Below, piece after piece: positions 1-64,000 of a stretch of DNA of 64,000 nt (within the stretch, counting starts at the first letter, position 1; every line of letters begins with the position of its first letter). The stretch lies in the IMG/VR virus record IMGVR_UViG_3300037483_001670, positions 118,424 through 182,423 of that record. The stretch is one strand, 5' to 3'. Made by a program: the position numbers and the translations under genes. The DNA is from a virus. The notes under the pieces are model-generated. The model ran no database searches. It had not been told where the DNA came from and saw only the letters and a program-made list of their open reading frames with translations.

Positions 1-365
1 TTGCACGGGCGGCAGGCGGTGACCGCATTCTCCCAGTTCTTGCGGCCGCCCCGCGACTTCGGAACAACGTGGTCGATGGTCAGCTTGAGAACCGGAAACT
101 TGCCGTCGCAGTACTGGCAGCGCTGGCCGTCGCGCGCGAACACGTTTTCGCGCGAAAAGCGCACCTGGCGCATCATGCTCGGCGTCGGCTTCTTCAGCCG
201 CAGCACCGCCGGGATTTTCATCGTGACCGACGGGCTCGACACCGTCTCGTCGTACTCGGCCACGATGTCGACCGTGCCCTTGTAAACCATCACGATCGCG
301 CTCTGCCAGCAGACCACCTTGTGCCGCGAATAGTGCGGCGTCAGCACCAACGTTCTCGCCTCCAT
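1..365 (-). CDS. HNH endonuclease (McrA/HNH_5-like), runs off window start
   Basis: hand translation: RFSRENVFARDGQRCQYCDGKFPVLKLTIDHVVPKSRGGRKNWENAVTACRPC. Confidence 0.9.
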   Translation of the reverse strand, partial: MEARTLVLTPHYSRHKVVCWQSAIVMVYKGTVDIVAEYDETVSSPSVTMKIPAVLRLKKPTPSMMRQVRFSRENVFARDGQRCQYCDGKFPVLKLTIDHVVPKSRGGRKNWENAVTACRPC

Positions 366-401
366 CACACACCTACCTTATTGTTTGCATGTTAAACCTC
401 G

Positions 402-486
402 TGCTCACGGCAGGAGTCGAACCTGCATGCCCCGAAGGGCGGCTGGGTTTGGACCAGCTGCGTCTGCCTAGTTCCGCCACGCGAGC
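402..486 (-). tRNA. tRNA-Leu(CAA)
   Basis: cloverleaf, long variable arm, loop TC-CAA-AC (C33). Confidence 0.9.
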
Positions 487-489
487 GCA

Positions 490-648
490 CTACCAACCGA
501 CTGGCGACCAACACCATTCCACGTTTCCGTTCCGCTTGACCCGCACGTAGAGCCCCATCAGGCCGGTGACGTTCCGCCTCGCGCCTTTCACCTCGACGAC
601 GCGCTCGCCGTCAAGGATGACGACGGGGGCCTGCGTCACGTCCAGCAT
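490..648 (-). CDS. small hypothetical protein
   Basis: MLDVTQAPVVILDGERVVEV..., overlaps upstream gene end. Confidence 0.5.
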   Translation of the reverse strand: MLDVTQAPVVILDGERVVEVKGARRNVTGLMGLYVRVKRNGNVEWCWSPVGW

Positions 649-917
649 TCGACGATCTTCACGTCGTCGCGCGGATGGCGCGCCGTCCATAGGAAGCCAG
701 GTGGAATCTTCGAGCGAGCCTCCTCGATCGTATCGACAACCTCGAACGCCTCGTCCGGGAGGCTGTGGTCGAGGTGCGACTTCCATCCGCGCACGAGGTA
801 CTTGCCCGGGTAAAACTCGGTGTCGAAGTAGATCGTGTACGTCTGAACGCCATGCTCGTACTTCTTGCGGTACTCCTCGGTCGTGTCGCGTCCGTCGCCT
901 TCGAAGAGCATTTCCAA
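636..917 (-). CDS. hypothetical protein
   Basis: 93 aa ORF with globular-protein composition between tRNAs. Confidence 0.6.
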   Translation of the reverse strand: MEMLFEGDGRDTTEEYRKKYEHGVQTYTIYFDTEFYPGKYLVRGWKSHLDHSLPDEAFEVVDTIEEARSKIPPGFLWTARHPRDDVKIVECWT

Positions 918-928
918 AGTTTACCAGG

Positions 929-1015
929 TGTCACCGACCGGAGTCGAACCGGTACGCCCAGAAGGGCACCAGACTCTCATTCTGGCGCGTCTGCCTGTAG
1001 TTCCGCCACGGTGAC
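929..1015 (-). tRNA. tRNA-Leu(GAG)
   Basis: cloverleaf, long variable arm, loop AT-GAG-AG. Confidence 0.9.
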
Positions 1016-1528
1016 GATGCGTTTTTTCTGTCGACAGGACGTCTCCATCTGTGAGTGACAATTCGGGCAAAGAAACCTAAGATTTTCGAGACGATCGTCA
1101 CTTCTGTCTCCGTTTGAATGATCGACCTCCAAGCGCAGCAGTTTGTCGTTCCACTCCGGAAGCAGACCGCATTCCGCGCAAACATACGGAACGCCCGCTT
1201 CCTTCATCGCTCGCGTCAACAGCGCGCCGGCCCGCCTACCGCCCGCAACGCGCTTGATCAGCAGTTCTACGTGCGTCTTTTTCGGTGGCACGTGATCGCG
1301 TCCACGATTCGTGCCCTGTAGCGTGAAGTGCGAGGTGTCGAGTCCGTATTCGAGAATCCGATCAACGATCATGTTGTGCGAACCGCCAGAAAATTTCACG
1401 AAACCAAGACTTCGCATGACACCTGCAACGCTTTTCGACGCAGCTACATGCGGCGCCAAGAACTCCACGGTGTATTTGCGCTTGCAATGCCTGACCGGAC
1501 CTGGCCTCGGCCTTCGAAATGAAACCAT
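977..1528 (-). CDS. HNH endonuclease
   Basis: CAECG...LEVDHSNGDRSDDRLENLRFLCPNCHSQ; 3' end overlaps tRNA-Leu(GAG). Confidence 0.9.
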   Translation of the reverse strand: MVSFRRPRPGPVRHCKRKYTVEFLAPHVAASKSVAGVMRSLGFVKFSGGSHNMIVDRILEYGLDTSHFTLQGTNRGRDHVPPKKTHVELLIKRVAGGRRAGALLTRAMKEAGVPYVCAECGLLPEWNDKLLRLEVDHSNGDRSDDRLENLRFLCPNCHSQMETSCRQKKRIVTVAELQADAPE

Positions 1529-1603
1529 GTCCGAAAATGATTTACCGCACATGAACAGCTGCGATCCACGAGCAACTTTCGCAGAACGGACAATCAATGT
1601 CAG

Positions 1604-1692
1604 TGCCAAGGACGAGATTCGAACTCGCACACCCCGAAGGGGTACGTCGTTCTGAGCGACGCGCGTCTACCGATTGGTTCCGCCACCTTGGC
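1604..1692 (-). tRNA. tRNA-Leu(CAG)
   Basis: cloverleaf, long variable arm, loop CT-CAG-AA. Confidence 0.9.
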
Positions 1693-1693
1693 C

Positions 1694-1768
1694 TGGTACC
1701 CCGGGACGGATTCGAACCGTCGGTCTTTCGCGTGTCGAGCGAACGCTCTTCCTCTGAGCTACCGGGGC
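1694..1768 (-). tRNA. tRNA-Val(GAC)
   Basis: cloverleaf, encoded CCA, loop TC-GAC-AC. Confidence 0.9.
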
Positions 1769-1774
1769 GTGATA

Positions 1775-1788
1775 GTTACGATCGTACT
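1775..1788 (-). promoter_or_regulatory. GTTAC-N4-GTAAC-like promoter/operator motif
   Basis: GTTACGATCGTACT 6 nt upstream of tRNA-Val; recurs at 7922, 9455, 11084, 11353, 13117. Confidence 0.6.
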
Positions 1789-1834
1789 TCTTTCCATGCT
1801 CGACGTTGTCCACGTGATCCGCAAAGAGACCAGC

Positions 1835-1984
1835 ATGCCGCTCTGCCACAACATCACCGGACTCGGCAAAACCCAGGATTGGCCGAAGGGCCACAAGTGG
1901 GTCCTCCTCGGCGATCCCGACGACGGCAACGCTACGTGCCCCCACTGCGCCGGACTCCGCAAGGCGCTCCGCCAAGGACGGTGA
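1835..1984 (+). CDS. small hypothetical protein (CxxC)
   Basis: MPLCHNITG...TCPHCAG. Confidence 0.4.
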   Translation: MPLCHNITGLGKTQDWPKGHKWVLLGDPDDGNATCPHCAGLRKALRQGR

Positions 1985-1987
1985 CCG

Positions 1988-3223
1988 ATGCCCTACGGCG
2001 CCACCCTGGCAGAAATGCAGCGTCAGCCGTGGGGAGATCTCTCCGTTCTCGATGAAGTGGGCCGCACGCATTGCGGTCTGAAGCTTTGGCTCTGCACCTG
2101 CTCCTGCGGCCACAAGGCTTTGCGCACGACAACTCGGCTCCGTCGAGCCGTCAAAGATGGACAGACATCGATGTGTCTCGAGTGTCTACGAGAGCTTCGC
2201 AGCGGCCTCCACATCGAGTATGTCGATCGCCGCAGACAGTTCTTTCGCCAGATTTGGGACAAGTTTCACACGCTCTACCTCGACGTCCACCTGCGCAAAA
2301 TGGAGCTGGACATCTACGAAGAAAGCGAGCTGCCGTACCAAGATCACGATGTCCCCAACACAGACGTGCCGATCGGCTACCACGTGTACGAGCCTCCCGA
2401 TCGCTCTCCTCGCACGCCCGCCTTCGAGATGACGCTCGATGAGCTCGGAGCGCACTTCCAGGTAAGCAGGGAGCGCGCCCGGCAAATGGAACGCAAAGCG
2501 CTCCGCATGTTGCGCCATCCGAGTCGAGCCAAATTTTTGCGCCAGTTCGTCTACGATTCGGAGTTCTTTTCGCCACCACTGCAAGCGCAACCACGCAAGT
2601 CGCCGCAAATGGCAACAGCTGCCACTCCTCGACTCCACTGGACCGACCAGCACGACCAAGCTCTTCGACGCGCGCAGGACGCCGCTTACCACGGCGAAAC
2701 CCTGCACGAACAACAACAGCGTTCCGAGATCGAGCAAGAGGCCAAGATCGAAAAACGACACCGCCAACAGGAGCAACGAGCACTGCAAAGCATCGAGCGG
2801 GAACGTGTCCGCCTCGAAAAAGAACGCTCGCAACTCGACCGAGGGCTCGCAACCGTATCCGTCATGTTCTCGTGCTCTTGCTCTTCGCAATCCGAGCTAC
2901 AATTCACCTGTGCCGAGCTCTTGACTCTCGAACGTCAGCTCGATCCAAGGCTCGTTCTCAGCGCTAAAACCATGTGCGAGACGCTGCACACCTGGTCCCT
3001 TGTCCGACGCCCCGACTTGGACCACTCCCGCTTCGGAGCGACCGGCTTATGCGGCTATTGTTTCCGCTCCGGCGTAATCGCCCTATCCCACGACGACATT
3101 CGCATCGGGCTCGAGCGCGCGAGAGCGCAGGATCTCCTACCGCCCGACACCGAGGCGCAGCTGCGTCTCCTGCTCGACGATTATTGCCTGCGACACGGAG
3201 TACCGACCCTGGAGATCGCATGA
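1988..3223 (+). CDS. sigma70 region-4 HTH-containing fusion protein
   Basis: [41 protein letters not shown] matches RpoD region 4.2; N-terminal WLCTCSCG. Confidence 0.8.
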
Positions 3224-3334
3224 AAAACAGACGCCCATGGTGGGCCGCTGCCGATTCGAACGGCACCAAACCGCGTATCAGACGATTCAGCTCAACCAGA
3301 GACTCGCGGCCCAAAAAGAAAGGATCCGGAACAC

Positions 3335-3703
3335 ATGACTCAGTCAATGGACATCACCACTCCGCTTCGAACAACCAAGCCGTGGACGTGCGACACCTGC
3401 CACGACCCGATCGCGGCAGACGCTGGCTATATTGCAGTAATGGACGCCGCCACCCATGGCCATCCTAACGAGGCGCCGTCTGCCGACTCCCCCCAGATTC
3501 ACATTCACGCGTACCATCGTGCCTGCGACCCGCATCCGGACAAGGAACCGTACTGGTTCGACGTGGCGCGAGCTGACACGATCGAGAAGTGGTGCTCGTG
3601 GGTGCGCCAGCTGGGCACAAAGCCTTGGATGAACGCCGGTGACCTCGCTCAGATGGTCTGCTTCTGGTTTGACAACCGGGACGAGCGACTTCCCAACCCA
3701 TGA
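3335..3703 (+). CDS. hypothetical Zn-binding phage protein
   Basis: WTCDTCH...YHRAC; ATGA-coupled to next gene. Confidence 0.7.
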   Translation: MTQSMDITTPLRTTKPWTCDTCHDPIAADAGYIAVMDAATHGHPNEAPSADSPQIHIHAYHRACDPHPDKEPYWFDVARADTIEKWCSWVRQLGTKPWMNAGDLAQMVCFWFDNRDERLPNP

Positions 3704-4188
3704 GATACTACATCGACACGGAGTTCATCGAACGCGGCCACCGGTACCCGATCGAGCTCATCTCGATCGGCGTAGTCGCCGAAGACGGCCGCGAATATTA
3801 CGCGGTGGCCAGCGACGGCTGGGACGAATCGCACGCAAGCGAGTGGGTGCGCACGAACGTCTTACCGAATCTCGGCGAGCTCGACGCCAACTGGCGAACG
3901 CCTAGGACCGCTATCGCGCAGAACATCATCGACTTCGTTGGAACGGACAAGCCAGAGTGGTGGTCGTACTATGGCGACTACGACTGGGTCGTTTTCTGTC
4001 AACTCTTCGGCTTGATGATCGATCTTCCGAAGGGGTGGCCGATGTTCTGCCGGGACCTCATCCAACTCTGCAAAGACCTCGGCAACCCCGAGCTCCCGAA
4101 GCAACTCGTCGACCGGCACAACGCGATCGAAGACGCCCGCCACTTCCGCGTGATGCACGACTTTCTGCTAGCCTTGCAGCGCAAGTGA
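3700..4188 (+). CDS. 3'-5' exoribonuclease, RNase AS/Rv2179c-like (DEDDh)
   Basis: YYIDTEF, LISIGVVAEDGREYYAV, YYGDYDWVVFCQLFG, HNAIEDAR. Confidence 0.9.
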   Translation: MRYYIDTEFIERGHRYPIELISIGVVAEDGREYYAVASDGWDESHASEWVRTNVLPNLGELDANWRTPRTAIAQNIIDFVGTDKPEWWSYYGDYDWVVFCQLFGLMIDLPKGWPMFCRDLIQLCKDLGNPELPKQLVDRHNAIEDARHFRVMHDFLLALQRK

Positions 4189-4490
4189 ACCGGCTGACGA
4201 CGTCAACCGAGGCCGCGCTCACCGCCGTCCGTTCGATGCCCTACGGCGCGCGCTCTCGACCCTTCGCGGAAGCCATGTGGCCGAGCAGCGAGGCGTGGGG
4301 CAAGCCCGCCAAGGTCTGCGGCCTCGTGGCCCGCGCCGGGCGCTGGCTCGCCGAGCTCGCCCGCGATGGCTACCTCGAAGTGCTCTACGACGCGAAGGGT
4401 GCTCGGTACAGGCTCACGAAGCACGGCAGATCGGCGCTCAACCAGCCGGTGCCGACGGCGGGAGTCGAACCCGCAAACCCCGAAAGGTGA
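4185..4490 (+). CDS. hypothetical, possible winged-helix protein
   Basis: GTGA overlap; LAELARDGYLEV...YRLTKHG pattern. Confidence 0.5.
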   Translation: MNRLTTSTEAALTAVRSMPYGARSRPFAEAMWPSSEAWGKPAKVCGLVARAGRWLAELARDGYLEVLYDAKGARYRLTKHGRSALNQPVPTAGVEPANPER

Positions 4491-4532
4491 CCGTTTTTAG
4501 GACGGCGGCGTCTGCCGTTCCGCCACGTCGGC
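4450..4532 (-). tRNA. tRNA-Leu(TAA)
   Basis: cloverleaf, long variable arm, loop CC-TAA-AA. Confidence 0.9.
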
Positions 4533-4757
4533 ATGATGAGATTCGAAGAACAACTCCGCATCGAGCTCAGCTGCCTTCGGCCGCGGTGCCGCGGCGCGCT
4601 CATGAAGTTGAAAGGCAACCTGTCGCTCCGCGAAGCTGGCGCCGATTGCACGAGACTTCTCTACGAATGCCCGACGTGCTCGCGCCGGGTCACGGTCGCT
4701 GACGGGGCACCTCGCCCTTCCGCAGCACAGCTCGATGCGTTCGACACCGTCGAGTAG
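4533..4757 (+). CDS. small Zn-ribbon protein
   Basis: CLRPRC...YECPTCS. Confidence 0.5.
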   Translation: MMRFEEQLRIELSCLRPRCRGALMKLKGNLSLREAGADCTRLLYECPTCSRRVTVADGAPRPSAAQLDAFDTVE

Positions 4758-4830
4758 TAGCCCCAGCAGGACTCGAACCTGCGCCGCCCGGAGTGTAGAA
4801 CCGGCGCTCTTGCCGCTGAGCTATGGGGCC
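4758..4830 (-). tRNA. tRNA-Val(TAC)
   Basis: cloverleaf, loop TC-TAC-AC, T31:T39 mismatch. Confidence 0.85.
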
Positions 4831-4831
4831 A

Positions 4832-4909
4832 TGGTCGGGATGACTGGATTTGAACCAGCAACCTCCTGTGTCCGAGACAGGCGCGCTAACCAGGTTGCGC
4901 TACATCCCG
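4832..4909 (-). tRNA. tRNA-Pro(CGG)
   Basis: cloverleaf, encoded CCA. Confidence 0.95.
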
Positions 4910-4910
4910 A

Positions 4911-5240
4911 TTACGTCACTTCACCGTTCGTCACCATGCCGTGCCACTCACATCCGCCCGACAACTTGACGGACGAGCTGCCCGCGACGAGCGACAGGTC
5001 GCCGAAACCGGTACCCGCCAGGTTCCATCGACCCGGGCCGGGCACCACCTCGGGCGGCACCGATGGCGACCAGCAAATCACGCTGTGCGTGCCCACCGAG
5101 CCGCCGTTCGCCTGAAAGCACTTCGGGCATAGAAAGATCACGCCATGCGCTTCCCCGATCGTGTCGACCGACCGATGGTACTGCTGGCCGTCGATCATCT
5201 CGTACACCAGGAATTTCGGCCGGAGCTCCGTCAGGCGCAT
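4911..5240 (-). CDS. hypothetical Cys/His protein (DUF6527-like pattern)
   Basis: IFLCPKC...RWNLAG...LSL...SSVKLSGGCEWHGMVTNG. Confidence 0.6.
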   Translation of the reverse strand: MRLTELRPKFLVYEMIDGQQYHRSVDTIGEAHGVIFLCPKCFQANGGSVGTHSVICWSPSVPPEVVPGPGRWNLAGTGFGDLSLVAGSSSVKLSGGCEWHGMVTNGEVT

Positions 5241-5833
5241 CGTGGCCTTGCCAGCAGAGCGTTGTATCCACCTCGACGAAGTAGAAAGTCGCCCGCGCCG
5301 ACCCACTCTTCATCGGGCGTCTTTCTTGACGAGCATGACACCAGCACCTCGTTTTCGATGTCCGCACCGCCGCCCCGGTCCGCTGGCCTCGGGACCCACC
5401 GCTCGCGCACGCCGACGATCAGGACCCAGTGGTCGGGCTGCGCGACGGGGCCTTTGCGCTCGCTGTCGACCTCGGCAATTGCGTAGTAGCCCGCGTCGAA
5501 CGCCATCCGCAGGTAGGCCCACCACTCGAGACAGTGCCGCGAGGCGAGACCGCCGAAGTCGTCGAAGTATCCCTCGGCGGCCCGTGGCCAGCGCGCGGGC
5601 GTTGGGACGATTCGATCGGCCAACCCGAGGCTCTTGGCCTCGTAAAGCGCCGATCTCATCGGTCCTTGCGAGATGGCCTTCTGCTTGCCCTCGCACAGCC
5701 TCTCGTAGACTTCGGGCACGGTGAGTCCGAACAGGCCGCCAAGCACGCACGCGCCGCAATCCCCGCCTTGGACGACATCCGGCGTCGGCTGTGGCACGAC
5801 CCGACGGGCAAGCACGACCTCATGGTCCCTCAA
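5231..5833 (-). CDS. papain-fold, C39-like cysteine peptidase
   Basis: PQPTPDVVQGGDCGACVL (Q..DCG..C) and DHWVLIVG; TTG start with GGAG upstream. Confidence 0.65.
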   Translation of the reverse strand: MRDHEVVLARRVVPQPTPDVVQGGDCGACVLGGLFGLTVPEVYERLCEGKQKAISQGPMRSALYEAKSLGLADRIVPTPARWPRAAEGYFDDFGGLASRHCLEWWAYLRMAFDAGYYAIAEVDSERKGPVAQPDHWVLIVGVRERWVPRPADRGGGADIENEVLVSCSSRKTPDEEWVGAGDFLLRRGGYNALLARPRCA

Positions 5834-5881
5834 GAATTGCACTCCGTCAGGCGCATTTATATGGCCAATATATAATAGCGG

Positions 5882-5953
5882 TCCCGGGTGAGGGAGTCGA
5901 ACCCACGTGGGCAGCTTCAAAGGCTGCTGTCTTGGCCGCTAGACGAACCCGGA
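5882..5953 (-). tRNA. tRNA-Gln(TTG)
   Basis: cloverleaf, T1-A72. Confidence 0.9.
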
Positions 5954-6222
5954 TCATCGTCATGTTTATCGATGCTTGTTGTCACCTTCCCACCGCGGCG
6001 CGCTGCAAACCTCTTCGCCCAGGCAACTACACGAGCAGTTCCGATCAGCTCTATCGCCAGAACGTACGGCACCCATACAAACCAAAGAAGCGATGTAACG
6101 ATTACGGTAATGTAGCGAAGGTCCAGCGTTCGACCGTTGTGGTCGACTTCAAGCGAACGGCAGGACCACAAATTGAACGGTACCGCAAGCACCGCGCCCA
6201 ACATCCAAATTTTCAAGACCAT
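5917..6222 (-). CDS. membrane protein
   Basis: two hydrophobic segments. Confidence 0.55.
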   Translation of the reverse strand: MVLKIWMLGAVLAVPFNLWSCRSLEVDHNGRTLDLRYITVIVTSLLWFVWVPYVLAIELIGTARVVAWAKRFAARRGGKVTTSIDKHDDDPGSSSGQDSSL

Positions 6223-6248
6223 CCCAGGGTTTCCTTCCAGCTCTTTCG

Positions 6249-6320
6249 TGCCGGTGCTCGGGGTCGAACCGAGACCTTGATCGTATGAAAATCCTGCTCT
6301 AACCGCTGAGCTACACCGGC
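6249..6320 (-). tRNA. tRNA-Met or Ile2 (CAT)
   Basis: cloverleaf, loop TT-CAT-AC, weak anticodon stem. Confidence 0.8.
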
Positions 6321-6322
6321 CT

Positions 6323-6396
6323 TGGATGCGGCGCCCTGAGTCGAACAGGGAAAACATCGGGCTTATGAGACCTGACTGGGACCGTCCCTCACCGCA
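6323..6396 (-). tRNA. atypical tRNA-Met(CAT) with minimal D-loop
   Basis: 7-bp acceptor, T-arm CCCTG-TTCGACT-CAGGG, loop CT-CAT-AA, CCA; D-arm GGGA-CGG-TCCC. Confidence 0.65.
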
Positions 6397-6419
6397 CAAG
6401 CAACGTACCACAACTTGAG

Positions 6420-6492
6420 CGCCCTCGGCAGGACTCGAACCTGCAACATCAGGCTCCGGAGGCCTGCGGTCTATCCATTGGCCTACGAGGGC
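6420..6492 (-). tRNA. tRNA-Arg(CCG)
   Basis: cloverleaf. Confidence 0.95.
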
Positions 6493-6830
6493 AGCTTCTC
6501 TTTCGCCTTCAACTTCGCTTCGATGTCCCAGAGCACGTGCTCCGGCTTCCCCACGTCGAGCGGACCCGACGACGCCAGCGTCATCCCCGGCACGCGCACC
6601 TCACCGATGTAGCCCGACCGCATGCGGATGATCGTCACCTGCGCGCCGACGTCATTGCCCGCCATCCGAAAAATCTCGTCGAGCGTCGTCGCGGGGCGCG
6701 GCATCTCCTCGAGCCACTTGGCCAGCGCGCCGAGCTTCACCATGAACCGATCCAGCAGCACGTAAAGCGCCACCCAGCTCGTCGCAACCGTGACACCCAG
6801 CGTGACCGGGATGATCCACCAATAGCCCAT
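6483..6830 (-). CDS. membrane protein, probably leaderless mRNA
   Basis: N-terminal TM; GGTACAAT-CGTGCG directly before ATG. Confidence 0.65.
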   Translation of the reverse strand: MGYWWIIPVTLGVTVATSWVALYVLLDRFMVKLGALAKWLEEMPRPATTLDEIFRMAGNDVGAQVTIIRMRSGYIGEVRVPGMTLASSGPLDVGKPEHVLWDIEAKLKAKEKLPS

Positions 6831-6852
6831 CGCACGATTGTACCACCCGAGG

Positions 6853-6924
6853 CGCCCTCCCCGCGATTCGAACGCGGAATGCCGGTTTCGTAGACCGGTA
6901 TGATCTCCATTTCATCAGGAGGGC
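6853..6924 (-). tRNA. tRNA-Arg(ACG)
   Basis: cloverleaf. Confidence 0.9.
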
Positions 6925-6934
6925 AAAACCACAG

Positions 6935-7007
6935 CGTCCCGTGCGGGAGTCGAACCCGCGTTTGCTGAGTGAAAATCAGCGATCCTGGGCCCCTAGATGA
7001 ACGGGAC
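6935..7007 (-). tRNA. tRNA-Glu(TTC)
   Basis: cloverleaf. Confidence 0.95.
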
Positions 7008-7016
7008 AGTTCACAG

Positions 7017-7090
7017 CGCCCCACGGAGGATTCGAACCTCCAACCTGACCGATAGAAGCGGCCTGCGCTATCCGGTTGCGCCACTGGGGC
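7017..7090 (-). tRNA. tRNA-Arg(TCT)
   Basis: cloverleaf, stem GGCCG/CGGTC, loop CT-TCT-AT. Confidence 0.9.
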
Positions 7091-7094
7091 GGAG

Positions 7095-7920
7095 CTACTT
7101 CAGCAAAGCAATGTTGGTCTGGTACTTCGCGCAAAGCACGCCGGGGTCGATCTCTTCGATCTCGCCGTTCTCCAAGATCTCGACCACCTTGTGCCCGAAG
7201 CTCGTGAGCTTCTTAGCGAAGCGCATCGGGTCCTCGAAAAACATCGGCGTAAACTCGAGCACCAGCTGCATCTTCGGGTTCCGCTCGAGCAGGCCCTGCA
7301 TCCCGTCCCACACCCGCTCCTCCGAGCCCTCGACGTCCATCACCACGAGATCGATCTCCTGCTTCGCGCCGAGTGCGATGTCGAGCGTCGTCTGCGGCAC
7401 CTGGTAATGCGAGGCGCCTCCGTGGACCAGATGCTTCGCCGCTTGGTCGTCGCGCACGTAGGCGTACCCGTTCCGGTGCTCGTTGATCGACATCTCGACC
7501 GGATCCGACGAGTTGCCCACCGCCGTATCGAACACCCCGACGCGCCCTTCGTAGAACCCGTTGGCGCGCGCCGAGCGACCGACCAAAGTCCGCCAGGCGC
7601 TTCTGCGGCTCGAACGAATAGACGTACCCTTGCGGCCCGACGAGATCCGCGAGCAGCATCGTGTAGTAGCCGACGTTGGCGCCCACGTTGACGACGCGCG
7701 TCCGCGGCTTCACGAGCTTGACCACCTGCGTCGTAATCCACGGTTCCCAGATGCCGTCCATCAGCAAACTCGGCGCGATCGATTCGTCGCGCGAGTCGAC
7801 GTACATCTTGTACTTGTTGAGCACCCTGCAAATGTTGATGCCGCTCCCCACGTAGACGGACTTCGCACCTTCCCGTGAGACGCGCTCGAGCTGCTGCCGA
7901 TCGACGATGTCGTAACCCAT
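7095..7920 (-). pseudogene. FkbM-family SAM methyltransferase, 1-nt frameshift at about 7586
   Basis: N-half VVNVGANVGYYT...YSFEP; C-half IDLVVMDVEGSE...LVLEF in another frame; joined by removing one T from GACTTTGGTC. Confidence 0.85.
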
Positions 7921-7945
7921 GGTTACGTTCGTAACACAGACACAG

Positions 7946-8018
7946 AGGCGCAGGCGAGAATCGAACTCACGCAATGGGGTTTTTGCAGAACCCTGCCTTT
8001 CCGCTTGGCTACTGCGCC
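7946..8018 (-). tRNA. tRNA-Cys(GCA)
   Basis: cloverleaf, U73. Confidence 0.95.
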
Positions 8019-8117
8019 AGGCGTGAAGCGCCATACGGTCACTTCACGGGGTCGACGGCTCGGCCCAGCCATCAACAACTCTGCCGGCCTGGTTGGCCGC
8101 GAACACCGGCAGATCGG

Positions 8118-8189
8118 AGCGGTGCACCGGATTCGAACCGGTATTAACTGCCTGGCAGACAGCAGTCCTAACCATTGGACGAGCACCGC
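8118..8189 (-). tRNA. tRNA-Gly(GCC)
   Basis: cloverleaf. Confidence 0.9.
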
Positions 8190-8260
8190 AAAAGATCGGC
8201 CGACGCCGAAAGAGCGCTCCCTCCCGGTGCGCATCCCCGAGAAGGCAGTCGACGGCGACC

Positions 8261-8334
8261 TGGAGCGGGCAGCGAGACTCGAACTCGCATACTTGGCATG
8301 GAAGACCAAAGTCCTACCGTTGGACGATGCCCGC
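8261..8334 (-). tRNA. tRNA-Gly(TCC)
   Basis: cloverleaf, encoded CCA. Confidence 0.95.
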
Positions 8335-8369
8335 GCAACACGTGTACAATTGACTGTGGAGGTGCCCAC

Positions 8370-8528
8370 ATGGCCACCATCATCGTTCCCCTGATCGTTT
8401 TGATCCTCGGCGCGCTCATGTACGCACTTGCCGCCAATCCGAAGCTCCAGGAGATGGGTCGCCTCCTGTTTTTCGTCGGTGCCTTCTGGCTCGTCCAGAT
8501 GTTTGCCGGCCGACAAGTGCACTTCTGA
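8370..8528 (+). CDS. small two-TM membrane protein
   Basis: GGAGG RBS, TACAAT upstream, two hydrophobic helices. Confidence 0.7.
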   Translation: MATIIVPLIVLILGALMYALAANPKLQEMGRLLFFVGAFWLVQMFAGRQVHF

Positions 8529-8598
8529 GCCCTGCACGGGAATCGAACCCGCGTCGCGCTCTTACCAAGAGCGAGCTCTCCCACTGAGCTAACAGGGC
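8528..8598 (-). tRNA. tRNA-Thr(GGT)
   Basis: cloverleaf. Confidence 0.95.
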
Positions 8599-8604
8599 AC
8601 TTCG

Positions 8605-8676
8605 TGGAGACCGGGAGAGTCGAACTCCCGTCGGCCGGGTGCAAACCGGCTGCTCTCCCAGTTGAGCTAGGTCCCC
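8605..8676 (-). tRNA. tRNA-Ala(TGC)
   Basis: cloverleaf, G3:U70. Confidence 0.95.
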
Positions 8677-8858
8677 ATTTTCTGCGTCGTCGTTGATGCA
8701 AACACCACCATGTCGCCTTCGCGCACACACGCTTTGTGCACGTCGTGCTCGTTTCCCGCCTCGTCCCGAATGCGCGTGAACACCCGCCCATGAAAGCGCC
8801 GCGAGCACGCCCAGCAGAACTTGACCCTCGGCTGTTCTGGACCGGCCTTCCAGCTCAC
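8667..8858 (-). CDS. small hypothetical protein
   Basis: FCWACS...VHKAC; coupled to upstream ORF. Confidence 0.45.
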   Translation of the reverse strand: MSWKAGPEQPRVKFCWACSRRFHGRVFTRIRDEAGNEHDVHKACVREGDMVVFASTTTQKMGT

Positions 8859-9235
8859 GGCGCTTCCGGCTTGGGTGCGACCGGCATGGCGATCTGATCG
8901 AGCGGAAATCGTTGGTACCGCACGCCCGTCTCGGCAGCGGGATCATCTATCGCGACCAGAAGCGCGACGACCTTCCCGTCCTCGACGACGAACTCAGCCT
9001 TTCGTCCGGGCTTGTCGCTCGGCGGAAGAATGATCCTCGGCAGCCTTGGGTTGTACTGCATGCCGAGCGGCAAAAGAAACTGCTCGGTCCAGTCGACCTC
9101 GCCATCGTCCTTGCGCACGGTGAGCGTGATGAGCCGCATGCTGCCGTCGGGAGCCTCGCCAAGCTCGCACTCGGTACCTGCAAAGTGCGTGAACCCAGGA
9201 TGGGAGACGCTCGGTATCGGGCTCGAGATGAACAT
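8855..9235 (-). CDS. hypothetical protein
   Basis: 126 aa ORF in operon. Confidence 0.6.
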   Translation of the reverse strand: MFISSPIPSVSHPGFTHFAGTECELGEAPDGSMRLITLTVRKDDGEVDWTEQFLLPLGMQYNPRLPRIILPPSDKPGRKAEFVVEDGKVVALLVAIDDPAAETGVRYQRFPLDQIAMPVAPKPEAP

Positions 9236-9238
9236 TGG

Positions 9239-9454
9239 CTAACCCGTCGCTGAGATCCGCTCGACGCGGCGGAGCTCGAGCGGACCCTTCAGCGCTCGAA
9301 CCAACTCCGCGGCGTGGTTACCGCAGCGCCAGTGCTTTCCGTGGCCTTCGACCTCTCGAATCGAAATGGTTGCTTCCCTGCGCTGCGTCGTCCCGACGTA
9401 CAGACACCCATCGTGGTCGCAATACTTGTCCGACATCTCGATGCATTCACTCAT
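9239..9454 (-). CDS. small hypothetical protein, probably leaderless
   Basis: GGTACGAT-CGTCAC directly before ATG; CDHDGC...CGNH. Confidence 0.55.
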   Translation of the reverse strand: MSECIEMSDKYCDHDGCLYVGTTQRREATISIREVEGHGKHWRCGNHAAELVRALKGPLELRRVERISATG

Positions 9455-10103
9455 GTGACGATCGTACCATAACTGCGGAGCCAGAGGGGCGTCCCGCGCG
9501 GAGCAGAGCCGCCAGCTTGCACCTCGGACATCCCGGCCCAAAATACCCGATCTCACACTCTGGGCAGTACGCCTCGGCCATCTCTACGCCGTTCTGCCGA
9601 AGCTCCATTCCTAGCTCTTCGATCGGCCGAAGGCATCGATTCGGAACTTCGAAATATGGATGCTCGTAGTCGCCCTTCTTCCAGTACTCCACCTTCTTCG
9701 CGTCTTGTCCCCAGCACCAGCCAGCCACCACGCACGCCTGCTCCGTCGGCCGATCCGTGACCACAACAAATACGTACGGAGACCGCTCGCTGTTGAACTC
9801 GGGAATCAGCAGATGGCCGCTCGCTCTGTCGGTCGCCTTCACTTCCAGCGGTCCCACGTCATGCCCGTCACGCCGCCACTTTTGCCAGGCCGCGCTCGGC
9901 AAGAACATCCCGTCCCACGGCAACCGAAGCACCTTCGAGACGACCCATTCCCCCAGACACCCGACCATGTCGCTTCGCCCGATCCCCATCGGGTGAAAAC
10001 CAAGCCTACCGTGTCGTTGGTTTTCAGCCGTTCGCATCCGTGCCACACCACGGATCAGGTCCCATTCTGGGCCGGTAAGAAGCACTTGGGCGCCTGCACG
10101 CAT
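9447..10103 (-). CDS. putative PD-(D/E)XK-fold nuclease
   Basis: GCLGEWVV...GHDVGPLEVKAT. Confidence 0.5.
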   Translation of the reverse strand: MRAGAQVLLTGPEWDLIRGVARMRTAENQRHGRLGFHPMGIGRSDMVGCLGEWVVSKVLRLPWDGMFLPSAAWQKWRRDGHDVGPLEVKATDRASGHLLIPEFNSERSPYVFVVVTDRPTEQACVVAGWCWGQDAKKVEYWKKGDYEHPYFEVPNRCLRPIEELGMELRQNGVEMAEAYCPECEIGYFGPGCPRCKLAALLRAGRPSGSAVMVRSSHE

Positions 10104-10182
10104 TCCAAGCGGAACGCTACCAACAAGACCACAATCTCGTCAGCAGCGATCGTGCCAGACGATAGGTCACGCAATGTCACAG

Positions 10183-10257
10183 TGGTGGAGACGAGGGGAG
10201 TCGGACCCCTGTCGGACGCGTGCGAGGCGGCTGCTCTCCCAGTTGAGCTACGTCCCC
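10183..10257 (-). tRNA. tRNA-Ala(CGC)
   Basis: cloverleaf, CCA, T-loop TCCGACT. Confidence 0.85.
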
Positions 10258-10262
10258 AAAAG

Positions 10263-10330
10263 CAGGCCGGCGCAGAGTCGAACTGCGTCCCGCGGGGTTG
10301 GAATCCGCTCGGCTCCCCAGCCTCCGACCT
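10263..10330 (-). tRNA. atypical tRNA-Trp(CCA) with minimal D-loop
   Basis: AGGTCGG/CCGGCCT acceptor, D-arm GGCT-GGGG-AGCC, loop TT-CCA-AC, normal T-arm, G73. Confidence 0.7.
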
Positions 10331-10336
10331 ATGCAG

Positions 10337-10408
10337 CGCCGCGTTCCGGATTCGAACCGGACACCCGCCGTCGACAGCGGCGTCGCTTCCCGAGCTGCGT
10401 CACGCGGC
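10337..10408 (-). tRNA. tRNA-Asp(GTC)
   Basis: cloverleaf. Confidence 0.9.
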
Positions 10409-10409
10409 T

Positions 10410-10988
10410 CTACTTCTTGTTGCGGCCCTTCTTCGGTGCCGCCTCGGGCAGCGCCAGGAACGACGTCTTGCCGGCGAGCATCGCCAGGAGCGCTTCAGGC
10501 TTCTTGCGGATCGCCTCGAGCCGGTTCCCAGCCGCTTCAATCGTCTCGCGCAACCGGCCGAGCGCCGCCCACGTTTCTTCCGTGTACGGCAGCAGCGTCC
10601 GCATCTCCGGGTACTCGACGTATCGCTCGCTTCGGCGCGTCGGATCGTCCGAGTCCTCAGAGTGGGCCCGCTGCAATTGCCCACCGTCGAGCCGCTCCGC
10701 GAACTCGAATCGCACGTACGACAGCACGAGCCGCACGTGCTCGCAGTGATGCTTCTGAACCTCGTCGATGCCGCCCTCCACCTCGATCATCGGTTTCCAC
10801 TCGAGCTGGACCGCGCGCGGAATCATCTCGACCGTCAGCTTCTTACAGGTCTCCACGTCGGGCGCTTCGACTCGCTCGATGCCGAGCTGCGCAAAGAACA
10901 CCTTGTCCTCGCGATCGAACATGATGTCCACCTTGGCGAGACGGTGGTGCACGTCGTCAACCTTGTAGGGCTTCAGCTTCCTCGGCAT
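10410..10988 (-). CDS. hypothetical protein
   Basis: 192 aa ORF filling the gap between tRNAs. Confidence 0.75.
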   Translation of the reverse strand: MPRKLKPYKVDDVHHRLAKVDIMFDREDKVFFAQLGIERVEAPDVETCKKLTVEMIPRAVQLEWKPMIEVEGGIDEVQKHHCEHVRLVLSYVRFEFAERLDGGQLQRAHSEDSDDPTRRSERYVEYPEMRTLLPYTEETWAALGRLRETIEAAGNRLEAIRKKPEALLAMLAGKTSFLALPEAAPKKGRNKK

Positions 10989-11001
10989 CGGGTCCCTTCC
11001 G

Positions 11002-11078
11002 CGCCCCCGGCAAGATTCGAACTTGCGTGCTTTTGCCGCTTTAGGAAAGCGGTGCCTGATCCACTAGGCTACGGGGGC
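11002..11078 (-). tRNA. tRNA-Arg(CCT)
   Basis: cloverleaf. Confidence 0.9.
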
Positions 11079-11110
11079 AAAACGTTACGATCGTACTAGC
11101 ACGGTCGTGA

Positions 11111-11197
11111 TGGTGTGACGTACGGGAATCGAACCCGTGTGTGACCTTTCGGTCCTCGAGCCACAATCGAGCGCCTTACCACTCGGCCAACGTCACC
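11111..11197 (-). tRNA. tRNA-His(GTG) with long variable arm and A73
   Basis: loop TT-GTG-GC; variable arm GACC-GAAA-GGTC; CCA. Confidence 0.85.
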
Positions 11198-11202
11198 ACG
11201 AG

Positions 11203-11274
11203 TCGGGGTGAGAGGACTCGAACCTCCAGCATGCTGCACCCAAAACAGCCCCTCTACCTTTGAGGTACACCCCG
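11203..11274 (-). tRNA. tRNA-Pro(TGG)
   Basis: cloverleaf. Confidence 0.9.
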
Positions 11275-11275
11275 G

Positions 11276-11348
11276 CGGACGACCCCGGTTTCGATCCGGG
11301 CTCTCCTAGGCTTCAGCTAGGCGCTTTCACCAGATTAGCTTGCCGTCC
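11276..11348 (-). tRNA. tRNA-Phe(GAA)
   Basis: cloverleaf, T-loop ATCGAAA. Confidence 0.85.
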
Positions 11349-11367
11349 TTGTGTTACAAACGTAACT

Positions 11368-11586
11368 GTGCTCGGTTTCGAAGCTCTCCTCAGCTCCCTC
11401 CCAACCTGCGAGGGGCGCCACCGACGATCTGGGCGCAGATGCCGCGCCCCGGGCCGGGTGACCGACGTCTTTTCGCGCCGGGTCTACTGCTGCCTGCACG
11501 CCCCCGGCTGCCGCGACGAACGCCTCCAGCGTCAGCTCGAAAAGGTGCGCCTCCGTGACATGGTGCGTCAAGCGTACGGTTTCTAG
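11368..11586 (+). CDS. small hypothetical protein
   Basis: GTG 1 nt after palindromic motif; fills inter-tRNA gap. Confidence 0.35.
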   Translation: MLGFEALLSSLPTCEGRHRRSGRRCRAPGRVTDVFSRRVYCCLHAPGCRDERLQRQLEKVRLRDMVRQAYGF

Positions 11587-11659
11587 TACCCCCGGCCGGA
11601 TTCGAACCGGCCTTTGCTGATCGAGAATCAGCCGTCCTACCCGAGTAGACGACGGGGGC
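11587..11659 (-). tRNA. tRNA-Glu(CTC)
   Basis: cloverleaf. Confidence 0.9.
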
Positions 11660-11663
11660 AGCA

Positions 11664-11737
11664 TGGAGCCGACGGCGGGAGTCGAACCCGCTCACGCCCG
11701 CTTACAAGACGGGGACCCTCCTCAGGGCGACATCGGC
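11664..11737 (-). tRNA. tRNA-Thr(TGT)
   Basis: cloverleaf, short D-loop, CCA. Confidence 0.85.
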
Positions 11738-11852
11738 GGATGTCAATACGTTTCAGCTGGATCGTGCGAGCGATGCGTCTCCGCAAGTCGAGAGCGAAAA
11801 TGCGGTTGTGTCTCGAGCCGCATCCCGAGTACGGTTGAGATCAGCTGCACCC

Positions 11853-12131
11853 ATGGCCACCGCTGAGCTTCCCAAAGACGCCGACCCGTCGTTTCACGTT
11901 CTGAAGGCAGCTATCGAAGAGGTGAGCGCGGACTCGAGGGCGGCCCGGGAGGCGGTCGACCGACTGACGTCGAAGGACGGTGCCCTCAAGCAGCTGTCGA
12001 ACCACGTACTGAAGCTGCACCAAAGCATCAGCCCGATCGGCAAGCTTCAGCAGCTCGGTTTCATCGCGATCGTCAGCATCATCGTCACGATGACAACGCT
12101 GGCCATCGCCGCCGGCCTCGCGCCGCACTGA
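11853..12131 (+). CDS. coiled-coil protein with C-terminal TM
   Basis: heptads then LGFIAIVSIIVTMTTLAIAAGL. Confidence 0.6.
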   Translation: MATAELPKDADPSFHVLKAAIEEVSADSRAAREAVDRLTSKDGALKQLSNHVLKLHQSISPIGKLQQLGFIAIVSIIVTMTTLAIAAGLAPH

Positions 12132-12132
12132 G

Positions 12133-12203
12133 AGCCACCGTCCGGAGTCGAACCGGAGCCTGCGCCTTACGAGTGCGCTGCTCGACCGATGAGCTACGAT
12201 GGC
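12133..12203 (-). tRNA. tRNA-Thr(CGT)
   Basis: cloverleaf. Confidence 0.9.
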
Positions 12204-12208
12204 CGTAG

Positions 12209-12283
12209 CTGTGGGGGCAGGCCTCGAACCTGCACATCAGCGCATTAACAGTGCGCCCGCTTGCCAAGTTTGCGTACCCCACA
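12209..12283 (-). tRNA. tRNA-Asn(GTT)
   Basis: cloverleaf. Confidence 0.9.
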
Positions 12284-12482
12284 ATGAATCTGAGCCGGGG
12301 ACCCCACGATGGGGTCCCCGCTCCTCGTTCTCGAGAGAGGCAGCGCAGGTTGCGCCGAGTCGCGGAGGCTCCCAGTGTAATCGTGAGCACGCGTGCTCGT
12401 GCGCGTTTCGACCACGTGGTCGTGCCGGCACAAACCAGATCCCGTCAAATTGTCAACGAACATCCGTCTTGCGACGGAGTAG

Positions 12483-12553
12483 CTCGGGGACAAGGATTCG
12501 AACCTTGATCGACCGCTTCAGAGGCGGCTGCCCTACCGTTGGACGATCCCCGA
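12483..12553 (-). tRNA. tRNA-Gln(CTG)
   Basis: cloverleaf. Confidence 0.9.
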
Positions 12554-12563
12554 ATGTCTTCAG

Positions 12564-12637
12564 TGCGCTCGGTGGGCTTCGATCCCACGACCTTTCGCTT
12601 AAGAGGCGATTGCTCTGACCAGCTGAGCTACGAGCGC
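12564..12637 (-). tRNA. tRNA-Lys(CTT)
   Basis: cloverleaf. Confidence 0.9.
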
Positions 12638-12643
12638 GCTCAG

Positions 12644-12716
12644 TGGACCGGATGGGAGTCGAACCCACAACTTTCGAGTTAAAAGCTCGCTACGCTGCCA
12701 ATTGCGTCACCGGTCC
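12644..12716 (-). tRNA. tRNA-Lys(TTT)
   Basis: cloverleaf. Confidence 0.9.
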
Positions 12717-12763
12717 CTTCTCGGTTTTGGACCGCGCTTCTGTTTCTTCATCACGTCACCTCG

Positions 12764-12844
12764 TGGAGCGCGGTGGAGTCGAACCACCTGCCGTAGGCCA
12801 CCGGTTTACAGCCGGCTAGAGCTCCCGGGCTCTCTACGCGCTCC
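12764..12844 (-). tRNA. tRNA-Tyr(GTA)
   Basis: cloverleaf with long variable arm. Confidence 0.85.
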
Positions 12845-13078
12845 AGAAACGCCGAAGGCCGCTCTCAGTTTCCCGAGGCGGCCTTCACGTCGAACAACTT
12901 GAGTGAATGGCCGCCTTACGTATCCACCTCCGGATTGGCGAGCTGCTTTTCGGAGGTGGTATGCGCAGGTAGATAGCTAAAACCGCGCCCCGAAATGACA
13001 CACCACGCCATCGCGAAGGGTGACCTTCGCAACGTCGATGTGGCTATCGAGAGCGCATTTCTTTGCATGACCCTGTTG

Positions 13079-13106
13079 ACGCTACCACAGCTACGAGGCA
13101 CGTCAA
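13079..13106 (-). promoter_or_regulatory. putative sigma70-type promoter of tRNA array
   Basis: TTGACG-16 nt-TAGCGT, upstream of a structured leader. Confidence 0.5.
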
Positions 13107-13130
13107 GTACCGAAGGAGTACGATCGTAAC

Positions 13131-13409
13131 ATGAGCGAAACAGGCCCCGACTTCACCGACGAACTTCCGCCGATTGTCATCCCGACGATCGGCCGCATCG
13201 TGCTGTACACCCTGACCAACGGCCCACACTCGGGCGAGGACCGACCCGCAATGGTCACGAAGGTTCTCGAACACGGCCAGCTCCACCTCAACGTCTTCAC
13301 GTTGGGCGTCGACGACGGAGCGACCTACAGCAAGTCGCCCACTGTCACAGTTGCCGAGCCGAGCCGCCACCGCGACTTAGGCAAGTGGCACTGGCCCGCA
13401 CGCGTATGA
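13131..13409 (+). CDS. conserved-looking phage hypothetical protein, leaderless
   Basis: PTIGRIVLY...PAMVTKV...LHLNVF...WHWPARV pattern; TACGAT-CGTAAC-ATG. Confidence 0.75.
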   Translation: MSETGPDFTDELPPIVIPTIGRIVLYTLTNGPHSGEDRPAMVTKVLEHGQLHLNVFTLGVDDGATYSKSPTVTVAEPSRHRDLGKWHWPARV

Positions 13410-13585
13410 GCAAAAAGACGTACGATCGGTTCGTTGACTTTGCGATGTCGCGCGGAGCTCACGCCTCCACTCCGCGCGGCATCGCGCTTTTTCAGCAGTA
13501 CATCTGCGCCATGCTCGACAAGCTCGCGGAGGGCGGCAGCCCTCACGTCCCCGCCACCGGCCAGCGCGTCTTCTCGGGCATCTAG
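13406..13585 (+). CDS. small hypothetical protein
   Basis: ATGA overlap. Confidence 0.5.
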   Translation: MSKKTYDRFVDFAMSRGAHASTPRGIALFQQYICAMLDKLAEGGSPHVPATGQRVFSGI

Positions 13586-13914
13586 TCTCACCGACCGACA
13601 GCGGAGAAGCAACGTGGCTCCTCGAGCATCCGGACGACGTGCGCGTGACGACGCGCGACGAGGATTGGTTCGGGTGGGCCGAAGGCAAGCACGTCGAGAT
13701 CATCGTGCGGCGCGCGGAGGCAGCACCGGCTGCTTCCCGTGGCCGTGCTGCGTCGCGTACATCAAAACCCAGTAAGAAGTCCGCGCAGGCTGCGAGCACT
13801 GCTTCCGCGAAACGTCGCCGCAAGCGCGGCAATGGAAGTGAATGAAGTACCGCGAGTACGCGTCGGTCGTCGTCGCGTAGAGGACGTGCTCCAGGTTCGG
13901 AACGGCGACCCAGT

Positions 13915-14361
13915 TCAGCTGGGGCCTCCCGCTGGCTGCGCCGCGGCGCCGTTGGTCGCCGGCGGCTGATCCGGCGCGGCCGCGGGGACCACCTCGATCG
14001 ACCGGAAAAGCTCGAGGGCGCGCACCCTCTTCGATTCCGCTTCGCCGGCCTTCGCGAGCGCGACGGTCATCGTATCGAGGAGCTCGTGGTTCGGGTTGAC
14101 CATCACGTGCCGGCAGATGTCGAGCAGATCGGTCACCGCCTTGTAGGCCGCGATGCGCTTCTGCCGCCCGATCTCCTTCAAGAGATCGTCCGGGTCCGGC
14201 ACGCCATCCGCGTCCGCCGACGCCACCGGCGGCCGACGATTGGGCAGCACTCGACGGACGACGTGCATGACGGCGGAGGCCGCCACGCCGACGGCGGCGA
14301 ACCCGAGAAGACTGGACGCGAAGACCGCGTCGCGGACCTGACCACGGTTGGAGGGCGACAT
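13915..14361 (-). CDS. hypothetical protein with N-terminal TM
   Basis: SSLLGFAAVGVAASAVMHVV. Confidence 0.6.
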   Translation of the reverse strand: MSPSNRGQVRDAVFASSLLGFAAVGVAASAVMHVVRRVLPNRRPPVASADADGVPDPDDLLKEIGRQKRIAAYKAVTDLLDICRHVMVNPNHELLDTMTVALAKAGEAESKRVRALELFRSIEVVPAAAPDQPPATNGAAAQPAGGPS

Positions 14362-14371
14362 CCCCGACACC

Positions 14372-14761
14372 CTACCCCGACTTGGTCGGAAATTCAGCTT
14401 CCTCGGCTGCCGTAAAGCCGTAGTCGCGACCATCGTACTCGGGCCTATCGGTCTCCATCCCCGCTTCCTTGGCGCTGTGCTCCCTCCAAAACTGCCGCAC
14501 CTCGCCGAGGCCGTCGATGACGGGCTTGAGGCCACGCATGCCCTTGCCGCGCGAGCGCGCCTTGACGCCGATGAGCTCGTCGAGCGCCCCGTCGATCATG
14601 GAGAGCGACACCGCGTGCCGCATGCCGGTCGACGCGAGCGCGTAGACCATCGACGATTGCCCGCCGTGCCAATCGAAGAGCCGCTCGACCAGCGTGTCCG
14701 GGAGGACGATCTGGCGCTTGCGCCAAGCCGTCTCGTGGGTTCCGTTCCTTTTGGCTGCCAT
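14372..14761 (-). CDS. hypothetical protein
   Basis: GGAGG RBS; WHGGQSSMVYAL motif. Confidence 0.7.
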   Translation of the reverse strand: MAAKRNGTHETAWRKRQIVLPDTLVERLFDWHGGQSSMVYALASTGMRHAVSLSMIDGALDELIGVKARSRGKGMRGLKPVIDGLGEVRQFWREHSAKEAGMETDRPEYDGRDYGFTAAEEAEFPTKSG

Positions 14762-14770
14762 CGCGACCTC

Positions 14771-15013
14771 CTACTTGTCGAACCGGAGCCGCATGCGCTC
14801 CTCCCAATCGGCACGCATCGAGAGAAGGAGAGGGTCCGCGTCGTGGATGCGCTGGATCTGCGCGACCGGGTCCATACCGGCCGAGGCGAACGCCGCTGCG
14901 GCCCCGAGCGACATTTCGAGCACCTTGACGACGGTGCCGACGGGCCCGCTCACGTGCGGCGAGAGCGCCGAAACCCCGCTATGAAGCTTCTCGAGAACCG
15001 TCACCAGATCCAT
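14771..15013 (-). CDS. small hypothetical protein (lysis region)
   Basis: RBS GGAGG; overlaps lipoprotein gene. Confidence 0.6.
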   Translation of the reverse strand: MDLVTVLEKLHSGVSALSPHVSGPVGTVVKVLEMSLGAAAAFASAGMDPVAQIQRIHDADPLLLSMRADWEERMRLRFDK

Positions 15014-15443
15014 GATTTCCTCCCGAACAAAGCACGCCGGCAATCGGCGCTATTTTGATGTCGTCGCGCTTCGGCAAGAGCGGCGCGAGCTGGCAGAACG
15101 CCCGTTCCACGGCGCTGTACGCGGCCGTCGTGTCGCCACCCTGCTCGAGAATCTTCGCCCAGGCGTCCTCGGCGATGGAAAGCGCCTTGTGCGCGTTCCA
15201 CATGGGCTGCCACTTCGCTTCGATGGCGACGAGCCACATCTTTGCGGTGGCCTTGTCAGGGGCGCGGTCGATGGCGTCGTTGCCCTCTTTTTGCTCCATG
15301 TCGCGGAGCAGTGGCGTGAGCGCGTTGACGCTCGCCGCGATCGTGTTCGCGGCTTTCGTCTGCACTTCGATCGACTTCGGGCCGCAACCCGGCGAGAGGA
15401 TGAGCACCGCAGCAAACACGATCGCACTAAGGAATCTGCGCAT
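14979..15443 (-). CDS. lipoprotein (spanin-like candidate)
   Basis: MRRFLSAIVFAAVLILSPG-C lipobox, helical mature part. Confidence 0.7.
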   Translation of the reverse strand: MRRFLSAIVFAAVLILSPGCGPKSIEVQTKAANTIAASVNALTPLLRDMEQKEGNDAIDRAPDKATAKMWLVAIEAKWQPMWNAHKALSIAEDAWAKILEQGGDTTAAYSAVERAFCQLAPLLPKRDDIKIAPIAGVLCSGGNHGSGDGSREAS

Positions 15444-15768
15444 TTTCGCCTCCAACTTGCTCGTCGAGCCAAGCAAACGGGTTGATCAGGTACTTGTACG
15501 GCTCGAGGTCGACGATCATGGACAAGCCGTAGAGGACGGCCGCGCCGGCGCCGAACTTGATCATATTCTTGCGCGCGTCGTCCTCCATCCCCTCGACGAA
15601 CAGGTGATGGAACGCGTGGTAACCGATCCCGACGCCGCCGATAAGACCCATGGCGATGAGCAGGAGCTGTTTGTCCTCTGCCGTCGGGTTGATGACACCA
15701 AGACCGTTCACCGCGCCGGACGGCCGACACGTTTGCCCGGGTGAGCTCGGGTCGGTTGTCCAGTTCAT
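15427..15768 (-). CDS. two-TM membrane protein
   Basis: NGLGV motif followed by two hydrophobic helices. Confidence 0.6.
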   Translation of the reverse strand: MNWTTDPSSPGQTCRPSGAVNGLGVINPTAEDKQLLLIAMGLIGGVGIGYHAFHHLFVEGMEDDARKNMIKFGAGAAVLYGLSMIVDLEPYKYLINPFAWLDEQVGGENAQIP

Positions 15769-16625
15769 GGAAGCGGCGGCCGTTGGTTGCAACCCGCTTC
15801 CGCCGCGGTAAGCGCACGTTCGGTTGCCACGAGGCTCGGACGAATCGCTTCGTCGCGCCACGATCGCATCCCGTCGTCGACGACAAACGGAGAACCCACC
15901 GGAGCCGCCGCGTCACTAAAGGAGACCGGCAGCCAATAGTCGCCGTCCGCGCTGGCGTGCAGACCCAGCAAGAACTCGAGAAACGGATTGCGACCACCGA
16001 TCCAACCGTTCGCGTCTCTCCGCACCGCATCCAGAACGATGCGAACTTTGTCGTTCCTCCGGTCGTGGCATTTTCGATAGTAGTCGCTCCGTTCTTGGTC
16101 AGTCAGCGCATCGATCGCAGCTCCAACTTCGCGTTCGAGAAGACGATCGTCCGTGCTGAGACCTTCGATCGCGTCCGCCACATGACCTGTCGCGCGCAAA
16201 GCTACCGCTGTCTCAGCAGCCAAAAGCTGCAATTTCGCAAACGGCACCAAACTCGCCAAATGCAGCTCCGGTCCAGGTCGGGAAATGTACAGCTGGTTGC
16301 GACGAGCCTCGGCCAGATATTCACCGTCGGCCGCGCGTCGTGTCGGCGGCACCAACGCAGTTTCATCCACCGCGATCCGCCCGAACGCATCGAACTGCCT
16401 CACCCGACCGAGCGCATCCTCTCGCGTCCCAGCTGGCATCAACTGCTCACCACCAATCGGCACATTGGCGATCTCCTGCGGCGCTGTCGCCACCATGGGC
16501 AGCGGCTGTGGCTCCACCTCGACAGCCCCTCCAAGCCGCATCGCGATCACCGATAGCACCGTACCAACGCCGTACCGCGCCAAAAGATCATCGATCTCTT
16601 TTTTGCCTTTTGCGTCGAGCATCAC
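15765..16625 (-). CDS. hypothetical protein
   Basis: 286 aa ORF in operon. Confidence 0.7.
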   Translation of the reverse strand: MMLDAKGKKEIDDLLARYGVGTVLSVIAMRLGGAVEVEPQPLPMVATAPQEIANVPIGGEQLMPAGTREDALGRVRQFDAFGRIAVDETALVPPTRRAADGEYLAEARRNQLYISRPGPELHLASLVPFAKLQLLAAETAVALRATGHVADAIEGLSTDDRLLEREVGAAIDALTDQERSDYYRKCHDRRNDKVRIVLDAVRRDANGWIGGRNPFLEFLLGLHASADGDYWLPVSFSDAAAPVGSPFVVDDGMRSWRDEAIRPSLVATERALTAAEAGCNQRPPLP

Positions 16626-16646
16626 ATCTCTCCCTTATCGAAGGCC

Positions 16647-16934
16647 CTACGGAACGCGTCCCTGCGCGGTCACCTTGATCTCGAAGCGCTGAAACACCGA
16701 CGCCTCCGGGTCCTCGTCGTACTGCTCGACCGCGTCGTCCCCGCCATACCACTTCGCCCCGGCTCGGCTCCAAACGAGCACGTCGAGCACCGACGTGCCG
16801 CGGTCTCCGGTGGTCTCAAGTGTGGCGGCGACGCTGATCGCGAAGCCGGCCGCCTCGTCGAACTTCTTGAACGTGCGCTGCTTGCCTCGCGCGTCGTCCA
16901 CCGCGAACTCGACATCCTTGTGCGTCGTTGCCAT
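16647..16934 (-). CDS. hypothetical protein
   Basis: 95 aa globular ORF. Confidence 0.7.
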   Translation of the reverse strand: MATTHKDVEFAVDDARGKQRTFKKFDEAAGFAISVAATLETTGDRGTSVLDVLVWSRAGAKWYGGDDAVEQYDEDPEASVFQRFEIKVTAQGRVP

Positions 16935-16937
16935 CGT

Positions 16938-17480
16938 TCACCTCAATCCGGCGGGGCGCTCTTCGCCACCGCTGAAGCACTGGAGCATGCAATCCCCGCA
17001 GTAGCCGATCTTCCGACCGGTCACCAGCTCGGCAATGCTGTCGGCCGACCACTCGATCTGGTCGCGCGTACGATCTCGCCAAAGCCGCTGCCACGTGCGA
17101 TGCCGCTTCGTATCCTCGGGCGTGACCCACACGGGCGACCCGGTGCCTTGAGGTGGCGTCATCCAATGCGCCGGGTACGCATGATCGGCCGCGTGCCCGA
17201 ACTCGTGCGCGAGAATCGCCACGAGCGTCTGCACGGGCAGGGAGACGATGTCCGGCGCGTAGTACATGACGCGCCCGTCGTCGCGCGTCGCTGCGAAATG
17301 ACGGCCGTCGCAACCGGGCAACTTCGAGCCGCCTCGCCCCACCTTGGGATCGATGATGAACTTGATCTTCTTCAGACGATCGAGCTTCACGCCGGGCGCT
17401 GGCGAGTACGCCAGAAAAACGTCGCGCACCGCATCGAAATGCGGCTGGAGCACGGCGTAGACGATCTCCTCGAGCTTCAC
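16938..17480 (-). CDS. zincin-like metallopeptidase
   Basis: ILAHEFGHAAD (HExxH); GTGA coupling to endolysin. Confidence 0.7.
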   Translation of the reverse strand: MKLEEIVYAVLQPHFDAVRDVFLAYSPAPGVKLDRLKKIKFIIDPKVGRGGSKLPGCDGRHFAATRDDGRVMYYAPDIVSLPVQTLVAILAHEFGHAADHAYPAHWMTPPQGTGSPVWVTPEDTKRHRTWQRLWRDRTRDQIEWSADSIAELVTGRKIGYCGDCMLQCFSGGEERPAGLR

Positions 17481-18379
17481 ATCACCGGCCCTGCCCAGCC
17501 GTGCGCCTGAAACCACCCGGCACGATTCAGGACGTCGACCGAGTAGTCTCGCCCCGTCGTGTAGTAGTCGATGTCGAGGTTTGCGTTGAGGGCGCGCACC
17601 ACGTTGCCCCCACCGCAGTTGTACGCCGCGAGCGAGGCACGAAGGAGACCGAGGCCGCGAATGGCGGTGCGGTCGTGCATGAACTTCCACATCCCGTTGA
17701 GCACGCCCGCGCCGTAGCGAATGTTCGCGGCCGCGTCCTGCCAGTTACCCGTCCGCGCAAACTCGTGCGCGTCGAAGTCGATCTGGAGGAGTCCGCGGCC
17801 GTACCCGGTGTTGCCCGGCGGGAGCGCCGCTGTCCGGAACTTCGACGGGAATCGCCGCTTCGTGAAGTCCCCCGTACCGGTCGGACCGACAGGACGGAGC
17901 TGTAGGCCCCACCCGCTCTCCCGCGACCCGATCCCCGCAAGGACGCACGGCGCGACCCAGTCGTTGCTCGTGCGTCCCGCTGCGTCGACGACCAGATCGC
18001 GGTACTTCTCCGCCTGCTCGAGCTGGCGAATGAGCCCGGGCGAGTCGAGCTCGAAGGTCGTCGTCAGCACCGGATCGGTGTTGAGGAGACGGCTCCACGT
18101 AAGGGCCCCCACGATGCCGTCATCGGAGAGTTGGCACTCCGCTTGGAAATGCCGAACGGCCGCATCGGTCCCACGCCCGAAAAGCCCGTCCAGCTCGATC
18201 CGCATGCCGTGCTCGTTCAAGAGCCGCTGAAGCCGCTCGACGTCCGGACGAAGGTTCGGCGACGTATGGTCGTAGCCATCGAAGAGACGCAGCATCGGAA
18301 ATGCCTCCGTCCCGCCGCCGTTTGCCGCTCCGTCCCGCGGCGTGATCGGCGGCTCTTCCTCTGTCGCTTCGTCGACCAT
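17477..18379 (-). CDS. endolysin: peptidoglycan-binding domain + goose-type lysozyme (GH23)
   Basis: DVERLQRLL...LDGLFGRGTDAAVRHFQ...DGIVGALTW; GSRESG, GRGLLQID, AAYNCG, TTGRDYSVDVLNRA. Confidence 0.9.
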   Translation of the reverse strand: MVDEATEEEPPITPRDGAANGGGTEAFPMLRLFDGYDHTSPNLRPDVERLQRLLNEHGMRIELDGLFGRGTDAAVRHFQAECQLSDDGIVGALTWSRLLNTDPVLTTTFELDSPGLIRQLEQAEKYRDLVVDAAGRTSNDWVAPCVLAGIGSRESGWGLQLRPVGPTGTGDFTKRRFPSKFRTAALPPGNTGYGRGLLQIDFDAHEFARTGNWQDAAANIRYGAGVLNGMWKFMHDRTAIRGLGLLRASLAAYNCGGGNVVRALNANLDIDYYTTGRDYSVDVLNRAGWFQAHGWAGPVM

Positions 18380-18383
18380 GGAT

Positions 18384-18902
18384 TCAGCGCCCTTGCTGAA
18401 GTGCCGCGTTCGCCATCATCTGGGCGGTGGCGTACGAGATCTTCGACACGTACTCCTCGCCCTTGGCGTCGATCCAGCCCATGCGCCTCGCTTTGCGCAG
18501 GAGCTCGTCAGCCTCTTCCGGCGTGAACATGGGGCCAACGATGTTGCGGCAGCCCGAGCACGTTTGCACCGGCCACCAGGCCTGCTGCTGCTGGCTGTAG
18601 CGCCACTCGGTCACCTCTTGCAGCACCGGCGGGAGCCGCTGCGCCGCCGCGTACCGCGCGACTTCCTGCGGCGGCACGTTGTACTTGATCGCCACGAGCT
18701 CGGGGTACTCGACGGTGAGCCGAAGGGGGCGCGGGCATCCGCGGCACTGCATTTCGACAGCCACGCCGTGCTGCGTCGCCTGCGTGCGGACGCTGTCGTG
18801 GGCTTTCAGCCCGCCGTCTTGCCCCGCGATGTTCGGCTCGCTCGCTCCGAAGATTCCGTCGGAACGGTTGATGATGTCTCCAAATCCATCGAACTGGCTC
18901 AT
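18384..18902 (-). CDS. hypothetical protein with two CxxC pairs
   Basis: CRGC...CSGC. Confidence 0.65.
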   Translation of the reverse strand: MSQFDGFGDIINRSDGIFGASEPNIAGQDGGLKAHDSVRTQATQHGVAVEMQCRGCPRPLRLTVEYPELVAIKYNVPPQEVARYAAAQRLPPVLQEVTEWRYSQQQQAWWPVQTCSGCRNIVGPMFTPEEADELLRKARRMGWIDAKGEEYVSKISYATAQMMANAALQQGR

Positions 18903-19237
18903 GGCTTGTCTCCCTTTGTGGCGTCAGGTGGCGGCTTCGACGGCAACGTCTGCAATTCCGGGTTGGTACGGAGGGCGTCCCGAAGTACGTCCCGCGTAGG
19001 ATCCACCGGAGCAGGCGATGCGGCCAAAATCCACTTGAGGTTACCAGGAACCTTGGCGGCCGTCAGGATGCAAAGCCGGTCGATCACGAGCCAGAAAAGC
19101 CGCACGATCGGCTTCTGCTCTTCGTTCGGGAGCGGCCGCGGCGCGAAATTCGCAACGAGCCACACGGTCACGACGAACGCGCCGAACCAATGGGTCTGGA
19201 GCCACGGAACGGTACTTGCCCAATTCATGACATACAC
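18899..19237 (-). CDS. membrane protein, holin candidate
   Basis: two hydrophobic segments near endolysin. Confidence 0.5.
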   Translation of the reverse strand: MYVMNWASTVPWLQTHWFGAFVVTVWLVANFAPRPLPNEEQKPIVRLFWLVIDRLCILTAAKVPGNLKWILAASPAPVDPTRDVLRDALRTNPELQTLPSKPPPDATKGDKP

Positions 19238-19432
19238 CTAATTTTTCCGGGTTAGCTTGCCTAACTTTTGCCGTGCCGGCCGAGGCGGGGGCGGACGGCG
19301 CGTGACCAACTCTTTCACTTCCCCCGCCAAATCGTCAGCTTTCATGAGCCCCTGAAGGCTCGGTTCGACGGCATTCACGAACGCCGGGCGCACCGAACCA
19401 CCGCGCGAACTTTTGCGCTCCGCCATGATCAC
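19238..19432 (-). CDS. small basic protein
   Basis: coupled ORF. Confidence 0.4.
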   Translation of the reverse strand: MIMAERKSSRGGSVRPAFVNAVEPSLQGLMKADDLAGEVKELVTRRPPPPRPARQKLGKLTRKN

Positions 19433-19806
19433 GTGTCGTCCTCCCTCCCGCCGAGCCGCCCCTTGATCCAGCCGAGCCGCGCCAGGATGGTTTCGATCTT
19501 ACCGCCCGCGAGCTGCGTGTAGCTCCGAAATTCATCGTCGGTGACCACCTCGCCCCTGAACTCGTCCATGGCCCGGCGGAAGTCCTCGAGCTCCTCGATG
19601 CGTCGCATGAGCTCGGCCATCGTGGGCGCCCCCTCGGTGATCGACTGCCGCGGACTGACGAGCTTCTCGAGCGCCTCGACCTTCGAAGTAAGTATCGCGA
19701 TACGCGCGTCGATCGGAGCGGTCAGCAACTTGTAGACGACCCCGAGCGCCGAGCCGTTGGCCAGCACCCACGTGGCGACGTACCCGACGATCGCTTCCGA
19801 TGCCAT
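19429..19806 (-). CDS. N-terminal TM + coiled-coil protein (holin/accessory lysis candidate)
   Basis: hydrophobic N-terminus then heptads. Confidence 0.55.
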   Translation of the reverse strand: MASEAIVGYVATWVLANGSALGVVYKLLTAPIDARIAILTSKVEALEKLVSPRQSITEGAPTMAELMRRIEELEDFRRAMDEFRGEVVTDDEFRSYTQLAGGKIETILARLGWIKGRLGGREDDT

Positions 19807-19810
19807 CTCC

Positions 19811-20119
19811 CTAATCCAACTTCGACCAGGCCGCGCCGGTCCACTGCGCGCTGACGCCGGCACCAGCCGCGACGGTCGCACCCAATAGGGTGAACGACTG
19901 GCTGCCGACGTTGTTGACGGTCACCCAGAGTCCGGCGGCCGTGTTGGTCGGATTCGGTAGCGAGAGCGCCTGGCCCGCCGTCGTCTGGTTCACGTTGAAC
20001 GTGGGCGCCAGATCAACCGTCGCCGCAGCCGTACCAATCGCGCCACCACCGGCAAGGTTACCGATCGGGATCACCCGAAGGCGGTTGCCTAGGCTGCCAA
20101 AGTTCGCATTGACCGGCAT
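19811..20119 (-). CDS. small beta-rich putative virion protein
   Basis: A/G/T/N-rich alternating strands ending WTGAAW. Confidence 0.55.
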   Translation of the reverse strand: MPVNANFGSLGNRLRVIPIGNLAGGGAIGTAAATVDLAPTFNVNQTTAGQALSLPNPTNTAAGLWVTVNNVGSQSFTLLGATVAAGAGVSAQWTGAAWSKLD

Positions 20120-20134
20120 CGCATCAACCTTTCT

Positions 20135-20806
20135 CTAGCGCGCCGTGCCGCCAGCGAGCGCAATCGCAATCGTCCCCGGTGTGCCCACCACCCCCGCCTC
20201 CGCGGCCAACATGCGCACGGTGGTCGCGCCTCGCGGAATGCGCACCGGGATCACGTAGTCGATGGCACCGGCACCCGCCGGAATCGGACCGGCCAGTTCC
20301 TGCATGTAGAACTGCTGTCGGCCCTGGGGCGCCGTTGGTACAATCGTGGCGTCGACCGTGATGTCCTGCCCTTCTTCGGTGCCGTTACCGAAGAGCACGT
20401 GGAAGATCGGGAAGCCTCCCGCCGCGCCACGGGTATACGTCACCCAGAACGCGATCTCTCCGACCCCGCTCGACACGGCAAACGCAGCCTGAGCGGTGAA
20501 CGCGCCTGCGGCAGGCAGAGCTGCCGAGGCGAGATGCACCGTGCGCGCGAACTCGTTGCCGCCGATCTTGAGATCGAAGAGGGTCGAAGCGACCGAGCCG
20601 ATTCGCACGCGGTTCCAGCCATCGGTCGCGTTGAAACCCATGCCGCGCGAACCAATGAGCGGCACCAAGGCCGCGTTGGTCATCGCATCCGCCAGTGTCA
20701 CGGCCGCGGCAACCGCGACGCTGCCCCACTGCGTGATGTTGACGGCGCTCGGCGAGCCCGACGTGCCGGTCAGCCGTTGTAGCCTTTCTTGAAATCGGTT
20801 GCTCAT
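20135..20806 (-). CDS. putative virion protein, beta-sandwich C-terminus
   Basis: EIAFWVTY...IFHVLF...DYVIPVRIP...VRMLAAE...IAIAL. Confidence 0.55.
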   Translation of the reverse strand: MSNRFQERLQRLTGTSGSPSAVNITQWGSVAVAAAVTLADAMTNAALVPLIGSRGMGFNATDGWNRVRIGSVASTLFDLKIGGNEFARTVHLASAALPAAGAFTAQAAFAVSSGVGEIAFWVTYTRGAAGGFPIFHVLFGNGTEEGQDITVDATIVPTAPQGRQQFYMQELAGPIPAGAGAIDYVIPVRIPRGATTVRMLAAEAGVVGTPGTIAIALAGGTAR

Positions 20807-20821
20807 CGCCTCTCCACTCCC

Positions 20822-21643
20822 TTACGTGGCCACGCCGATATTGATCATCACTCCGATGTCGGGACTTCCCTCGAAGAAGCGCAGCACGCCCAGATCGCTC
20901 GTAGTAAAATCCCAGGTGACGCCCGCGCCGTCGGTCGCCGGCCGAATGAAACCGATCAACAGTTCATCGCCCTGGGCTTGCAACTCGTGGACGACGTACG
21001 ACGGAAACAAGTTGTTGATGAGCCCAACACGTTGCTGTGCGAAAGTGGCAGGCGCCCCCAGCGCCACAGGCGCAATCGGGATGTTCGGGAAAAGAGTGCC
21101 AGGGGAGCTTGCGCCTGCGCCGGCACCGTCCGTCACCCGAAACTTCTCCGATACCATGTCCCCCGCCTGAACGAGCGGATACTGCGTAACGTTGTCGACG
21201 GCGAGCCCGAGGACCACATCGCTGTACTGCATGATCGATCCCTGCGCAGCCATCGGGATCAGGAACTCGTTATTTCCTTGCAAATTTTGCATAGGAAAAT
21301 GAAACGGAATGCGCTGGTTGCGGTAGTCGAACACATTGCGCTGCCGCCAGCCGATACACCAGTCGTACGGCAAGATGTCGCCGAAACCGATTCCAGGCGA
21401 CGGAATGATCGGCAGCCAAATCGACACGCGGGCCCCGAACGGCACGGGCAGACCACGCAGCAGGCCCGCGTTGTATCCGGGCAATCCCGCCCTGCCATCG
21501 AAAGGAACGCCGCCCTCGGTCACCATGATCGGCCGAGTGACGGACTGACCCTGGTACCGCGTCGTGTAACCGGTGTACGGACGCAGAATGCTCGTCACAC
21601 CAAACTGCGGATCATTCAGAACCGGAACCGCTTCTCCGCTCAT
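20822..21643 (-). CDS. putative virion protein (beta-rich)
   Basis: 273 aa, alternating hydrophobic strands, C-terminal GVMINIG. Confidence 0.55.
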   Translation of the reverse strand: MSGEAVPVLNDPQFGVTSILRPYTGYTTRYQGQSVTRPIMVTEGGVPFDGRAGLPGYNAGLLRGLPVPFGARVSIWLPIIPSPGIGFGDILPYDWCIGWRQRNVFDYRNQRIPFHFPMQNLQGNNEFLIPMAAQGSIMQYSDVVLGLAVDNVTQYPLVQAGDMVSEKFRVTDGAGAGASSPGTLFPNIPIAPVALGAPATFAQQRVGLINNLFPSYVVHELQAQGDELLIGFIRPATDGAGVTWDFTTSDLGVLRFFEGSPDIGVMINIGVAT

Positions 21644-21682
21644 GTCGCCACTCCATTCAAAACAGGAACCGCATTCATCCGA

Positions 21683-22039
21683 TCAGCCGTCCCCGAGTAG
21701 CCAGCGAGCGATGGCCGCATCGACGACGGCGACGGTGCCCGTCAGCGCCGCCACGTTGCGGTACGCCGGCTCCGCTTGTCCCTGCCGAAGGTAGACGACG
21801 GTGCCGATGCCGTGCTTCAGCGCCGCGGCCGCGGCCCAGCCGCCGAGCGCGCCGCGCAGGCCACTCCACAAGAGACCGCCGACGATGCCGACGCCGTACG
21901 CGGCGGTGACGATCACTTTCGCCTGATCGCGCGAGTCGTCCGTCGCGAGGTGCGCCGGCCACTCCTGAAAGTTTTGCACGCCGAGAAAGGTCACCCCGGC
22001 CGGCGCCTGCACCGCGTCTTCCGCAAACCCCTGTCTCAT
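21683..22039 (-). CDS. multi-TM membrane protein
   Basis: three to four Gly/Ala-rich hydrophobic helices. Confidence 0.7.
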   Translation of the reverse strand: MRQGFAEDAVQAPAGVTFLGVQNFQEWPAHLATDDSRDQAKVIVTAAYGVGIVGGLLWSGLRGALGGWAAAAALKHGIGTVVYLRQGQAEPAYRNVAALTGTVAVVDAAIARWLLGDG

Positions 22040-22635
22040 GCCGGGTAATCCTTCTTCTTCCCGCCCTTGTCGTGGAGGCCACGGTAGAGGAGATACGACG
22101 CCAGCGCTCCCCCGAGTACCGCATACGTCCCCGAGACAACGGCCTCTCTGTCAGCCTCCGGCGTTCCGATCGTCACCGCCCGCGCGGCGCGCGCGAGGTT
22201 CATGATCGAGCCGCCGTAGAGCCCGCCAGAGAGCCCGCCGAACATGCCGCCGCCGTACTTTGCACCGATCGCGCTCCCCACCCCGACGAGGAGCAGCCCC
22301 AACCCGAGCGTGTGTGCGTTGTCTTGCGGGATTCTCTCGGGCGGCCTCTGCGGCTCAGCCGCAGAGGGATCGACACCGAACGCCTGCGGGTAGTGGGGCG
22401 CCGCTACGCTGTGTCGCGCGTCGACAGCGTTCGGACGCGTGGGCATCCTCGGCGCCATCGCCATCATGGGCGGTCCGAAGCTAGGCTCCGGACCGGAGGG
22501 CGACTGAAACCTCGCCGCGAGGGGCGCGGAGCCCGGCGCAGGAGGCAGGTTGTCGTTCGGCGTCCAGGTGGAGCCGATGAAGCCGTTCGATTCGGCTCCG
22601 ATGTCTTCGATACCGTCGAGGGGGATGGCGGACAT
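22036..22635 (-). CDS. Pro-rich N-terminus + multi-TM membrane protein
   Basis: TLGLGLLLVGVG..., basic tail KGGKKK. Confidence 0.7.
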   Translation of the reverse strand: MSAIPLDGIEDIGAESNGFIGSTWTPNDNLPPAPGSAPLAARFQSPSGPEPSFGPPMMAMAPRMPTRPNAVDARHSVAAPHYPQAFGVDPSAAEPQRPPERIPQDNAHTLGLGLLLVGVGSAIGAKYGGGMFGGLSGGLYGGSIMNLARAARAVTIGTPEADREAVVSGTYAVLGGALASYLLYRGLHDKGGKKKDYPA

Positions 22636-22657
22636 GGGTGAGCGTGCGTGTCCCTAC

Positions 22658-22680
22658 GGACGACGCTCAGCTCGCAGTCC
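22658..22680 (-). promoter_or_regulatory. conserved hairpin element copy 1 (GGAC-x-CGAGCTGAGCG-x-GTCC)
   Basis: intergenic, 22 nt upstream of ATG; copies at 27293, 29064, 39311. Confidence 0.65.
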
Positions 22681-22735
22681 TGCCCCTCAGTCTAGCGGAA
22701 ATTTGGCCCGGGCGGCAAGTTGCCGGTGCCCGATG

Positions 22736-23398
22736 TCAAATCCGGCCCGATGCGGCGTGATTCAGCGCGCGAAGCACGGGCTCGGGCAGCGGATCGTCCG
22801 CTCCGAAGGGATGCGCTTTCACCCAGCTGAGAGCCTTCATGAGCCGCGCGTCGGCGTTCGGGTGGAGGCCCTTGCAGGGCTCGCCGCTGTAGACGCAGAG
22901 GCTCCGCGTCGCCGTCATCGACTGCCGCGCCATGTGAAGCGCGACGCGGGTCGCGAGCCGCCGATCTCGGAGCAGATCCTCGCCGACGATGCGCAGTCCC
23001 GTGCTTCGCTTCGTCCACCAGGTCCACTCGCCGTTTTGAAGCGCAAGGCCGCGCCCCGGCTGGATCTGAAAGATGGAGAACGCCCGCCCGTTGTCGCAGG
23101 TGCCCCGCCGGTCGGCCTTGTACCCCTTCCGGTTGCACGCCCCCTCGTCCACGAACTTGAAGAAGCGACCCTCATGGAAGGCGAGCGACGTGAGCAGGAT
23201 CGCCGTCGGCGCCGGCCCGCTGACACCCGGCCGTAACACCAGCGGTGCCTCCACTCCATCGGCAGCGACCTCGGCGATGTCGGTGGCGATGGCCACGTAC
23301 CGCTTGAGGACTTCGCTCTCGGGTTCGTGGTGCTCCACCGGGGGCGACCAGGTCAAAATCGCACGCAGGACGTAGACAACGAGGGCTAGGCTTTTCAT
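22736..23398 (-). CDS. lysozyme-like/SLT muramidase candidate with hydrophobic N-terminus
   Basis: LLTSLAFHEGRF...CDNGRAFSIFQIQ. Confidence 0.6.
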   Translation of the reverse strand: MKSLALVVYVLRAILTWSPPVEHHEPESEVLKRYVAIATDIAEVAADGVEAPLVLRPGVSGPAPTAILLTSLAFHEGRFFKFVDEGACNRKGYKADRRGTCDNGRAFSIFQIQPGRGLALQNGEWTWWTKRSTGLRIVGEDLLRDRRLATRVALHMARQSMTATRSLCVYSGEPCKGLHPNADARLMKALSWVKAHPFGADDPLPEPVLRALNHAASGRI

Positions 23399-23454
23399 GG
23401 CCGAGCAGCAAAACCCAGCTGGGCTCGCCCGTCAACCCTTGTGCCACTATGTGA

Positions 23455-23985
23455 CTACGTACGTATTGCCGATCTTCGAGATTTCGCGCGCCCGGAGATC
23501 GCGCGCGTCAACCAAAAGGCGAGCGCTCCGCCGAGCGCGCCGGCGAGCACGTTCGTCAGCATCGGCGACGATTCGGAGACGGGCTCTGGCGGCAGGACGA
23601 CGGGGGGCGCTGGCGCGGGAACGGGAGCCGGCTGAGCCGTCGGCGACGGCAAGGGAATGAGGTGGGTCCACATGCCGAGCACCTCGACGGTGCCGGGGAG
23701 CTCCGCGAACGTGATGGTGCGATCGGTGAGCGAGAAGCGCCCTTGCAGGTACGCGGTCCACGAGAACGCGCCCGACGGGTCCTCGTACTCGTCGGCGGGC
23801 CAATCGGGCGGCAGCGCCTTCTTGTCGACGAACTGCACCTCGCGAAAGCCCTGCCCCTCGAGCGCTTCGCGGACCTTGCCTTCGGTCGCCGCGAAGCCGG
23901 GCGCTTTGATGAGCATCCGCGCGCGGTAGATGACGTTCTGCCGCAGCGCGAGCCCGGCGGGGGACAAGATCGAGTTCGCCGGCAT
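23455..23985 (-). CDS. tail-anchored membrane protein
   Basis: Pro linker, C-terminal TM, basic tail. Confidence 0.7.
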   Translation of the reverse strand: MPANSILSPAGLALRQNVIYRARMLIKAPGFAATEGKVREALEGQGFREVQFVDKKALPPDWPADEYEDPSGAFSWTAYLQGRFSLTDRTITFAELPGTVEVLGMWTHLIPLPSPTAQPAPVPAPAPPVVLPPEPVSESSPMLTNVLAGALGGALAFWLTRAISGRAKSRRSAIRT

Positions 23986-23994
23986 GGGAGCGCC

Positions 23995-24474
23995 TTATCT
24001 CGAAACGATCCCGAGCTCCATCAGGTTTTCTTTGCCGCAGCAGTACGGCACCGGCGGCACGTGATCCGACATGAACCACCCGGCATCGAGCGCGCTTTTC
24101 AGCGCCTGCTCTTCGGTCCAGGCTTCTGGACCGGGCCGACCGCAACCTCCGCACCGGAAAAACTCTCGCAGCGGCCCAGTCGCCTCGTCAACGGCCCGTG
24201 CGACTGGCTCTACCTCAACGGGGAGCGCCGACGCGGCAGCGAGCGTCTCGAGCATGGCCGGCTCGGCGATGGGCGTCTCGATCGACGCATCGGCGAGCAG
24301 CTCGGTCGAGGGATCGCCCTCGACCGTCGGCCGGTCCGTCGCCTCTGGATCGGAAGCGAACGAGGTCTCCGGATCCGGAGATTCGGCGACAGTTCCCACT
24401 TCGGGCTCCACCGTCGACTCCATGGACGGCTCGGCGGTCGTTTCCTCTTTGGGTTTGCTCGTTCGACGTCCCAT
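23995..24474 (-). CDS. acidic low-complexity protein with CGGC...YCC
   Basis: E/P/S/T-rich N-half. Confidence 0.6.
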   Translation of the reverse strand: MGRRTSKPKEETTAEPSMESTVEPEVGTVAESPDPETSFASDPEATDRPTVEGDPSTELLADASIETPIAEPAMLETLAAASALPVEVEPVARAVDEATGPLREFFRCGGCGRPGPEAWTEEQALKSALDAGWFMSDHVPPVPYCCGKENLMELGIVSR

Positions 24475-24477
24475 GGT

Positions 24478-24753
24478 TCATTCCTCCACTTTCACCGCCG
24501 GGGGCGGTTCGCCAGTCATGTGCTCGGGCTGCGGTTTCGGCTCTTCGATCTCGAACAGCGTCAAGGCGTCCCGCAGCACCGCGCGCGCGGCTCGCTCCGG
24601 GTACGGGTAACCTAGCCTGACAAAGCGCTCGAGCACCTCACGCTCAGCCTCGGTCAACGCTCGAACCTTCCCCTTGTCCTTTGGCGTGATCAGACGCGCG
24701 CCGCTGCGCTCCCGCACGAGGGCAACCAGATCTGCATCGTCGATGTGGTCCAT
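24478..24753 (-). CDS. hypothetical protein
   Basis: coupled to spike gene. Confidence 0.55.
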   Translation of the reverse strand: MDHIDDADLVALVRERSGARLITPKDKGKVRALTEAEREVLERFVRLGYPYPERAARAVLRDALTLFEIEEPKPQPEHMTGEPPPAVKVEE

Positions 24754-24754
24754 T

Positions 24755-26317
24755 TTATGGCCTCGAGACCAGCCGGCCACCGCTGACCGGATCGTTGACG
24801 TTGCCTCCAAAGCCGGTACCGCCACCGACCGCTGCCGCAAGAATGGCCCAAGTGGTCGCCGCTGTCGCGACATACGCACCCGTCGTGTTGTCGAACGGAC
24901 GAATGGTCGTCACGGCGCGCACCGAGAAGTCGCCACCGGTGCCAGTGATTGTGAACCCGGCCACTTGCCCGGCCAGATAGCTGACCGTCCCCACGCCCAC
25001 CGCAAGGCCCACGACCGCGTTGCCCTTGCCCCAGCAAAAGAAGCTGCCTGCCTGCGTCGAACCGTCGAACCGACCGTTCGTGATCATCTGAACCGCACCA
25101 GGACCAGGCGCGTCGAAGACCGCGCCACGCAGCCAACCCACGGGCCCGTTGACGAGGAACCTCGCGCCCTGGACCATGAAGTCGCTTTGCACGGTCACGT
25201 TGTTGTTGCCGCCGGCCGACGACGACACGGTGGTCGCGGAAAACCCGGCCGCTAAGAGCAAGATCGCCACGTTCGCACCGAGATTCGCGGACACCTCAGC
25301 GATCGAGCCCGAGATCAAGAGCTCGATGCACTCGGCCAGCAGATCGAACATCGTCCAGCCGCAGCCGTCGAGCACGATCACATCCGACGACTTGAGAACG
25401 AAATCGCCAAGCGTTTGCGCCGCGTTGATGCCGAGCACGACGCTGTCGAAGATGACAGGCGAGCCCAAGTTCGTCGAAAAGTTGTCCGCCGAGTCGAGCG
25501 TAATGAGCACCGTCGGCAGACACACGAGGGACTCGACCACGAACGTGTTGGTGGCCACCGGCGTCGACGTCGACGTGAACCCGCTCGGATTGACCGGCAC
25601 CGTGTAGCTGACCGGCGCGCGGAATTGGCAGACGCGGGCCTGCTTCGCGCCGAGGTCTTTCATCACGCCGCTGATCGCGCCCGTTGCCGCGCCGCTCGTC
25701 AGCCGAATACGCTTGTTGAGGAGGCCGCTCGCGGTCCAGCTGACCGGCAGCGCGTTCGACGTGATGAGCCACGACTCGTTCGTACCTGTCGCGCGATTCA
25801 ACGTACCGAGAACGTCGATCACGCCCGTGAACAGCGTCGCCTTGCCTTGGTGGTCGACCGTGCTGCCGTGGACGAAGATCTGAGAGTTTGTCTCACGTCG
25901 CCCTGCGAGCACGAAGGTGTCGCTCGGCAGCAAGTCGTTTAAGTATCGAAGGTGGTACGCGCCGGAACTCCAAATCGGGTACGAGCCCATACGGCGCTGC
26001 CGCTCGGCGTCGGACTGGAGGGCGGTGGCTGCGGTCGCGCCGTCGTTCGCATCGTTCCCGTTCACGGGATCGATGAACCAGTTGAGCTGCTGCATGTAGA
26101 AGAGGTTGCTGCCTCCCGTGCTCTTCTGAATCCAGTTGCCGGCGAGGAAGATCGACTTGACGACGCTCTTGCCGTCCGCCACCAACGACGGCGGCGGGAG
26201 GCGGTACACGTAGTCCGCGTCCTCCGAGACGACGTAGATCTCGTCGCCCGGAATGACCCGCGAGTCTCCGAAGCCGGAGAGAGCGGTCGGAGTCGCTACG
26301 CTGCCTAGATCGGCCAT
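24755..26317 (-). CDS. spike/receptor-binding-like protein paralog 1
   Basis: shared N-term MADLG..GFGDSRVIPGDEIYV; WFIDPVNGNDANDG motif; beta-helix-like C-half. Confidence 0.7.
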   Translation of the reverse strand: MADLGSVATPTALSGFGDSRVIPGDEIYVVSEDADYVYRLPPPSLVADGKSVVKSIFLAGNWIQKSTGGSNLFYMQQLNWFIDPVNGNDANDGATAATALQSDAERQRRMGSYPIWSSGAYHLRYLNDLLPSDTFVLAGRRETNSQIFVHGSTVDHQGKATLFTGVIDVLGTLNRATGTNESWLITSNALPVSWTASGLLNKRIRLTSGAATGAISGVMKDLGAKQARVCQFRAPVSYTVPVNPSGFTSTSTPVATNTFVVESLVCLPTVLITLDSADNFSTNLGSPVIFDSVVLGINAAQTLGDFVLKSSDVIVLDGCGWTMFDLLAECIELLISGSIAEVSANLGANVAILLLAAGFSATTVSSSAGGNNNVTVQSDFMVQGARFLVNGPVGWLRGAVFDAPGPGAVQMITNGRFDGSTQAGSFFCWGKGNAVVGLAVGVGTVSYLAGQVAGFTITGTGGDFSVRAVTTIRPFDNTTGAYVATAATTWAILAAAVGGGTGFGGNVNDPVSGGRLVSRP

Positions 26318-26320
26318 GCT

Positions 26321-27273
26321 CTATGCCCTCGTAATGAACTTGGCGCCGTTGGCGGCGATCTTGTTCGGCGCGATGGCCGCGTAGAGCGTGTCTTCGCCGG
26401 TCCGAAGATGCCACCCGCCTGGAAGTTGCCGTCCAGGTTGAGCGAATCGAACGTGACAGCGTTCTGCACGACGGCGCCGTTGACCGGCCCGTTGTTCGTC
26501 TTCATGCCGAAGTCCATCATGCCGACGCTCAAGGTCGGCACGGTCACGACTTCGTACGGATCGCCGTTCACCGGCGTCACGAGCAGCATGAGCTGCCCGA
26601 AGGCCACCGGATTGAACGTGCCGAACGGCGACACGCGCGCCGCGCCGGCGCCCAGATCCTTCACAAGCCGCGCGTACGCGCCCACCCGCGCACCGCCCGT
26701 GATCCGAATGATGCGGCCGATGTGCGGCGTAAATCCGCCGACCAGCGCGCCGTCCGTGATCGACATCGGGGTCTGCGCGCCACGGTTGATGGGCGTCACC
26801 GCCGTGAAGGTTCCGGTCGCGACCGACGTGCGCGTTCCTTGAAAGAGCAGGCCAGCGCCGTCGTAGATGATCGCGTTGCAGTTCACCTTGTCCGTCGTCG
26901 GCGGCGAGCTCAGGTAGGTGACCGTCGTCGGCAGCACGATCCGCGTGATGGCTCCCCAGCGGCGTTGCCTCTCCGCGTCCGTCCGAAGGGCGGTTCCCGC
27001 GGTATCTCCCGCGTTGGCATCGTTGCCGTTGACCGGATCGATGAACCACGCGGTCTGCACCAGGAAGTCGACCGCCACGCGCCGCATCCAGGTACCGACG
27101 AGGTTGATCGCCTTCACCGAGTTCACGCCATCGGCGACGAAGGTGGGGGGCGGTATCCGGTAGACGAAGTCCGCATCCTCCGCGACGACGTAGATCTCGT
27201 CGCCGGGGATGACCCGCGAGTCGCCGAACCCCGAGAGGGTCGTAAGAGTCGGTGTCGATCCGAGGTCGGCCAA
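26321..27273 (-). pseudogene. spike-like paralog 2, internally deleted/frameshifted
   Basis: same N-term; frame breaks at about 26400; natural-looking C-terminus TGEDTLYAAIAPNKIAANGAKFITRA in another frame. Confidence 0.65.
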
Positions 27274-27292
27274 AGCTGAAACGTCTCCCTAC

Positions 27293-27315
27293 AGACGACG
27301 CTCAGCTCGCGGTCT
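27293..27315 (-). promoter_or_regulatory. conserved hairpin element copy 2
   Basis: AGAC-CGCGAGCTGAGCGTC-GTCT, compensatory A-T pair. Confidence 0.65.
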
Positions 27316-27463
27316 TACGCCCAAGGTACCCCAAACCGGGGGCCGCCGGCAACTCAGCGCTGGTTCGTGACCGTGACGAGCAGCAACGAGCCGTCCGCGG
27401 CGTTGATCGTGCCCGCCGCGATGGGCCGCGATGACGGTGACCGAGCCGCAACTGGGCTCTTTC

Positions 27464-29044
27464 TTACAACGAGCGCAAGGCGCATCCCGTCAACGGATCG
27501 AAAAATTGGCCGTTGAAACCGCCCCCGGCGATCGTGGCCTGAATGAGTACGGACGTCAGGTTTCGATACGCCGTGAAGGCCGAAGTCGCGGGGTCCCAGG
27601 CCGGCGCAGTCGTGCGGAGCGCCTGCGCGTTGCGCAGCGAAATCCACGCATTCGCTGGCGCTGCGGTGAGATCGATAAAGAAGTACCCCGCCACACCAGG
27701 CGGCACGGGCGTATAGCTCAGCGAGTTTCCGCTCGAGAGCAGGAACGCTCCCCCTCCTGCCCCAGCCACGCCCCACACCTCACACCCCGCGTTCAAACAA
27801 GCGCCGCTGGCCTCGTACCCCGGCGCGGCCGTGTTGTTGAACACGCCCATGCCGTTCTGGAAGGTCCAAGATTTCACGGCGCCCACCTGCGTCTCGGTCA
27901 GGCCCAAAAACCGCACACCCCCTCGCTGCTGGCTCACGAACCGAATGACCGCGCTAGCTTGGAAGGTGCGGAACGACGGAGCTCCGGAGGCCGAGTCGTC
28001 CGCGTAACAATTCGCAAGCGTGATGCTGCTCGGAAGAAAGAGAATGGAGTTCGGCCGAATCCTGCACCCGACCATGCTGACCGCGCGCCCGGTCGCAGTG
28101 CCGTTCGCAGTACCCGTGCTGGCCCAATCCGAGCCCCACATGTAGACGCCCGCGTTGCCGGCCAGCGACATCGTCGTAATGGTCATGCTGTCGACCACGA
28201 CCGCATTCGCCGTACCGTTGGTCTGCGCCGTCAAGTTGATAACGAGTTGCGCGATGCTCGTCAGATCTTCGACGACAAACGTGTCCGTCGGAGCTGGGTT
28301 GAACGTGTTGGTAGCGAAGGCGAGCGGATTGGTGAACGTCTGCGTCACCTGACACTCGTTCATGCGCGCTTGCTTCGCGCCGAGGTCGGCCATCGGCCAT
28401 ACGACGCCGCCAACGTTCGCGCCGCTTGTAAACCGACACCGCTTGTTGAGCAGCCCGTCAGCGGTCCACGAGGTCACGATCGCGTTCGCGGTGATCTGAA
28501 GCGGCGTGTTGGTCGCGTGCGCCACCACCGTCACCGCATCCGCCGTCAACGATGCCAGGGTGGTCTTGCCCTGGTTGTTCGTGACGCTCGAGTGCAAGTA
28601 GATGTTGCACGCGGACGATTGAAGCTGCCCTGTCAGGATCACCGGGTCGGACGACGGCACGTCGGTCAGATACCGCAAGTGGTATTCGGCCAGCGTCCAC
28701 ATGGGCGCCGGTCCCATGCGCCGCTGCCGCTCGGCGTCCGTCTTCAGCGCCGTGGTCGAGGTGAGCCCATCGTTCGCATCGCTGCCGTTGGTGAAATCGA
28801 TGAACCAGTTCTGCTGGCTCATCATCGCGGCCGACCCGCTCGCGTTCCGCCGTTCCCAGAAGCCAGGCAAAAAGATCGCCTTGACAAGGTTCACGCCGTC
28901 GATCGGCGGCAGTGGCGACTGGAGGCGGTAAACGAAATCCGCGTCGATGTCGACGACGTAGACCTCGTCGCCAGGATTCACTCGCGAGTCGCCGTACCCA
29001 GCGAGCTGCGCGAGCGTCGGAATCGTCGGGGCTAGATCGGGCAT
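27464..29044 (-). CDS. spike/receptor-binding-like protein paralog 3
   Basis: MPDL..GYGDSRVNPGDEVYV; WFIDFTNGSDANDG; TDAERQRR. Confidence 0.7.
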   Translation of the reverse strand: MPDLAPTIPTLAQLAGYGDSRVNPGDEVYVVDIDADFVYRLQSPLPPIDGVNLVKAIFLPGFWERRNASGSAAMMSQQNWFIDFTNGSDANDGLTSTTALKTDAERQRRMGPAPMWTLAEYHLRYLTDVPSSDPVILTGQLQSSACNIYLHSSVTNNQGKTTLASLTADAVTVVAHATNTPLQITANAIVTSWTADGLLNKRCRFTSGANVGGVVWPMADLGAKQARMNECQVTQTFTNPLAFATNTFNPAPTDTFVVEDLTSIAQLVINLTAQTNGTANAVVVDSMTITTMSLAGNAGVYMWGSDWASTGTANGTATGRAVSMVGCRIRPNSILFLPSSITLANCYADDSASGAPSFRTFQASAVIRFVSQQRGGVRFLGLTETQVGAVKSWTFQNGMGVFNNTAAPGYEASGACLNAGCEVWGVAGAGGGAFLLSSGNSLSYTPVPPGVAGYFFIDLTAAPANAWISLRNAQALRTTAPAWDPATSAFTAYRNLTSVLIQATIAGGGFNGQFFDPLTGCALRSL

Positions 29045-29063
29045 GGGGCGCAGGCGTCCTTCC

Positions 29064-29089
29064 GGACCGCGCGCTCAGCTCGAGCGTCC
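29064..29089 (-). promoter_or_regulatory. conserved hairpin element copy 3
   Basis: GGAC-GCTCGAGCTGAGCGCGCG-GTCC. Confidence 0.6.
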
Positions 29090-29141
29090 TACCCCAGAGG
29101 ATACATGAGCCGGGGGCCAGGGCCAATCCCAAGCCGCAAAT

Positions 29142-30542
29142 TCATGGACTGAACGCGACCACGCCCCCCGAAGCGCCAGCCCCCGAGTCGTTGAACGGTA
29201 TGGCGGACCAGTCCTTGTCCGTGGATCCGACCACCACCTGCCGAGCGGGCGTCAGATTGTCGTTGATCGTCGGCTTCGTCACGTACGTGAGCGCCGCCGC
29301 TGCCTTACACTTGACCGCGTGACCGGCGTTTCCGGTCCCCCATAGCAAATCCGCACCGAAAACCGCGCGACTGCGGTAGGTCGCACGCTCCTGAAGGTTG
29401 AGCGCCGCGTCCGGGACAGTCACGTCAAAGATCGAGAACAGGCCCGCCTCGACGTGACCGTTCGTGGTGATCTTGAGCCTCGAATCTTGGCAGATCCAAT
29501 CCTTGTCCACGTAGAGGTACCCGCCCGTGTAGACATTCAACTGGCCACCGACCGAACCGCCGCCGAGCAGCATCGTCTGAGCTCCAGGCAGAAGGTTGCA
29601 ATTGTCAACGCCGCCACCCACCACGTAGTAAAAGCCACTGCCCCCGCCGCCCATGGACATCTTTTTCATGATGCACTGGGAGAACCAGCACACCATCGTC
29701 GAATTGAAGGCGCCGCCTCCGCTCAACGAGATGCCTCCGTCGAGAAAAATCGAATCGATGGCGATGGCGTTCGCAGACGGTCCGGCCGTCGCGTTCGACT
29801 GTTGCGCGAACTGCATCGTCCCAATCTGGAGCGTCGGCAACGAAGCAACTTCGTAGGGGTCGCCGATCACCGGAGTCACCTGCGTAAAAGGGTCCCCGCT
29901 GATCGTCGCAGTGCCCCACGGACTCGTTCGATGCCGCGTACCCGTGAGGCTCAGCACGAGACGCGCGTACGCCCCCGATCGCGCCCCGCCCGTGATCCGA
30001 ATGAGGCTGCCAGCGTCGCCGGCGACGAGCTCGGCGGCCGTTGCGTCCCACGGAGTATGGGTGGCGCGATTGACCGACGTCACTCCCGTCAGAAGTCCCG
30101 ACTTCACGGTCGTTCGTGCACCCTGAAGGCGGAGCGTTCCGCCGGTAAGCATTTGCACATTGTAGTTCGTGGGCGTCGCCGGGGAGTCGACGTAGGTCAC
30201 CGTCGTCGGCTGCGCCAACTGCGTCACAATCCCCCATCGCCGCTGCCGCTCCGCCTCGGTAATCGCCGACAGCAACGTGGCTCCGTCGTTCGCGTTGTTG
30301 CCCGCCGCGCTCACGAACCAATCTGCCTGCCCGAGAAACGCGCCCAGCGACCTACGCACCCAGTAACCAGGCAGAAAGATGCTCTTGACGATCGAGTCCG
30401 CGTCCGCGACTAGCAGCGGCGGCGCGACACGGTACACGAAGTCCGCATCGTCACTCGTGACGTAGACCTCGTCGCCGGGAATAATGCGCGAATCTCCGAA
30501 CCCGGCCAGAGCTGCTGTGGTCGCTACACTCCCGCGATCCAC
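29142..30542 (-). CDS. spike/receptor-binding-like protein paralog 4
   Basis: GFGDSRIIPGDEVYV; WFVSAAGNNANDG; TEAERQRR. Confidence 0.7.
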   Translation of the reverse strand: MDRGSVATTAALAGFGDSRIIPGDEVYVTSDDADFVYRVAPPLLVADADSIVKSIFLPGYWVRRSLGAFLGQADWFVSAAGNNANDGATLLSAITEAERQRRWGIVTQLAQPTTVTYVDSPATPTNYNVQMLTGGTLRLQGARTTVKSGLLTGVTSVNRATHTPWDATAAELVAGDAGSLIRITGGARSGAYARLVLSLTGTRHRTSPWGTATISGDPFTQVTPVIGDPYEVASLPTLQIGTMQFAQQSNATAGPSANAIAIDSIFLDGGISLSGGGAFNSTMVCWFSQCIMKKMSMGGGGSGFYYVVGGGVDNCNLLPGAQTMLLGGGSVGGQLNVYTGGYLYVDKDWICQDSRLKITTNGHVEAGLFSIFDVTVPDAALNLQERATYRSRAVFGADLLWGTGNAGHAVKCKAAAALTYVTKPTINDNLTPARQVVVGSTDKDWSAIPFNDSGAGASGGVVAFSP

Positions 30543-30545
30543 GTC

Positions 30546-31163
30546 TCAACCCACGATGCCGTCGCGCTCGATGTCGAGCTCGTCACCGAAAATCAGCATG
30601 AGCGGCCCGGCGCTCTCGGTATAGACCACGAGAAACGGCTGGTCTTCGCGCCCGCTGGAGCGCGACCACAAGATCTTGCTGCCCCCGACGTAGGCGTGCC
30701 TGACCCGCACATGCACGACGCCGTCATCCTTGCCACCGAACCCGGGATCACTGTCCGTGCCCGCCGTGTGGAGCTGGATGTCGACCGCTTCGAAGAGGCC
30801 GAGCAGGGCGAAGTGCTTCGGCATCGGCACGCCGGCGAAGGACACCAGGGGACCGATGACCGGCACCGGCGCACGCGGGCGGCGCTCGCTCACCAAGAAG
30901 TCGGGTCGGCAAAGGATGCGGTTGCGGCTCTCGGCGATGTGCTTGTAGAGCTCCTGCTTGCCGTCCGGCACCCACTTCTTCGGCCGGTCCGGGTTGATCT
31001 TGTCCGACGCGTACGCGATGCCGAGCGAGTCGCCCACGTGCTGAAACGAGCTCGGCCACGTGAACGGGTACTCCTTGTCCCCCTTCAGCGGCTTCGCGCT
31101 GAACACAGAACGGTAGCCCTCGGCGATTTCGCGCGCGTCGACCACCCGAGGCTTCGCGCTCAC
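30546..31163 (-). CDS. putative virion protein
   Basis: YASDK...YKH...LMLIFGDELDIERDGIVG; GTGA coupling. Confidence 0.65.
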   Translation of the reverse strand: MSAKPRVVDAREIAEGYRSVFSAKPLKGDKEYPFTWPSSFQHVGDSLGIAYASDKINPDRPKKWVPDGKQELYKHIAESRNRILCRPDFLVSERRPRAPVPVIGPLVSFAGVPMPKHFALLGLFEAVDIQLHTAGTDSDPGFGGKDDGVVHVRVRHAYVGGSKILWSRSSGREDQPFLVVYTESAGPLMLIFGDELDIERDGIVG

Positions 31164-31492
31164 CGAAACCACCCCTGCCGGCTCGCGTAGTATCCTACCG
31201 CGAAGAGCGCCGCGCCCACCAAGGCGAGCGTCGCATTCGAGCTTGTTCCGAAGTTGATCGCGCCCATCGCGCCCTTGCCGCATTGCACGACCATGCCTCG
31301 AGCGTGCCACCCTTGCCCGACCAGCTTTGCGCTGCTCGGCAAGGGACGACCTGCGACGATCGCCGGCACGCCGACACCGTTCGTGGGCGCGGGCAGGTTC
31401 GGCACGGGCAAGTCTGCGTTGAGCGGCAGATCGTCGGCCGACTCGTAATACAAATAGAGCCCCTTCTTCGGGTCGAAGCACGAATGGATCAA
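31160..31492 (-). CDS. tail-anchored membrane protein
   Basis: GRPLP...GAMGA, C-terminal TM. Confidence 0.75.
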   Translation of the reverse strand: MIHSCFDPKKGLYLYYESADDLPLNADLPVPNLPAPTNGVGVPAIVAGRPLPSSAKLVGQGWHARGMVVQCGKGAMGAINFGTSSNATLALVGAALFAVGYYASRQGWFR

Positions 31493-32337
31493 GCGAACGC
31501 TCCCGCCCGGCGCGGCGTACGGTCAACGAGCACGGGCAACCCGTACCGCACGAGCACGTACAACACGCCCGTCACCATCGCTGCCGTTCCGAGCTGGTTC
31601 AAGAACGTGCCGGCCGCGCCGAACGGGTCTTCCTTCTGGAGGCCCTCGGCCGCGCGCACGCACTGCTGCACCGTGGCCATGTCGCCTTTCTCCTGCGCCC
31701 GCGTGCAGAGATCGGCCATGGTCTTGTTGTTCAGCTCGAGCCGCTTCGCGTTGTAGAGGTAGACGACGATGACGACGGCAAGCGCAACGACGGCCACCAC
31801 GACCGCCCACGTGATGATCGGCGCCACGCCGAGCCCGCTCACCGGTACGGCCGCGAAAAACTGCGCGAGATGCCCGTCGCGATCCATCTTGACGATCCCG
31901 GCGAACACCTGAAGCCGGCTCGCCGCATCGGTGCGCGCCCACTGCGACTGGATGACGCTCCCTTCCGCGGCTTCCCGGTCGACCGCTCCCGAGAGCCACG
32001 GGCCGAGCCCGAGCGACGCCTGCGTGAACACCGCCACGACGAACGATCGTGCCATGTCAGCGCCGAACGAAAGGTGCAGCTGATCCGGCAGCGCTTCGGC
32101 GCTCGGGTCCGCGAACACGGAGGCCAGCGTCGACGTGTTGCGATCGGCCCACACCTGCACCTGGCGGAGCGTGGCGGCCGCGCTGACCGGATCGAACTTG
32201 AGGTTCGGGTCGTACTTGCGGAGGGCTGCAAGGGCGGCGTCGTGCCCCGCGACGAGCTGTTCCGGCAGAGTCGCACCCGGGAAGGACGGAAGGTTCGCGC
32301 GCGCCAGACTGAGAGTTGCCAGATCGGAACTAGCCAC
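31489..32337 (-). CDS. membrane protein, two TMs
   Basis: SGLGV motif, IITWAVVVAVVALAVVIVVYL and C-terminal TM; GGAGG+GTG. Confidence 0.75.
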   Translation of the reverse strand: MASSDLATLSLARANLPSFPGATLPEQLVAGHDAALAALRKYDPNLKFDPVSAAATLRQVQVWADRNTSTLASVFADPSAEALPDQLHLSFGADMARSFVVAVFTQASLGLGPWLSGAVDREAAEGSVIQSQWARTDAASRLQVFAGIVKMDRDGHLAQFFAAVPVSGLGVAPIITWAVVVAVVALAVVIVVYLYNAKRLELNNKTMADLCTRAQEKGDMATVQQCVRAAEGLQKEDPFGAAGTFLNQLGTAAMVTGVLYVLVRYGLPVLVDRTPRRAGAFA

Positions 32338-32611
32338 GTCGCCTCCTCGCGCCCGCCGTGGGCTGGCGCGCAAAGTCCATGATAGCCGCGAGGCCCACGA
32401 GCGCGCCGCAAAGAATCGCGCCCCAGCCCATCGGTCCCATGGACGCTTGCAACGGCCCGTTCGGCACGCACTTGAACGAAATCGGATCGGTATGCTGGCC
32501 CGACGGACACGCCCGCAGCTCTTCGCTGGCGAAGATGACCGCGCACCCGCCCGGCGCCTGCGCGTCGGCGACCTGACCCCTCGGACACAGCGTCTCTCCG
32601 AGCCCCATCAT
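32330..32611 (-). CDS. Cys-rich tail-anchored protein
   Basis: MMGLGE, CPRGQ..C, CPSGQHTDPISFKC, TM, RRRR. Confidence 0.7.
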   Translation of the reverse strand: MMGLGETLCPRGQVADAQAPGGCAVIFASEELRACPSGQHTDPISFKCVPNGPLQASMGPMGWGAILCGALVGLAAIMDFARQPTAGARRRRG

Positions 32612-33675
32612 CAGCGGTGCCTCTTCGCGTGTTTGACCGGCGCACCCGTGAAGAGCGCCGCCCCTAGCGCGAGCCCGACCCCCGCCACCACGAACCAGCC
32701 CGCCGATGCCGCCTTCGGGGGCACCGGCTTCGGCACGCACCGCTCGAGCGCTTCGTCGAAAACGTCGTTCGGGCCCCCGCACGTCACCGTCGTCGACCCC
32801 TGCCGCTTCGGCATCTTCGCGATGATTTCGCGCGCGGTCTGGTCGCGCTCGATGCGCTTCATCTCCAGCCGGGCCAAGACGTCGGACCGAGTCGATTCGT
32901 TCGTCGCCTTCGCGAGCGTCGCGTAGAGCGCGTCGAGCTCGCGCTCCGCGGCCTTCCACTTCGAGTAGAGCGTCGAGTCCCCGTCGGGGGGCGCCACTGG
33001 GTGCAGGGCCACGTTGATCGTCGGCACGACCGAAACGCTGTTGCGCACGCTCGGGTTCAGATCGACACCCGCGCCCACCTCCGCCGCTGCCCCGAGCAGC
33101 GCGTCCTCGAAGAGTCCGAGCCGCGCAGACGACGGACCGCCGTAGCCGCACGCCTGGAGCGCCGCGATGCCGCGCTGAAGCAGGTTCGCCGCCTCGTACC
33201 GGAGCGCGACGTCGAGCAAAAGGAGCCCGTTGGTCGTCGGCTGCGCGAGCCCGTTCACCACCCCAAACAGCGGAAACGCGAAGCACATGTACCGCGGCGC
33301 CCACCGCGACAGGAAGGCCACGAACTCGTCCGCCGCGACGTCACTCCAGGTGTCATCGTCGACAAGCTGCGCCCAGAGCGATTCCTTGATCAGCTCTTGC
33401 TCGCTCCACGGAATGATCCCGGGCGTCGCGCCCGCCTGGCCAAGACGCTTCAGGGCTCCCTTGATCTCGCGCACGCGACCGGGAGCGCCGAGATCGTACG
33501 ACACGATGGGGTCCGCGCCCAATGCCGCGCGGTGGCGTTGCCCGTACTCGAACGGCTCGTAGGCGCGCTCTCCGACGCCGGGGCCCTCGTATTCGCCCAT
33601 CGTGCCGGCGAGATCGCGCCGCTCACGCAGCGTCCAAAAGGGCTGCGTACCGGCAGGCATTCCAAGCCCGCTCAT
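32611..33675 (-). CDS. tail-anchored protein with coiled coil and Cys module
   Basis: MSGLGM, AALGAD, CGGPNDVFDEALERC, TM, basic tail. Confidence 0.75.
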   Translation of the reverse strand: MSGLGMPAGTQPFWTLRERRDLAGTMGEYEGPGVGERAYEPFEYGQRHRAALGADPIVSYDLGAPGRVREIKGALKRLGQAGATPGIIPWSEQELIKESLWAQLVDDDTWSDVAADEFVAFLSRWAPRYMCFAFPLFGVVNGLAQPTTNGLLLLDVALRYEAANLLQRGIAALQACGYGGPSSARLGLFEDALLGAAAEVGAGVDLNPSVRNSVSVVPTINVALHPVAPPDGDSTLYSKWKAAERELDALYATLAKATNESTRSDVLARLEMKRIERDQTAREIIAKMPKRQGSTTVTCGGPNDVFDEALERCVPKPVPPKAASAGWFVVAGVGLALGAALFTGAPVKHAKRHR

Positions 33676-34073
33676 CCGAAAAGCCTCTGCGCCTTCGGAC
33701 GGCGCCGATCGATGAAGTAGAGAATCGCTCCGCCGACCGCAGCGCCGCCCGCGAGCCACCCGGCGGTGCCGCCGAACACGCTCGCCCGCGAGAACGACGC
33801 GCCGCCCGGCATCGACGTCGAGCTCCCCCTACGGATGATTTGCGCGGGACCGATGGAAACCGACACCGCATCCCTCGGCACGCACTGCTGCGCGCTCTCG
33901 CTCCAGACATCGTCGCCCGGACAAGGAAGACTCGGATCGACGCAGTCGTTCGGCGACCTCGGATCGAAGACCAGTCCCGCTGCGCAGTGACACCGCAGCG
34001 TGAACGGATCATAGATCGTGTTGTCGCCGCACGGGGGCGGCCGATCCGGACCGGCAAAAGCGGCGTAGCTCAC
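33672..34073 (-). CDS. Cys-repeat tail-anchored protein (MSY start)
   Basis: three CxxGxxF/WDxxxxxC-type modules, TM, RRRPK. Confidence 0.75.
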   Translation of the reverse strand: MSYAAFAGPDRPPPCGDNTIYDPFTLRCHCAAGLVFDPRSPNDCVDPSLPCPGDDVWSESAQQCVPRDAVSVSIGPAQIIRRGSSTSMPGGASFSRASVFGGTAGWLAGGAAVGGAILYFIDRRRPKAQRLFG

Positions 34074-34083
34074 TGAGCTCGCC

Positions 34084-34506
34084 TTACTTCTTCTTGGCGA
34101 GCAGCGCGAGTACCAGACCGCCCGCCGCGATCCCGCCGATGATGTAGGGCGTGTTCGGCCCGAAGATCGACATGAGCGACTTCTTCGGCGCGAGCGAGGG
34201 GGGCGTCACCGTGGCCGTTCGGATCGGGACCTGCTGGGCGCCCGCACCCTTGCCGGTCAGATCGACACCGGCCTTGACGGCCGCCGCGATCTGCGCCGAC
34301 GACATGTACTTCGTGAGCGCCACGCAAGCTTTGTCGGCGTCGACCCATTGCGTTCCCGGACCGCACATCGTCGACTGGTCCTTGCAGACGCCGCCGACGT
34401 CGATCGAATCTTCGCCGCAAATGCACCTTGACGCGTCGTCGTCCCAATGCCGGCCCGGCGGACAGTCCTCGGCGCCCATACCGTACGAAATGAATTGCTG
34501 CCTCAT
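34084..34506 (-). CDS. Cys-repeat tail-anchored protein
   Basis: SYGMGA, CPPGRHWDDDASRC, CGPGTQWVDADKAC, TM, KKK. Confidence 0.75.
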   Translation of the reverse strand: MRQQFISYGMGAEDCPPGRHWDDDASRCICGEDSIDVGGVCKDQSTMCGPGTQWVDADKACVALTKYMSSAQIAAAVKAGVDLTGKGAGAQQVPIRTATVTPPSLAPKKSLMSIFGPNTPYIIGGIAAGGLVLALLAKKK

Positions 34507-34521
34507 CGTCTTGCCTCTTCC

Positions 34522-34890
34522 TTAGAACGCCGACTGCGTTGTTGGTTTGCGCACCCAAAGAGCCGCGCCGAGCAGGCCGGCGAGGCCAAACGTTCCTGCC
34601 ATCGCGCCCGCGACCGCTCCGCCAGCGGCCCAGAAGGCGCGGTCGGTTGGCCGGGGCGCCGCGAAATAGCCGAGCGCTCCGACGAGCAGCGCGTCCCCGA
34701 TCGTGTACCCGGTCACGGTGCCGAATAGCAGCGGACGGTCAGCGGCCCCGATGCCGGCCGGCGCAGTCGGGGCGACCTGCCCGACCTTCTGCATGGCCGA
34801 GCAGCCGCAGCCGATCCCGTTCACTGAGCGCGGCGCGAGATCGGTGCGCACGAGAGGGTACGGATTGATCGTCTGTCCCGCTACGAACAT
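34522..34890 (-). CDS. membrane protein
   Basis: NGIGC/AGIGA motifs, three Gly-rich TMs. Confidence 0.7.
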   Translation of the reverse strand: MFVAGQTINPYPLVRTDLAPRSVNGIGCGCSAMQKVGQVAPTAPAGIGAADRPLLFGTVTGYTIGDALLVGALGYFAAPRPTDRAFWAAGGAVAGAMAGTFGLAGLLGAALWVRKPTTQSAF

Positions 34891-34895
34891 CGTCC

Positions 34896-35582
34896 CTACT
34901 TCTTCCTCGGGGCCGGTTTCCCGAAGCCTTGCGCGAGCGCGATGGCAGGCGTGATGACCGGAAACGCGCCGCCCATGAGACCCCACCAGATCGCCCAACC
35001 GATCGACTCGTTGCGCCTGTAGCCGTGGTACGCCGACGCGGCGAGCGACGCCGAGCTGAGCGCCCACCAACCCGTCTTGCCGAGCCAGCTGTTCGCCGGG
35101 TTGAACCTGAGCCATTGACCTGGACCAGCCACCAGCGGGACACCCTGTCGTGCCTGCACGAGCCGGCTCTGAAACGCCTGCGCCGTATAGAGCCGCTTCT
35201 CGGCCTGAAGCATCTCGATGTAGGTCTGAAGCTGCGACGGCACTCCACGAAGAAAGCCCGCCGTCAGATCGTCGAGCGCGTCCGCGTTGTACGCGCCAGC
35301 GCCGGCAGCCACGTCGGCGTCCATCGCCTGCTTGATCGCGCCCTTGGTCTGATCGACCTCCGCGGCGGTCACGCCCTCCGGCAGCGGAAAGGGTGCCGCG
35401 TCGAGACCCGCGTAGGGCGCGAGCGCGTACGGGTTGATCGCCAGCTGCTGACTGAACATCGGCTGGTTGAAAATCGGCCCGTGGTAGCGCGTCGGGTACG
35501 GGTGCACGTGCGGCACGAGCGGACTCGGCACGCCGTTCTCCGTGTCTCCAAAAATCGACTCGTTGCCCGATTGCATACGCAT
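34896..35582 (-). CDS. membrane protein
   Basis: C-terminal AYHGYRRNESIGWAIWWGLMGGAFPVITPAIALAQGFGK. Confidence 0.75.
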   Translation of the reverse strand: MRMQSGNESIFGDTENGVPSPLVPHVHPYPTRYHGPIFNQPMFSQQLAINPYALAPYAGLDAAPFPLPEGVTAAEVDQTKGAIKQAMDADVAAGAGAYNADALDDLTAGFLRGVPSQLQTYIEMLQAEKRLYTAQAFQSRLVQARQGVPLVAGPGQWLRFNPANSWLGKTGWWALSSASLAASAYHGYRRNESIGWAIWWGLMGGAFPVITPAIALAQGFGKPAPRKK

Positions 35583-35595
35583 CGCTCGTCGTCTC

Positions 35596-35811
35596 CTACG
35601 TTCCTGCGGGCGGTCGCGCCATCACGACAAGCGCCGCCACCGGTCCCACGATCGCCCCCGTCACCGCGAACTCCTTGCCACCGAGCGCGTGCCCGAGAAA
35701 ATAGCCGGCGATCCCCGCCCCGACGATCGCGATGCTATGCGTCAGCGCGGGCGGCACCTCGGCCGGTGCGCCAACGCCCGCGGTGGGGCACATCATCGCC
35801 GGCCACTCCAT
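35596..35811 (-). CDS. small two-TM protein
   Basis: TGATG coupling; AGVGA motif. Confidence 0.6.
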   Translation of the reverse strand: MEWPAMMCPTAGVGAPAEVPPALTHSIAIVGAGIAGYFLGHALGGKEFAVTGAIVGPVAALVVMARPPAGT

Positions 35812-36659
35812 CAGCGCGCTCTCCTCCGCCTCTTCGTCGGATGGCCCGTCACGGTCCCCGCGAAGATCGCCGCGCCGACACCCACGAGCGCCGCGGCGAA
35901 GAAATACGCTGTCCACGATTTTGCGCCGCTCGCGTCGGCGGTGTCACCGACAGCCGGAATGCTCTGCTGAAACGCGACCGTGTACTGCGGGTTCGTCGCC
36001 GAGTACGCGTCGACAGTCGACCGCATCGGCACTTCCGCGCGCGTGTCGGGCACCGCCACCGTGCCGCCGTAGTACGCCGGCGTGACACCGTGCGGAGGCG
36101 GACCCGAGTCGCGCACTGGACCCACCGGCACTTGCAGCGAGCTGCCATCGCCCGGCTTCCGATCGCCACGAATGACGACGTAGGGGTTGTTGTGATCGTC
36201 GACCTGAAGCGGCCCGACGAGGCGCCCGCCGCGCTCGACGTACGCCATGCCGCCGCCAGGGACGACCACGACATCGGCCCCGCTCGGGAGATCGATGACC
36301 TCCTTGCTGACGGCGAATTGCACCTCGCGCGCGATGTAGCCGGGAAGGCTTGGATGGTCCGAGAAGACTCCCATCGTCTTGTGGACCGTTCCGGGCCGAC
36401 CCGATTCGTCGAAGATGCCGGAGCCGACGACGTCGTCGTCGCTCTCGATTTGCTGAACGTAGTCGTCGTGGCGCTCGCCCTGGTAGCTTTCAGGTACGGC
36501 GCCGAAACCTGCAACGGCTCGACCTTGGGACAAGCTCCACCTCTCTTCGATCACGGGGTTCAGCTGCCCGATGAGCGGCAACCGGCTGCTGATCGGGTCC
36601 TTGTTGACGAGACGCCCCGTGTAGGGCTGTCGACTGGGCAAATGGATGATACCGGGCAT
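35811..36659 (-). CDS. tail-anchored putative virion protein
   Basis: AGFGA, SGIFD, C-terminal TM, KRRRR. Confidence 0.75.
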   Translation of the reverse strand: MPGIIHLPSRQPYTGRLVNKDPISSRLPLIGQLNPVIEERWSLSQGRAVAGFGAVPESYQGERHDDYVQQIESDDDVVGSGIFDESGRPGTVHKTMGVFSDHPSLPGYIAREVQFAVSKEVIDLPSGADVVVVPGGGMAYVERGGRLVGPLQVDDHNNPYVVIRGDRKPGDGSSLQVPVGPVRDSGPPPHGVTPAYYGGTVAVPDTRAEVPMRSTVDAYSATNPQYTVAFQQSIPAVGDTADASGAKSWTAYFFAAALVGVGAAIFAGTVTGHPTKRRRRAR

Positions 36660-36660
36660 C

Positions 36661-37521
36661 CTACGCCGCCTTTCGCTTCTTTTTCGCCACGTAGTACGCA
36701 CCGCCGCCGATCGCGAGCGCCGCGACGCCGAGGGCGACGAAGAGACCGGTCTTGCTCGAGCTCGCCGGCTGCGTCATCGCGTACGTCGTCGTCACGGCCG
36801 CCGCAGGCGAGTCCATCTTCTTGATCTGAAGGAAGCCGGCCCCGGGCCGCACGACCTGCGGCGTGTAGTCGACCGCCGGCTTCGGCGTCTTCGACGGCTC
36901 CTCGAACGACTCCGGCCACTGCGTCGGATCCTCGCACACGCTCGGACGGGTCAGCCCCTTCGGCACCGGCGCGACATAGTTGCCCGAGGCATCCATCTCG
37001 AGCTTGCACATGTCGGTCATCCACTGGCTCTTGCCGAATGGTGGAATGCCCTTGGTGGGCACCATCGACTTCTCTTCGGCGATGAACCGCGGCCTGCTCG
37101 GTTCGAGACCCTTGTAGTTCAGGTACGCGACGGTCGCGTTGTAGGAGTTCTGTTCCGTGCACGGCCACGCCCGGTCCCAGGTGGTCATGCGCCCGTAGAT
37201 GCCGCAGTTCCCAACCACGCCGTTGACGGTGAGAGATGGCCCCTTCTCGAACCCGGCCGCGTCCCACGGGTTGGCGGGCGCGTCACCGAAGCCAGAAATC
37301 GCGCGCGCCTGGCGATCCGCCGTCCACGATGGGGGCACCACCTGCGGCACGACGTCCGACGCATAGACGCGCTGACCGAAGATGTCCCGGCCCACGCCCG
37401 CGTGACCGTCAATCCGACCCGCCACGGTCTTCGTGATGGGCTTTGGGCTCATGTCCGCCGAGTACCGACTCGTATCGGTTTGCGCCAACGATCCGAGCCC
37501 ACCAAAGATTCCGTTCGTCAT
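36661..37521 (-). CDS. tail-anchored putative virion protein (YSADM family)
   Basis: GIFGGLG, RYSADMSPKPITKT, SGFGD, TM, KKKRK. Confidence 0.75.
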   Translation of the reverse strand: MTNGIFGGLGSLAQTDTSRYSADMSPKPITKTVAGRIDGHAGVGRDIFGQRVYASDVVPQVVPPSWTADRQARAISGFGDAPANPWDAAGFEKGPSLTVNGVVGNCGIYGRMTTWDRAWPCTEQNSYNATVAYLNYKGLEPSRPRFIAEEKSMVPTKGIPPFGKSQWMTDMCKLEMDASGNYVAPVPKGLTRPSVCEDPTQWPESFEEPSKTPKPAVDYTPQVVRPGAGFLQIKKMDSPAAAVTTTYAMTQPASSSKTGLFVALGVAALAIGGGAYYVAKKKRKAA

Positions 37522-38120
37522 GTCGCTGCTCCTCCTGCGGTCTTCGTGCCCGTTACGAGCCACGCGACACCACCGATCGCGGCGAGCGCCAGAATCCCGA
37601 CTCCAGCGTAGATCGCCGCCTTGCTCTTCGGCTGCTCTACGGCGTACGTCGTGACAACCGCCTGCGCCTGCGCCGGCGCCGGGGCGGGAGCAGAGGGAGG
37701 CGCGGCCGGTTTCTTGAACAGCGCCGGGAAGCCTGGCGGCGACGGAACCGCGCCCGAGCGGATCGCAGCGATGTACGCAGCCGCGCCCGTGTAGTTGCTA
37801 CCGCCAGCAGCGTTCTGCGCCTCGCGGTAGACGCTCAGAATCATCGCATTCGGCAGGTTGCAGGCCCACTCGGGCGGCCATCCGCCCCGCGGAATCAACG
37901 CCGTGCACGAGTTCGGCGGCCAGCCGTATTTCGCGTTCAGCTCGAACTGGTGCGGCTCGTCACGACTGTAGTAGCCGTGCGTCACCATGTCGGGCAGCGG
38001 CGGGCAGCACGCCCCATCGGGGGACGGCACCCATGCGCCCACGACGGCGCCGAACGCACCGATCGCATGCGGCATGTCCGCCGAGTACCACGTCGAGCCG
38101 CCAAACGAATTTTGACGCAT
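37518..38120 (-). CDS. tail-anchored protein, paralog of 61475-62401
   Basis: CCPPLPDM..HGYY...LNAKYGWPPNSCTALIPRG.WPPEW.CNLPNAMI. Confidence 0.8.
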   Translation of the reverse strand: MRQNSFGGSTWYSADMPHAIGAFGAVVGAWVPSPDGACCPPLPDMVTHGYYSRDEPHQFELNAKYGWPPNSCTALIPRGGWPPEWACNLPNAMILSVYREAQNAAGGSNYTGAAAYIAAIRSGAVPSPPGFPALFKKPAAPPSAPAPAPAQAQAVVTTYAVEQPKSKAAIYAGVGILALAAIGGVAWLVTGTKTAGGAAT

Positions 38121-38126
38121 TCGAGC

Positions 38127-38618
38127 CTACGCCTTCTTGCGGGACATGAACCAGAGCCCGGCGCCGATGGCCGCGAGCGCGAGGCCGGCACCGACGACGT
38201 ACGTCGTGGTCGACATCTCCCCGAGGCCCTCGACGGGCTCGCCGTAGCGGTTCATTCCGTACGGTCCGCGCCGGAGGGGTCCGCCGAAGATGCCGTGGCC
38301 GCCCCACTGCAAGCCGACCGGAATCTGCTGATCGATCGGATCGCCGAAGCCCTGCACCGCGGCAAGCTTGCCCTCCCACGAGGGGTTGATGGCCTGGGGG
38401 ATCGAGTCGGACGCGTAGATGTACTGCCCGAAAATGCTCTCACCGATCACCTGCGCGCTCTGGCCCAAGATCGGAGACGGCTGCGTCGGCAGCACGGTCG
38501 GCACCTTCGTCTCCGTGATCGGCTTCGGCTGCATGTCGGCCGAGTACTTCTCCATCGCACCGGCCGTACGCGTGCCGATGCTGGACACTACCCCGAAAAC
38601 ACCGCCCATTCCGTTCAT
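38127..38618 (-). CDS. tail-anchored protein (YSADM family)
   Basis: MNGMGG, KYSADMQPKPITET, QGFGD, EGLGE, TM, RKK. Confidence 0.75.
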   Translation of the reverse strand: MNGMGGVFGVVSSIGTRTAGAMEKYSADMQPKPITETKVPTVLPTQPSPILGQSAQVIGESIFGQYIYASDSIPQAINPSWEGKLAAVQGFGDPIDQQIPVGLQWGGHGIFGGPLRRGPYGMNRYGEPVEGLGEMSTTTYVVGAGLALAAIGAGLWFMSRKKA

Positions 38619-38635
38619 GTTGACTCCTTTGGACC

Positions 38636-39298
38636 TCAGTCGAGTTTCATCTTCAAGAGCGTCTGGGCCCGCCCTGCGGCTTCCAGCTCGCGCGGCCCTG
38701 CGACGCCGTCGAGCAAAATCCATTTCTCACTTTTCGGCTCTTGCGCCGTGATCGCCACGTGCGAGAGCTTCCCCGGCGCGAATCCCATTGCGACGAGCGT
38801 GACGTTGCGGCCGATGGTGAGGCACATCGTCGCCGCCATCGTCGAGACGTCGTCACAGTCGACGACGGTCGAACCGTAGGCGTTGATCTCTTCGACCTGG
38901 CGCTGCGGGTCCTTCACCATCTCGACGTGCCGCGGATCGTTCGCGTACCGAAAGAGCGCGATGCCGGGCACCCAAGGACTCGGTTGCACGAACACGTTGC
39001 GAATCGCGAGGATTTCGCCGAGGTAGTCCTTCGGCTGCACGCCGCGCAGCGCCCACTCGGTGAACTGCCGCACCTCCATGGAGCGCTCGCCGCGCGCGCC
39101 GAGGGCCGCGTCCGCCATCTGTTTCAGCGTCGTCTCGGGTCCGCGAAACGGCCGCACGGTGTACGAGCTCGGCCGAAACGCGGCCTGCTCGGCCGCAAAC
39201 CCAAGGAACCCGCCGCCCACGCTCGCGCCGCCCGCCAAAGCTTGCGGCATGAGCGGCATCCCTGTGCGAGCGTTTTTCTCTACCAAGCTGAACGACAT
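38636..39298 (-). CDS. transglutaminase-fold cysteine protease (Cys-His-Asp)
   Basis: RYANDP..VE, VVDCDDVSTM (Cys), LSHVAI (His), WILLDG (Asp). Confidence 0.8.
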   Translation of the reverse strand: MSFSLVEKNARTGMPLMPQALAGGASVGGGFLGFAAEQAAFRPSSYTVRPFRGPETTLKQMADAALGARGERSMEVRQFTEWALRGVQPKDYLGEILAIRNVFVQPSPWVPGIALFRYANDPRHVEMVKDPQRQVEEINAYGSTVVDCDDVSTMAATMCLTIGRNVTLVAMGFAPGKLSHVAITAQEPKSEKWILLDGVAGPRELEAAGRAQTLLKMKLD

Positions 39299-39310
39299 GC
39301 GTGTCCCGTT

Positions 39311-39333
39311 GGACAACGCTCAGCTCGAGGTCC
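39311..39333 (-). promoter_or_regulatory. conserved hairpin element copy 4
   Basis: GGAC-CTCGAGCTGAGCGTT-GTCC, 12 nt upstream of protease ATG. Confidence 0.65.
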
Positions 39334-39411
39334 CAAAACAAGTCTACCGGACCCAGCCTGCGAGCACAAGTCGCCGGGAAGCTACCGAAAAACTGGCCCG
39401 GCCGGGAGCCC

Positions 39412-39948
39412 TCAACTGGCCTGCGCCGGCTCGACGAGCTTCTCGAGCTCGACCCAAACCTTCGCGGCATGCGACTCTACCAGCTCGGCGAGCTCCGCCG
39501 ATGGCTCCTTTTCCAAGAGGGCGTTGCGCACGATGTCCATCGCCTGCGACGCGCCCATCTCGACGAGCCGCTTGACGTTGTCGACCCCGATCGTTTCGGT
39601 GAACGCCCGCGCGATGCTCACCGGATCGTCCCCCTCGGGAACGGCGATCATGTGCTCGATGTAGCCCTCGAGCGCCTTGCCCATGAGCTCGACGGGCATG
39701 AGCTCGACGCCGAGCTGCACCCCGAACATGCCCAACATGGCCGACGCGGCGGCCTGAACGTGCGTCGGCATCATGTGGGGCGGGCACTTCGCCACCAAAG
39801 ATTGAGAGAACTCGATACGCAGCTGGGTTTCGCCGCCCGACGCGAACTCGATCCGGATGCGTTCGGCGTCGGCCGTTGCCGTCACCGTCGATTCTTCGTT
39901 CGTCAGTCTGAGCTCACCCGTCCACGGCTTCTTCTTTTTCGTTTCCAT
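39412..39948 (-). CDS. hypothetical protein
   Basis: 178 aa ORF, GGGAG RBS. Confidence 0.7.
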   Translation of the reverse strand: METKKKKPWTGELRLTNEESTVTATADAERIRIEFASGGETQLRIEFSQSLVAKCPPHMMPTHVQAAASAMLGMFGVQLGVELMPVELMGKALEGYIEHMIAVPEGDDPVSIARAFTETIGVDNVKRLVEMGASQAMDIVRNALLEKEPSAELAELVESHAAKVWVELEKLVEPAQAS

Positions 39949-39964
39949 TCCCGATCTCCCTTTT

Positions 39965-42592
39965 TTACGCAGCCGCGCCAGCCATCTGGTTGATGATCGC
40001 TACGGCCTCGTCCCAAACGGCGCGCACGTACTTCTGTCCCGCGCGCGTCACGATCGCCGTCTGCTGACCAGCGGGCTGGCCATTGACGAACTCGATGAAC
40101 ACGTCGGCCGACACCGCAGCGATGACCTGGTTGGCCACCTGCGGACCCGCGTGCTGAATGAATCCCTCGGCGAATTGCCGCGGCGCAACGACGCCGCTCC
40201 GAATCGCCTGATCGAGCTGGCCGACGAACATGCCGATCGCTTCCGCCGGAATCACCTGCGGTTGCTGCTGCGGAGGCGGCGGCTGGCTCGGCGCGGCCTG
40301 CACCGGCGGCTGACCGGCGGCCCTCACCTGTTCGGGCGTCGGACCCCAGACGGGCTGCGTCGGCGGAGCGACCGGAGCTCCCCACCCTCCCGCGGGCGCT
40401 ACCCCTTCGGGCGGAGCGTGAGGCGGCATCCCGTCGTTGAGCGGGCTGACGCCCATCCGAACTTCTGTCTCGGTGCCAGCGACCGGCGGCGAAGCCGGTC
40501 CCTGGATCCGCGACCCCTCGATGACGCTCGGCGCGGCAATTCCCATCGGCGAGAGCGGCGGTGGCGGCCCCTGAAACGGAGCCGGAATCCCCGCGGGCGC
40601 GGCGCCGGGAGGAGGCGGCGACCACCGCATCGCCGGCGCCATGACCGGCGGCTGCCGCTGAACGGGTCGACGCACCATGTTCGGCGGTCCTGCCTGGAGC
40701 CGCGGAGCCGCCGCCTGCTGCGCCGCGGCGACCTGCCGGTTGTTGTCGCGCGCCGCGACCACACCTTCGCGCACATCTCGGACGAGCTCGGGCGCCTTCG
40801 CGAGAAGCGACTGGAGCCCCAGCGCGAGCGCCGACTTCCAATCGGTCGGCGGCGCGGCCTCGGCCTCGTTTTCGCCCGGCGCCGTGTACCCGAGCACTTC
40901 CGCGGTCTGCTTGATTTCCTCGAGCTGCTGTCCGAACGGCTTGTTGTTTTGCTGCCGAGCTTCACTGATCTCGCGCTCGAGCCGGTGATTTTCGCTACGC
41001 AGGCGCGTGAGCTCGCTGTTGTGCGACTCGATCTTGACGTTCGCCGTCTCCTTCGAAAAGGTCGTCATGCTGTCGTATTGGGTCTTGAGCGCCGACACTT
41101 CCCGATCGCGCTGCTCGCGCACGGTTGCGATCTCGCGCTGCGTCGACCGCTCGATGTCCTGCACGCGTCCCTCGTGGGTCGTCTTCAGGTAGGTCATTTG
41201 CAACTCGTGCGCGTCCTTGAGCGCCTGCTCGCGCCGGGCCGCTTCTTCTCGGATCCGCTCGCGCTCCCGCTGCGCCTCTTCCAAGATGCGCGCACGCTCC
41301 CGATCGAGTCCCGCGGCTTTGACCTCGTTCTCTCGACTCGCGGCGCCAAGCTGCTTTTCGTATTCGCCGCGCTGTCGATCGATTTCGCCCTGCTTCTCGG
41401 TCCGCAGCCGATCCGTGTCTTCGCGCTGGCGCAGGTTCGACTGCTCCAGCTCGGTCTTGTGCCGCAGGTTCAATTGCTCGAGGTCAGTTTTGTTCCGGTC
41501 TTTGATCTCGTTCGTCTCCCGAAGCAGGCGCTCGTTCATGGCCTTCATTTCGGCCACGTGCGCATCCTTGAGGGTGTTGACCTCTTTTTGGTAGTTCGCC
41601 TCGATCTCGCGGGTCTTGTCGGTTTCGCGCACATGAAGGTTGCGCGCCGCCTCCCCCTCAAGCTGAACGAGCCTCGACCGGGCGTCGTTGAGAGTCGTAT
41701 CCCGCTCGCTGAGTGTCTTCTGAAGTACGCCAATCTGCTCGCGGAGCAGCGACGTGGAGTCGTTGTGCGTTTTCGTCATTTGCTCGAAGATCGCTTCCGG
41801 CGGCTTGCCGAGCCGGGCGACCTCAGCGTCGTACCGAGCCCGCGCCTCCTCCGCGCGCTTGCGCTCCTCGGCCTCGATGTCGAGCCGGCGCATCTCGACA
41901 TTTTCGCTCGGAAACATCGGATAACCTGGCCTGCCCGGATACCCGGCGCGCTGTGCGTGCGTCATAAACGACTCCTCTTCGCCGAACGGTGTCGGCAACA
42001 GTTCCATGTTGGGCGCACCTGCTACGCTTAACTGCAAACTACCTCGCGTTTCGAGGGCTCCCGGATCGGCGTCCGTCTTGTTCGACGGACTCAAAACCAT
42101 CACTTCATATTTGCCACCACCGAACAGCCCCATAAACTGTTCCATGCTCAAGCGGTGCTTCACATCCCTTAAAATACCGGCCACATTGACACCGCCGATC
42201 TTCGGCGGAGCGAGGCGCGTCACGCGCAAAATCGTGTTGCCGTCGCCTACATTGTGCTTCTCGCAGAGCTCTTCGAGCGTTCTCGGCTGGGACCTCGGCG
42301 CCGGACCGAGCAGCATGCCCGGATCCGCTCGTGGCGCTTGCATCGGAGCGCGTTCACTGACCGCGCTGCTCCACGCGGTCGGCTGCCGCGGTTGATGCCG
42401 CACGCTCGGCATCAACGGAGGCGGCGCGCCCGCCGGCATCGGATAGACCGGCGCCGACGGCAGCGATCCGGGGGAATCCGGCGCGGCAAAGTCCTCCGCG
42501 CTCTGGGCCGTCCGCAACGCGGACGCTGCGTCTGCGACGGCTTCGCTTACCTCGGCAGCCGGCGTTTCAACCAGCTCACCACCGCCCGACAC
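39965..42592 (-). CDS. large coiled-coil protein with Pro-rich flanks
   Basis: about 400 aa E/R/Q/K heptad region; GGAGG + GTG start at 42592. Confidence 0.8.
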   Translation of the reverse strand: MSGGGELVETPAAEVSEAVADAASALRTAQSAEDFAAPDSPGSLPSAPVYPMPAGAPPPLMPSVRHQPRQPTAWSSAVSERAPMQAPRADPGMLLGPAPRSQPRTLEELCEKHNVGDGNTILRVTRLAPPKIGGVNVAGILRDVKHRLSMEQFMGLFGGGKYEVMVLSPSNKTDADPGALETRGSLQLSVAGAPNMELLPTPFGEEESFMTHAQRAGYPGRPGYPMFPSENVEMRRLDIEAEERKRAEEARARYDAEVARLGKPPEAIFEQMTKTHNDSTSLLREQIGVLQKTLSERDTTLNDARSRLVQLEGEAARNLHVRETDKTREIEANYQKEVNTLKDAHVAEMKAMNERLLRETNEIKDRNKTDLEQLNLRHKTELEQSNLRQREDTDRLRTEKQGEIDRQRGEYEKQLGAASRENEVKAAGLDRERARILEEAQRERERIREEAARREQALKDAHELQMTYLKTTHEGRVQDIERSTQREIATVREQRDREVSALKTQYDSMTTFSKETANVKIESHNSELTRLRSENHRLEREISEARQQNNKPFGQQLEEIKQTAEVLGYTAPGENEAEAAPPTDWKSALALGLQSLLAKAPELVRDVREGVVAARDNNRQVAAAQQAAAPRLQAGPPNMVRRPVQRQPPVMAPAMRWSPPPPGAAPAGIPAPFQGPPPPLSPMGIAAPSVIEGSRIQGPASPPVAGTETEVRMGVSPLNDGMPPHAPPEGVAPAGGWGAPVAPPTQPVWGPTPEQVRAAGQPPVQAAPSQPPPPQQQPQVIPAEAIGMFVGQLDQAIRSGVVAPRQFAEGFIQHAGPQVANQVIAAVSADVFIEFVNGQPAGQQTAIVTRAGQKYVRAVWDEAVAIINQMAGAAA

Positions 42593-42596
42593 CGGC

Positions 42597-43118
42597 TCAT
42601 CCTCCCGGCCGGCTTGCACCGGGTTCGGCGGATTCGCCGTCGTCGTCGTCGTCGTCATCCTCGAGCGTCGTGTCCGCGAGGATCGTCATGCACTCGCCCG
42701 CAAGGCTCTTCAGCCGTGCAAACTCGGCCGTCACCTCCGGCGGAAACGTCGCGCCCGATCCGGTCACCGTCGCGATGATGAAATCGACACCCTGCGCGAG
42801 CGCCAAAAACTTCTCGGCGTCCTCTTGCGCGAATTGCGTGCCGCCGCCCGCCTCGTTCTCGAGCTCACCGAGCCGGCCGTCGATGTCGCCAAAGATCGAG
42901 GTTGCTTCTTCCTGCTGGCGCGCCATCTCGGCCGCGATGTCTTTGACGTACTCGAAGAGCGTGTCGCGCATCTCTTGCACGACGCCAGCGATATCTGCCG
43001 GCGGTGTTCGCTTCAACCTCGCCTGATCCATAGTGATGTCAGCGATCAATTTCCTGATCGCGTCGATCGGATCGGGCGCCGGCGGCGGCGCCGGTACCAA
43101 ATGTGTCTGCTGCGTCAT
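42597..43118 (-). CDS. helical acidic protein
   Basis: 173 aa, acidic tail. Confidence 0.7.
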   Translation of the reverse strand: MTQQTHLVPAPPPAPDPIDAIRKLIADITMDQARLKRTPPADIAGVVQEMRDTLFEYVKDIAAEMARQQEEATSIFGDIDGRLGELENEAGGGTQFAQEDAEKFLALAQGVDFIIATVTGSGATFPPEVTAEFARLKSLAGECMTILADTTLEDDDDDDDGESAEPGASRPGG

Positions 43119-44062
43119 GGTGATTCCCCTTTGGCGGCTTCGCCGTTCGTGACCACTGGTGCTTCTTCAACGACCGGCAGCGCCGGTGGTTGGTACGTTT
43201 CCGGCTCGGCCCCAAGCCCAAATAGCGCGACCATCTTCAGATGGGCACGGCTCCGCAGCTGACGTCCATCAGGCTCATCGAGGTACCGCACGACGCTCTC
43301 CGGTGCCGCTGGAGATCGGTAATCGCACGCGTACACGGCCTCGTCGCGGAGGCTCATGAACGCGCCGCCGACCGATTTCCGCATCGTGCAATTGCGGAAG
43401 ATGATGCGGTGACCGAACTTCGTTTCGTCCTGCTCCTCGTCGTTCGAGAACACCTGACGCTTGTAGTAGCGGCAGCGCTCGCGAATCGGCCGGACCAGAA
43501 ACAAGAGATCGCCGTCGTTCGTCCAACCTTCGCGAGCGCCAGGTTGTATCACGTAGACGGTGAGCCCAAAGCGCTTCGTCACCTCAGCAGGACTGATCTC
43601 GACGCGCTTTTCTTCGTTGCCGTCAGACGCGTAGCGCTGCCGCAGCGTGAGCGTCGAACGTAGACGCTTGTCGATCTCGCCGTGGAAATCCTCGAATGCA
43701 GCTAGCTCGTTTTCGAAAACTTCGACGTACTGTCGATCGTCTTCGACGCACACGACGTGATCGATCGTGAAGGGCGCGGCGGTGGCGAGACCGTGACGTT
43801 CGTTCGCCGGCACCGGGATACCGTCGATCGGATGCGGCACCATCGGGATCGGCTCGATCGGAAACTGTTCCGCAAGCTCGTCGCCGACACACGCTTCGCT
43901 GTCCATCACACGTTCGAGTGAAACGTCACCTGATTTTTGCTCGCACTCGCGCGGCGTCGCGCCACACGCTGCCGGTCCAACCTCCTCGAGCGGCTCTGCG
44001 CCGTCCGGCACTTCCTCACTGCTACGTTTCGTGCCAGAGGCAGAGCTCATCAGATCTTCCAA
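43115..44062 (-). CDS. hypothetical protein
   Basis: 315 aa, first gene of the leftward arm. Confidence 0.7.
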   Translation of the reverse strand: MEDLMSSASGTKRSSEEVPDGAEPLEEVGPAACGATPRECEQKSGDVSLERVMDSEACVGDELAEQFPIEPIPMVPHPIDGIPVPANERHGLATAAPFTIDHVVCVEDDRQYVEVFENELAAFEDFHGEIDKRLRSTLTLRQRYASDGNEEKRVEISPAEVTKRFGLTVYVIQPGAREGWTNDGDLLFLVRPIRERCRYYKRQVFSNDEEQDETKFGHRIIFRNCTMRKSVGGAFMSLRDEAVYACDYRSPAAPESVVRYLDEPDGRQLRSRAHLKMVALFGLGAEPETYQPPALPVVEEAPVVTNGEAAKGESP

Positions 44063-44342
44063 TCTAGCCGTGCATTTACATCACACTCAAGAACTTCATG
44101 TATGCCCGGGGGATAAAAACTTTCTTGCCAGCTTTGTCGTCGTGGAGTTACGACGAAAGACCCGGTGATCGTCCGCAGTGCCGATCGCCTGTTCGTCGGG
44201 TTCCTACCTGAACGACCACGCATGACAGCCGTTTCGTAGTCCCAAAAGCGCGATGCCCTCGGGCCGACCAAGTCCGAGGGCACCACAGGAAGGTCTCAAG
44301 TGAGGCGGAGATCAGGCCAGCCGACAATCGAAACCTGGAACC

Positions 44343-44370
44343 ACGATATCCACTCCTGTACGAGTGTCAA
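44343..44370 (-). promoter_or_regulatory. putative promoter TTGACA-16-TATCGT
   Basis: in divergent intergenic gap; same architecture at 53563. Confidence 0.55.
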
Positions 44371-44406
44371 GCGCGTACAGTCACGACACGTCACGTACTG
44401 TCAGCG

Positions 44407-45882
44407 GTGGGTCTTCTGATGGCGGGCCGTCCCCCCGACGATGAGCGCCTGCCCGGCGAAACCGACGCGGCGTTTGCCCGTCGAATCGCCCAGAAAACGC
44501 GCAAAGCAATCAACTCGGCAGCTGCCTACGCCCGCAAGACGCAGGGCGGTCGTGCTGCCACGTCGAACGGCCAGAATCCGCACGCCGGTCAGAATGGCCA
44601 CAGCGGCCAGAATCGATCGACCGGTGAGAATCCAATTCTCACCGGTCAGAATACAAAATCGACCCCCAATTCTGATTCGAGTTCTATCCAGAAGCGTCCC
44701 AGTTCGCGTCCGCCTGACGGACCCAAGCGCAAGACGTTGTTTGGTCGCGAGGTCACCGAGAGGCCTGCACCACTTCGACGCGATATCCCGCTTGATCCGC
44801 CGGTCCTGACAGTCATCAACGGAGGTGTCCAATCGACGAGCACATCGGTCCCGCAAACCGTCGCAACAGCCCAGCCGCCGGACGGCCAAAAACCACCCCC
44901 AATTCTGTCCGGCATTCTCACCGGAATTATGACCGCTGAGGCCAGTGGGGGGGTGGGGGTCCCCCCTTTAGGGGGGGGGGACCCCACCCCACTGGCTACC
45001 GACGGTGAGAATCAGAATCAAGACACCCAAACACGTGAAATCATACCAGAACGTATTCTCACCGCTTCATCCACCGGTGAGAATCCAAAGGCCGGTGAGA
45101 ATGCACCCGACACCGCCCTCGAAGCGCTACTACGTGACATGCGGTCGCTGGTCACAGAGACCAGATACCGATTCGAGCAAGCGGTCAGGCTCGACATCCA
45201 GATCCTGGAAAGGCTCGATCGTCAGGAGCGGCTTTTAACGAAGGAGCCTGAGCCCCCTCCGCCGCCCCTCTTTTCGGCGGAGCCGGGGTATGTTGCGGCG
45301 AGCGATGAGCTTGTTGCGGCCGAAAAAGCGAAGGATGTGCTGCTTCTGGCCGCCGGATCGACCGCCGATGGGCTCGCGCCGCTGAATGTTCCGGCGCTCG
45401 AACGAGCGGATGAGCGTCTGGTGGCTGCGACAGAGAAGCTTCGAGCAGCCGGTGAGGCCGTGCGCGAGAAAAAACGCGGCGGATCGATCGCGCGGGCCGT
45501 CGCGCTCTACGAACCGGGCGCGGATCAGGCTCTTTTGGAAGTGTTGGAGCGCGGATTTCGTTTCGAACTGCAACGGATGGTGCCGCGCGAGCAGTGGAAG
45601 AACTTGCTGGCGGTGGATGATCGGCAGCGCGTTGCCTTGCACGAGCTCTACCTCCAGGCGGTGAGCGTGGCGCGCAGCAACCAGGAGCGTGGGTTCGCGA
45701 TTTACATGAAGTGGTGCGAGGCGTGCGCGAAGGATGCGACGACCGATCACTTCGAAAAAAGCGCGCGCCACATGTTGCTCTCCCCTGATCTTTGCTCGTC
45801 GAGCGTAGAGCTCGGCCCCGAGGATACGTGGTGGACACCCGAGAAGGTCCGCACAGCGTGGCGTAAGCAGATCGAAACGTAG
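44407..45882 (+). CDS. putative replication initiator
   Basis: directly upstream of DnaB; low-complexity middle carrying iteron-like repeats. Confidence 0.5.
   Translation: MGLLMAGRPPDDERLPGETDAAFARRIAQKTRKAINSAAAYARKTQGGRAATSNGQNPHAGQNGHSGQNRSTGENPILTGQNTKSTPNSDSSSIQKRPSSRPPDGPKRKTLFGREVTERPAPLRRDIPLDPPVLTVINGGVQSTSTSVPQTVATAQPPDGQKPPPILSGILTGIMTAEASGGVGVPPLGGGDPTPLATDGENQNQDTQTREIIPERILTASSTGENPKAGENAPDTALEALLRDMRSLVTETRYRFEQAVRLDIQILERLDRQERLLTKEPEPPPPPLFSAEPGYVAASDELVAAEKAKDVLLLAAGSTADGLAPLNVPALERADERLVAATEKLRAAGEAVREKKRGGSIARAVALYEPGADQALLEVLERGFRFELQRMVPREQWKNLLAVDDRQRVALHELYLQAVSVARSNQERGFAIYMKWCEACAKDATTDHFEKSARHMLLSPDLCSSSVELGPEDTWWTPEKVRTAWRKQIET
44568..45102. repeat. 11 iteron-like repeats CCGGT(G/C)AGAAT in both orientations plus G/C-tract inverted repeat; putative origin
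   Basis: copies at 44568, 44585, 44604, 44621, 44635r, 44642, 44914r, 45002, 45055r, 45074, 45092; inverted repeat about 44941-44996. Confidence 0.65.
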
Positions 45883-45896
45883 AAAGGGCGTTCGAG

Positions 45897-47381
45897 GTGA
45901 CGGACGAAGCACAAATCGTCGTAAAATATCGTTGCCTCCGCGATCTCGTTTTTGCGGCCGACAGCGGCGTCGACGTCGACGGATCGCTCATCAACCGGGT
46001 GCGCTGGGAAGAGGAGCTTTGCCGGCAGGCGATGGAGACTCCCCACGCGGTCGTCTCCCAGAAGATCCCGTCGGCGTATTTCGAAGTGCACGACTACCGG
46101 CTCATGTGGCGGGCGCTCCAGAACCTCCTGCCGTTCGTGCCGGTGGGCTTGCCGGTACCGCGAGGTCTCCTCCTTGCGAAGCTCGGCGAGGAGGAGCCGA
46201 AGTATTTCCGCGGCCACGCGGGCATGACGTGGCTCGACTACATCATGGACCAGGCCGCGTGCGGCCTACGGTTCGCGCTCGAACACCTCGCGCCGGTGTT
46301 GCATGCCCGGCACGACATGAAGCACTGGAAGTCGCGCAACCACGAGTTCATCGAGCTGCTCGACAAGACGACCGACCCGATCCTCCTGCACACCGAGTGG
46401 CGGAGCGAGGCGTACAACATGTCGCTCGCCCACGACGGCGGCGCGGTCGGCAAGACGGTGAACCAGCTCATCCGCGGCTGGGACGCAGCGGACAAGGACA
46501 ACCGCAACATCATTCGCACCGGGCTCGAGCACATCGACAAGTACAACGCCGGCGGCCACGGACGCGGGGAGCTGATGGTGATCGGCGGCGGGACCGGACA
46601 CGGCAAGTCGTTCTGCGCGCAGCGGATCATGCGTGCGCAGGCAGCGATGAAGCAGCGCGCGCTCTACATCTCGGTGGAAGACGACGCCGACCTTTTCACG
46701 GCGCGGTTCATCGCCGACTATAGCAGCGAAACCACGACGGGGGCCGTTTCGCCGGCCGACATTCGGCAGAAGAAGGTGGACCCGGTCCACGTCGACGAGA
46801 TGAAGGCGATGGCGGACGACGAACAGGGCGACACGCTCTATTTCTTCCATGCGAAGAAATGGACGGCGTCGCGCATCTGCGACGTGATCCGCAGGCACCG
46901 CTACCTCTGCGGGGTCGATCTGGTCATCGTCGACTACCTCCAGGCGATCTCGCCCGATGAGGTGACGAACCAAAAAGCGAACGACACGGCCATCATCGTC
47001 AGCCAGCTGAAGGCGTGCTGCGGTGATTGCGAAGTCGCGCTCATTTTGCTGTCGCAGTACGCCCGTGACGAGTACCGCGGCGGGATCGAGCCGACGATCA
47101 CGAGCTGTAAATGGAGTGGGGACATCGAGAACGAGTCGGAGGTCATGCTGCTTTTGTGGCGGGACGAAGCGGACGTGCTGCACGCGAAGATCGCCAAGCT
47201 CAAGTGGGCGAAGTCGGCGGGACGGCGCTTCATCATTCCAACGAACGACATGACCGGGTGCATGATGGACTGGGAGGACGATTTTTCGCAGCCGCAGCAG
47301 CAACAACAGAAGGGCGATCGGCGCGACCGGCGCGGACGCAACGGGAAGAGCCGCGCCAGCGGCGAAATGGGCGAAATATGA
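45897..47381 (+). CDS. dnaB: DnaB-like replicative helicase
   Basis: Walker A GGTGHGKS, LYISVED, LVIVDYLQ, LLSQ, SGDIENESEVMLLLWR. Confidence 0.9.
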   Translation: MTDEAQIVVKYRCLRDLVFAADSGVDVDGSLINRVRWEEELCRQAMETPHAVVSQKIPSAYFEVHDYRLMWRALQNLLPFVPVGLPVPRGLLLAKLGEEEPKYFRGHAGMTWLDYIMDQAACGLRFALEHLAPVLHARHDMKHWKSRNHEFIELLDKTTDPILLHTEWRSEAYNMSLAHDGGAVGKTVNQLIRGWDAADKDNRNIIRTGLEHIDKYNAGGHGRGELMVIGGGTGHGKSFCAQRIMRAQAAMKQRALYISVEDDADLFTARFIADYSSETTTGAVSPADIRQKKVDPVHVDEMKAMADDEQGDTLYFFHAKKWTASRICDVIRRHRYLCGVDLVIVDYLQAISPDEVTNQKANDTAIIVSQLKACCGDCEVALILLSQYARDEYRGGIEPTITSCKWSGDIENESEVMLLLWRDEADVLHAKIAKLKWAKSAGRRFIIPTNDMTGCMMDWEDDFSQPQQQQQKGDRRDRRGRNGKSRASGEMGEI

Positions 47382-48505
47382 ACGCGCGCAAGACGCTCAC
47401 CGTGCGCGAGGTCGGCCAAATGTTCGGGCTCGATCTCCCTGAGCCTGGTACCGGGAAACGATCGCGATCGAAGTGCCCGTTCCGCAAACACAAGCGCCGC
47501 GACCCAACGTTCCGCGTCTTTCCTGCGCGCGCCGATTCTAAATGTCTTTGGAAATGTTGGTCTTGCGATCCACCCGACAACGTCGGCGACGCGGTGACGC
47601 TCTACGCGCGGCTCGCGAGCATTGACCGCAAGACGGCGTGGAAGAAGCTGCTCGGCGACGGGTACGCGGTGCCGGGCGCGAGGGACGACTACGAGGGGCG
47701 GGGCGAGGGGGGCGGTCCGACGAAGGCCGAGCTCGAGCGGCGGGCGTACGAGAAGGAACAGCGCGACACGATCCACACGATTCCGGTGACGGGTGTCCGA
47801 CCGGAGAAAATCCTTCCCCTTCCGCGCGAGCGCTGGGAGCGCTGGGCGGCGCGTCACACTGGGGGCGTCGAGAAGTTTGCGGCGAAACGTGGCATGAGCG
47901 CCGAGTTTTTGCGCGAACACGGCGTGATCGACATGGGCGGGCCGTTCGTCGGCTTCACGTACTTTGACCCAACGAACGGTCAGCCCTGCCGGGTCAAGGT
48001 GCGTGGCATCGAGGAAAAACGCTTTTGGGTCGAGCCGCGCCCGCCCGAGGGTGACGACAGCGGCGCTCGAGCGAACGACGTCCTCTACCTGGCGCACGAG
48101 CTCCTGCGCACCACCCGTCGCGAGCCGATCATTTTGACCGAAGGGGAGCCGGACGCGCTCGCTATCCGGTCGACGGGGCTCATGAACGTGCTCTCTTTGC
48201 CGGACGGCAACGAGTCGGCGAAGACGGCGGATCTGTCGCCGATCCACGGGCGCTACACGACGTGGTTCGTGGCGATGGACAACGACAAGCCGGGCGACGA
48301 CGCGGCCGAGGTGCTGCGGGCGCGCAGCTGGGGCATGACGGTTCTACGGGTCAAGTGGTGTCGGATCGTGGCCGGCGAGCTCGAGTACTACAAGGACGCG
48401 AACGCGGCGCTGCTCGCCGGGTTCCAGCGCGAGGACTTCATTCGCTGCCTGGAGATGGCGGCGAAGGACAGGTTTGTGCAGGTCGAATGGCGGGTGGCGA
48501 GCTAG
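47378..48505 (+). CDS. DNA primase (Zn finger + TOPRIM)
   Basis: CPFRKH...WKCWSC; ILTEGEPDAL; AMDNDKPG. Confidence 0.9.
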   Translation: MNARKTLTVREVGQMFGLDLPEPGTGKRSRSKCPFRKHKRRDPTFRVFPARADSKCLWKCWSCDPPDNVGDAVTLYARLASIDRKTAWKKLLGDGYAVPGARDDYEGRGEGGGPTKAELERRAYEKEQRDTIHTIPVTGVRPEKILPLPRERWERWAARHTGGVEKFAAKRGMSAEFLREHGVIDMGGPFVGFTYFDPTNGQPCRVKVRGIEEKRFWVEPRPPEGDDSGARANDVLYLAHELLRTTRREPIILTEGEPDALAIRSTGLMNVLSLPDGNESAKTADLSPIHGRYTTWFVAMDNDKPGDDAAEVLRARSWGMTVLRVKWCRIVAGELEYYKDANAALLAGFQREDFIRCLEMAAKDRFVQVEWRVAS

Positions 48506-49283
48506 GTAGGTTCACAATGAAGGTCGGCTCGAGCACGCGGAGCGCGCGGTGCATCATGCGCGAGCCGAGGATGCTTTCGAGATCGGTCTCATCGAGCGTC
48601 CGCTTGGCAAGCGCTCGATCGACGATGGCGTGAAAGCGGTCGCCGTGCGCGGCGATGATGAGGATGGCGGCATGGTAGGCCTGACGCAGTATTTCGACCT
48701 CGGTAGGCGACGGCGCGGGGTCGAACATGGCCCCGAAGGGGAGTGCTCGCGCAGGGGCGGACCAGGACCAGGGAGGCTTGGTGGCGCCGGCCGTCGCCAG
48801 GAGCCGGGCACGGTGCAGCGCCTTTTGTAGGTCGGCCGCGGCTTGGAGGGTGCGGACCTTGCGGTAGACGGTCACTTCGGCGGCGATGCCGCCAAGTGAG
48901 ATGGCCATTTCGCACCAATCGAGGGCCGTTGCCGCGTCGGTCAGATACAGCATCGAGTAGGCAACGTGGCCCTCAGCGTTGAGATCGACATTGACGTCGA
49001 TCGTGAGCTTGCTGATCTCCCGGACGCCTGTGCAGCACCACGCGACGAGCGCGTGGCCGGTTTCGTGGACGGCGGTGCGAAGCCTCAGTGCGTCGGAACG
49101 TGGCGGCGGAGGCGGTGGGTCCGTCGCTAGAGACGGCGTCGGTGCGGGCGCGGGCTCCCGTCCGTACCTCCGGCGCAGCAGCAGAAGAACGACGGCGATG
49201 GGCGCAGTCACGACCAAGGCGCCGTACCGGTACATGAAAACGCACCCGAGAATGCAAACGAGAACGAATCGGGTCGTTGTCAC
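48438..49283 (-). CDS. membrane-anchored peptidase M41 (FtsH protease domain, no AAA)
   Basis: TAVHETGHAL, ISLGGIAAE, AADLQKA; N-terminal TMs. Confidence 0.8.
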   Translation of the reverse strand: MTTTRFVLVCILGCVFMYRYGALVVTAPIAVVLLLLRRRYGREPAPAPTPSLATDPPPPPPRSDALRLRTAVHETGHALVAWCCTGVREISKLTIDVNVDLNAEGHVAYSMLYLTDAATALDWCEMAISLGGIAAEVTVYRKVRTLQAAADLQKALHRARLLATAGATKPPWSWSAPARALPFGAMFDPAPSPTEVEILRQAYHAAILIIAAHGDRFHAIVDRALAKRTLDETDLESILGSRMMHRALRVLEPTFIVNLPSSPPAIRPAQTCPSPPSPGSE

Positions 49284-49822
49284 AGTAATTTTCTTGCTCG
49301 ATCGAGCAGGTTTCGGATGCGCTGCGATTCATTGGGATCGTGAAGCCCCGTCGGCGCTGGGCCTATCAACGAAGAATGCAGCTCTTGCGTCATGTCCCGC
49401 ACGAGGGTTTCGAGGTGTCGCAGGCGATCCACGGTTTCGACGCCGAGCGACAGCGACCCGAAGACACGAGCCGCCTCACGCAGAGCACCGAGCTTGATCT
49501 TGCGATTCCGATCGGGCCGCTGTGGATCCACGAACACCGGCACATCGATTTCGCCGAGCGCGTCCATCTTGCGGCTGTAGGCGCGAGCGAACGGCTCGAG
49601 CGCTGCCCGCGCCGCGGCGAGCTCGGCGCGGGTGGCTGTCAACGTGCTGAGCACGTTCACGGGAGAGTCCGGATCGGCCAGCATGACGTCAGGAGCGTCG
49701 TCGGCCTGGTCGAGCACGCCCGATAGACGCGCCATCTCTTGCTGAATCAGGCCCTCGACGTGGCCGAGGGAGGTGAGGGCTTGTAGGGCGGCCCCTTTGA
49801 ACGCGCGCGCGTCGTCAGTCAT
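49280..49822 (-). CDS. hypothetical protein
   Basis: coupled ORF. Confidence 0.65.
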   Translation of the reverse strand: MTDDARAFKGAALQALTSLGHVEGLIQQEMARLSGVLDQADDAPDVMLADPDSPVNVLSTLTATRAELAAARAALEPFARAYSRKMDALGEIDVPVFVDPQRPDRNRKIKLGALREAARVFGSLSLGVETVDRLRHLETLVRDMTQELHSSLIGPAPTGLHDPNESQRIRNLLDRARKLL

Positions 49823-50130
49823 TGCGACGAAACTGTCGAGATTTCGCCGTCGACGGTAACAGCGAGCGTCTTCTGTTCGTACTCGAAAAAGTCGAACGAA
49901 GTCTCGTCGAAGTTATGTTTTTTACGAGCTCGATCGTAGTAGGTAAATGGGAGCTCCGATATGTTGGACACCAAAAGCAGGCCAAGGCCGTCGTGCGCGA
50001 CGAGCGCCCACGCGTGCACGACAAGATACGTTTTTGCGCTTAGCTCGTAGTCGTCGATTTTTCGAGTGGCGCGAAAGATGGCATAGGTGTCGCGACAAGC
50101 AGGAATGATTTGATCGATTGAACGGTCCAT
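49819..50130 (-). CDS. hypothetical protein, lower GC
   Basis: coupled ORF, GGAG RBS. Confidence 0.6.
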   Translation of the reverse strand: MDRSIDQIIPACRDTYAIFRATRKIDDYELSAKTYLVVHAWALVAHDGLGLLLVSNISELPFTYYDRARKKHNFDETSFDFFEYEQKTLAVTVDGEISTVSSQ

Positions 50131-50145
50131 CGTGGTGGTCTCCTT

Positions 50146-50436
50146 CTAAAGTTTCACGAATCTTCGATCGCAAAGGACGTGGAGCCATTCAAGATGAAGG
50201 CTTTCGGGGTGGTCGTAGTACTCGAGACCGCACGCCTCGCAGACGCACGTGCCGCTCGCGCGGCGAAGAAGGGTGTCGTCGGTGAAGCTCTCCGGGGGTT
50301 CGATGGCGGCGACGAGAATGAAATGGGCGACGAGCGTTTCGACCTCTGCATCGGTGAACGATCGACCGAGGCTCCGCCAGCGGTTTTGGATGCGCCGCGT
50401 GTAGCGGCCAGGCGAAGGGGGAAGCGTCGAAGTCAC
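50146..50436 (-). CDS. small Zn-finger protein
   Basis: CVCEACGLEYYDHP...LHVLCD. Confidence 0.6.
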   Translation of the reverse strand: MTSTLPPSPGRYTRRIQNRWRSLGRSFTDAEVETLVAHFILVAAIEPPESFTDDTLLRRASGTCVCEACGLEYYDHPESLHLEWLHVLCDRRFVKL

Positions 50437-50639
50437 GAGTCTCGCGCCCCACGAAGGCGTTTCGCGTGGCTCGGCGCGATCGGCTCCCAGCCCGCCAGGA
50501 TGCGCACGACGTTCATCCAGCTCATGTTGCTGAGACGTTCCTGCGCTTGACGTTGTGCGCGCGCTTTGCCCCGTTCAGAGTGGCGCTTCCGTCTGCGGCT
50601 CTCCCGCAGCTTGTTCGGGTCACGCGTCAGCCCGCCCAT
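50433..50639 (-). CDS. small basic protein
   Basis: coupled ORF. Confidence 0.4.
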   Translation of the reverse strand: MGGLTRDPNKLRESRRRKRHSERGKARAQRQAQERLSNMSWMNVVRILAGWEPIAPSHAKRLRGARDS

Positions 50640-51250
50640 GGGTGGCCCTTGTGCATCTTGTAGCCGGTCGATGACAACGCCAAGAGGATGGGCCAACCGA
50701 GCAAGAGGGCGCCCCAGCCGATGCTCACCACGCCGCCCTCCAACATGGCACTCAACGGACGAGCTGGCGCAGGGTCGCTGAGCGCCGCCTCGAGCGTACC
50801 GAGTGCCGCGCGGAGCGCACTCGATTTCTTTTTCTCGCGCCGGCTACGCTGGAGAACGCGCACCGCGAGACCGACGTACCTGCGGAGATCTTGCACGTGG
50901 CGGTGAAAGCTCATGACGGTCTCTCGTTCGAGCTCGAGCTGCTTGCGGAGCTGCGAGGTGACCGCTTCGCTCAATGCGTTCTTCTTCGCTTGTTCCGTGT
51001 GGAAGGTCTCGCTGAAGACCTCGATCTGATCGAGGATGAGGCCGTTCACGATGTGGTGGAGCTCGCTCCGCGCGACGACGGCTTGACCTTTCTGCCGTGC
51101 GTACACGTTGACCCACGGGTCGAGTTTTTCGATGACCGTACGCGCGACGTCTCTAATGGTTTGCTCGGGCACCTTTCGCGGAGCGGGCGGCCTTGGCGGA
51201 GGGATCGGCGGGGGAATCGGGGACTGGTCCTGGAGCGACGGTTCCTGCAT
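50627..51250 (-). CDS. coiled-coil protein with C-terminal TM
   Basis: GGAG RBS; GWGALLLGWPILLAL. Confidence 0.65.
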   Translation of the reverse strand: MQEPSLQDQSPIPPPIPPPRPPAPRKVPEQTIRDVARTVIEKLDPWVNVYARQKGQAVVARSELHHIVNGLILDQIEVFSETFHTEQAKKNALSEAVTSQLRKQLELERETVMSFHRHVQDLRRYVGLAVRVLQRSRREKKKSSALRAALGTLEAALSDPAPARPLSAMLEGGVVSIGWGALLLGWPILLALSSTGYKMHKGHPWAG

Positions 51251-51479
51251 CGGGGCTCTCCTTCGGTTTGCGTGGACGTTTCGGCACCGGAATCTCATGG
51301 AGGGTGTCCATGTCCGCCGGGTGCACATTCCAACTCTTCGCCCCCGCGATGCGGCCGCTTCGTCGAAAGACGCGGTACCATCCCGCCGTCGGCCAATAAA
51401 CCTGGATGTAGTAACCTGCGATGCCGACGTCGACGGACTTCACTTCGCCGTTGCGGTGGACGATACGGAGTGTCGGCAC
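51153..51479 (-). CDS. hypothetical protein
   Basis: 108 aa, overlaps next gene. Confidence 0.45.
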   Translation of the reverse strand: MPTLRIVHRNGEVKSVDVGIAGYYIQVYWPTAGWYRVFRRSGRIAGAKSWNVHPADMDTLHEIPVPKRPRKPKESPDAGTVAPGPVPDSPADPSAKAARSAKGARANH

Positions 51480-51482
51480 GGG

Positions 51483-51641
51483 CTACTCGTCGCGGGTCCG
51501 GATCGTGATCTCGAGAATCTTGCCGCGGAACAGTTCGAGGCCGAGGAGCAGCGAGCGGACCGTCGGCGGAAGACTTTCGGGCACGAGCTTCTTCGCCCAA
51601 TCGATGACGGCGTCGGCGCCGATGACGATCTTTTTTTCCAT
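51483..51641 (-). CDS. small hypothetical protein
   Basis: hand translation MEKKIVIGADAVIDWAKK..., TGATG coupling, GGAGG RBS. Confidence 0.5.
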   Translation of the reverse strand: MEKKIVIGADAVIDWAKKLVPESLPPTVRSLLLGLELFRGKILEITIRTRDE

Positions 51642-51850
51642 CAGGTCGTCTTCCTCCGTCGTGCTGGTCGCTTGCCCGCGAGAAACGCCTCGATCGCGGC
51701 GTGCGAAATCCTGAGCTCACGTCGCTTCACGCCGCGCCCCACTTCGGCGGCAGCTAGCCGGCCGTCGTCGACCAAGGTGCGCAGGGTCCGAGGATCGATC
51801 TTCAGGAGTTTGGCGGCTTCCTTGACGCGTAGGGCGGGACGGCTGTCCAT
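51641..51850 (-). CDS. excisionase/MerR-like HTH DNA-binding protein
   Basis: LRVKEAAKLLKIDPRTLRTLVDDGRLAA...RISHAAIEAFL. Confidence 0.85.
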   Translation of the reverse strand: MDSRPALRVKEAAKLLKIDPRTLRTLVDDGRLAAAEVGRGVKRRELRISHAAIEAFLAGKRPARRRKTT

Positions 51851-51879
51851 GTCATGTCATGTACCATCATGTTGTTTCG

Positions 51880-51899
51880 CACGTCAACATGTTGACGTG
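51880..51899. promoter_or_regulatory. perfect 20-bp palindrome between divergent genes
   Basis: CACGTCAACATGTTGACGTG, gives TTGACG on both strands. Confidence 0.65.
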
Positions 51900-52006
51900 T
51901 CGAACGGCGCGCCGTACCGTCGGCTTCGATGGAGATCAGGCGACCGAAACGCAACCCTCTTGCGCGGATCATCATGTGACCGGTGGCGGGAACCAAGGTG
52001 CCACCC

Positions 52007-52573
52007 ATGTCGCTCGACGAGCGCGCGAAGCAGCTCGACCGCAACCGAACGTTGCGTGAAGCGGAGTCCGGTGCGCGAACGCGAGCCCGCCGGGCAGCGA
52101 GCGGTGACGAAAAGACCGAGACCGTGCGCCGGGCCATCGAAGAGCGACGCGTCGACAAGTTTCCGAGCTCGCCGGCCGATGCGGGAGACGAAAACGCCAT
52201 CGGATCCGGTGTGCCGCTCTCGACATCGTGGGTCGAAGAGCAGGTGAAACAGGCCTTTTCGAACGCAGGAGTACCGCCGACGACGGAGCCGCATTACATC
52301 GCGGTGCGGCTTCTTCAGTCGTACGATCACGAGTCCTGCATGGACGTGCGATCGTTCACGTCGGCCGAGGCGGACCCGAACCGCATCCTCGCGCACGTGG
52401 AGGGGCTCGGCGTGCGGATGCCTGCGGCGGTGGCAGGAACGATCGCGCGACGGGTCACCCTTGCCATCTTGAACCGCGACGCGCCGAAACCGAACGGCGA
52501 CGCCGAGACCGAGTTCTGCGCCGAGTGCGGCAAGACCGTTCTCCGCGGGGAAGCGTGCGGGTGCTCGACGTGA
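52007..52573 (+). CDS. hypothetical protein with C-terminal Zn ribbon
   Basis: FCAECG...ACGC. Confidence 0.65.
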   Translation: MSLDERAKQLDRNRTLREAESGARTRARRAASGDEKTETVRRAIEERRVDKFPSSPADAGDENAIGSGVPLSTSWVEEQVKQAFSNAGVPPTTEPHYIAVRLLQSYDHESCMDVRSFTSAEADPNRILAHVEGLGVRMPAAVAGTIARRVTLAILNRDAPKPNGDAETEFCAECGKTVLRGEACGCST

Positions 52574-53082
52574 CGCGGCGCCGGGTCGATCAGGACGAGT
52601 GGCGCATCCTCGTGTTGATCCCGCAGTGGAAGTTTCTGACTGTGGAGAGCCGCAAGCGCCTCCTTCGTCGGAAAGCGGACGTCGTCGAGGAGGCCGTTGT
52701 CCGTCAAAAGGTGGAGCGCAAGGTCATCGCCTACGCGCGTGTCAAACGGCAGCTGATGTTTTACACGGCAACCGGCGACTACGATCCGATGCCGGAAAGG
52801 ATCGTGCTCGAAGTGCTCGCTCCCGACTCGCGCGACCAGCAGGATCTTGATCGGCAGGTGCGGCTCGACGGTAAGCAGCTCGTCGTAGTACGCTGGAAAA
52901 ACAAGGCGCGACTTCTCTTTGCAAGCGACGTCGCGCGAGTGGACCGCGGCGAGTACCAGCGGTATTGGAGCGAGCATGGGACTACTGAGGAAAGTGGGTC
53001 TGGCGTTCAGGAAGGCGCTCACGGAGGTGGCGGCGGCGGAAGCGGCGGAGCGAACGGCTCCAGCTCCGGAGGCTTCGACTGA
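52570..53082 (+). CDS. hypothetical protein
   Basis: GTGA coupling. Confidence 0.55.
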   Translation: MTRRRVDQDEWRILVLIPQWKFLTVESRKRLLRRKADVVEEAVVRQKVERKVIAYARVKRQLMFYTATGDYDPMPERIVLEVLAPDSRDQQDLDRQVRLDGKQLVVVRWKNKARLLFASDVARVDRGEYQRYWSEHGTTEESGSGVQEGAHGGGGGGSGGANGSSSGGFD

Positions 53083-53566
53083 TGATGCCGAGCGAATGCT
53101 CGCTTCCATCACGATGGGCCTCCAGCAGGAGATCGAGTTCTACATGCGACGGTCGCAGGAGTACTTTGCGCTGATCGCGAAGATGGAAGCGCAGCGTGAA
53201 GAATGGCGCCTCCTCTACCGGAACGATTCGCTCGGGCATCAGAACGCGCAGACGCTCTTGCAGGAGGCGCTCGTCACCTCGCGGACGCAGCTCTACCGCG
53301 CCATCCAGATGATCAACGCGTTTCGAGCCGAGAAAAATCTCGCGCCGATCGCCGACGAAGTCACGCTCGAGCGCGAGCTCCGCGCGTTTCCGGTGGGCGT
53401 GGCGGAAGAGACGGCGAAGCGACTTGCCGTCGAAAATACCGCCGTCGCACCGCAGATCGACCCTGTCGCGGAGACCGCGAAGATCGACGCGGAGATCCCC
53501 GTGCCCGAGGGTGTCGTCGACGAATCGCACGCGCCGGCGCCCGAGACCGATCCCCAAACCTCTTGA
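52976..53566 (+). CDS. coiled-coil hypothetical protein
   Basis: helical composition. Confidence 0.65.
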   Translation: MGLLRKVGLAFRKALTEVAAAEAAERTAPAPEASTDDAERMLASITMGLQQEIEFYMRRSQEYFALIAKMEAQREEWRLLYRNDSLGHQNAQTLLQEALVTSRTQLYRAIQMINAFRAEKNLAPIADEVTLERELRAFPVGVAEETAKRLAVENTAVAPQIDPVAETAKIDAEIPVPEGVVDESHAPAPETDPQTS

Positions 53567-53590
53567 CGTTCGGCTCGGTTCACGTATCGT
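53563..53590 (+). promoter_or_regulatory. putative promoter TTGACG-16-TATCGT
   Basis: upstream of core/capsid operon. Confidence 0.55.
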
Positions 53591-53666
53591 GAAGGTTAGC
53601 AACGACGTCGGCTGACCCCTAGCAGTAGGTCCGACGTGCCGTGTGAGTTCGCACCGGTACGTCCAG

Positions 53667-56222
53667 ATGGCCAAAGGGTACACCCGCAAAATCACCCGTA
53701 AGCAGGCGCTCAGCTACGAGCGTTTGACACCGAACGGCATCGGCGTGACCGCCATCGCCGCGGTGAACGGGCGTCGGCGCAAGAAGAAGCCGGCGCGCAA
53801 GAACGCGTCGCGCGTGAAGAGCGTGTGGCGCGCGATCACGAGGGGCGCGGCCCCGACGACGCGGCGCCGCGCGAAGCGGCCGCTGTTGCGCGCTCGGTAC
53901 ACTGCGGTCGGCGCGCGGAGCGAGCTTCGTCACCTGAAGAGCCAGAAGCGCTTCACACCGGCCGAGCTGAAGTCGCTCGGGCGCGGCGGCCGCGTGAAGC
54001 GAGGTGGGTCGACGTACTACAGTCCGTACCTCTCTGGGTTTGCGCGTCAGCGCGGTGGTCGCGGCATTACGGCGAACCCTGGCGAAGCGCCGACCTGTCC
54101 TCCGGCAGCGACAGCAAATCGGCGGCGCAAGAAGAAGGGCGGCAAGGGTGCTGACTACCAGCGTCGTTACCGCCAGACCCGCGCCATTTTGGAGGCTCCC
54201 GTGAAACGCAGAGGCTCACGACGGCGGATTGCCGGCATGCCGGTCATCCCGATCACCGAAGAGCACGAGTGGACGCCGCACGTCGTACGCGGTCGGCGCC
54301 GGCGTCGTGCTTCGACCAAGGAGACAGCGATGAAGAGAAGGGCGAAGAAGCGTCGGACGCCGGCGCAGCGTGCCGCTTTCAAGAGGATGATCGCGGGGCT
54401 GAAGGCCTACAAGCGCAAGCAGGGTGGTGGTGGTGGCCGCAAAAAGGCGCGCCGCCGGGGCCGACGGAGCTACGCCGCGAACCGCAAGCTCACCAAAGCA
54501 CAGCGGAGAGTTGCGGGTCGGAAGGCGGCTCGAACGCGAAAGCGCAAGAAGGCAGTGCGATCTGCGGCTGCGAAGAAAGCAGCCCGGACCCGCAAGCGTC
54601 GCGGAGGTCGGAAGGTGCGGCGCAACGCGCGTCGACGCGCGCCGACGGCGACGTACGTCAAGAACCGCAAAGGTCGACGGGCAAGCTTCGCGCGGGTGAC
54701 CGCGACCGTCGGCAAGAGGAAGGTCAAGACCTACCTCTACAAGACCAAGCGTGGCGGCGTGAAACACGTTCCGGTGTACGCGCTCGCGGGCATGCGCTCG
54801 CGAAAAGCCATGGGCGCTGCCCTTCAAAAAGGCGGCAAGACAGCGGATCGGATTCGCCGGCGCGTGGCGGCGATTCGACGCCAACGAGAGCGAGCGTCGC
54901 GACGTGTGATGTTGCACGGCGACATTTTCACCCCCAACCGCGGGACCAGTGTCCCGTTTTCAACGTGGAGTAAGTCCATGAGACCGAACCGTCGCAAGAG
55001 GAAGTCAACGTCGCGGAGCTCCAAGCGGAGCCGAGCAGCCAAGAAGGCAGCGCGTACGCGCAAGCTGAAGCACGCGATCCGGGTGCGAGCGGCCAAGAAG
55101 GCTGCCCGTACGCGTCGTCGCAAGGGCGGCGGTCGTCGGCGGAAGAAGTACTCCGCGAACCGTCGCGGGCTCGCGCTCGTGAACCGCAAGCGTCGTCGCA
55201 GCCGCAAGGGCACGAAGAAGGTCACGCGTCGTCGTCGCCGTCGTGTCGCAGCGGCAGCGCCGGTGAAGCGCCGTCGTCGTCGCTCGAGCGGGCGTCGCAA
55301 GCGCTACGCGGCCAACCGCCGTCGTCGGTCGTACGCGAGCTTGCCGGCCAAGGGTCCGTTCTACGCGAACCGCCGTCGTCGGTCGCGTCGCCGGTACCAC
55401 GCGAACGCCTTCAAGGCGAAGGACTTCATGAAGCAGTTCACCGGGGCGCTGAAGCTCGGTCTCGCGGTGTCCATCGGCTTCATCGGTCACCGAGCTCTCT
55501 CGAAGGTGCTCTCGAGGGGCCTCGTGAGCATGGGCGCGGGCAACACGCTCGGCACTTGGACCGACACGGTCGCTCAACTCCTCGTTGCGGGTGGCGGCAT
55601 GCTCGGCCTCGCGGCTCTCGGCGAGAAGCGCAAGCCCTCGGAACGAGCGGCCATCGGGCAGGTCAACGCGGGCGTCTTCGGATCGTTCGTGCATGCCCTC
55701 GTCACGATGCTCGTTCGCCAGGCGGCTCCGCAGTACACCGAGTACCTCTCGGGGTACCCGGATGCGCAGGGTCGGGCGTTCTCGGAGTACATCGCCACCA
55801 GCGGCTTCGGTTCGCCGATGCTTTCGCAAGCGGCGGCGGGCTTCGGTCAGCATCCGATGCTCTCGCAGGCGGCTGCGGGCATCGGCGAGTACATCGCCAC
55901 GAGCGGCTTCGGTCAACCGATGCTTTCGCAGGCGGCTGCGGGCATCGGCGAGTACATCGCGACGGGCGTCAGTGGCATCGGTGACTACGAAATGGTCGCC
56001 GGTACCGGCAGCGCCTTCGGAGTCGAGGACGACGGCATCCGCCCGAACCTCGATTCGGCCGAGCACGCGCTCAACATCGCCGAGGCCGCTGCCGGCGTCG
56101 GAATCGGAGACCTGCCGACCTCGAGTCAGCAGTACCCGATGATGGTCGCGAAGCCGATCTCGGACGTGCCCACCGGGGCGCGCGCGGGTTCGTTCGCGGG
56201 TCAAAACGGCATCTTCGGCTGA
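53667..56222 (+). CDS. Arg/Lys-rich protamine/H1-like DNA-condensing core protein with hydrophobic C-terminal domain
   Basis: about 580 aa of R/K runs, 4x KAARTR, 15 Asn mostly in hydrophobic-x-x-N context; then 3 hydrophobic helices and EYIATSGFG..PMLSQAAAG repeats. Confidence 0.8.
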   Translation: MAKGYTRKITRKQALSYERLTPNGIGVTAIAAVNGRRRKKKPARKNASRVKSVWRAITRGAAPTTRRRAKRPLLRARYTAVGARSELRHLKSQKRFTPAELKSLGRGGRVKRGGSTYYSPYLSGFARQRGGRGITANPGEAPTCPPAATANRRRKKKGGKGADYQRRYRQTRAILEAPVKRRGSRRRIAGMPVIPITEEHEWTPHVVRGRRRRRASTKETAMKRRAKKRRTPAQRAAFKRMIAGLKAYKRKQGGGGGRKKARRRGRRSYAANRKLTKAQRRVAGRKAARTRKRKKAVRSAAAKKAARTRKRRGGRKVRRNARRRAPTATYVKNRKGRRASFARVTATVGKRKVKTYLYKTKRGGVKHVPVYALAGMRSRKAMGAALQKGGKTADRIRRRVAAIRRQRERASRRVMLHGDIFTPNRGTSVPFSTWSKSMRPNRRKRKSTSRSSKRSRAAKKAARTRKLKHAIRVRAAKKAARTRRRKGGGRRRKKYSANRRGLALVNRKRRRSRKGTKKVTRRRRRRVAAAAPVKRRRRRSSGRRKRYAANRRRRSYASLPAKGPFYANRRRRSRRRYHANAFKAKDFMKQFTGALKLGLAVSIGFIGHRALSKVLSRGLVSMGAGNTLGTWTDTVAQLLVAGGGMLGLAALGEKRKPSERAAIGQVNAGVFGSFVHALVTMLVRQAAPQYTEYLSGYPDAQGRAFSEYIATSGFGSPMLSQAAAGFGQHPMLSQAAAGIGEYIATSGFGQPMLSQAAAGIGEYIATGVSGIGDYEMVAGTGSAFGVEDDGIRPNLDSAEHALNIAEAAAGVGIGDLPTSSQQYPMMVAKPISDVPTGARAGSFAGQNGIFG
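55786..55970 (+). repeat. tandem coding repeats EYIAT(SGFG)/PMLSQAAAG(I/F)G x3
   Basis: gagtacatcgc and ccgatgct.tcgca repeated three times. Confidence 0.8.
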
Positions 56223-56232
56223 TAGCAGCTCA

Positions 56233-56274
56233 GGGTTCGCGCTCGAGGGTGGGTTCCTGCTCGAGCGCGGACCC
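56233..56274 (+). other. 15-bp stem-loop upstream of the major capsid candidate
   Basis: GGGTTCGCGCTCGAG / CTCGAGCGCGGACCC. Confidence 0.65.
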
Positions 56275-56384
56275 AGGAAATCTCAGGGACTCACCCCCCA
56301 CAACTCTCCAAGGCCAACGGGACACCGGACCTTAGCTCAAAGACGGTCAAGCCGAAGAGAACTGGAAAGAGAGAAAGCAACATC

Positions 56385-57152
56385 ATGGCCAAGCTCACCA
56401 ACGTTCGCGAGCGCGTGCATCAGCCGTTTCGCGACAGTCTCGTCCGCACGAGCGGCTGGTTCGTCGGCAATCTGACGGACCGGACCGATCTCTTCACCCA
56501 GGCCGGCAAGGACGACGCGTCCACCAACCTGAAGAACGGCTCTACGCTTCCGTCCGACCAATCGATGGTCGTGCTGGCGTGCCGCGTCTTCTCGTGGTTC
56601 CGCCAGTCGATTCAGCGTTCGGCAACCACCATCGACGTCGGCAACGTGTGGTCGCCGGCGGATCGAAACGGCGATTTTGCCATCGCGGCTGCCAACTTCG
56701 GCACCGCGGGCGTGCTGCTCAATGGATCCACGGTGGGCGACGTCCACGACGTCTACCGTCTCCACTGGCAGTCGTCCGAGCAGCTCCTCTGGAGCTTCGG
56801 AGCCGGTGACAAGTTCTCGATCACCTCGATGCCCTCGGCGTACTTCCCGTACGGCGGCGGTCTCCATGGCGACATGGGCGGCGTGACCGACCTCATCCAC
56901 TGGAACAACGGCTTGCCGGACCACACCGGCATCCTGCGCCTCGCCCGCGCGATCCTCCTGCCCCCGCGGCAGAACATCAAGTGCCAGGCTCAAATCGTCG
57001 CGCTGCCGGACGGCGGCAACTCGGCGACCTTCGGCCTGACGCAGGGCGCGCGCAGCATGCTCTCGCTTACCTCCAACCTCAATGCGGTGGACGGCGTCGG
57101 CAAGAGCGTGTCGTTCACCTTCGACGGTCTCTTCTCCCGCGACGTTCAGTAG
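56385..57152 (+). CDS. major capsid protein candidate (single jelly-roll-like)
   Basis: 255 aa beta-rich, QPFRDS..LF...TNL...LPSDQSMVVLACRV...ILLPPRQNIKCQAQI...VSFTFDG; flanked by stem-loop and terminator; follows core protein. Confidence 0.6.
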   Translation: MAKLTNVRERVHQPFRDSLVRTSGWFVGNLTDRTDLFTQAGKDDASTNLKNGSTLPSDQSMVVLACRVFSWFRQSIQRSATTIDVGNVWSPADRNGDFAIAAANFGTAGVLLNGSTVGDVHDVYRLHWQSSEQLLWSFGAGDKFSITSMPSAYFPYGGGLHGDMGGVTDLIHWNNGLPDHTGILRLARAILLPPRQNIKCQAQIVALPDGGNSATFGLTQGARSMLSLTSNLNAVDGVGKSVSFTFDGLFSRDVQ

Positions 57153-57184
57153 TCGCGGTTTGCAGCAACGATCATGCAGTTGAA

Positions 57185-57246
57185 CGTGCCGCGGGCCTTC
57201 TCGTTATCCCCTTTCGGGCGGGTCCGCGGCACGATGTTGTTTTTTC
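57185..57246 (+). terminator. rho-independent terminator-like hairpin
   Basis: CGTGCCGCGG...CCGCGGCACG followed by T run. Confidence 0.65.
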
Positions 57247-57331
57247 TTCACTTCGGGGGCGTCCCTTCGAGGTGATGTTCGTCCGCTCGGCAGATTGATG
57301 CGCTCCGACGGGCTGGAAGGAGGCATCGATC

Positions 57332-58438
57332 ATGTCACAAGGTATGCCGGGCGCAGTCAATATCGGTCCGCAGCTCTCGCAGTTCGCGCAGCAGATGCGT
57401 TCGGAGGTTCAGGGAGTTCTGAACAACCATGCGCAGTGGGTGCGCAAGGCCACCGCAGAGCAGCTCGGTGTCTTCGACGCGAGGCTCGGTGAGCTCTCCA
57501 AGATCGCGCAGGCCCTAGCGGCGACGCGCGCAGGGGGCGAGGGCATCAACTGGGAGCGTCGAACCGATCGCGGCATCGTCCGCATCGAGGACATTCCAGG
57601 ACGGCGGGTACCGTTCACGCTGCTGATGGACATCCCCATCGGCAACAACACGACCTCGCAGCGCGAGCAGTCGGTGACGATTTCGCAGGAGGGTCCGTTC
57701 GTCGCCGTGAAGCGCATGGCGACGTTCCAGTCGAGCCTCCAGTTTCAGGTGACGTCGGGCTCTGCAACGGCGATCTTCGCCGGCCGATCGTTCGGACGCT
57801 ACCGGCCCATTCATTCGGCCTGGGATATCTTCGACGCGCATGGGCAGGCGGGCTACGACGGTTCGCTGGTCTTCCGCGATCTCGTGCGGTCCGCCGGCGC
57901 GATCGATCTCTCGCAGCCGATCAGCGGCACGCCCGCAGGCACTGCGCCCTTCCCGGTCATCCTGGGAGCGCCTCCCATCGTGTCGGCGGTTTCGAACTTT
58001 CGCACCATGGAGTTCGACGGTCGCATCCTCGTCATCAACGCGGGCTCGAGCTACCCGAGGCAGAACATCTCGGTGCCGAGCTCGATGTGGAGCCCGCAGA
58101 TCAACGCACCGCAGGAGCTCGGGGCCCTCGACTTCTTCGAGCGCGGCGAGATCATCACCGTGCAGGTGCAGCCGAACCACGTCAACAACCCCCCGGCGGG
58201 CAACGCGAACGGCAACACGCTCTTCAACCTGGGCGCGGCCGCAACGCCGTTCCCGTTCGAGAATGGGCAGTACGACCCGCACGAAGGGATCGCGACGCTC
58301 TCGGGGCTCACGGTTACCGCGGTCGGTCCGCGCCAGGTGGGGGGGCTCGCCACCGACATCATCCAGCGTCTGCCGGACGGTATCCTTACCATCGGCTGGG
58401 AAGGCTACCGAATCATTCAGCCGGTCGGGCCGGTCTAG
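57332..58438 (+). CDS. second capsid/penton candidate (jelly-roll-like)
   Basis: SVTISQEGPFVAVKR...GRILVINAGSSYPRQN...IITVQV...LTIGWEGYR. Confidence 0.55.
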   Translation: MSQGMPGAVNIGPQLSQFAQQMRSEVQGVLNNHAQWVRKATAEQLGVFDARLGELSKIAQALAATRAGGEGINWERRTDRGIVRIEDIPGRRVPFTLLMDIPIGNNTTSQREQSVTISQEGPFVAVKRMATFQSSLQFQVTSGSATAIFAGRSFGRYRPIHSAWDIFDAHGQAGYDGSLVFRDLVRSAGAIDLSQPISGTPAGTAPFPVILGAPPIVSAVSNFRTMEFDGRILVINAGSSYPRQNISVPSSMWSPQINAPQELGALDFFERGEIITVQVQPNHVNNPPAGNANGNTLFNLGAAATPFPFENGQYDPHEGIATLSGLTVTAVGPRQVGGLATDIIQRLPDGILTIGWEGYRIIQPVGPV

Positions 58439-58441
58439 CCT

Positions 58442-59362
58442 ATGTCTGGTGGTATGAACCGCCAAGACGCTCTCAAGCTGCTCAAAGATTTTGGGCGGAC
58501 GGGGGGCCTGGGTGCGGCGCCCGAGTTGGCGCCGCAACAGGGCCCTCCTGCGCCCGCTCCGAACGCAATGACGCCCGCTCCGCTGAAGCCTGCGCCTGCC
58601 GTTGTGTTCGCTCCCGCTCCGGGTCCGCCCTCTGCGGCGAACGCGGGGGAGCTCGCTGGTCAGACGGTGGGGCCGCCCGGGATGGGCGTTCCGCCGACCG
58701 ACGTGCACCAGGCTGGTGGCGAGCTCCTCGCGCGCCTTCAGCATCCGGAGTTCCAGACGATGGAGGAGCTCTACCGGATCCTTCCGGAGGACAGCTGGTT
58801 TCAGCCGAGCGTTTCGCCGGGCAACCCGATCCAGTTCGAGCTCGGCTCCTTCACTGTGCCAAACAGCCAGCATTACTGGCTCTTCGACTACGAATTTTCG
58901 ATCTTCCGTTTCAGCGGCCTCGACGCCGGCGACATCCTGAAGTCCGAAGCGGGGCGCTACTCCGGCGTCATGGGCTTCGACGTCACGATCGACGGACGTC
59001 GGCCGTCGCACTTGCTCTACCAGCTCGATCCGCAGCCGGCACAGCTTCAGCGCCAGACGTTCATTTCGTTCAACGCGCAGGGCGGCACCAACAACAACAG
59101 CGCGTTCAACCGATCGACGGCGCAGAGCTTTGCGGCGACCGCGTCGCAGGGCACCTCGGTCTTGCCGGTGCGCCGCGCGATGCAGGGGCCGGAGGGGATG
59201 CCGTTCACGTTCATCGCGAGGCAGCAAGCGAAGGTGTCGCTCTCCATCATCATCTTCAAGCGGGTGCTGACGCCGATCGCGGCCGTCGAGGGGCGGCACG
59301 CTGGGTACCTGCTTCAGTCGAGTCTCGCCGAATCGCTCATCCTTCGCATGAGGCCGAGGTAA
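58442..59362 (+). CDS. third capsid-like protein, Pro/Ala-rich N-arm + beta-sandwich
   Basis: IQFELGSFTVPNSQHYWLFDYEFSI...FTFIA...VSLSIIIF. Confidence 0.55.
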   Translation: MSGGMNRQDALKLLKDFGRTGGLGAAPELAPQQGPPAPAPNAMTPAPLKPAPAVVFAPAPGPPSAANAGELAGQTVGPPGMGVPPTDVHQAGGELLARLQHPEFQTMEELYRILPEDSWFQPSVSPGNPIQFELGSFTVPNSQHYWLFDYEFSIFRFSGLDAGDILKSEAGRYSGVMGFDVTIDGRRPSHLLYQLDPQPAQLQRQTFISFNAQGGTNNNSAFNRSTAQSFAATASQGTSVLPVRRAMQGPEGMPFTFIARQQAKVSLSIIIFKRVLTPIAAVEGRHAGYLLQSSLAESLILRMRPR

Positions 59363-59364
59363 AC

Positions 59365-59496
59365 ATGACCCTCGCCTCGATCGCACAGCACTGCATGTGG
59401 GTCCGCACCGGGCAGGCCGAAAGTGTGCCTGCTTGGCTCAGCTACTGCCCTTGTGGTGCTTTGCGATCGAGGCGAGCGTCCGAAGGGGGACCGTGA
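59365..59496 (+). CDS. very small hypothetical protein
   Basis: coupled 43 aa ORF. Confidence 0.3.
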   Translation: MTLASIAQHCMWVRTGQAESVPAWLSYCPCGALRSRRASEGGP

Positions 59497-60188
59497 GCTA
59501 TGAGCTTGCAGCTCGCCCCCGCCGCCCGGGTCTCGGGGATGTCGATCCCTGGGAATACGTGTGGGCGCATGCGCTCACAACGGACGCGGTCTACGTGCTC
59601 CGACTTCGGGTCACGGGAGTTGCGCTCCGCGATCCGACCGATGCGCTGCTCTTCGCGCGCGCGGCCGGTCAAGGTCAAAACCTCGCCCTGGACGTGCGAG
59701 GCGTCGCTGTTTCTCAACCGCGGGGCGCGGCGAGCGACGAGTATGTGGTCGACATCATTTTCACAACGTCCGCTTTGCGGGTCGCGGTGCTCTGGGCCGA
59801 CGGCGCGGCCGACATGGCGCGCAAGATCGCGGCCGATCCGGATCTCCGCGCGCGCTACCCGGGGGTCAGCATTGCGGGGCCTGTCTTCGGCGCGCTCGCC
59901 GCGCCGGCCGAAGCGATCGATCATTGGCGTGCGCAGCCGGTGCTTTGGGATCATGCGATCAGCGGGCCGCGGCAGCTCGGCGGTCCGACCGACTCGTTTG
60001 CGCAGCCGGCCGACTACAACGTCGTCAAGGGCAAGGCAGACGACGGATCGCGCGCGGTGCCGTGGGTCATTCCAAAGGGAGGTCTTGGGCCGCCCCCGAA
60101 GCCCATGGAAGCCTCGTGGATGGTGGCGGGTGGACTCGGTGTCGTGCTCGTAGGTGTTTGGCTATCGAGAAAGGAAACCAGGCGATGA
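59493..60188 (+). CDS. tail-anchored protein (MSY...GLGD)
   Basis: GTG start, C-terminal TM, RKETRR. Confidence 0.7.
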   Translation: MSYELAARPRRPGLGDVDPWEYVWAHALTTDAVYVLRLRVTGVALRDPTDALLFARAAGQGQNLALDVRGVAVSQPRGAASDEYVVDIIFTTSALRVAVLWADGAADMARKIAADPDLRARYPGVSIAGPVFGALAAPAEAIDHWRAQPVLWDHAISGPRQLGGPTDSFAQPADYNVVKGKADDGSRAVPWVIPKGGLGPPPKPMEASWMVAGGLGVVLVGVWLSRKETRR

Positions 60189-60679
60189 GTTACTACATGT
60201 TGAACGGAATGAGCGGCCCGGATGGTCTCGGCTACTACGCTGGACTCGGCGCCGATCCGGCCTTCAACCCCGCTGCCGTGTACGCGGCGTGGATGGAGCA
60301 GACGACGGCGAACGCCAACAACGCGGTCAAGACGATCCAGGCCGGGCTGAACACGCTCGGATTCGGACCGCTCGTCGTCGATGGCGTGTGGGGCTCGGGC
60401 TCGTCGCGAGCGTTCCTCGCGTTCGCGCAGAAGAACGGCGCCTCCACCATCTCGAGCTGCCCTGGCTCGAAGCCGGGTGTCTCGCCGGTCGTGCCGGGCT
60501 CGTGTCCCACCAAGGACGGCATCGAGAAAATGGCGGTCCTTCTCGCGAAGGGCGGCCAGTCGCAAGCGAGCATGTTTCTCGCGGGCGGCCTCGGTCTCGT
60601 CGCGGTGGTCGGTCTCGGCCTCCTCGCCATGGGCAGCAAGAAGAAGAAGTCGTCTTCTTCGCGCAGCCACGCGGTGTAA
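60185..60679 (+). CDS. tail-anchored protein with peptidoglycan-binding domain
   Basis: MSY, GLG x2, VKTIQAGLNTLGFGPLVVDGVWG, TM, KKKK. Confidence 0.8.
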   Translation: MSYYMLNGMSGPDGLGYYAGLGADPAFNPAAVYAAWMEQTTANANNAVKTIQAGLNTLGFGPLVVDGVWGSGSSRAFLAFAQKNGASTISSCPGSKPGVSPVVPGSCPTKDGIEKMAVLLAKGGQSQASMFLAGGLGLVAVVGLGLLAMGSKKKKSSSSRSHAV

Positions 60680-60682
60680 CGG

Positions 60683-60925
60683 ATGGCGTGCCCCGGTTGC
60701 CTCGTCGCAGTTGCCGGCCCCGACGACGTGAGTACGTCGGAAGGGTCGAGCACTGCGAGGTTGGCGAAGGGGGCGGCCATCTTTGGCGGCGGGGTCATCG
60801 CTGGCATCGTGGTCGCGACGGTCTTCGCGCTCCGTGATGCGGAAAAGATGCTCAGCGAGCGGCGCGGTTACGCTCGCAACCGTCGCAAGCGGTACCGGCG
60901 AAACTGCGGTTGTGGAGGACACTGA
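60683..60925 (+). CDS. small TM protein with basic YxRN tail
   Basis: TM then GYARNRRKRYRRNCGC. Confidence 0.7.
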   Translation: MACPGCLVAVAGPDDVSTSEGSSTARLAKGAAIFGGGVIAGIVVATVFALRDAEKMLSERRGYARNRRKRYRRNCGCGGH

Positions 60926-61179
60926 TCGTGGCGTTACCTGGGATTCCGAATCTGCCGTACTCCGAGATGCTCCAAGCTGCTCAGCATGGGTCGCCTGCCC
61001 TGCTCGGCGCTGTCGGGCGTGCGTTCGGGTTGGCAGAGCCGGAGCGGGCGGCCCTGGCGAACGGCAAAATCCCCGCGTGGTTCTGGGTGACGATCGGTGT
61101 TGGGCTCGGCGTCGTGGCAGGCATCCGGCTGCACAAGGCGATGCCCACAAAAATCCCCGAGTGGCTAGCGGGCAAGTGA
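60910..61179 (+). CDS. small membrane protein
   Basis: WFWVTIGVGLGVVAGIRL. Confidence 0.65.
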   Translation: MWRTLIVALPGIPNLPYSEMLQAAQHGSPALLGAVGRAFGLAEPERAALANGKIPAWFWVTIGVGLGVVAGIRLHKAMPTKIPEWLAGK

Positions 61180-61191
61180 GGAGATAGGACG

Positions 61192-61470
61192 ATGTCGTAC
61201 ACTTCATTCGGAGAAGAGATCGCCAGGCCGACGAAAGCGCTCATCGATTCGGGCCAGCTTCAGCTGCCCATCTTGACGAGGCTCCTCATCTCGGGACCGG
61301 GCGAGCCGGCGCCGACGGCGCCGAGTCCTGACGGCTCGGTGCAGTCGACGTACGCGATGACGTCGCCTCCGCAGGATGGCGGCTCGATCGTGTACATCGG
61401 GCTCGGTGTCGCGGCGCTCGCGCTCGGCGGCGCGTTCTACGCCAAGTACCGCAAGCGGAAGGCTGGATAG
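61192..61470 (+). CDS. small tail-anchored protein (MSY)
   Basis: TM, KYRKRK. Confidence 0.75.
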   Translation: MSYTSFGEEIARPTKALIDSGQLQLPILTRLLISGPGEPAPTAPSPDGSVQSTYAMTSPPQDGGSIVYIGLGVAALALGGAFYAKYRKRKAG

Positions 61471-61474
61471 CGCG

Positions 61475-62401
61475 ATGTCGTACGCGGTCATGGGAGCTCG
61501 CCGGGGCCTGGGCATCACCCTGGACCCAAGCGGCGGGAACATCGTCCAGCCGGCGCAGAGGCCTGGCGACTGGGTGCCGGACGCCGCGGGGACGTGCTGC
61601 CCGCCGCTCGCGGACATGCTGGCGCACGGGTACTACGACGTCGTCGAGCAGCATCAGCTCGATCTCAACGCGAAATATGGGTGGCCCGCCAATTCGTGCA
61701 CGGCGCTCATTCCGCGGGGCAAGTGGCCGCCCGAGTGGAAGTGCAACCTGCCGAACGCGATGATCATCGGCAACACGAAGCCGGCCCAGTACGCGAGCTC
61801 GGGCGATTACATCGACGCGATCCGCGCAGGCAAGGAGCGTCCTCCGACGAGGTTTCCGGCGCTCTACGCCGCTCCTGCTTCGCCAGTGACGTCGCTCATT
61901 TCCCGCGTCGCGCAGGCGACGATTCAGCCCATCGTTGCAGCGATGACGCCCGCTCCGCCACCGGCCGCTCCGTCGGCGCCCCCACCTCCTGCTGGGAGCC
62001 AGTACGAGCAGTTTCGAGCGGGCTGTTTGCAGGGGCTTTACGCGCCGAACTGGTGCGAGAGCGTCGGGCTTCCCGGCGTTCCTCCGTTCGTGCCGCCGCC
62101 CCCTCCTCCGCCCCCACCGCCTCAGCAGTTGCCGCCGCCTTCCGCGGCTCCGCCGCCGCCGTCCGGGCAGCTGCCGCAGTGCCCGCCCGGGCAATATTGG
62201 GGCGGCTACGGATGCGTGCCGCAGGGCACGACGTCGTCGCTGCTTCCGCAGCCCTACCCGCCGCCGGGTTACCCGCAACCGTACGCAGCGGGTGGCGGAT
62301 GGTGGGCCGCGCAAGCGCCCAACACGAAGCTCGCGATCGTGGGAGGCGGCGCAGCGGCAGCGCTCCTCTTGGTGTTCATGGCAACGCGCGGAGGAGCGTA
62401 G
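61475..62401 (+). CDS. Pro-rich tail-anchored protein, paralog of 37518-38120
   Basis: MSY..RRGLG, shared CCPPL domain, poly-Pro stalk, CPPGQYWGGYGC, TM. Confidence 0.8.
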   Translation: MSYAVMGARRGLGITLDPSGGNIVQPAQRPGDWVPDAAGTCCPPLADMLAHGYYDVVEQHQLDLNAKYGWPANSCTALIPRGKWPPEWKCNLPNAMIIGNTKPAQYASSGDYIDAIRAGKERPPTRFPALYAAPASPVTSLISRVAQATIQPIVAAMTPAPPPAAPSAPPPPAGSQYEQFRAGCLQGLYAPNWCESVGLPGVPPFVPPPPPPPPPPQQLPPPSAAPPPPSGQLPQCPPGQYWGGYGCVPQGTTSSLLPQPYPPPGYPQPYAAGGGWWAAQAPNTKLAIVGGGAAAALLLVFMATRGGA

Positions 62402-62410
62402 GAGGACGTC

Positions 62411-63352
62411 ATGTCGTACGCAGGTATCGAAGTTCCGATCACGGGTCCTGGCGGCGCGAAGAGCGTCGAGACGCCCGTTGCGAGCGCGATCGATTGCGGT
62501 TCGCCGCTCGTGCTTCAGCAAATGCTGGGGGACCTCGGTTACTACGGGGGAGAGGTCACGGGCTTCTTCAACGCGAACACGTTCTCGGCGCTCGAGCGCT
62601 TCGCGGCCGACGTCGGCGCGGAGTACACGCCAGGGTTCTACCCGAACGATGTGCATTGCGGCGCGATCATCGCGGCGTGGACCAACCGGCGCATCGGCAA
62701 GGATCCCTTTCCGAAGCCAGGCGTGCCGGCCGTGATGCCGAGCTTCACGCCTGATCAGGCGGTGCCGCGCATCCAGAAGACGCTTGCGGCGCTCGCCAAG
62801 CAGAAACCTGCGTGCCCCTCGTGCTCCCCTTGCGCAGTTCCAGGCTTCTCAGGATTCTTGGGCCTCGGAGCGTTCGGCCTGGGCGCGTTCGGCACGCAGC
62901 CTACCATCGGGCAAGGCAAACCGGCCAACCCCGCTGCGACGAAGCTCTGGCAGACGTTCCTCGGCCAAGTCATCGAGCCGGCTCCGAAGGTCGACGGTGT
63001 TTTCGGGTCGGGCACGACGAGCGCGACGAAGGCCTTTCAGAAGGGCGCGGGGCTCACGGCCGACGGCATCGTGGGCCCGACGACCTGGACGCGTGCGGAT
63101 GCCGTGGCCGCTTCGCTCGCGGCCCCAGCGGCGCCCCCGGGCGGCGGAGCGCCAGTCGTCGTTCCTCCGCCGGGCAGTGAGACGACCGCCGTCGTGTCGG
63201 CGACGAACGGTGGTGGAGGTCCGCTTGCGAACGCCAAAATCTGGTGGGGCGAGCAGACGAAGACGACGCAGTACGCGGTCATGGGCGGTGGAGCCGTCGC
63301 CCTCATCGGTCTTCTCATGTTGGCCACGCGTAGCGGCGAGGAGGCGGCCTAA
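62411..63352 (+). CDS. tail-anchored protein with two peptidoglycan-binding domains
   Basis: LQQMLGDLGYY..VTGFF; VDGVFGSGTTSATKAFQKGAGLTADGIVGPTTW; TM. Confidence 0.8.
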   Translation: MSYAGIEVPITGPGGAKSVETPVASAIDCGSPLVLQQMLGDLGYYGGEVTGFFNANTFSALERFAADVGAEYTPGFYPNDVHCGAIIAAWTNRRIGKDPFPKPGVPAVMPSFTPDQAVPRIQKTLAALAKQKPACPSCSPCAVPGFSGFLGLGAFGLGAFGTQPTIGQGKPANPAATKLWQTFLGQVIEPAPKVDGVFGSGTTSATKAFQKGAGLTADGIVGPTTWTRADAVAASLAAPAAPPGGGAPVVVPPPGSETTAVVSATNGGGGPLANAKIWWGEQTKTTQYAVMGGGAVALIGLLMLATRSGEEAA

Positions 63353-63364
63353 GGGCCAGGGGCT

Positions 63365-64000
63365 ATGTCTTACTCGATCGTTGGCGGACGACGCGGGCTC
63401 GACGGCTACCCCATGGCGTACATGGCGGGTCCAAACTCGCCGCAGGCCGCGGTCGTCAAGGAGACGGGGCCGGTTTGCGGTTTCCAGATCGCCGCGCAGG
63501 TGATGTTGAAGGACTTCGGGTTTGGCGCAGGCGCGGCGAGCACGTTCGACCCGAAGTTTCCCGACGACTTCCATAATTTTGCGGTCGCTTGGGGCATTCC
63601 GCATGTTGCGGGCACGCCAGTGAACGACCAAATGTGCGCCGTCCTCACGACGCAATGGAAGTCGGTGTCTCGTCCTGTGGCGGCAACTCCGTGGGTGATC
63701 GAGCGTAATCCGAGCCTGCCGATGCCTAAGCCGCCGCCGGTGGCGGTGGCTCCACCTCCTCCCGTGTACGTGGCTCCCCCGCCGCCGGTGTACGTGGCAC
63801 CGCCACCACCCCCTCCCCCTCCTCCTCCGGTCTACGTGGCCCCGCCGCCGCCACCTCCTCCCGTGTACGTGGCACCCCCCCCGCCGCCGCCCGTGCAGGT
63901 GCCCGTTGCGGTGGCGCCGATCGTCATCCCGCCGGCGCAGCCCACGTACGTCTCGCCGACGCCGCCACCGTTGCCCATTACGGCAGCGCCGCCCCCACCG
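63365..64000 (+). CDS. MSY-family protein with extensin-like PPPVYVA repeats (runs off window end)
   Basis: hand translation MSYSIVGGRRGLDG...APPPPVYVAPPPPVYVAPPPP. Confidence 0.75.
   Translation, partial: MSYSIVGGRRGLDGYPMAYMAGPNSPQAAVVKETGPVCGFQIAAQVMLKDFGFGAGAASTFDPKFPDDFHNFAVAWGIPHVAGTPVNDQMCAVLTTQWKSVSRPVAATPWVIERNPSLPMPKPPPVAVAPPPPVYVAPPPPVYVAPPPPPPPPPPVYVAPPPPPPPVYVAPPPPPPVQVPVAVAPIVIPPAQPTYVSPTPPPLPITAAPPPP

What the first reader, a model, noticed from the sequence alone, without database searches (positions are those of the whole stretch)
19811..64000. Candidate new lineage of large, tailless, lipid-containing bacterial virus
Seen: about 35 kb of structural-looking genes in two divergent arms around a DnaB/primase module. 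They include three consecutive 255-368 aa beta-rich proteins, a protamine-like protein, about 20 membrane-anchored proteins, spike-like paralogs and a Cys-His-Asp protease. I recognise no terminase, portal, HK97 capsid, tail or tape-measure gene. Established: isolated tailless membrane viruses of bacteria (PRD1, PM2, FLiP, Thermus P23-77) are about 10-20 kb and are not known for tRNA arrays. Inference: a jelly-roll-type, membrane-containing virus larger than 64 kb with at least 34 tRNAs, probably infecting a diderm high-GC host such as Myxococcota.
Basis: partly seen in the sequence, partly recalled or inferred. Interest (0 to 1): 0.9.

Follow-up and report, generated by a model that had tools for sequence, protein, structure and literature searches.

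The report
Large tailless jelly-roll bacterial virus
This is the particle-building region of a complete 182-kb uncultured bacterial virus that has no detectable head, tail or DNA-packaging motor; it probably wraps its DNA in an arginine-rich protein inside a membrane-lined jelly-roll shell, a design known so far only from viruses 4-9 times smaller.

The parts
56385..57152 (+). Candidate major capsid protein, single jelly roll, 255 aa
57332..58438 (+). Second jelly-roll protein with an N-terminal 55-residue helix (second capsid, penton or cement candidate), 368 aa
   Evidence: 677 homologues. AF2 pLDDT 74. VIA: PBCV-1 8.2, PHM 8.0, SPV1 7.7, HCIV-1 7.0, P23-77 VP17 6.3. Foldseek top hit SPV1, E 0.011.
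58454..59362 (+). Third conserved beta-rich protein with a Pro-rich N-terminus; fold not modelled
   Evidence: Present in all 14 loci and in 5/5 complete genomes. ESM Atlas nearest named family is PM2 P2_C at 0.77, a lead only.
53667..56222 (+). Protamine-like core protein: 585-aa basic region with repeated xxN sites, two TM helices, C-terminal G[FIVM]G repeats
   Evidence: 37% R+K in residues 1-585. Conserved upstream of the capsid gene in all relatives; a 27-29% R+K protein sits in the same place in remote relatives L074 and L075.
53563..53590 (+). Sigma70-like promoter TTGACG-16-TATCGT at the head of the right arm
   Evidence: The count equals the chance expectation; only the position is suggestive.
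59493..64000 (+). Run of tail-anchored membrane proteins with an N-terminal MSY..G[LF]G motif; the last ORF (from about 63365) runs across the circular junction
   Evidence: same order in the 177-kb relative L007.
45897..47381 (+). DnaB-like replicative helicase
   Evidence: PF03796 E 1.2e-25
47378..48505 (+). DnaG-like primase (zinc ribbon plus Toprim)
   Evidence: PF13155 E 2.8e-4 and PF01807 E 0.011, both under cut-off
44407..45882 (+). Probable replication origin and initiator region: iteron-like CCGGT[GC]AGAAT repeats (44585-45102) and a 27-bp-arm palindrome (44941-44996) inside an open frame upstream of DnaB
   Evidence: The cumulative GC-skew minimum lies here (G000:163.7 kb) and next to the helicase gene in all five complete genomes.
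44343..44370 (-). Sigma70-like promoter TTGACA-16-TATCGT at the head of the left arm
43115..43906 (-). Conserved Cys-containing core protein, function unknown
   Evidence: 5/5 complete genomes
39965..42658 (-). 897-aa coiled-coil, Pro/Gln-rich protein (scaffold or size-determining candidate)
   Evidence: 5/5 genomes. Lies two genes upstream of the TGL gene, much as SSIP-1 gp33 lies before gp34; no significant sequence match to gp33.
38636..39259 (-). Transglutaminase-like Cys-His-Asp enzyme (maturation protease or cross-linker candidate)
   Evidence: Motifs conserved. Single copy in 13/13 records including SSIP-1. SSIP-1 structural gp34 E 2e-8. Transglut_core (weak) is annotated in remote relatives.
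30546..38618 (-). Block of small, mostly tail-anchored membrane proteins with a G[FLIVM]G motif, including core genes 30546-31163, 31160-31492, 34896-35582 and 35811-36659
24755..30542 (-). Four paralogous beta-rich proteins (vertex spike or receptor-binding candidates); the second (26305-27273) is shortened and appears frameshifted near its end
   Evidence: 31-49% mutual identity. Not found in the four complete relatives, so a variable module. Frame check. Fold not modelled.
19811..24474 (-). Further virion-like genes, including the core beta-rich protein 20822-21643
16938..18902 (-). Core HExxH metalloprotease (16938-17480), PG-binding/SLT endolysin (17477-18379) and a core Cys protein (18384-18902), just outside the finding
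   Evidence: Endolysin matches SSIP-1 gp54, E 1e-11.
401..12844 (-). tRNA array, 33 genes in the window and 38 in the genome; accessory to this genome
   Evidence: Relatives carry 0-3.

Best explanation
A lytic dsDNA virus of a walled bacterium with a circular ~182-kb genome and a tailless, probably icosahedral, internal-membrane virion built from single jelly-roll proteins. It belongs to an undescribed lineage of 110-180 kb genomes distantly linked to SSIP-1. Mechanism: (1) The circle replicates bidirectionally from an iteron origin with its own DnaB/DnaG and a borrowed host polymerase (skew and repeats shown; polymerase borrowing inferred from the lack of a polymerase hit). A conserved tyrosine recombinase probably resolves dimers (inferred). 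(2) Host sigma70 polymerase transcribes the two structural arms (inferred). (3) The 851-aa basic protein condenses the genome and, through its two TM helices, ties it to a host-derived membrane studded with 20-30 tail-anchored proteins (composition shown; role inferred). (4) Protein 56385, with 57332 and 58454, polymerises around this vesicle, so no ATP-driven packaging motor is needed (fold shown for two proteins; absence of a conserved ATPase shown; assembly route inferred from SPV1). (5) The Cys-His-Asp enzyme and the HExxH protease cut precursors at the enriched G[FLIVM]G and xxN sites (motif enrichment shown; cleavage inferred). (6) The endolysin releases particles. Scaling from SSIP-1 and SPV1 suggests a 160-180 nm particle (inference).
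For: 126-bp exact end overlap, one ORF running across the junction, and synteny with L007. No terminase, portal, HK97 or tail family in Pfam/PHROG/NCBIfam scans of ORFs of 95 aa or more; the two PHROG terminase hits seen are a UvrD intein region and a non-conserved HerA ATPase. PF03237, PF03354, PF04860, PF05065, PF04665 and PF01580 reach no cut-off in 12-19 records while controls ring. 22 core families, none an ATPase. Jelly-roll models with SPV1 first in three of four PDB searches. BFVD top hit is a 211-aa protein, probably SSIP-1 gp46. SSIP-1 gp34 and gp54 homologues. Order coiled coil, TGL, basic protein, capsid kept in relatives with 35-45% capsid identity. SSIP-1 is a 44-kb, T=49, membrane-containing phage with two MCP types (PMC6260650, PMC6356626). 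SPV1 has a single jelly-roll shell, lipid layer and nucleoprotein core (PMC8459092).
Confidence: 0.72

Rival explanations
1. Same tailless jelly-roll virion, but DNA is pumped into a preformed shell by an unrecognised or host ATPase (for example host FtsK, or the HerA-like gene at G000:79396-81225).
For: All Halopanivirales have a packaging ATPase (PMC5332951). SSIP-1 has a structural P-loop protein, gp40. G000 encodes one HerA/DUF87 ATPase.
Against: That ATPase lies about 80 kb from the module and has no match in 13 relatives. No Walker-A protein other than the helicase recurs across complete genomes. A very large basic, membrane-anchored core protein fits co-condensation better.
Confidence: 0.1
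2. An enveloped, non-icosahedral (pleomorphic or poxvirus-like) particle in which the jelly-roll proteins act as a transient scaffold or inner core, and the many tail-anchored proteins form the envelope.
For: An unusually large membrane-protein set. A Cys protease-like enzyme, metalloprotease, dual-specificity phosphatase, DnaJ-like protein and glycosyltransferases are all core, recalling poxvirus morphogenesis (own knowledge).
Against: Best viral fold matches are icosahedral capsid proteins. The nearest isolate, SSIP-1, is icosahedral. An endolysin implies lytic release.
Confidence: 0.1
3. Not a virus but a large plasmid-like replicon that encodes a membrane or protein compartment, or a vesicle transfer system.
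For: Theta origin with iterons, tyrosine recombinase, CRISPR array, tRNAs and no DNA polymerase hit. Jelly rolls also occur in cellular proteins.
Against: No conjugation or partition family seen in the scans. No match in 72,556 plasmids. Only three short-contig hits in 185,579 genomes. Endolysin, dozens of small phage-like ORFs and homology to SSIP-1 virion protein gp34.
Confidence: 0.05
4. A highly diverged tailed phage (Caudoviricetes), as public taxonomy labels the protein clusters (Uroviricota), with the jelly rolls as decoration proteins.
For: ESM Atlas clusters are labelled Uroviricota. The genome size is typical of myoviruses.
Against: No terminase, portal, HK97, sheath or tube family in this genome; the four families tested across relatives are absent too. 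No conserved ATPase. The jelly-roll gene is the most conserved gene, unlike a decoration protein.
Confidence: 0.03

Closest known systems
[quoted passage not shown]
   Same: Bacterial host and circular dsDNA. Homologous transglutaminase-like virion protein (gp34, E 2e-8; profile E 3e-19) placed after a coiled-coil gene. Homologous transglycosylase (gp54, E 1e-11). A membrane protein (gp44) followed by 2-3 small beta proteins (gp45-47). Tail-anchored proteins with GxG motifs. A 211-aa protein, probably gp46, is the best structural match to 56385.
   Different: Genome 4 times larger. No homologue of the P-loop structural protein gp40. A 585-aa protamine-like region is absent from gp44. Capsid homology is not significant by sequence. 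Own DnaB/DnaG, 38 tRNAs and a CRISPR locus.
Portogloboviridae (Sulfolobus polyhedral virus 1; VP4/VP10, PDB 6OJ0)
   Same: Single jelly-roll shell proteins are the top or near-top fold matches. Circular dsDNA, no DNA polymerase, predicted nucleoprotein core and lipid layer, glycosyltransferase, virus-borne CRISPR array.
   Different: About 20 kb, archaeal host, non-lytic (PMC8459092). No sequence similarity. Nine times smaller.
Singelaviria / Helvetiavirae / Halopanivirales (P23-77, SH1, HHIV-2, HCIV-1, SNJ1)
   Different: These are 16-30 kb and all have an FtsK/HerA-type packaging ATPase (PMC5332951), which is missing here.
Prokaryotic double jelly-roll viruses without packaging ATPase (Odin group, FLiP; PMC5894146)
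   Same: No packaging ATPase; capsid thought to assemble around the genome.
   Different: Double jelly-roll capsid and 7-17 kb genomes.

Membership tests
Caudoviricetes | Terminase large subunit | tested here: not met
   PF03237: 0 in own genome, 0/13 relatives; PF03354: 0/19 relatives; PHROG hits explained; no conserved ATPase
Caudoviricetes | Portal protein | tested here: not met
   PF04860 0/12 with controls ringing; no portal family in whole-proteome scans. Sequence profiles only.
Caudoviricetes | HK97-fold major capsid protein | tested here: inconclusive
   PF05065 0/12 and no capsid family in scans; only 2 of 22 core proteins were folded, both jelly rolls
Singelaviria (Halopanivirales) | Two major capsid proteins, each a single vertical jelly roll | tested here: inconclusive
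Singelaviria (Halopanivirales) | FtsK/HerA (A32-like) packaging ATPase conserved with the capsid genes | tested here: not met
   PF04665 and PF01580 reach no cut-off; the single HerA gene is remote and absent from 13 relatives
Singelaviria (Halopanivirales) | Internal lipid membrane in an icosahedral virion | not testable with these tools
   Only indirect: 28 tail-anchored proteins
Portogloboviridae | VP4/VP10-like single jelly-roll shell proteins | tested here: inconclusive
Portogloboviridae | About 20-kb genome, Saccharolobus host, non-lytic | tested here: not met
   182 kb, bacterial signals, endolysin
Portogloboviridae | Nucleoprotein core of A-form DNA | not testable with these tools
   Basic core protein present; no structure
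SSIP-1-like phages (unclassified) | Capsid protein homologous to gp45/gp46 | tested here: inconclusive
   BFVD top hit 211 aa, E 1.7e-3, unnamed; hhalign E 0.041 in register; hmmsearch not above shuffles
SSIP-1-like phages (unclassified) | Structural transglutaminase-like protein gp34 | tested here: met
SSIP-1-like phages (unclassified) | Structural P-loop ATPase gp40 | tested here: not met
   No G000 protein matches gp40 at E<1e-3
Varidnaviria (double jelly-roll viruses: PRD1, PM2, FLiP) | [quoted passage not shown] | tested here: not met
   Both models hold one jelly roll; matches cover one barrel of PBCV-1 or PRD1. The third protein was not folded but its conserved part is only about 200 aa.

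The most novel reading that the evidence does not exclude
A widespread, order- or class-level lineage of giant single-jelly-roll bacterial viruses that encapsidate 110-180 kb without any packaging motor. They would use a protamine-like, membrane-anchored polyprotein and an adenovirus/poxvirus-like protease maturation programme, a convergent prokaryotic parallel to eukaryotic large DNA viruses, currently hidden in databases under the label Caudoviricetes.
Probability: 0.5. Interest if true: 0.92.

Novelty: new variant of a known kind. Interest (0 to 1): 0.8.

Why it matters
Large bacterial virus genomes are assumed to be tailed phages, and ATP-driven packaging is thought necessary for large dsDNA genomes (PMC5894146). 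A common lineage of 110-180 kb viruses with single jelly-roll shells and no motor would raise the size ceiling of tailless membrane phages about four-fold over SSIP-1. It would give the orphan SSIP-1 a family context and enlarge the small realm Singelaviria or a sister group. It would also show that genome-based surveys mislabel these genomes as Caudoviricetes. The conserved capsid gene is a ready marker for finding particles and hosts.

Tried and rejected
Pfam and PHROGs on the jelly-roll trio: no family. PDB sequence searches with A2, A7 and the TGL protein: nothing. Phage and plasmid collections by tblastn: no match. PHROG terminase hits rejected as an intein region in UvrD and a generic HerA ATPase that rings in all 14 controls. 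Sequence bridging of the capsid family to SSIP-1 gp45/46 through remote 190-230 aa homologues was not significant. Paralogy among the three beta proteins was not detected (best E 0.044). The SSIP-1 primary paper was not held. Nine literature searches found no description of this lineage; the library lacks most subscription journals.

Full report
Genome context. The window is the last 64 kb of a single 182,423-bp virus record, 64.7% GC, with about 281 genes by my own caller. IMG/VR lists it as linear and 73% complete. The two ends share 126 identical bases (the last 4 of 130 mismatch, in a Pro-rich repeat). Joining them gives one continuous 400-aa ORF with the N-terminal MSY..GLxG start and C-terminal TM anchor typical of its paralogues. 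The genes after the junction follow the same order in a 177-kb relative. I therefore treat the genome as a complete or near-complete circle; reads could not be checked.

The observation. Residues 1-585 of 53667-56222 are 37% R+K. Twenty proteins in the finding have a C-terminal TM helix, 28 of 55 across the structural regions against 10 of 226 elsewhere. A G[FLIVM]G motif lies in the first 60 residues of 26 of 55 against 14 of 226 (p 4e-12; regions chosen by eye). ARAGORN gives 33 tRNAs in the window and 38 in the genome.

No tailed-phage or packaging genes. ORFs of 95 aa or more were scanned against Pfam and PHROGs, and those outside the structural arms also against NCBIfam (four ORFs on locus borders were missed and lists were cut at 25 families). 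They give helicases, ThyA, PyrE/F, GroES, SSB, glycosyltransferases, a tyrosine recombinase, a TnpB/Cas12f-like protein and endolysins, but no capsid, portal, tail or DNA polymerase. Two PHROG terminase hits are the intein region of UvrD and a HerA ATPase; the latter has no match in 13 relatives. Targeted six-frame searches for two terminase families, portal, HK97 capsid, A32 and FtsK reached no cut-off in 12-19 records, up to nine of them at least 90% complete, while controls rang. Four complete relatives (112-144 kb) were read in full. Twenty-two families are shared by all five genomes and none is a P-loop ATPase.

Link to SSIP-1. An earlier scan note pointed to SSIP-1, and I tested it. The TGL protein matches structural gp34 (E 2e-8; profile 3e-19) and the endolysin matches gp54 (E 1e-11; such enzymes move freely, so this is weaker). 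SSIP-1 has a coiled-coil gene before gp34, and a membrane protein before its 2-3 beta proteins. It is a 44-kb, about 100-nm, T=49 membrane-containing phage with two capsid protein types (PMC6260650, PMC6356626). Its P-loop protein gp40 has no counterpart here. Relatives with only 35-45% capsid identity keep the order coiled coil, TGL, small membrane genes, basic protein, capsid, so the module is old and stable.

Replication and expression. The GC-skew minimum falls between the arms at about 45.3 kb of the window, on iteron-like repeats and a long palindrome, with the maximum half a genome away; the minimum lies beside the helicase gene in all five genomes. Each arm starts with TTGAC-..-TATCGT (count at chance level). 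The host is a walled bacterium. Lipoprotein-like genes suggest a diderm (read from sequence), but no test pointed to Myxococcota.

Distribution. Relatives occur on at least 142 metagenome stretches and on about 24 IMG/VR records of 38-179 kb, never on a long chromosomal contig. Four come from records named Hain..01um, which I read as a 0.1-um groundwater fraction; this fits particles or ultrasmall cells and is weak support only. No cultured phage or plasmid matches.

Verdict. The most likely reading (0.72) is a tailless single-jelly-roll virus with an internal membrane that assembles around protamine-condensed DNA and matures by proteolysis. It works like SPV1 and is distantly related to SSIP-1, but it fails membership of Portogloboviridae (size, host) and Halopanivirales (no packaging ATPase). 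I found no paper describing it. The scan has noted what appears to be the same group on other genomes; that is repetition, not independent proof. No particle has been seen, so the virion form remains inferred.

Noticed in passing
L004:257-3200 (G000:60257-63200): TnpB/Cas12f-like gene directly followed by a CRISPR array of 13 identical 36-bp repeats with 34-42 bp spacers, plus degenerate copies. Spacers have no match in held loci; the repeat is not in other viral contigs.
   Followed up: partly
L005:9085-12717 (G000:88085-91717): 1210-aa tyrosine recombinase conserved in all five complete genomes, although no integrated copy was found; dimer resolvase or virion-linked role possible.
   Followed up: partly
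L002:2174-2602 and L001:5954-6616: A dual-specificity-phosphatase-like protein (TCxxGxNRS) and a DnaJ-like protein are core genes of the lineage, as are two glycosyltransferases (L001:11163-13514, L002:118-1170).
   Followed up: partly
L003:17351-17641 (G000:57351-57641): A small non-structural gene ends in a segment 44-59% identical to the WFxDxxNGND motif region of the spike-like paralogues.
   Followed up: no
window 26305-27273 (-): The second spike-like paralogue is about 200 aa shorter than its siblings and its natural-looking C-terminus lies in another frame: deletion, pseudogene or assembly error.
   Followed up: partly
L005:15998-19036 (-): UvrD/PcrA helicase with an intein inserted in the Walker A motif.
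   Followed up: partly
L004:11812-12144: GroES co-chaperonin, also in two relatives; could aid capsid folding as T4 gp31 does (own knowledge).
   Followed up: no
G000:60-119 kb (alignment A4 members): Pfam hit to Tad5 (Thoeris inhibitor, E 3e-33) and a Dam methylase: anti-defence genes.
   Followed up: no
window 53667-55420; G000:88085-91717 end; SSIP-1 gp41/gp44: Recurrent hydrophobic-x-[AP]-N / NP sites in the basic protein of this virus and its relatives, with similar ENP motifs in SSIP-1: a second candidate cleavage signal.
   Followed up: partly

Follow-up and report, generated by a model that had tools for sequence, protein, structure and literature searches.

The gene at the centre of this analysis, single-copy in its viral record and located within a window of 64,000 nucleotides (the whole stretch of DNA that was analysed), encodes a protein that, to judge from sequence comparison and a structural model, is an enzyme with a Cys-His-Asp triad on a transglutaminase-like (papain-related) fold. 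Its sequence relationships identify it as the counterpart of gp34, a protein of the icosahedral phage 1 of Salisaeta (SSIP-1), in a large clade of uncultured and apparently tailless bacterial viruses with genomes of 100-180 kb. Tentatively, and with slightly less belief than doubt, we lean towards its role as a particle maturation or processing protease, adenain-like in action and belonging to another protein family; what it probably does, as far as the distribution of motifs in late proteins suggests, is to trim short glycine-containing tags off particle proteins.

The gene and its product

The coordinates of the gene and of the features discussed below are collected in Table 1. The start codon is backed by close homologues sharing the same Met-Ser-Phe/Tyr beginning, and the reading of 38636-39298 as a chance ORF or pseudogene was rejected on account of GC3 and the number of homologues, at least 293 of which are close, alongside 343 clusters of homologues at 50% identity. 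The product is soluble and devoid of a membrane helix (maximal 19-residue hydropathy 1.27). PHROGs contained no match either for the enzyme or for its 52 distant homologues, the Pfam scan of the enzyme itself gave only a chance-level match to DUF6244, and tblastn over 50,697 GenBank phage records returned no match to it, so that SSIP-1 came into view through profile comparison only. Scanning of 186k species genomes revealed only two MAG contigs, and scans of viral contigs with the distant homologues P0170 and P0141 brought no relatives. Going by sequence, the enzyme family is viral and the host, according to the PG_binding_1 lysin of the virus, is bacterial.

Table 1. Position of the enzyme gene, its catalytic codons and the other features of the window referred to in the text
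Feature	Position	Strand	Remarks
Gene of the transglutaminase-fold cysteine enzyme, 220 aa	38636..39298	minus	ATG 39298, TGA 38636-38638; GC3 0.85
N-terminal leader of the enzyme, residues 1-54	39137..39298	minus	variable, pLDDT 48-65
Cys148 codon, catalytic, within Asp-Cys-Asp-Asp (38849-38860)	38855..38857	minus	invariant in A1
His180 codon, triad, within Ser-His-Val (38756-38764)	38759..38761	minus	invariant in A1, A2, A6
Asp197 codon, triad, within Leu-Asp (38708-38713)	38708..38710	minus	invariant in A1
Conserved upstream element of the enzyme gene	39303..39334	minus	11-mer common to four sites
Coiled-coil, Pro-rich protein, 897 aa	39965..42658	minus	homologue upstream of the enzyme gene in 20/20 related loci
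178-aa gene between the coiled-coil and enzyme genes	39412..39948	minus	GC3 0.87
First tail-anchored protein, 163 aa	38127..38618	minus	C-terminal membrane helix; N-terminus Met-Asn-Gly-Met-Gly
Second tail-anchored protein, 200 aa	37518..38120	minus	C-terminal hydrophobic helix
Third tail-anchored protein	36661..37521	minus	Gly-Leu-Gly 8 residues past the likely Met start
Fourth tail-anchored protein, most conserved partner	35811..36659	minus	homologue in 19/20 loci
Lysin, PG_binding_1 + SLT	17477-18379

Catalytic triad and fold

A previous sequence-only reading had assigned the product to transglutaminase-fold proteases with an intact DCDD / SHV / LD triad, and this description is borne out. 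All three motifs are present, and Asp-Cys-Asp, His and Asp are invariant among the 37 aligned relatives of 51-79% identity (alignment A1, in the 226-aa numbering of which Cys148 of the 220-aa protein becomes Cys154), while down to about 26% identity (alignments A2 and A6) the His does not vary and conservation of the Cys and the Asp is at least 90%. The triad is spaced as Cys-32-His-17-Asp, and acidic residues flank the catalytic Cys. Inteins are inserted exactly at this Cys, being their +1 residue, in 12 homologues (cluster representatives, at least 12 lineages); as far as we know, no intein host protein of such a kind has been listed before.

In the AlphaFold2 model (pLDDT 82.8), a helix (154-167) follows the Cys, and His and Asp reside on strands 186-192 and 199-202 (226-aa numbering). 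Of the 48,161 solved chains compared with it, the 35 that match best are without exception transglutaminase-like, with Z of 13.2 for 3kd4, 10.8 for TG2, 10.7 for factor XIII, 9.8 for 3isr, 8.8 for LapG and 8.3 for PeiP, and Foldseek retrieved the same set of structures. Transglut_core (PF01841) was matched by 43 of the 52 distant phmmer homologues (best E 5e-16), which, along with the structural matches, upholds the proposed fold. Compared with PDB sequences, the family profile reached PNGase and 3isr at E about 0.015 (3isr 0.016), the catalytic Cys, His and Asp of both aligning with the triad of the enzyme; the close-family profile gave chance matches only.

Transamidation, deamidation, acyl transfer and isopeptide cleavage can all be carried out on the transglutaminase fold, and from the modelled fold alone one cannot tell which of these activities the enzyme performs. 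A true transglutaminase, cross-linking particle proteins or fixing them to the internal membrane by means of an acyl-enzyme formed with glutamine or a tag and resolved by lysine or an amine lipid, would agree with Z of 10.0-10.8 for TG2, factor XIII and TG3 in matches that cover about 155 residues and take in the helical part preceding the Cys, with the location of the gene amid membrane and spike genes and with its conservation, which is like that of a core morphogenetic gene. Such an activity nevertheless appears decidedly unlikely, given that 3kd4 (the closest structure), 3isr, LapG and CPR-C4 all count as established or putative proteases, and that the columns conserved among the 37 relatives include no invariant Trp, a residue which animal transglutaminases need for transamidation. 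Moreover, the majority of microbial proteins with Transglut_core probably act as hydrolases, as Makarova et al. reportedly proposed in 1999.

Homology to gp34 of SSIP-1

In GenBank JN880423, gp34 (AFJ21489) of SSIP-1 is annotated as “structural protein”. Its homology to the enzyme was detected by hhalign (92.8% probability, E 3.8e-7) over 132 columns between gp34 and the enzyme family, extending from the Thr-Leu...Met helix before the Cys to the Asp strand, with Asp-Cys-Asp, including Cys148, as well as His and Asp in register; phmmer of the enzyme against gp34 gave 6.7e-7, and gp34 itself matches Transglut_core above the cut-off (29.6 vs 23 bits). The best viral structural match of the enzyme, BFVD I1ZBG7 (304 aa, E 5e-8, rmsd 2.5), is probably gp34, going by equal length. 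The gene order is also alike, since in SSIP-1 gp34 stands between the coiled-coil-like ORF33 and ORF35 with a membrane helix (169-194 of 211 aa), and the gene of the window is placed likewise.

The two systems differ in size, 44 kb for SSIP-1 against 136-182 kb here, and only two proteins of the window, the enzyme and a lysin, match SSIP-1 by sequence; the enzyme is, on these comparisons, the best sequence marker tying these large viruses to SSIP-1. The belief expressed previously that PRD1-like phages encode no such enzyme therefore needs qualifying, because a homologue is carried by SSIP-1, which is cultured (on Salisaeta sp. SP9-1) and contains a membrane; as far as the eukaryotic virus proteases are concerned, the comparison is given below. 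A literature search revealed no publication that connects SSIP-1, gp34 or phage capsid maturation with a transglutaminase-like enzyme, and of the papers listed for icosahedral virions with an internal membrane none was relevant to such an enzyme.

Unlike the soluble enzyme of the window (220 aa), gp34 (304 aa) has a C-terminal extension with a membrane anchor (282-300), and several distant homologues possess a C-terminal membrane anchor as well; thus the family has soluble and anchored forms. The same layout, an N-terminal enzyme domain followed by a C-terminal membrane anchor, has been reported for P7, the entry transglycosylase of PRD1. The tail-anchored state of gp34 and of many distant relatives, compatible with an entry enzyme, is counted against the protease reading and speaks for a particle-borne or lysis-associated cell-wall peptidase, which would cut cross-links of the host wall at entry or release and to which the matches of PeiW and PeiP to the model (Z 8.1-8.3, and in Foldseek) also point. 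We consider a wall peptidase unlikely, as these matches are weaker than those of 3kd4 and the animal enzymes, the enzyme lacks a wall-binding domain, signal peptide or anchor, and the virus already has a lysin with PG_binding_1 and SLT. Furthermore, phage wall-cutting enzymes are usually modular and swapped from one relative to another. The gene studied here, in contrast, is one-to-one and syntenic and equals the capsid candidate in conservation; we know of no transglutaminase-core enzyme cutting bacterial murein.

Genomic context

The gene was previously noticed to lie between coiled-coil genes and a tail-anchored cluster, and this position proved to be kept: the block made up of the coiled-coil gene, the enzyme and tail-anchored membrane proteins is found in 20 of 20 related virus contigs. 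The 897-aa protein has no match in Pfam or PHROG, and the 178-aa gene has no homologue in the 20 related loci. Downstream of the enzyme, the products of four genes end in a membrane helix and a basic tail, the first of them starting with ATG 18 nt past the enzyme stop and having an AAGGAG ribosome site; an orthologue of the fourth is situated 0-50 nt behind the enzyme gene in 8 of the 15 loci examined. Across related genomes, the identity of the enzyme (42-63%) equals or exceeds that of its neighbours. Co-occurrence, proposed earlier as a check, was observed with the capsid candidate (57332-58438) in 11 of the 12 contigs holding the latter, the exception being a contig that breaks off 1.5 kb away from this gene, and the capsid candidate and core protein were both present in 5 of 5 complete genomes carrying the enzyme. 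Homologues of the enzyme are thus linked to the capsid genes. The conserved arrangement supports the assignment of the gene to a putative late/particle block, and from the SSIP-1 homology of the enzyme alone together with gene features we infer that the neighbouring genes are particle-protein genes.

The capsid candidate itself gave a poor model (pLDDT 57) and had no tblastn match in the 50,697 GenBank phage records. Since its best beta-sandwich matches, PHM (Z 6.4), a PBCV-1 capsid protein (6.2) and SPV1 (5.7), all fall below noise level, a jelly-roll fold is at most hinted at by the model. The ATPase gp40 of SSIP-1 found no match in four genomes. As to other proteolytic systems, the record has no matches to Peptidase_C5, S78, C48 or S49, hence no rival protease of these families, and the context of a tailed-phage prohead protease was rejected, S78, S49, HK97 capsid and Terminase_6N not being found.

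The element preceding the gene consists of GGAC, a spacer, the 11-mer core (39317-39327), another spacer, GTCC, a GGGAC Shine-Dalgarno-like box and ATG. The window contains the exact 11-mer five times. Four copies lie upstream of genes on the minus strand, and these four same-strand sites share about 35 nt around it; the element of the enzyme gene is common to two spike genes. What had been described as an upstream hairpin is therefore real as a repeated conserved sequence but not as a stable stem-loop: an RNA hairpin was rejected because the four elements fold no better than shuffled sequences (z = 0.17, -1.0, 1.1 and 0.26).

This environment bears on the idea that the product is a host-directed effector, that is, a cysteine protease or deamidase acting on host proteins during takeover and unrelated to the particle. 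The bacterial effectors SpvD, OspI, SseI and RavJ, which have related papain-like folds, do appear low in the structural list (Z 3.9-6.4), yet far below the core transglutaminase-like matches, and with the gene residing in a late membrane-protein/spike block, the upstream element being common with spike genes and the SSIP-1 homologue gp34 being annotated as a structural protein, a role of this kind is highly improbable.

Glycine-containing tags and the proposed function

A pentapeptide pattern, hydrophobic-x-Gly-hydrophobic-Gly, occurs 19 times in 36 late proteins compared to 5.2 +/- 2.3 in shuffles (3.7-fold), a count reached in none of 2000 shuffles; four of the 19 tags sit in paralogous spikes, so that independent cases are fewer. 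Two late protein families, unrelated to each other, have kept the tag in their orthologues. In the family of the 35811 protein, Gly-Arg-x3-Gly-x-Gly (residues 46-53, alignment A4) is invariant at 30-39% identity and adjoins a variable linker, and in the product of the gene that follows the capsid candidate it is retained some 15-25 residues past the start. Variants of the tag, Asp-Phe-Gly and Arg-Gly-Leu-Gly, are seen in other lineages, and in SSIP-1 a Gly-Leu/Met-Gly motif is present at positions 17-36 of gp37, gp53, ORF36 and ORF52. The first tail-anchored protein has tags at residues 1, 88 and 129 of 163 aa (positions 36, 123 and 164 in the longer ORF form). The leader of the enzyme begins with Met-Ser-Phe and contains a Gly-Phe-Leu-Gly tag (39200-39211), not an exact fit to the pentapeptide pattern, before Phe-Arg-Gly-Pro at the entry to the folded domain. 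An aromatic/Leu-Leu-Gly motif is present in 80 of 94 homologues, in 69 of which exactly 9 residues separate it from the domain start, whereas for Phe-Leu-Gly in the enzyme of the window this distance is 17 residues. A complex predicted, without controls, from the enzyme domain and the first 110 residues of the 35811 protein, which carry the tag, scored 0.00, a value that counts neither for nor against binding.

Alternatively, the tags could remain uncut and serve as signals in sorting or docking. Their compatibility with docking, and the presence in the match list of PNGase, arylamine N-acetyltransferases, protein-glutaminase and inactive Rad4/XPC, all sharing the fold, would suit a tag-recognising assembly or sorting factor or else an acyl/amide-modifying enzyme (deamidase, N-acyltransferase or PNGase-like amidase). 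Either is quite improbable: mere binding would not hold Cys, His and Asp over 343 clusters, nor would it draw inteins to the catalytic Cys, and as regards modification, glycosylation or acyl-donor genes were not seen adjoining the enzyme gene. The location of most tags at the extreme N-terminus is also a point against transglutaminase action, since an acyl-enzyme formed there would hold only a short leader peptide.

Under the protease reading, the enzyme would be made late, alongside spike and membrane proteins, and recruited to assembling particles, where its catalytic Cys would cut the tags, releasing short N-terminal leaders (5-25 residues) from several proteins; linker sites on other proteins and the enzyme's own leader would be cut likewise. 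By cutting tags on particle proteins, the enzyme would mature or process the particles, and it is from this action that its proposed role would follow. A wider claim, possible though distinctly doubtful, is that a transglutaminase-fold protease serves particle maturation throughout a clade of large, apparently tailless and membrane-containing bacterial viruses, with genomes extending from 44 kb (SSIP-1) to the 182 kb of the present record, by reading the hydrophobic-x-Gly-hydrophobic-Gly tag on at least a dozen unrelated particle proteins, itself included. In a bolder variant, the acyl-enzyme would be resolved by an amine, and the enzyme would anchor proteins in a sortase-like way, either on the internal membrane or on one another.

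To our knowledge, no particle maturation protease has been described in membrane-containing tailless phages (PRD1, PM2, sphaerolipoviruses and SSIP-1). If the assignment is true, proteolytic maturation at Gly-rich sites arose independently in bacterial viruses and adenoviruses, a very large and wholly uncultured virus group (hundreds of homologue clusters) acquires a functional handle, and the question becomes open to direct test in the cultured relative SSIP-1, via gp34.

Comparison with known enzymes

Among enzymes of the same superfamily, the best structural matches include 3kd4 (BDI_1141) and 3isr, Bacteroidota structural-genomics “putative proteases”; these two, as well as TG2 and factor XIII, share 8-13% identity with the enzyme. 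The animal TG2 and factor XIII are multi-domain, calcium-activated cross-linkers. LapG (BTLCP, Peptidase_C93) resembles the enzyme in having acidic residues beside the Cys; it is a calcium-dependent periplasmic protease that cuts at a short motif of small residues, taking off an N-terminal module. Peptidase_C93 was matched by 1 of the 52 homologues (E 0.0023) and by some neighbouring ESM Atlas clusters, whereas the enzyme itself has no C93 match and, unlike the exported LapG, no signal peptide or hydrophobic N-terminus.

PeiW and PeiP (Peptidase C71), pseudomurein endoisopeptidases of the methanogen viruses psiM2 and psiM100, are likewise viral and combine the transglutaminase fold with Cys-His-Asp. 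They carry N-terminal wall-binding repeats and help to lyse archaeal hosts; the Pfam scan showed no repeats of this kind in the enzyme even at E up to 10, and its gene is placed in the putative morphogenesis block of a bacterial virus.

The parallel drawn earlier with the proteases of adenovirus, poxvirus and ASFV holds as an analogy of the proposed function but not as kinship. Those proteases have the adenain/Ulp1 fold and the His-Asp/Glu-Cys order, adenain itself carrying His-Glu-Cys on its Ulp1-like fold, whereas the enzyme has Cys-His-Asp on a transglutaminase core; membership in the adenain family (clan CE) was rejected because fold and catalytic order differ. The record gave no match to PF00770 or PF02902 (Peptidase_C5 and C48), and the structural matches of the enzyme include none from clan CE. 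What the two systems may have in common is the logic of a packaged, virus-encoded cysteine protease acting on many precursors at short Gly-containing sites. Adenain (MEROPS C5) cuts at (Met/Ile/Leu)-x-Gly-x-Gly and (Met/Ile/Leu)-x-Gly-Gly-x, and the tag enriched here fits the first consensus. If the proposed function is true, the enzyme would represent a convergent counterpart of the adenain system in bacterial viruses, built on another fold.

Gene Arrangement and Upstream Element

The 220-aa enzyme is encoded within an unbroken series of minus-strand genes, and the third-position GC of its ORF (0.85, with the sequence at 65% GC overall) is typical of a genuine gene here. A TTG six codons 5′ of the ATG gives a 226-aa version, on which both the alignment of close relatives (A1) and the AlphaFold2 model are based. 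All three motifs from which the sequence-only reading had composed a catalytic triad are present in this ORF (see table), and the position assigned to the gene, between a coiled-coil gene and a tail-anchored cluster, was likewise borne out: the coiled-coil gene (897 aa) and one of 178 aa lie upstream, while each of four downstream products ends with a hydrophobic helix and a basic tail. Since only 18 nt separate the enzyme stop from the next start, which is preceded by an AAGGAG site, the enzyme gene is assigned to one operon with the tail-anchored cluster. From its Pro-rich head the 897-aa protein runs through a long charged coiled coil and a stretch rich in Pro, Gln and Ala to a globular tail; it matches no family, keeps its place upstream of the enzyme gene in 20 of 20 related loci and may be a scaffold or size-determining protein.

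A conserved element of ~35 nt occurs in four minus-strand copies, each directly 5′ of a gene, namely a 199-aa gene, two spike paralogues and the enzyme gene, all of them late genes. Its layout is GGAC, an exact 11-mer core, GTCC and then a GGGAC box; in one copy the inverted repeat is altered on both arms (AGAC...GTCT). Of the hairpin previously noticed upstream of the enzyme gene, the conserved and repeated element stands, whereas the stem-loop was rejected because as RNA the element folds no better than shuffled sequence. We take it for an upstream regulatory element that these genes share, after which comes a ribosome-binding box. Given the lack of excess folding energy, it is more likely to serve as a late promoter or operator than as a hairpin.

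Positions of the enzyme gene, its motifs and related features (L numbers denote related loci or contigs)
Feature	Position	Strand	Remarks
PG_binding_1 + SLT lysin	17477-18379		
~35-nt element	22640-22700	minus	
~35-nt element	27275-27335	minus	
~35-nt element	29048-29108	minus	
~35-nt element	39293-39353	minus	upstream of enzyme gene
Exact 11-mer	39317-39327		upstream of enzyme gene
35811-type tail-anchored protein	35811-36659	minus	invariant Gly-Arg-x3-Gly-x-Gly at residues 46-53; orthologues L001, L004, L008, L013, L016, L017, L018, L020
Enzyme ORF	38636-39298	minus	ATG 39298, stop 38636-38638
Leu-Asp motif	38708-38713	minus	
Ser-His-Val motif	38756-38764	minus	
Asp-Cys-Asp-Asp motif	38849-38860	minus	
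Catalytic Cys codon, corresponding to intein insertion site of homologues	38855-38857		inteins inserted directly before this Cys
897-aa coiled-coil protein	39965-42658	minus	
255-aa protein	56385-57152	plus	
368-aa capsid candidate	57332-58438	plus	
Protein after capsid candidate	58442-59362	plus	orthologues L021, L024, L034, L037, L038, L045

Fold and Catalytic Site

Neither Pfam nor PHROGs gave a direct match for the protein, and its close homologues (at least 293, at 55-79% identity, some on contigs as long as 183 kb) are all unnamed metagenomic proteins. When 1.8 billion representatives were scanned in full with HMMER, 343 homologue clusters emerged. Asp-Cys-Asp, His and Asp are invariant across 37 aligned close relatives, and down to ~26% identity His remains invariant with Cys and Asp at least 90% conserved. 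The transglutaminase fold proposed earlier is confirmed by three independent routes. Transglut_core of Pfam is matched by 43 of 52 distant homologues (best E 5e-16), and a few of the 52 match DUF553, Rad4 or Peptidase_C93. In the AlphaFold2 model (pLDDT 82.8; residues 56-226 mostly >85) Cys starts a helix and His and Asp lie on the next two strands, and the top 35 rows of an exhaustive comparison with 48,161 solved chains are all transglutaminase-like (Z: 3kd4 13.2, TG2 10.8, factor XIII 10.7, 3isr 9.8, PNGase 9.1, LapG 8.8, PeiP 8.3, CPR-C4 8.0), in agreement with Foldseek. A broader family profile aligns the triad with the catalytic residues (Cys, His and Asp) found in mouse PNGase and in 3isr. 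In the ESM Atlas the protein adjoins viral clusters, some members of which carry Transglut_core or Peptidase_C93. A true cross-linking transglutaminase would suit the matches to TG2 and factor XIII; we consider this reading quite unlikely.

Among the 150 cluster representatives listed, 12 (P0121, P0122, P0128, P0132, P0133, P0143, P0149, P0161, P0169, P0185, P0220 and P0244) bear an insertion of 120-330 residues, several of which match Hint, intein-splicing and LAGLIDADG endonuclease families. In every insert checked the N-extein ends with Val/Gly-Asp and the insert starts with Cys; inserts end with His-Asn, Ser-Asn or Ser-Gln, the +1 residue being the catalytic Cys itself. Mini-inteins of ~120 aa are represented as well as full ones of ~300 aa that carry a LAGLIDADG homing endonuclease. 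Inteins are typically found in genes that are indispensable, at their best-conserved catalytic sites, so their insertion at this very residue supports an essential role of the Cys site. To our knowledge, this enzyme has not been listed as an intein host before.

Relationship to an SSIP-1 Protein Annotated as Structural

Searching with the window enzyme by phmmer retrieved (6.7e-7) gp34 of SSIP-1 (Salisaeta icosahedral phage 1, a cultured phage that contains a membrane; GenBank JN880423), a 304-aa protein annotated as structural, which itself scores above the Pfam cut-off for Transglut_core and matches the enzyme family profile along 132 columns, which take in the helical part ahead of Cys, at 92.8% probability and E 3.8e-7. 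The top match in a viral structure library, I1ZBG7, a 304-aa protein without a name (E 5e-8, rmsd 2.5 Å), is probably gp34, judged from its length. The enzyme belongs to the transglutaminase-like superfamily and to the gp34 lineage. It differs from gp34, which is extended at its C-terminus and carries a membrane anchor; in the window enzyme no membrane helix was detected; the tail-anchored form recurs in several distant homologues. Sequence matches to SSIP-1 are confined, among all window proteins, to this enzyme and the SLT lysin. A literature search found no paper linking a transglutaminase-like enzyme to SSIP-1 or to phage capsid maturation, and for such enzymes in internal-membrane icosahedral virions nothing relevant appeared among the matches listed.

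Synteny, Co-occurrence and Host

Relatives of the enzyme are encoded on 20 IMG/VR contigs (25-144 kb), in all of which the block keeps the order 315-aa gene, coiled-coil gene, enzyme, 35811-type protein and the 34896, 31489 and 30546 genes (numbers are window positions); in 8 of 15 loci examined the 35811 orthologue is the next gene after the enzyme gene, starting 0-50 nt from it. Co-occurrence with the core and capsid genes, suggested earlier as a check, was observed: all five complete genomes (136-144 kb; three, G001, G003 and G005, with direct terminal repeats) contain the 368-aa capsid candidate and a protamine-like core protein alongside the enzyme, which is also present in 11 of 12 contigs found via the capsid candidate, the exception ending 1.5 kb from the capsid gene. 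For the capsid candidate at least 676 homologues exist; it modelled poorly (pLDDT 57), giving weak beta-sandwich matches only, a PBCV-1 capsid protein (Z 6.2) among them. The most conserved capsid-arm gene encodes the 255-aa protein (57-81% identity across relatives).

The virus record itself (182,423 bases, estimated 73% complete, the window being its last 64 kb) has a single copy of the enzyme gene, and neither an HK97 capsid gene nor any of Peptidase_C5, S78, C48 and S49 is present in it; Terminase_6N is missing both there and in three complete relatives (G001, G003 and G005). Across 186k species genomes the gene was found in just two, both times on MAG contigs (CAUJHX010000182.1, 122.7 kb, and CAYNRE010000031.1, 48 kb), which assigns the family to free viruses; the two are probably viral contigs caught in bacterial bins. 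These bins, Pseudomonadota and Pirellulales, respectively, give weak and conflicting host hints. The PG_binding_1 + SLT lysin indicates a bacterial host. A host-directed effector is considered very improbable.

Candidate Substrates and Proposed Function

Counted over 36 late proteins, a short tag, hydrophobic-x-Gly-hydrophobic-Gly, appears 19 times (four of these in paralogous spikes); shuffling the residues gave 5.2 ± 2.3, and 19 was not attained in any of 2000 shuffles. Many tags are situated 5-25 residues from the likely start, as in four spikes and the products of genes 18384, 32611, 36661 and 38618. In the 35811 family Gly-Arg-x3-Gly-x-Gly is invariant across nine orthologues at 30-39% identity and precedes a linker whose length varies; this family also conserves another block, Asp-Asp-Val-x-Gly-x-Gly-x-Phe-Asp ... 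Gly-Val-Phe ... His ... Pro-Gly. In the protein after the capsid candidate, Ile/Val-x-Gly-Leu/Met-Gly is conserved ~15-25 residues from the start between varying flanks, ahead of a linker rich in Pro and then a conserved domain. The enzyme's own leader is disordered and variable, and 80 of 94 homologues carry in it an aromatic/Leu-Leu-Gly motif, in 69 of them at a spacing of exactly nine residues ahead of the folded domain; in the window enzyme it occupies residues 30-33, 17 residues before the domain.

The maturation protease suggested by the sequence-only reading is partly supported. Fold, triad, homology to a protein annotated as structural, synteny, co-occurrence, and the enrichment and conservation of the tag are demonstrated; proteolysis is the step we infer, together with late expression, packaging and the identity of the sites. 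The enzyme would be made late and packaged with the particle, would take off short leaders carrying the tag and also cut tag-marked linker sites in putative membrane, spike and capsid-arm targets, and would probably trim its own leader. We hold this picture of a particle-associated cysteine protease cutting Gly-tagged particle proteins tentatively, at slightly less than an even chance. The same tags could be bound or otherwise modified by the enzyme, which we find decidedly unlikely.

Comparison with Known Systems

With PeiW/PeiP the enzyme shares fold and viral origin but lacks their wall-binding repeats; a wall-cutting role in entry or lysis is considered unlikely. Acidic residues beside Cys are common to the enzyme and LapG, although the enzyme is not exported. 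Membership in the clan of adenain, the adenovirus cysteine protease, was rejected, since fold and catalytic order differ and neither Peptidase_C5 nor C48 is matched. The proposed likeness to adenain would be one of working only: a single cysteine protease acting on many particle proteins through short Gly-rich sites that serve as a code.

Follow-up and report, generated by a model that had tools for sequence, protein, structure and literature searches.

A conserved hydrophobic-x-x-Asn motif in a giant protamine-like protein of large viruses and its possible role in core maturation

The usual picture of bacterial viruses, as far as we are aware, is of naked DNA driven into the particle by a motor. 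Adenoviruses, asfarviruses and poxviruses have protein-condensed cores that are trimmed by a protease. Tailed phages process internal head proteins but are not known to build a core of this kind. The internal proteins and capsid-targeting sequences of phage T4 are cut by gp21 at (L/I)-x-Glu, and head proteins of phiKZ and SPN3US are cut at (S/A/G)-x-Glu. In adenovirus, proteins VII and mu are made from pVII and pX, the latter a basic peptide joined to a hydrophobic C-terminal part. Self-cleavage at Asn is known from the coat proteins of nodaviruses and tetraviruses, from reovirus mu1 (Asn42-Pro43) and from YscU/FlhB (N-PTH); these Asn lyases (MEROPS N1, N2, N6 and N7) cut Asn-Pro and Asn-Ala bonds. 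The sites of the adenovirus protease AVP, or adenain, read (M/I/L)XGG-X or (M/I/L)XGX-G (PMC4246237). For ascoviruses, the account of P64 describes a virion protein of 64 kDa and pI 12.2, whose basic repeat domain condenses a dsDNA genome of 100-200 kb (PMC6163548). In a 2019 review of phages that contain a membrane, neither "protease" nor "proteolytic" occurs (PMC6356626).

We analysed a gene for a large basic protein in a 64,000-nucleotide stretch of viral DNA (the window; features in Table 1). Residues of this polyprotein are numbered from GTG 53643, so that ATG 53667, the start favoured by homologue N-termini (MAKGLTR...), encodes Met9. The basic domain of about 580 aa forms the front two-thirds of the 851-residue protein. 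Residues 1-588 contain 69 Lys, 144 Arg, 3 Asp and 10 Glu, a net charge of +200; K+R make up 36%, Lys alone 12% and D+E 2%. The domain thus has the extreme Arg/Lys content and the scarcity of acidic residues of protamines and histone H1. The sequence-only reading had described such a domain followed by a hydrophobic, membrane-anchor-like one; both are real, conserved and located at the head of a capsid-gene block. Pfam (E <= 0.1, 859-aa form) and PHROGs returned no family for the polyprotein and matched very little among about 35 neighbouring proteins. Many spurious ORFs overlap the low-complexity basic region. Tandem repeats in the DNA of the gene occur only at 55803-55968, in the C-terminal domain, and the Asn sites are not DNA-level repeats.

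Table 1. Features of the polyprotein gene and of related genes in the window.
Feature	Position	Strand	Remarks
Transglutaminase-fold Cys-His-Asp enzyme, candidate maturation enzyme	38636..39316	-	226 aa; Atlas features 0.96 to Transglut_core clusters
Conserved upstream 215-aa protein	52919..53566	+	tblastn matches just upstream of polyprotein gene in L002-L005
Promoter-like site TTGACG-16-TATCGT	53563..53590	+	Consensus match only; 1 found vs 0.1 expected in shuffles
Gene for 851-aa protein	53667..56222	+	Basic domain, hydrophobic helices, Gly/Ala-rich tail; 859 aa from GTG 53643
Arg/Lys-rich domain	53667..55406	+	Net charge +200, 15 Asn
Conserved N-terminal segment KGxTRxITRKQALSYxRxxPNxxGVTAIAAVNGRGA	53667..53780	+	Near-invariant Asn31 and Asn42 (alignments)
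Basic alpha-helix, AAKKAARTRK-type repeats, residues 285-319	54495..54599	+	AF2 helix, block pLDDT about 73-84
Confidently folded central module, residues 350-425	54690..54917	+	Beta-hairpin plus helices, ARVG..TY.Y.TKKG...HIP; AF2 pLDDT 85-95
F-T-P-N432 site, directly after folded module	54927..54938	+	Coil following helix 399-425
M-R-P-N449 site	54978..54989	+	M 54/69, N 59/69, then K/R/A
Second basic AAKKAARTRK helix, residues 464-495	55032..55127	+	AF2 helix, block pLDDT mostly 67-81
Disordered Arg-rich stretch	55149..55406	+	Clustered YSAN506, (ALVN514), YAAN558, FYAN576, YHAN588; pLDDT about 40
Boundary site Y-H-A-N588, basic vs hydrophobic domain	55395..55406	+	Asn invariant 69/69
Three long hydrophobic helices, residues 592-629, 640-662, 665-702	55416..55748	+	AF2 block pLDDT about 69-85
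Gly/Ala-rich C-terminal domain	55749..56219	+	PMLSQAAAG[FI]G repeats, helix 803-816, conserved ...GxRAGxFxGxxGIFG end
255-aa protein, capsid candidate	56385..57152	+	Best conserved among core genes; identity 70% to G001, 56% to G003
368-aa protein (p368), capsid candidate	57332..58438	+	N-terminal long helix plus jelly-roll-like beta domain
306-aa protein, third gene of block	58442..59362	+	Synteny; core gene
80-aa ORF, hydrophobic stretch + basic tail with YARN, YRRN	60683..60925	+	Only other Arg-rich run with motif in genome

In an AF2 model of the polyprotein, residues 504-587 have a pLDDT of about 40 and Asn588 abuts the helix of residues 592-629. The model places every motif site in coil that separates helices or domains. 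In the central module, G357, G371, P377, G383 and R415 show little or no variation in alignments. Fold searches of PDB and BFVD gave no match for this module, and Foldseek against the same databases gave nothing meaningful for the full-length model. The hydrophobic helices reach marginal Kyte-Doolittle peaks of 1.3-1.6 (19-residue windows), and their best Foldseek rows are three-helix membrane subunits, which are not significant. They are a probable membrane anchor.

The basic domain has exactly 15 Asn, and 11 carry L, I, V, M, F, Y or W at position -3: LTPN31, ITAN145, YAAN280, VRRN328, YVKN341, FTPN432, MRPN449, YSAN506, YAAN558, FYAN576 and YHAN588. At the remaining four, Ala occupies this position. 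With hydrophobic residues at 18% of the region, the binomial probability of 11 or more in 15 is 4.3e-6. Retranslation agrees with the count on which the sequence-only reading was built. That the last motif marks the domain boundary also held up, since YHAN588 stands 4 residues ahead of the first predicted hydrophobic helix. Alignment of the nearly invariant F-[TS]-P-N432 site shows F in 63, P in 69 and N in 67 of 69 sequences. Elsewhere in the proteins of this genome there is no excess of hydrophobic-x-x-Asn (330 observed vs 326 expected), and none of its 118 other Arg-rich runs is preceded by the motif. Arg tags bounded by the motif are rare in the related G001, G003 and L001-L005, and a scan of the capsid candidates for conserved sites gave none that was convincing. 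The motif in this genome is confined to the polyprotein and one 80-aa ORF, whose C-terminal end reads ...RGYARNRRKRYRRNCGCGGH. Two copies had been claimed for the tail of this ORF. Both are present (YARN and YRRN), but they are not conserved: the tail was not found in related loci, nor was any orthologue that keeps it.

Homologues of the polyprotein formed 27 clusters at first and then at least 261 (50% identity). We sampled 28 homologues (447 Asn) and 100 further 50%-identity cluster representatives (1273 Asn). The fraction of K+R was 0.28-0.37 in all 27 first homologues, with a median of 0.33 in the 100 further ones. Compared with background, position -3 was enriched in Y (6.1-6.5-fold), F (6.7-7.4-fold) and M (4.9-5.3-fold) and depleted of R (0.2-0.3-fold); position -1 was enriched in P (5.0-5.6-fold) and position -2 in T (1.8-2.9-fold). 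No -3 bias was seen for the controls Gln, Ser, Thr, His, Gly and Pro. The -3 spacing was the only one enriched, and the information lay on the non-prime side only, as in caspase-, 3C- or adenain-type sites. The pooled binomial P was about 1e-182 in the 100 further representatives, which are related, so that their independence is overstated. Strict sites numbered 1-17 per protein (median 6), with broad gaps (mode 6-11 residues) and no periodic spacing. Within the basic domain, no residue type was better conserved than Asn (74% vs 53% for Arg), and P3 and P2 drifted. Close homologues kept both P4 and Asn at 558, 576 and 588 and Asn at 506, with P3 and P2 varying freely. No change from Asn to Gln was seen at conserved sites, and a single change to Asp, at N42. 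At the boundary, Asn588 was invariant (69/69) and had Y or F at -3 in 59 of 69 sequences; the next residue was P in 19, A in 17, Q in 10, V in 7 and G in 6. Across sites, Pro followed Asn at about 10%. The sequence-only reading took loss of the motif in homologues as grounds for abandoning the cleavage hypothesis; the motif turned out to be strongly conserved. Short hits suggestive of naturally split basic and anchor genes were contig-end or gene-calling artefacts, and the two parts are always fused.

The polyprotein gene lies directly upstream of a three-gene block in all 8 related loci examined. Seven of the 8 have the order polyprotein, ~255 aa, ~325-390 aa and ~240-310 aa; in the eighth, the three downstream products have 392, 320 and 282 aa. 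For the 255-aa protein, Atlas leads to PRD1 P2 and P3 were only weak (score 0.76-0.77). The p368 protein has more than 677 homologue clusters, those listed being about 50% identical or more. Its AF2 model (pLDDT 62) is jelly-roll-like, and VIA-align gave Z scores of 7.3 for a PBCV-1 capsid chain, 6.5 for SPV1, 6.1 for STIV A223 and 5.9 for HCIV-1, all weak and below the tool's confidence level. No match to p368 was found in GenBank phages, nor any similarity to gp40 or gp41 of phage SSIP-1. Homology between the 255-aa protein and p368 was rejected by hhalign despite a common PRQNI pentapeptide. The relatives are viruses of 110-180 kb in which no terminase, HK97 capsid or FtsK ATPase could be recognised. 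Fifteen genes are common to this genome (G000), G001 and G003, and two GT4 glycosyltransferases belong to the core genes. The lineage is undescribed, and a literature search on it or on an Asn-directed virion protease found nothing relevant.

We tentatively propose, as a plausible reading, that the polyprotein is the genome-condensing core protein of a lineage of bacterial viruses that are large, probably tailless and equipped with a jelly-roll-like capsid candidate, and that the Asn motif marks its maturation cleavage sites. That the protein binds DNA, is part of the virion, is anchored in a membrane and is cut, and by which enzyme, are all steps that we infer, the cutting purely so. The +200 domain, with its H1-like basic helices, small folded module and disordered Arg tracts, would probably bind and neutralise viral DNA, and the three hydrophobic helices would probably tether the polyprotein to a viral membrane. 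The consensus [Y/F/M/L]-x-[P/A/R]-Asn, followed by R/K/A/G/P, would represent P4-P1 of endoproteolytic maturation sites. A cut at Asn588 would separate the anchor from the portion bound to DNA, and cuts at the clustered sites before the boundary would yield Arg-rich peptides of about 6-20 residues. The processing sites suggested earlier stand in part: the motif is kept in homologues and its sites fall in predicted coil, but the Pro at P1' in about 10% of them is awkward because most endopeptidases do not cut X-Pro. Moreover, with no other virion protein here carrying the motif, a general maturation protease would have essentially one substrate.

Adenovirus pVII and pX (mu), with AVP, are alike in having Arg-rich DNA-condensing precursors and short sites with a large hydrophobic P4 (PMC4246237). 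Adenoviruses also belong to the jelly-roll capsid lineage, for which there is only a jelly-roll-like candidate here. Conversely, the basic domain here carries [YFML]-x-x-Asn, with Gly-type motifs only in the C-terminal domain; AVP belongs to clan CE, whereas the only candidate here is transglutaminase-fold; and the adenovirus precursors are small and separate, whereas here there is one 851-aa, probably membrane-anchored chain. No Pfam or PHROG match indicates homology to pVII, pX or V. T4, phiKZ and SPN3US likewise trim basic or internal particle proteins, at short motifs whose P1 residue is fixed. However, these are tailed HK97-fold viruses with prohead serine proteases and P1 Glu, no S78 enzyme was found here, and their internal proteins are neither protamine-like polyproteins nor membrane-anchored. 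The narrower proposal, that a membrane-anchored +200 polyprotein is chopped into many short Arg peptides by Asn-specific cleavage (by a transglutaminase-fold virion cysteine protease or through Asn-succinimide) in an adenovirus-like core maturation of new specificity, is possible but doubtful. It would apply to a widespread lineage of bacterial viruses whose packaging motor, if any, is not recognisable, and in which this maturation would have evolved.

The enzyme encoded at 38636 is the best candidate for the cutting, though a weak one. It had been put forward as the protease to test; the protein is transglutaminase-fold, neither adenain-like nor legumain-like. LapG shows that a transglutaminase-type fold is able to act as a motif-specific endopeptidase. 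The triad C154, H186 and D203 is invariant, in conserved order, in 6 orthologues; 3 of the 6 match PF01841 (best E 4e-7), and neither the window protein itself nor the genome searched as a whole gave a match. The enzyme is present in 5 of 5 relatives and is one of the 15 genes common to the three genomes. It is homologous to gp34 (hhalign 96.9%, E 1.5e-10; hmmsearch 5e-12) of SSIP-1, an isolated, tailless phage that contains a membrane; in GenBank, gp34 is annotated as a structural protein. This enzyme is common to both viruses, but SSIP-1 (43.8 kb) is without a homologue of the polyprotein or p368. The enzyme profile found nothing in PDB sequences or PHROGs, and tblastn nothing in GenBank phages. 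A predicted complex of the enzyme with polyprotein residues 540-610 scored 0.02; the tool gives no verdict, and we count this neither way. No match was obtained for C13 (PF01650) or C14 (PF00656) at E <= 1 in this genome, estimated to be 73% complete, or for C48 (PF02902), although divergent enzymes, including clan CE members, may escape such searches. Searches of the genome for S78, trypsin-like (Trypsin_2) and ClpP proteases also found no match. A Gly-type motif, distinct from the Asn motif, occurs at the enzyme's own N-terminus and in the C-terminal domain of the polyprotein, and may be what the enzyme really targets.

The protein could also remain uncut, its motif units serving as DNA-contact, turn or docking elements along a membrane-anchored condenser; we consider this possible, if rather unlikely. 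Each unit would then pair an aromatic or Met wedge with an Asn that contacts a base, in part within SPXX-type T-P-N-R turns, in a protein comparable to P64. The T at -2 (1.8-2.9-fold) and P at -1 (5-fold) do recall S/T-P-x-x-like turns, Pro is tolerated after Asn, the motif is confined in this genome to a DNA-binding protein, and no Asn-specific protease was found. P64, in the account cited, sets a precedent as a 64-kDa cationic protein condensing viral DNA, and is similarly an unusually large cationic protein of a virus in the same genome size class (PMC6163548). It differs in coming from an insect virus and has no detectable homology to the polyprotein; a membrane anchor, an Asn motif and processing go unmentioned in that part of the source (PMC6163548). 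An uncut protein is harder to reconcile with the near absence of changes from Asn to Gln, Asp, Ser or His, which is stricter than a hydrogen-bonding contact would need. The one-sided information, with -3 alone enriched, and the broad gaps without period (mode 6-11 residues) also argue against it, as does the invariant boundary Asn at a spot needing no DNA contact.

Alternatively, Asn side chains may be substrates of covalent chemistry, namely isopeptide links to Lys, deamidation or GT4 glycosylation. PNGase and glutaminases of transglutaminase fold act on amide side chains, and the sole core enzyme with a nucleophile triad has this fold. Two GT4 glycosyltransferases are among the core genes, and the motif is strict for Asn, not Gln, in a domain with 12% Lys. 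We nevertheless consider such chemistry unlikely: an N-x-S/T sequon is absent, a DNA-binding tract would be hampered by bulky glycans or by Asp, and SSIP-1 has the enzyme without the substrate. No enzyme of this fold is known to us to cross-link Asn with Lys. Assembly-dependent self-cleavage at Asn through succinimide, as in asparagine lyases, would explain the lack of a detected Asn-specific protease, at least at the boundary site. As in the viral lyases and YscU/FlhB, an invariant boundary Asn (69/69), followed by P, A, Q, V or G, parts cargo from a hydrophobic, possibly membrane-active portion. However, those are single sites in folded proteins, and known lyases need a folded catalytic pocket. 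Here the sites (median 6) lie mostly in a disordered Arg tract with a pLDDT of about 40, and a conserved P4 is more typical of recognition by a trans-acting enzyme, which makes self-cleavage quite unlikely. A compositional or alignment artefact might be suspected in a low-complexity ORF with many spurious overlapping frames. This is effectively refuted by the P of 4e-6 in one protein and ~1e-182 in the 100 representatives (independence overstated), by other residues lacking such a context, by the absence of a DNA repeat and by 261 homologue clusters with conserved synteny.

The family, with at least 261 clusters and absent from Pfam and PHROGs, brings about 200 positive charges per copy. The polyprotein heads the capsid-gene block of large viruses without a detected terminase or FtsK-type ATPase. 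Should the motif indeed be a cleavage code, it would be a new viral protease specificity and would offer a handle on assembly and genome release in uncultured viruses. A giant protamine tethered to a membrane in a phage would, even uncut, be a new organisation of the bacterial virus genome. That such a core is unusual for a bacterial virus, as the sequence-only reading put it, seems fair given the silence on proteases in the review of membrane-containing phages (PMC6356626).

Two further roles for the motif were discarded. A helix N-cap role of Asn fits poorly, because a predicted helix follows within 5 residues at only 2 of the 11 sites. If the Met of M-x-x-N served as an internal start of translation, the equal enrichment of Tyr and Phe there would go unexplained. 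At the N-terminus, Asn31 is present in 57 of 57 aligned sequences, with P at its -1 in 53 of 57, and Asn42 in 57 of 63. Judged from their sequence context (PN[GP] and VNG), these two look more like turns of a small conserved module than cut sites.

The polyprotein gene lies in the final 64 kb of one 182,423-bp IMG/VR virus record (G000). Translation of the full frame begins at GTG 53643, the origin of our residue numbering. The start is likely ATG 53667 (Met9, giving 851 aa), as in the sequence-only reading, because homologues begin MAKGLTR... Residues 1-588 contain 144 Arg and 69 Lys, with 3 Asp and 10 Glu, so that their net charge is +200. The remainder (589-859) is close to neutral, with abundant Gly and Ala. 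We regard this protein family as undescribed because no match was found in Pfam, PHROG, the PDB or GenBank phages and because searches of the literature, for this lineage or for an Asn-directed virion protease, returned nothing relevant.

There are 15 Asn residues in the basic part. Eleven have L, I, V, M, F, Y or W at position −3, exactly as first counted by eye, and the other four have Ala. Given a background of 18% hydrophobic residues in the basic region, the binomial probability of 11/15 is 4e-6. Asn elsewhere in the genome had no hydrophobic bias at −3 (330 observed, 326 expected). Codons and contexts differ from site to site. The gaps between sites span a wide range, most often 6-11 residues, and are not periodic. 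DNA repeats were considered as the source of the sites and rejected; tandem repeats were found only in the part of the gene encoding the C-terminal domain.

With the C-terminal domain as query, a word-based search identified 27 homologues of 554-1105 aa, every one with a basic N-terminal region (K+R 0.28-0.37). An exhaustive profile search yielded 261, each representing a 50%-identity cluster. We made a second logo from 1273 Asn in 100 full-length cluster representatives absent from the first set, and the two logos were the same. At position −3 of these Asn, F (6.7-fold), Y (6.1-fold), M (5.3-fold), L (2.0-fold) and A (1.3-fold) exceeded background and R fell to 0.3-fold. Pro was enriched 5.0-fold at −1, and R, G, A, K or P followed at +1. 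No −3 bias was seen for the control residues Gln, Ser, Thr, His, Gly and Pro in the homologues. All 69 sequences of an alignment keep the boundary residue Asn588, 59 of them with Y or F at −3, and F-[TS]-P-N432 and M-x-x-N449 are near-invariant. Conserved Asn was never replaced by Gln and only once by Asp, at N42. Among close homologues, no residue type in the basic domain is better conserved than Asn (74%, compared with 59% for Trp and 53% for Arg), and residues −2 and −1 are free to drift. The sequence-only reading had taken these Asn for processing sites, an idea exposed to loss of the motif in homologues. The motif is kept and the idea is not refuted.

Apparent 'short' family members (P0152, P0156, P0167, P0169 and others) proved false. 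They derive from public gene calls on truncated contigs and begin at the Met of an internal M-x-x-N or where the hydrophobic domain starts; at locus L006 one frame is continuous through the supposed split. In the related genome G002 the polyprotein copy (L018, G002:C1:51887-52684) has a single in-frame TGA in an otherwise open 821-aa frame, for which a sequencing error, a pseudogene or recoding might account.

An AlphaFold2 model of the polyprotein was built with 69 sequences as input (mean pLDDT 60). The predicted parts are listed in the table. A fold search with the model matched no known fold. All motif sites fall in predicted coil between helices or domains. The FTPN site comes immediately after the folded module, and the first hydrophobic helix starts 4 residues beyond YHAN588. 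Membrane insertion of the three hydrophobic helices is probable rather than certain, since their Kyte-Doolittle peaks reach only 1.3-1.6.

Features of the polyprotein gene, its predicted product and core genes upstream of the window
Feature	Position	Strand	Remarks
Promoter-like site	53563-53590		upstream of polyprotein gene
Polyprotein ORF	53643-56222	+	859 aa on translation
Basic helices with AAKKAARTRK repeats	residues 285-319, 464-495		AlphaFold2
Confidently folded module	residues 350-425		AlphaFold2, pLDDT 85-95
Disordered Arg tract	residues 504-587		AlphaFold2
Three long hydrophobic helices	residues 592-629, 640-662, 665-702		AlphaFold2
Gly/Ala-rich tail, disordered apart from one helix	helix, residues 803-816		AlphaFold2
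Core genes in G000 upstream of window	L036:1163-3514, L036:10070-11170, L036:12135-12602, L038:85-3717		shared with G001, G003

The protease originally proposed for these sites is the product of 38636-39316 (−), which itself has no Pfam hit. Three of its six orthologues match Transglut_core (best E 4e-7), its language-model features likewise indicate the transglutaminase family, and Cys154, His186 and Asp203 are invariant among orthologues. The enzyme occurs in 5/5 IMG/VR relatives. It is also homologous to gp34 of phage SSIP-1 (JN880423 21296-22210, L039:6297-7211; hhalign 96.9%, E 1.5e-10; hmmsearch 5e-12), a transglutaminase-fold Cys-His-Asp protein that GenBank annotates only as 'structural protein'. 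Since the match is real and gp34 is called structural, tailless membrane phages plausibly carry members of the enzyme family in their virions. SSIP-1 lacks a homologue of the polyprotein, and gp34 alone among the genes tested is common to this lineage. The polyprotein C-domain (55749-56219) holds a second, Gly-type motif, comprising conserved PMLSQAAAG[FIVY]G repeats, GxxGIG(D/E)YE and a ...GxxGIFG C-terminus. An N-terminal [GP]-F-x-G is present in 6/6 transglutaminase-like orthologues, with F57 and G59 invariant. It may be the Gly-type motif, and not the Asn motif, that the enzyme actually recognises.

The Asn pattern combines an absolute P1 Asn, a strong P4, moderate P2 and P1', a free P3, a linker location and one invariant domain-boundary site. 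It thus resembles an enzyme recognition code, for which proteolytic maturation would be the simplest, if tentative, reading. In adenovirus, the AVP cleavage sites in basic core precursors read (M/I/L)XGG-X or (M/I/L)XGX-G (PMC4246237). The parallel lies in short-motif sites within basic core precursors; cleavage of the polyprotein is our proposal. Counted against it are Pro after Asn at ~10% of sites and at 19/69 boundary sites, the near restriction of the motif to the polyprotein in this genome, and profile searches of the genome in which no Asn-specific protease was found and the legumain, caspase, Ulp1, S78, trypsin-like and ClpP families had no match. Tags pairing hydrophobic-x-x-Asn with Arg were also looked for on other proteins of this genome and its closest relatives and were essentially absent. 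The Asn could instead be a DNA-contact or turn element of an uncleaved protein, which we consider somewhat less likely than cleavage.

Genes common to G000 and two complete relatives with terminal repeats (G001, 143,727 bp; G003, 111,584 bp) number only 15 of 225 crude gene calls. They include the polyprotein, three capsid candidates, the transglutaminase-like enzyme, two GT4 glycosyltransferases, a DSP-like phosphatase, a Cas12f-like protein and a 1210-aa integrase-domain protein. An improbable account of the motif is that the transglutaminase-fold enzyme or the glycosyltransferases modify the Asn side chains. The boundary Asn-Pro and Asn-Ala bonds recall reovirus mu1 and nodavirus, and asparagine-lyase-type self-cleavage, at that site at least, is slightly less probable still. 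For proteolytic maturation, the trimming of virion core proteins at a short motif is a known concept; Asn specificity, one giant chain with proposed cleavage and membrane anchoring, and the bacterial-virus setting are new.

If the membrane of this virus pinches off from the cytoplasmic membrane, as that of PRD1 does, the +200 domain should remain on the cytoplasmic face, which would become the exterior of the vesicle. Contact with DNA would then imply another assembly route (condensation, then wrapping) or release by cleavage. Pfam Terminase_6N, HK97 Phage_capsid and FtsK_SpoIIIE had no match in G000, G001 and G003, two of the three complete. The lack of a recognisable packaging ATPase would fit a condensation-driven route, but a missing Pfam match carries little weight.

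Downstream of the polyprotein gene, 7/8 related loci examined carry genes for products of ~255, 325-390 and 240-310 aa; at the eighth, on the P0025 contig, they measure 392, 320 and 282 aa. The second product in the window, p368, has >677 homologue clusters, those listed being ~50% identical or more, no Pfam family and no match in GenBank phages. Its model (pLDDT 62) comprises a long helix and a beta sandwich and is structurally closest to jelly-roll capsid chains of viruses (PBCV-1, Z 7.3; SPV1, 6.5; STIV A223, 6.1; HCIV-1, 5.9), a suggestive likeness below the tool's confidence level. The pentapeptide PRQNI occurs in p368 (57332-58438) and in the preceding product p255 (56385-57152), at a conserved position of each alignment; homology between the two was rejected, hhalign finding none.

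The core genes upstream of the window include GT4 glycosyltransferases of 783 and 366 aa, a 155-aa dual-specificity-phosphatase-like protein and a 1210-aa tyrosine-recombinase-domain protein. Within the window, a 162-aa protein (3700-4188), conserved in G001, matches an Rv2179c-like 3'-5' exoribonuclease domain (E 1.2e-9). A DnaB-like helicase (45897-47381) and a Toprim primase-like ORF (47111-48505) lie between two divergent structural arms. These ORFs overlap by ~270 bp in the mechanical listing, so the true Toprim start is probably downstream of 47111.
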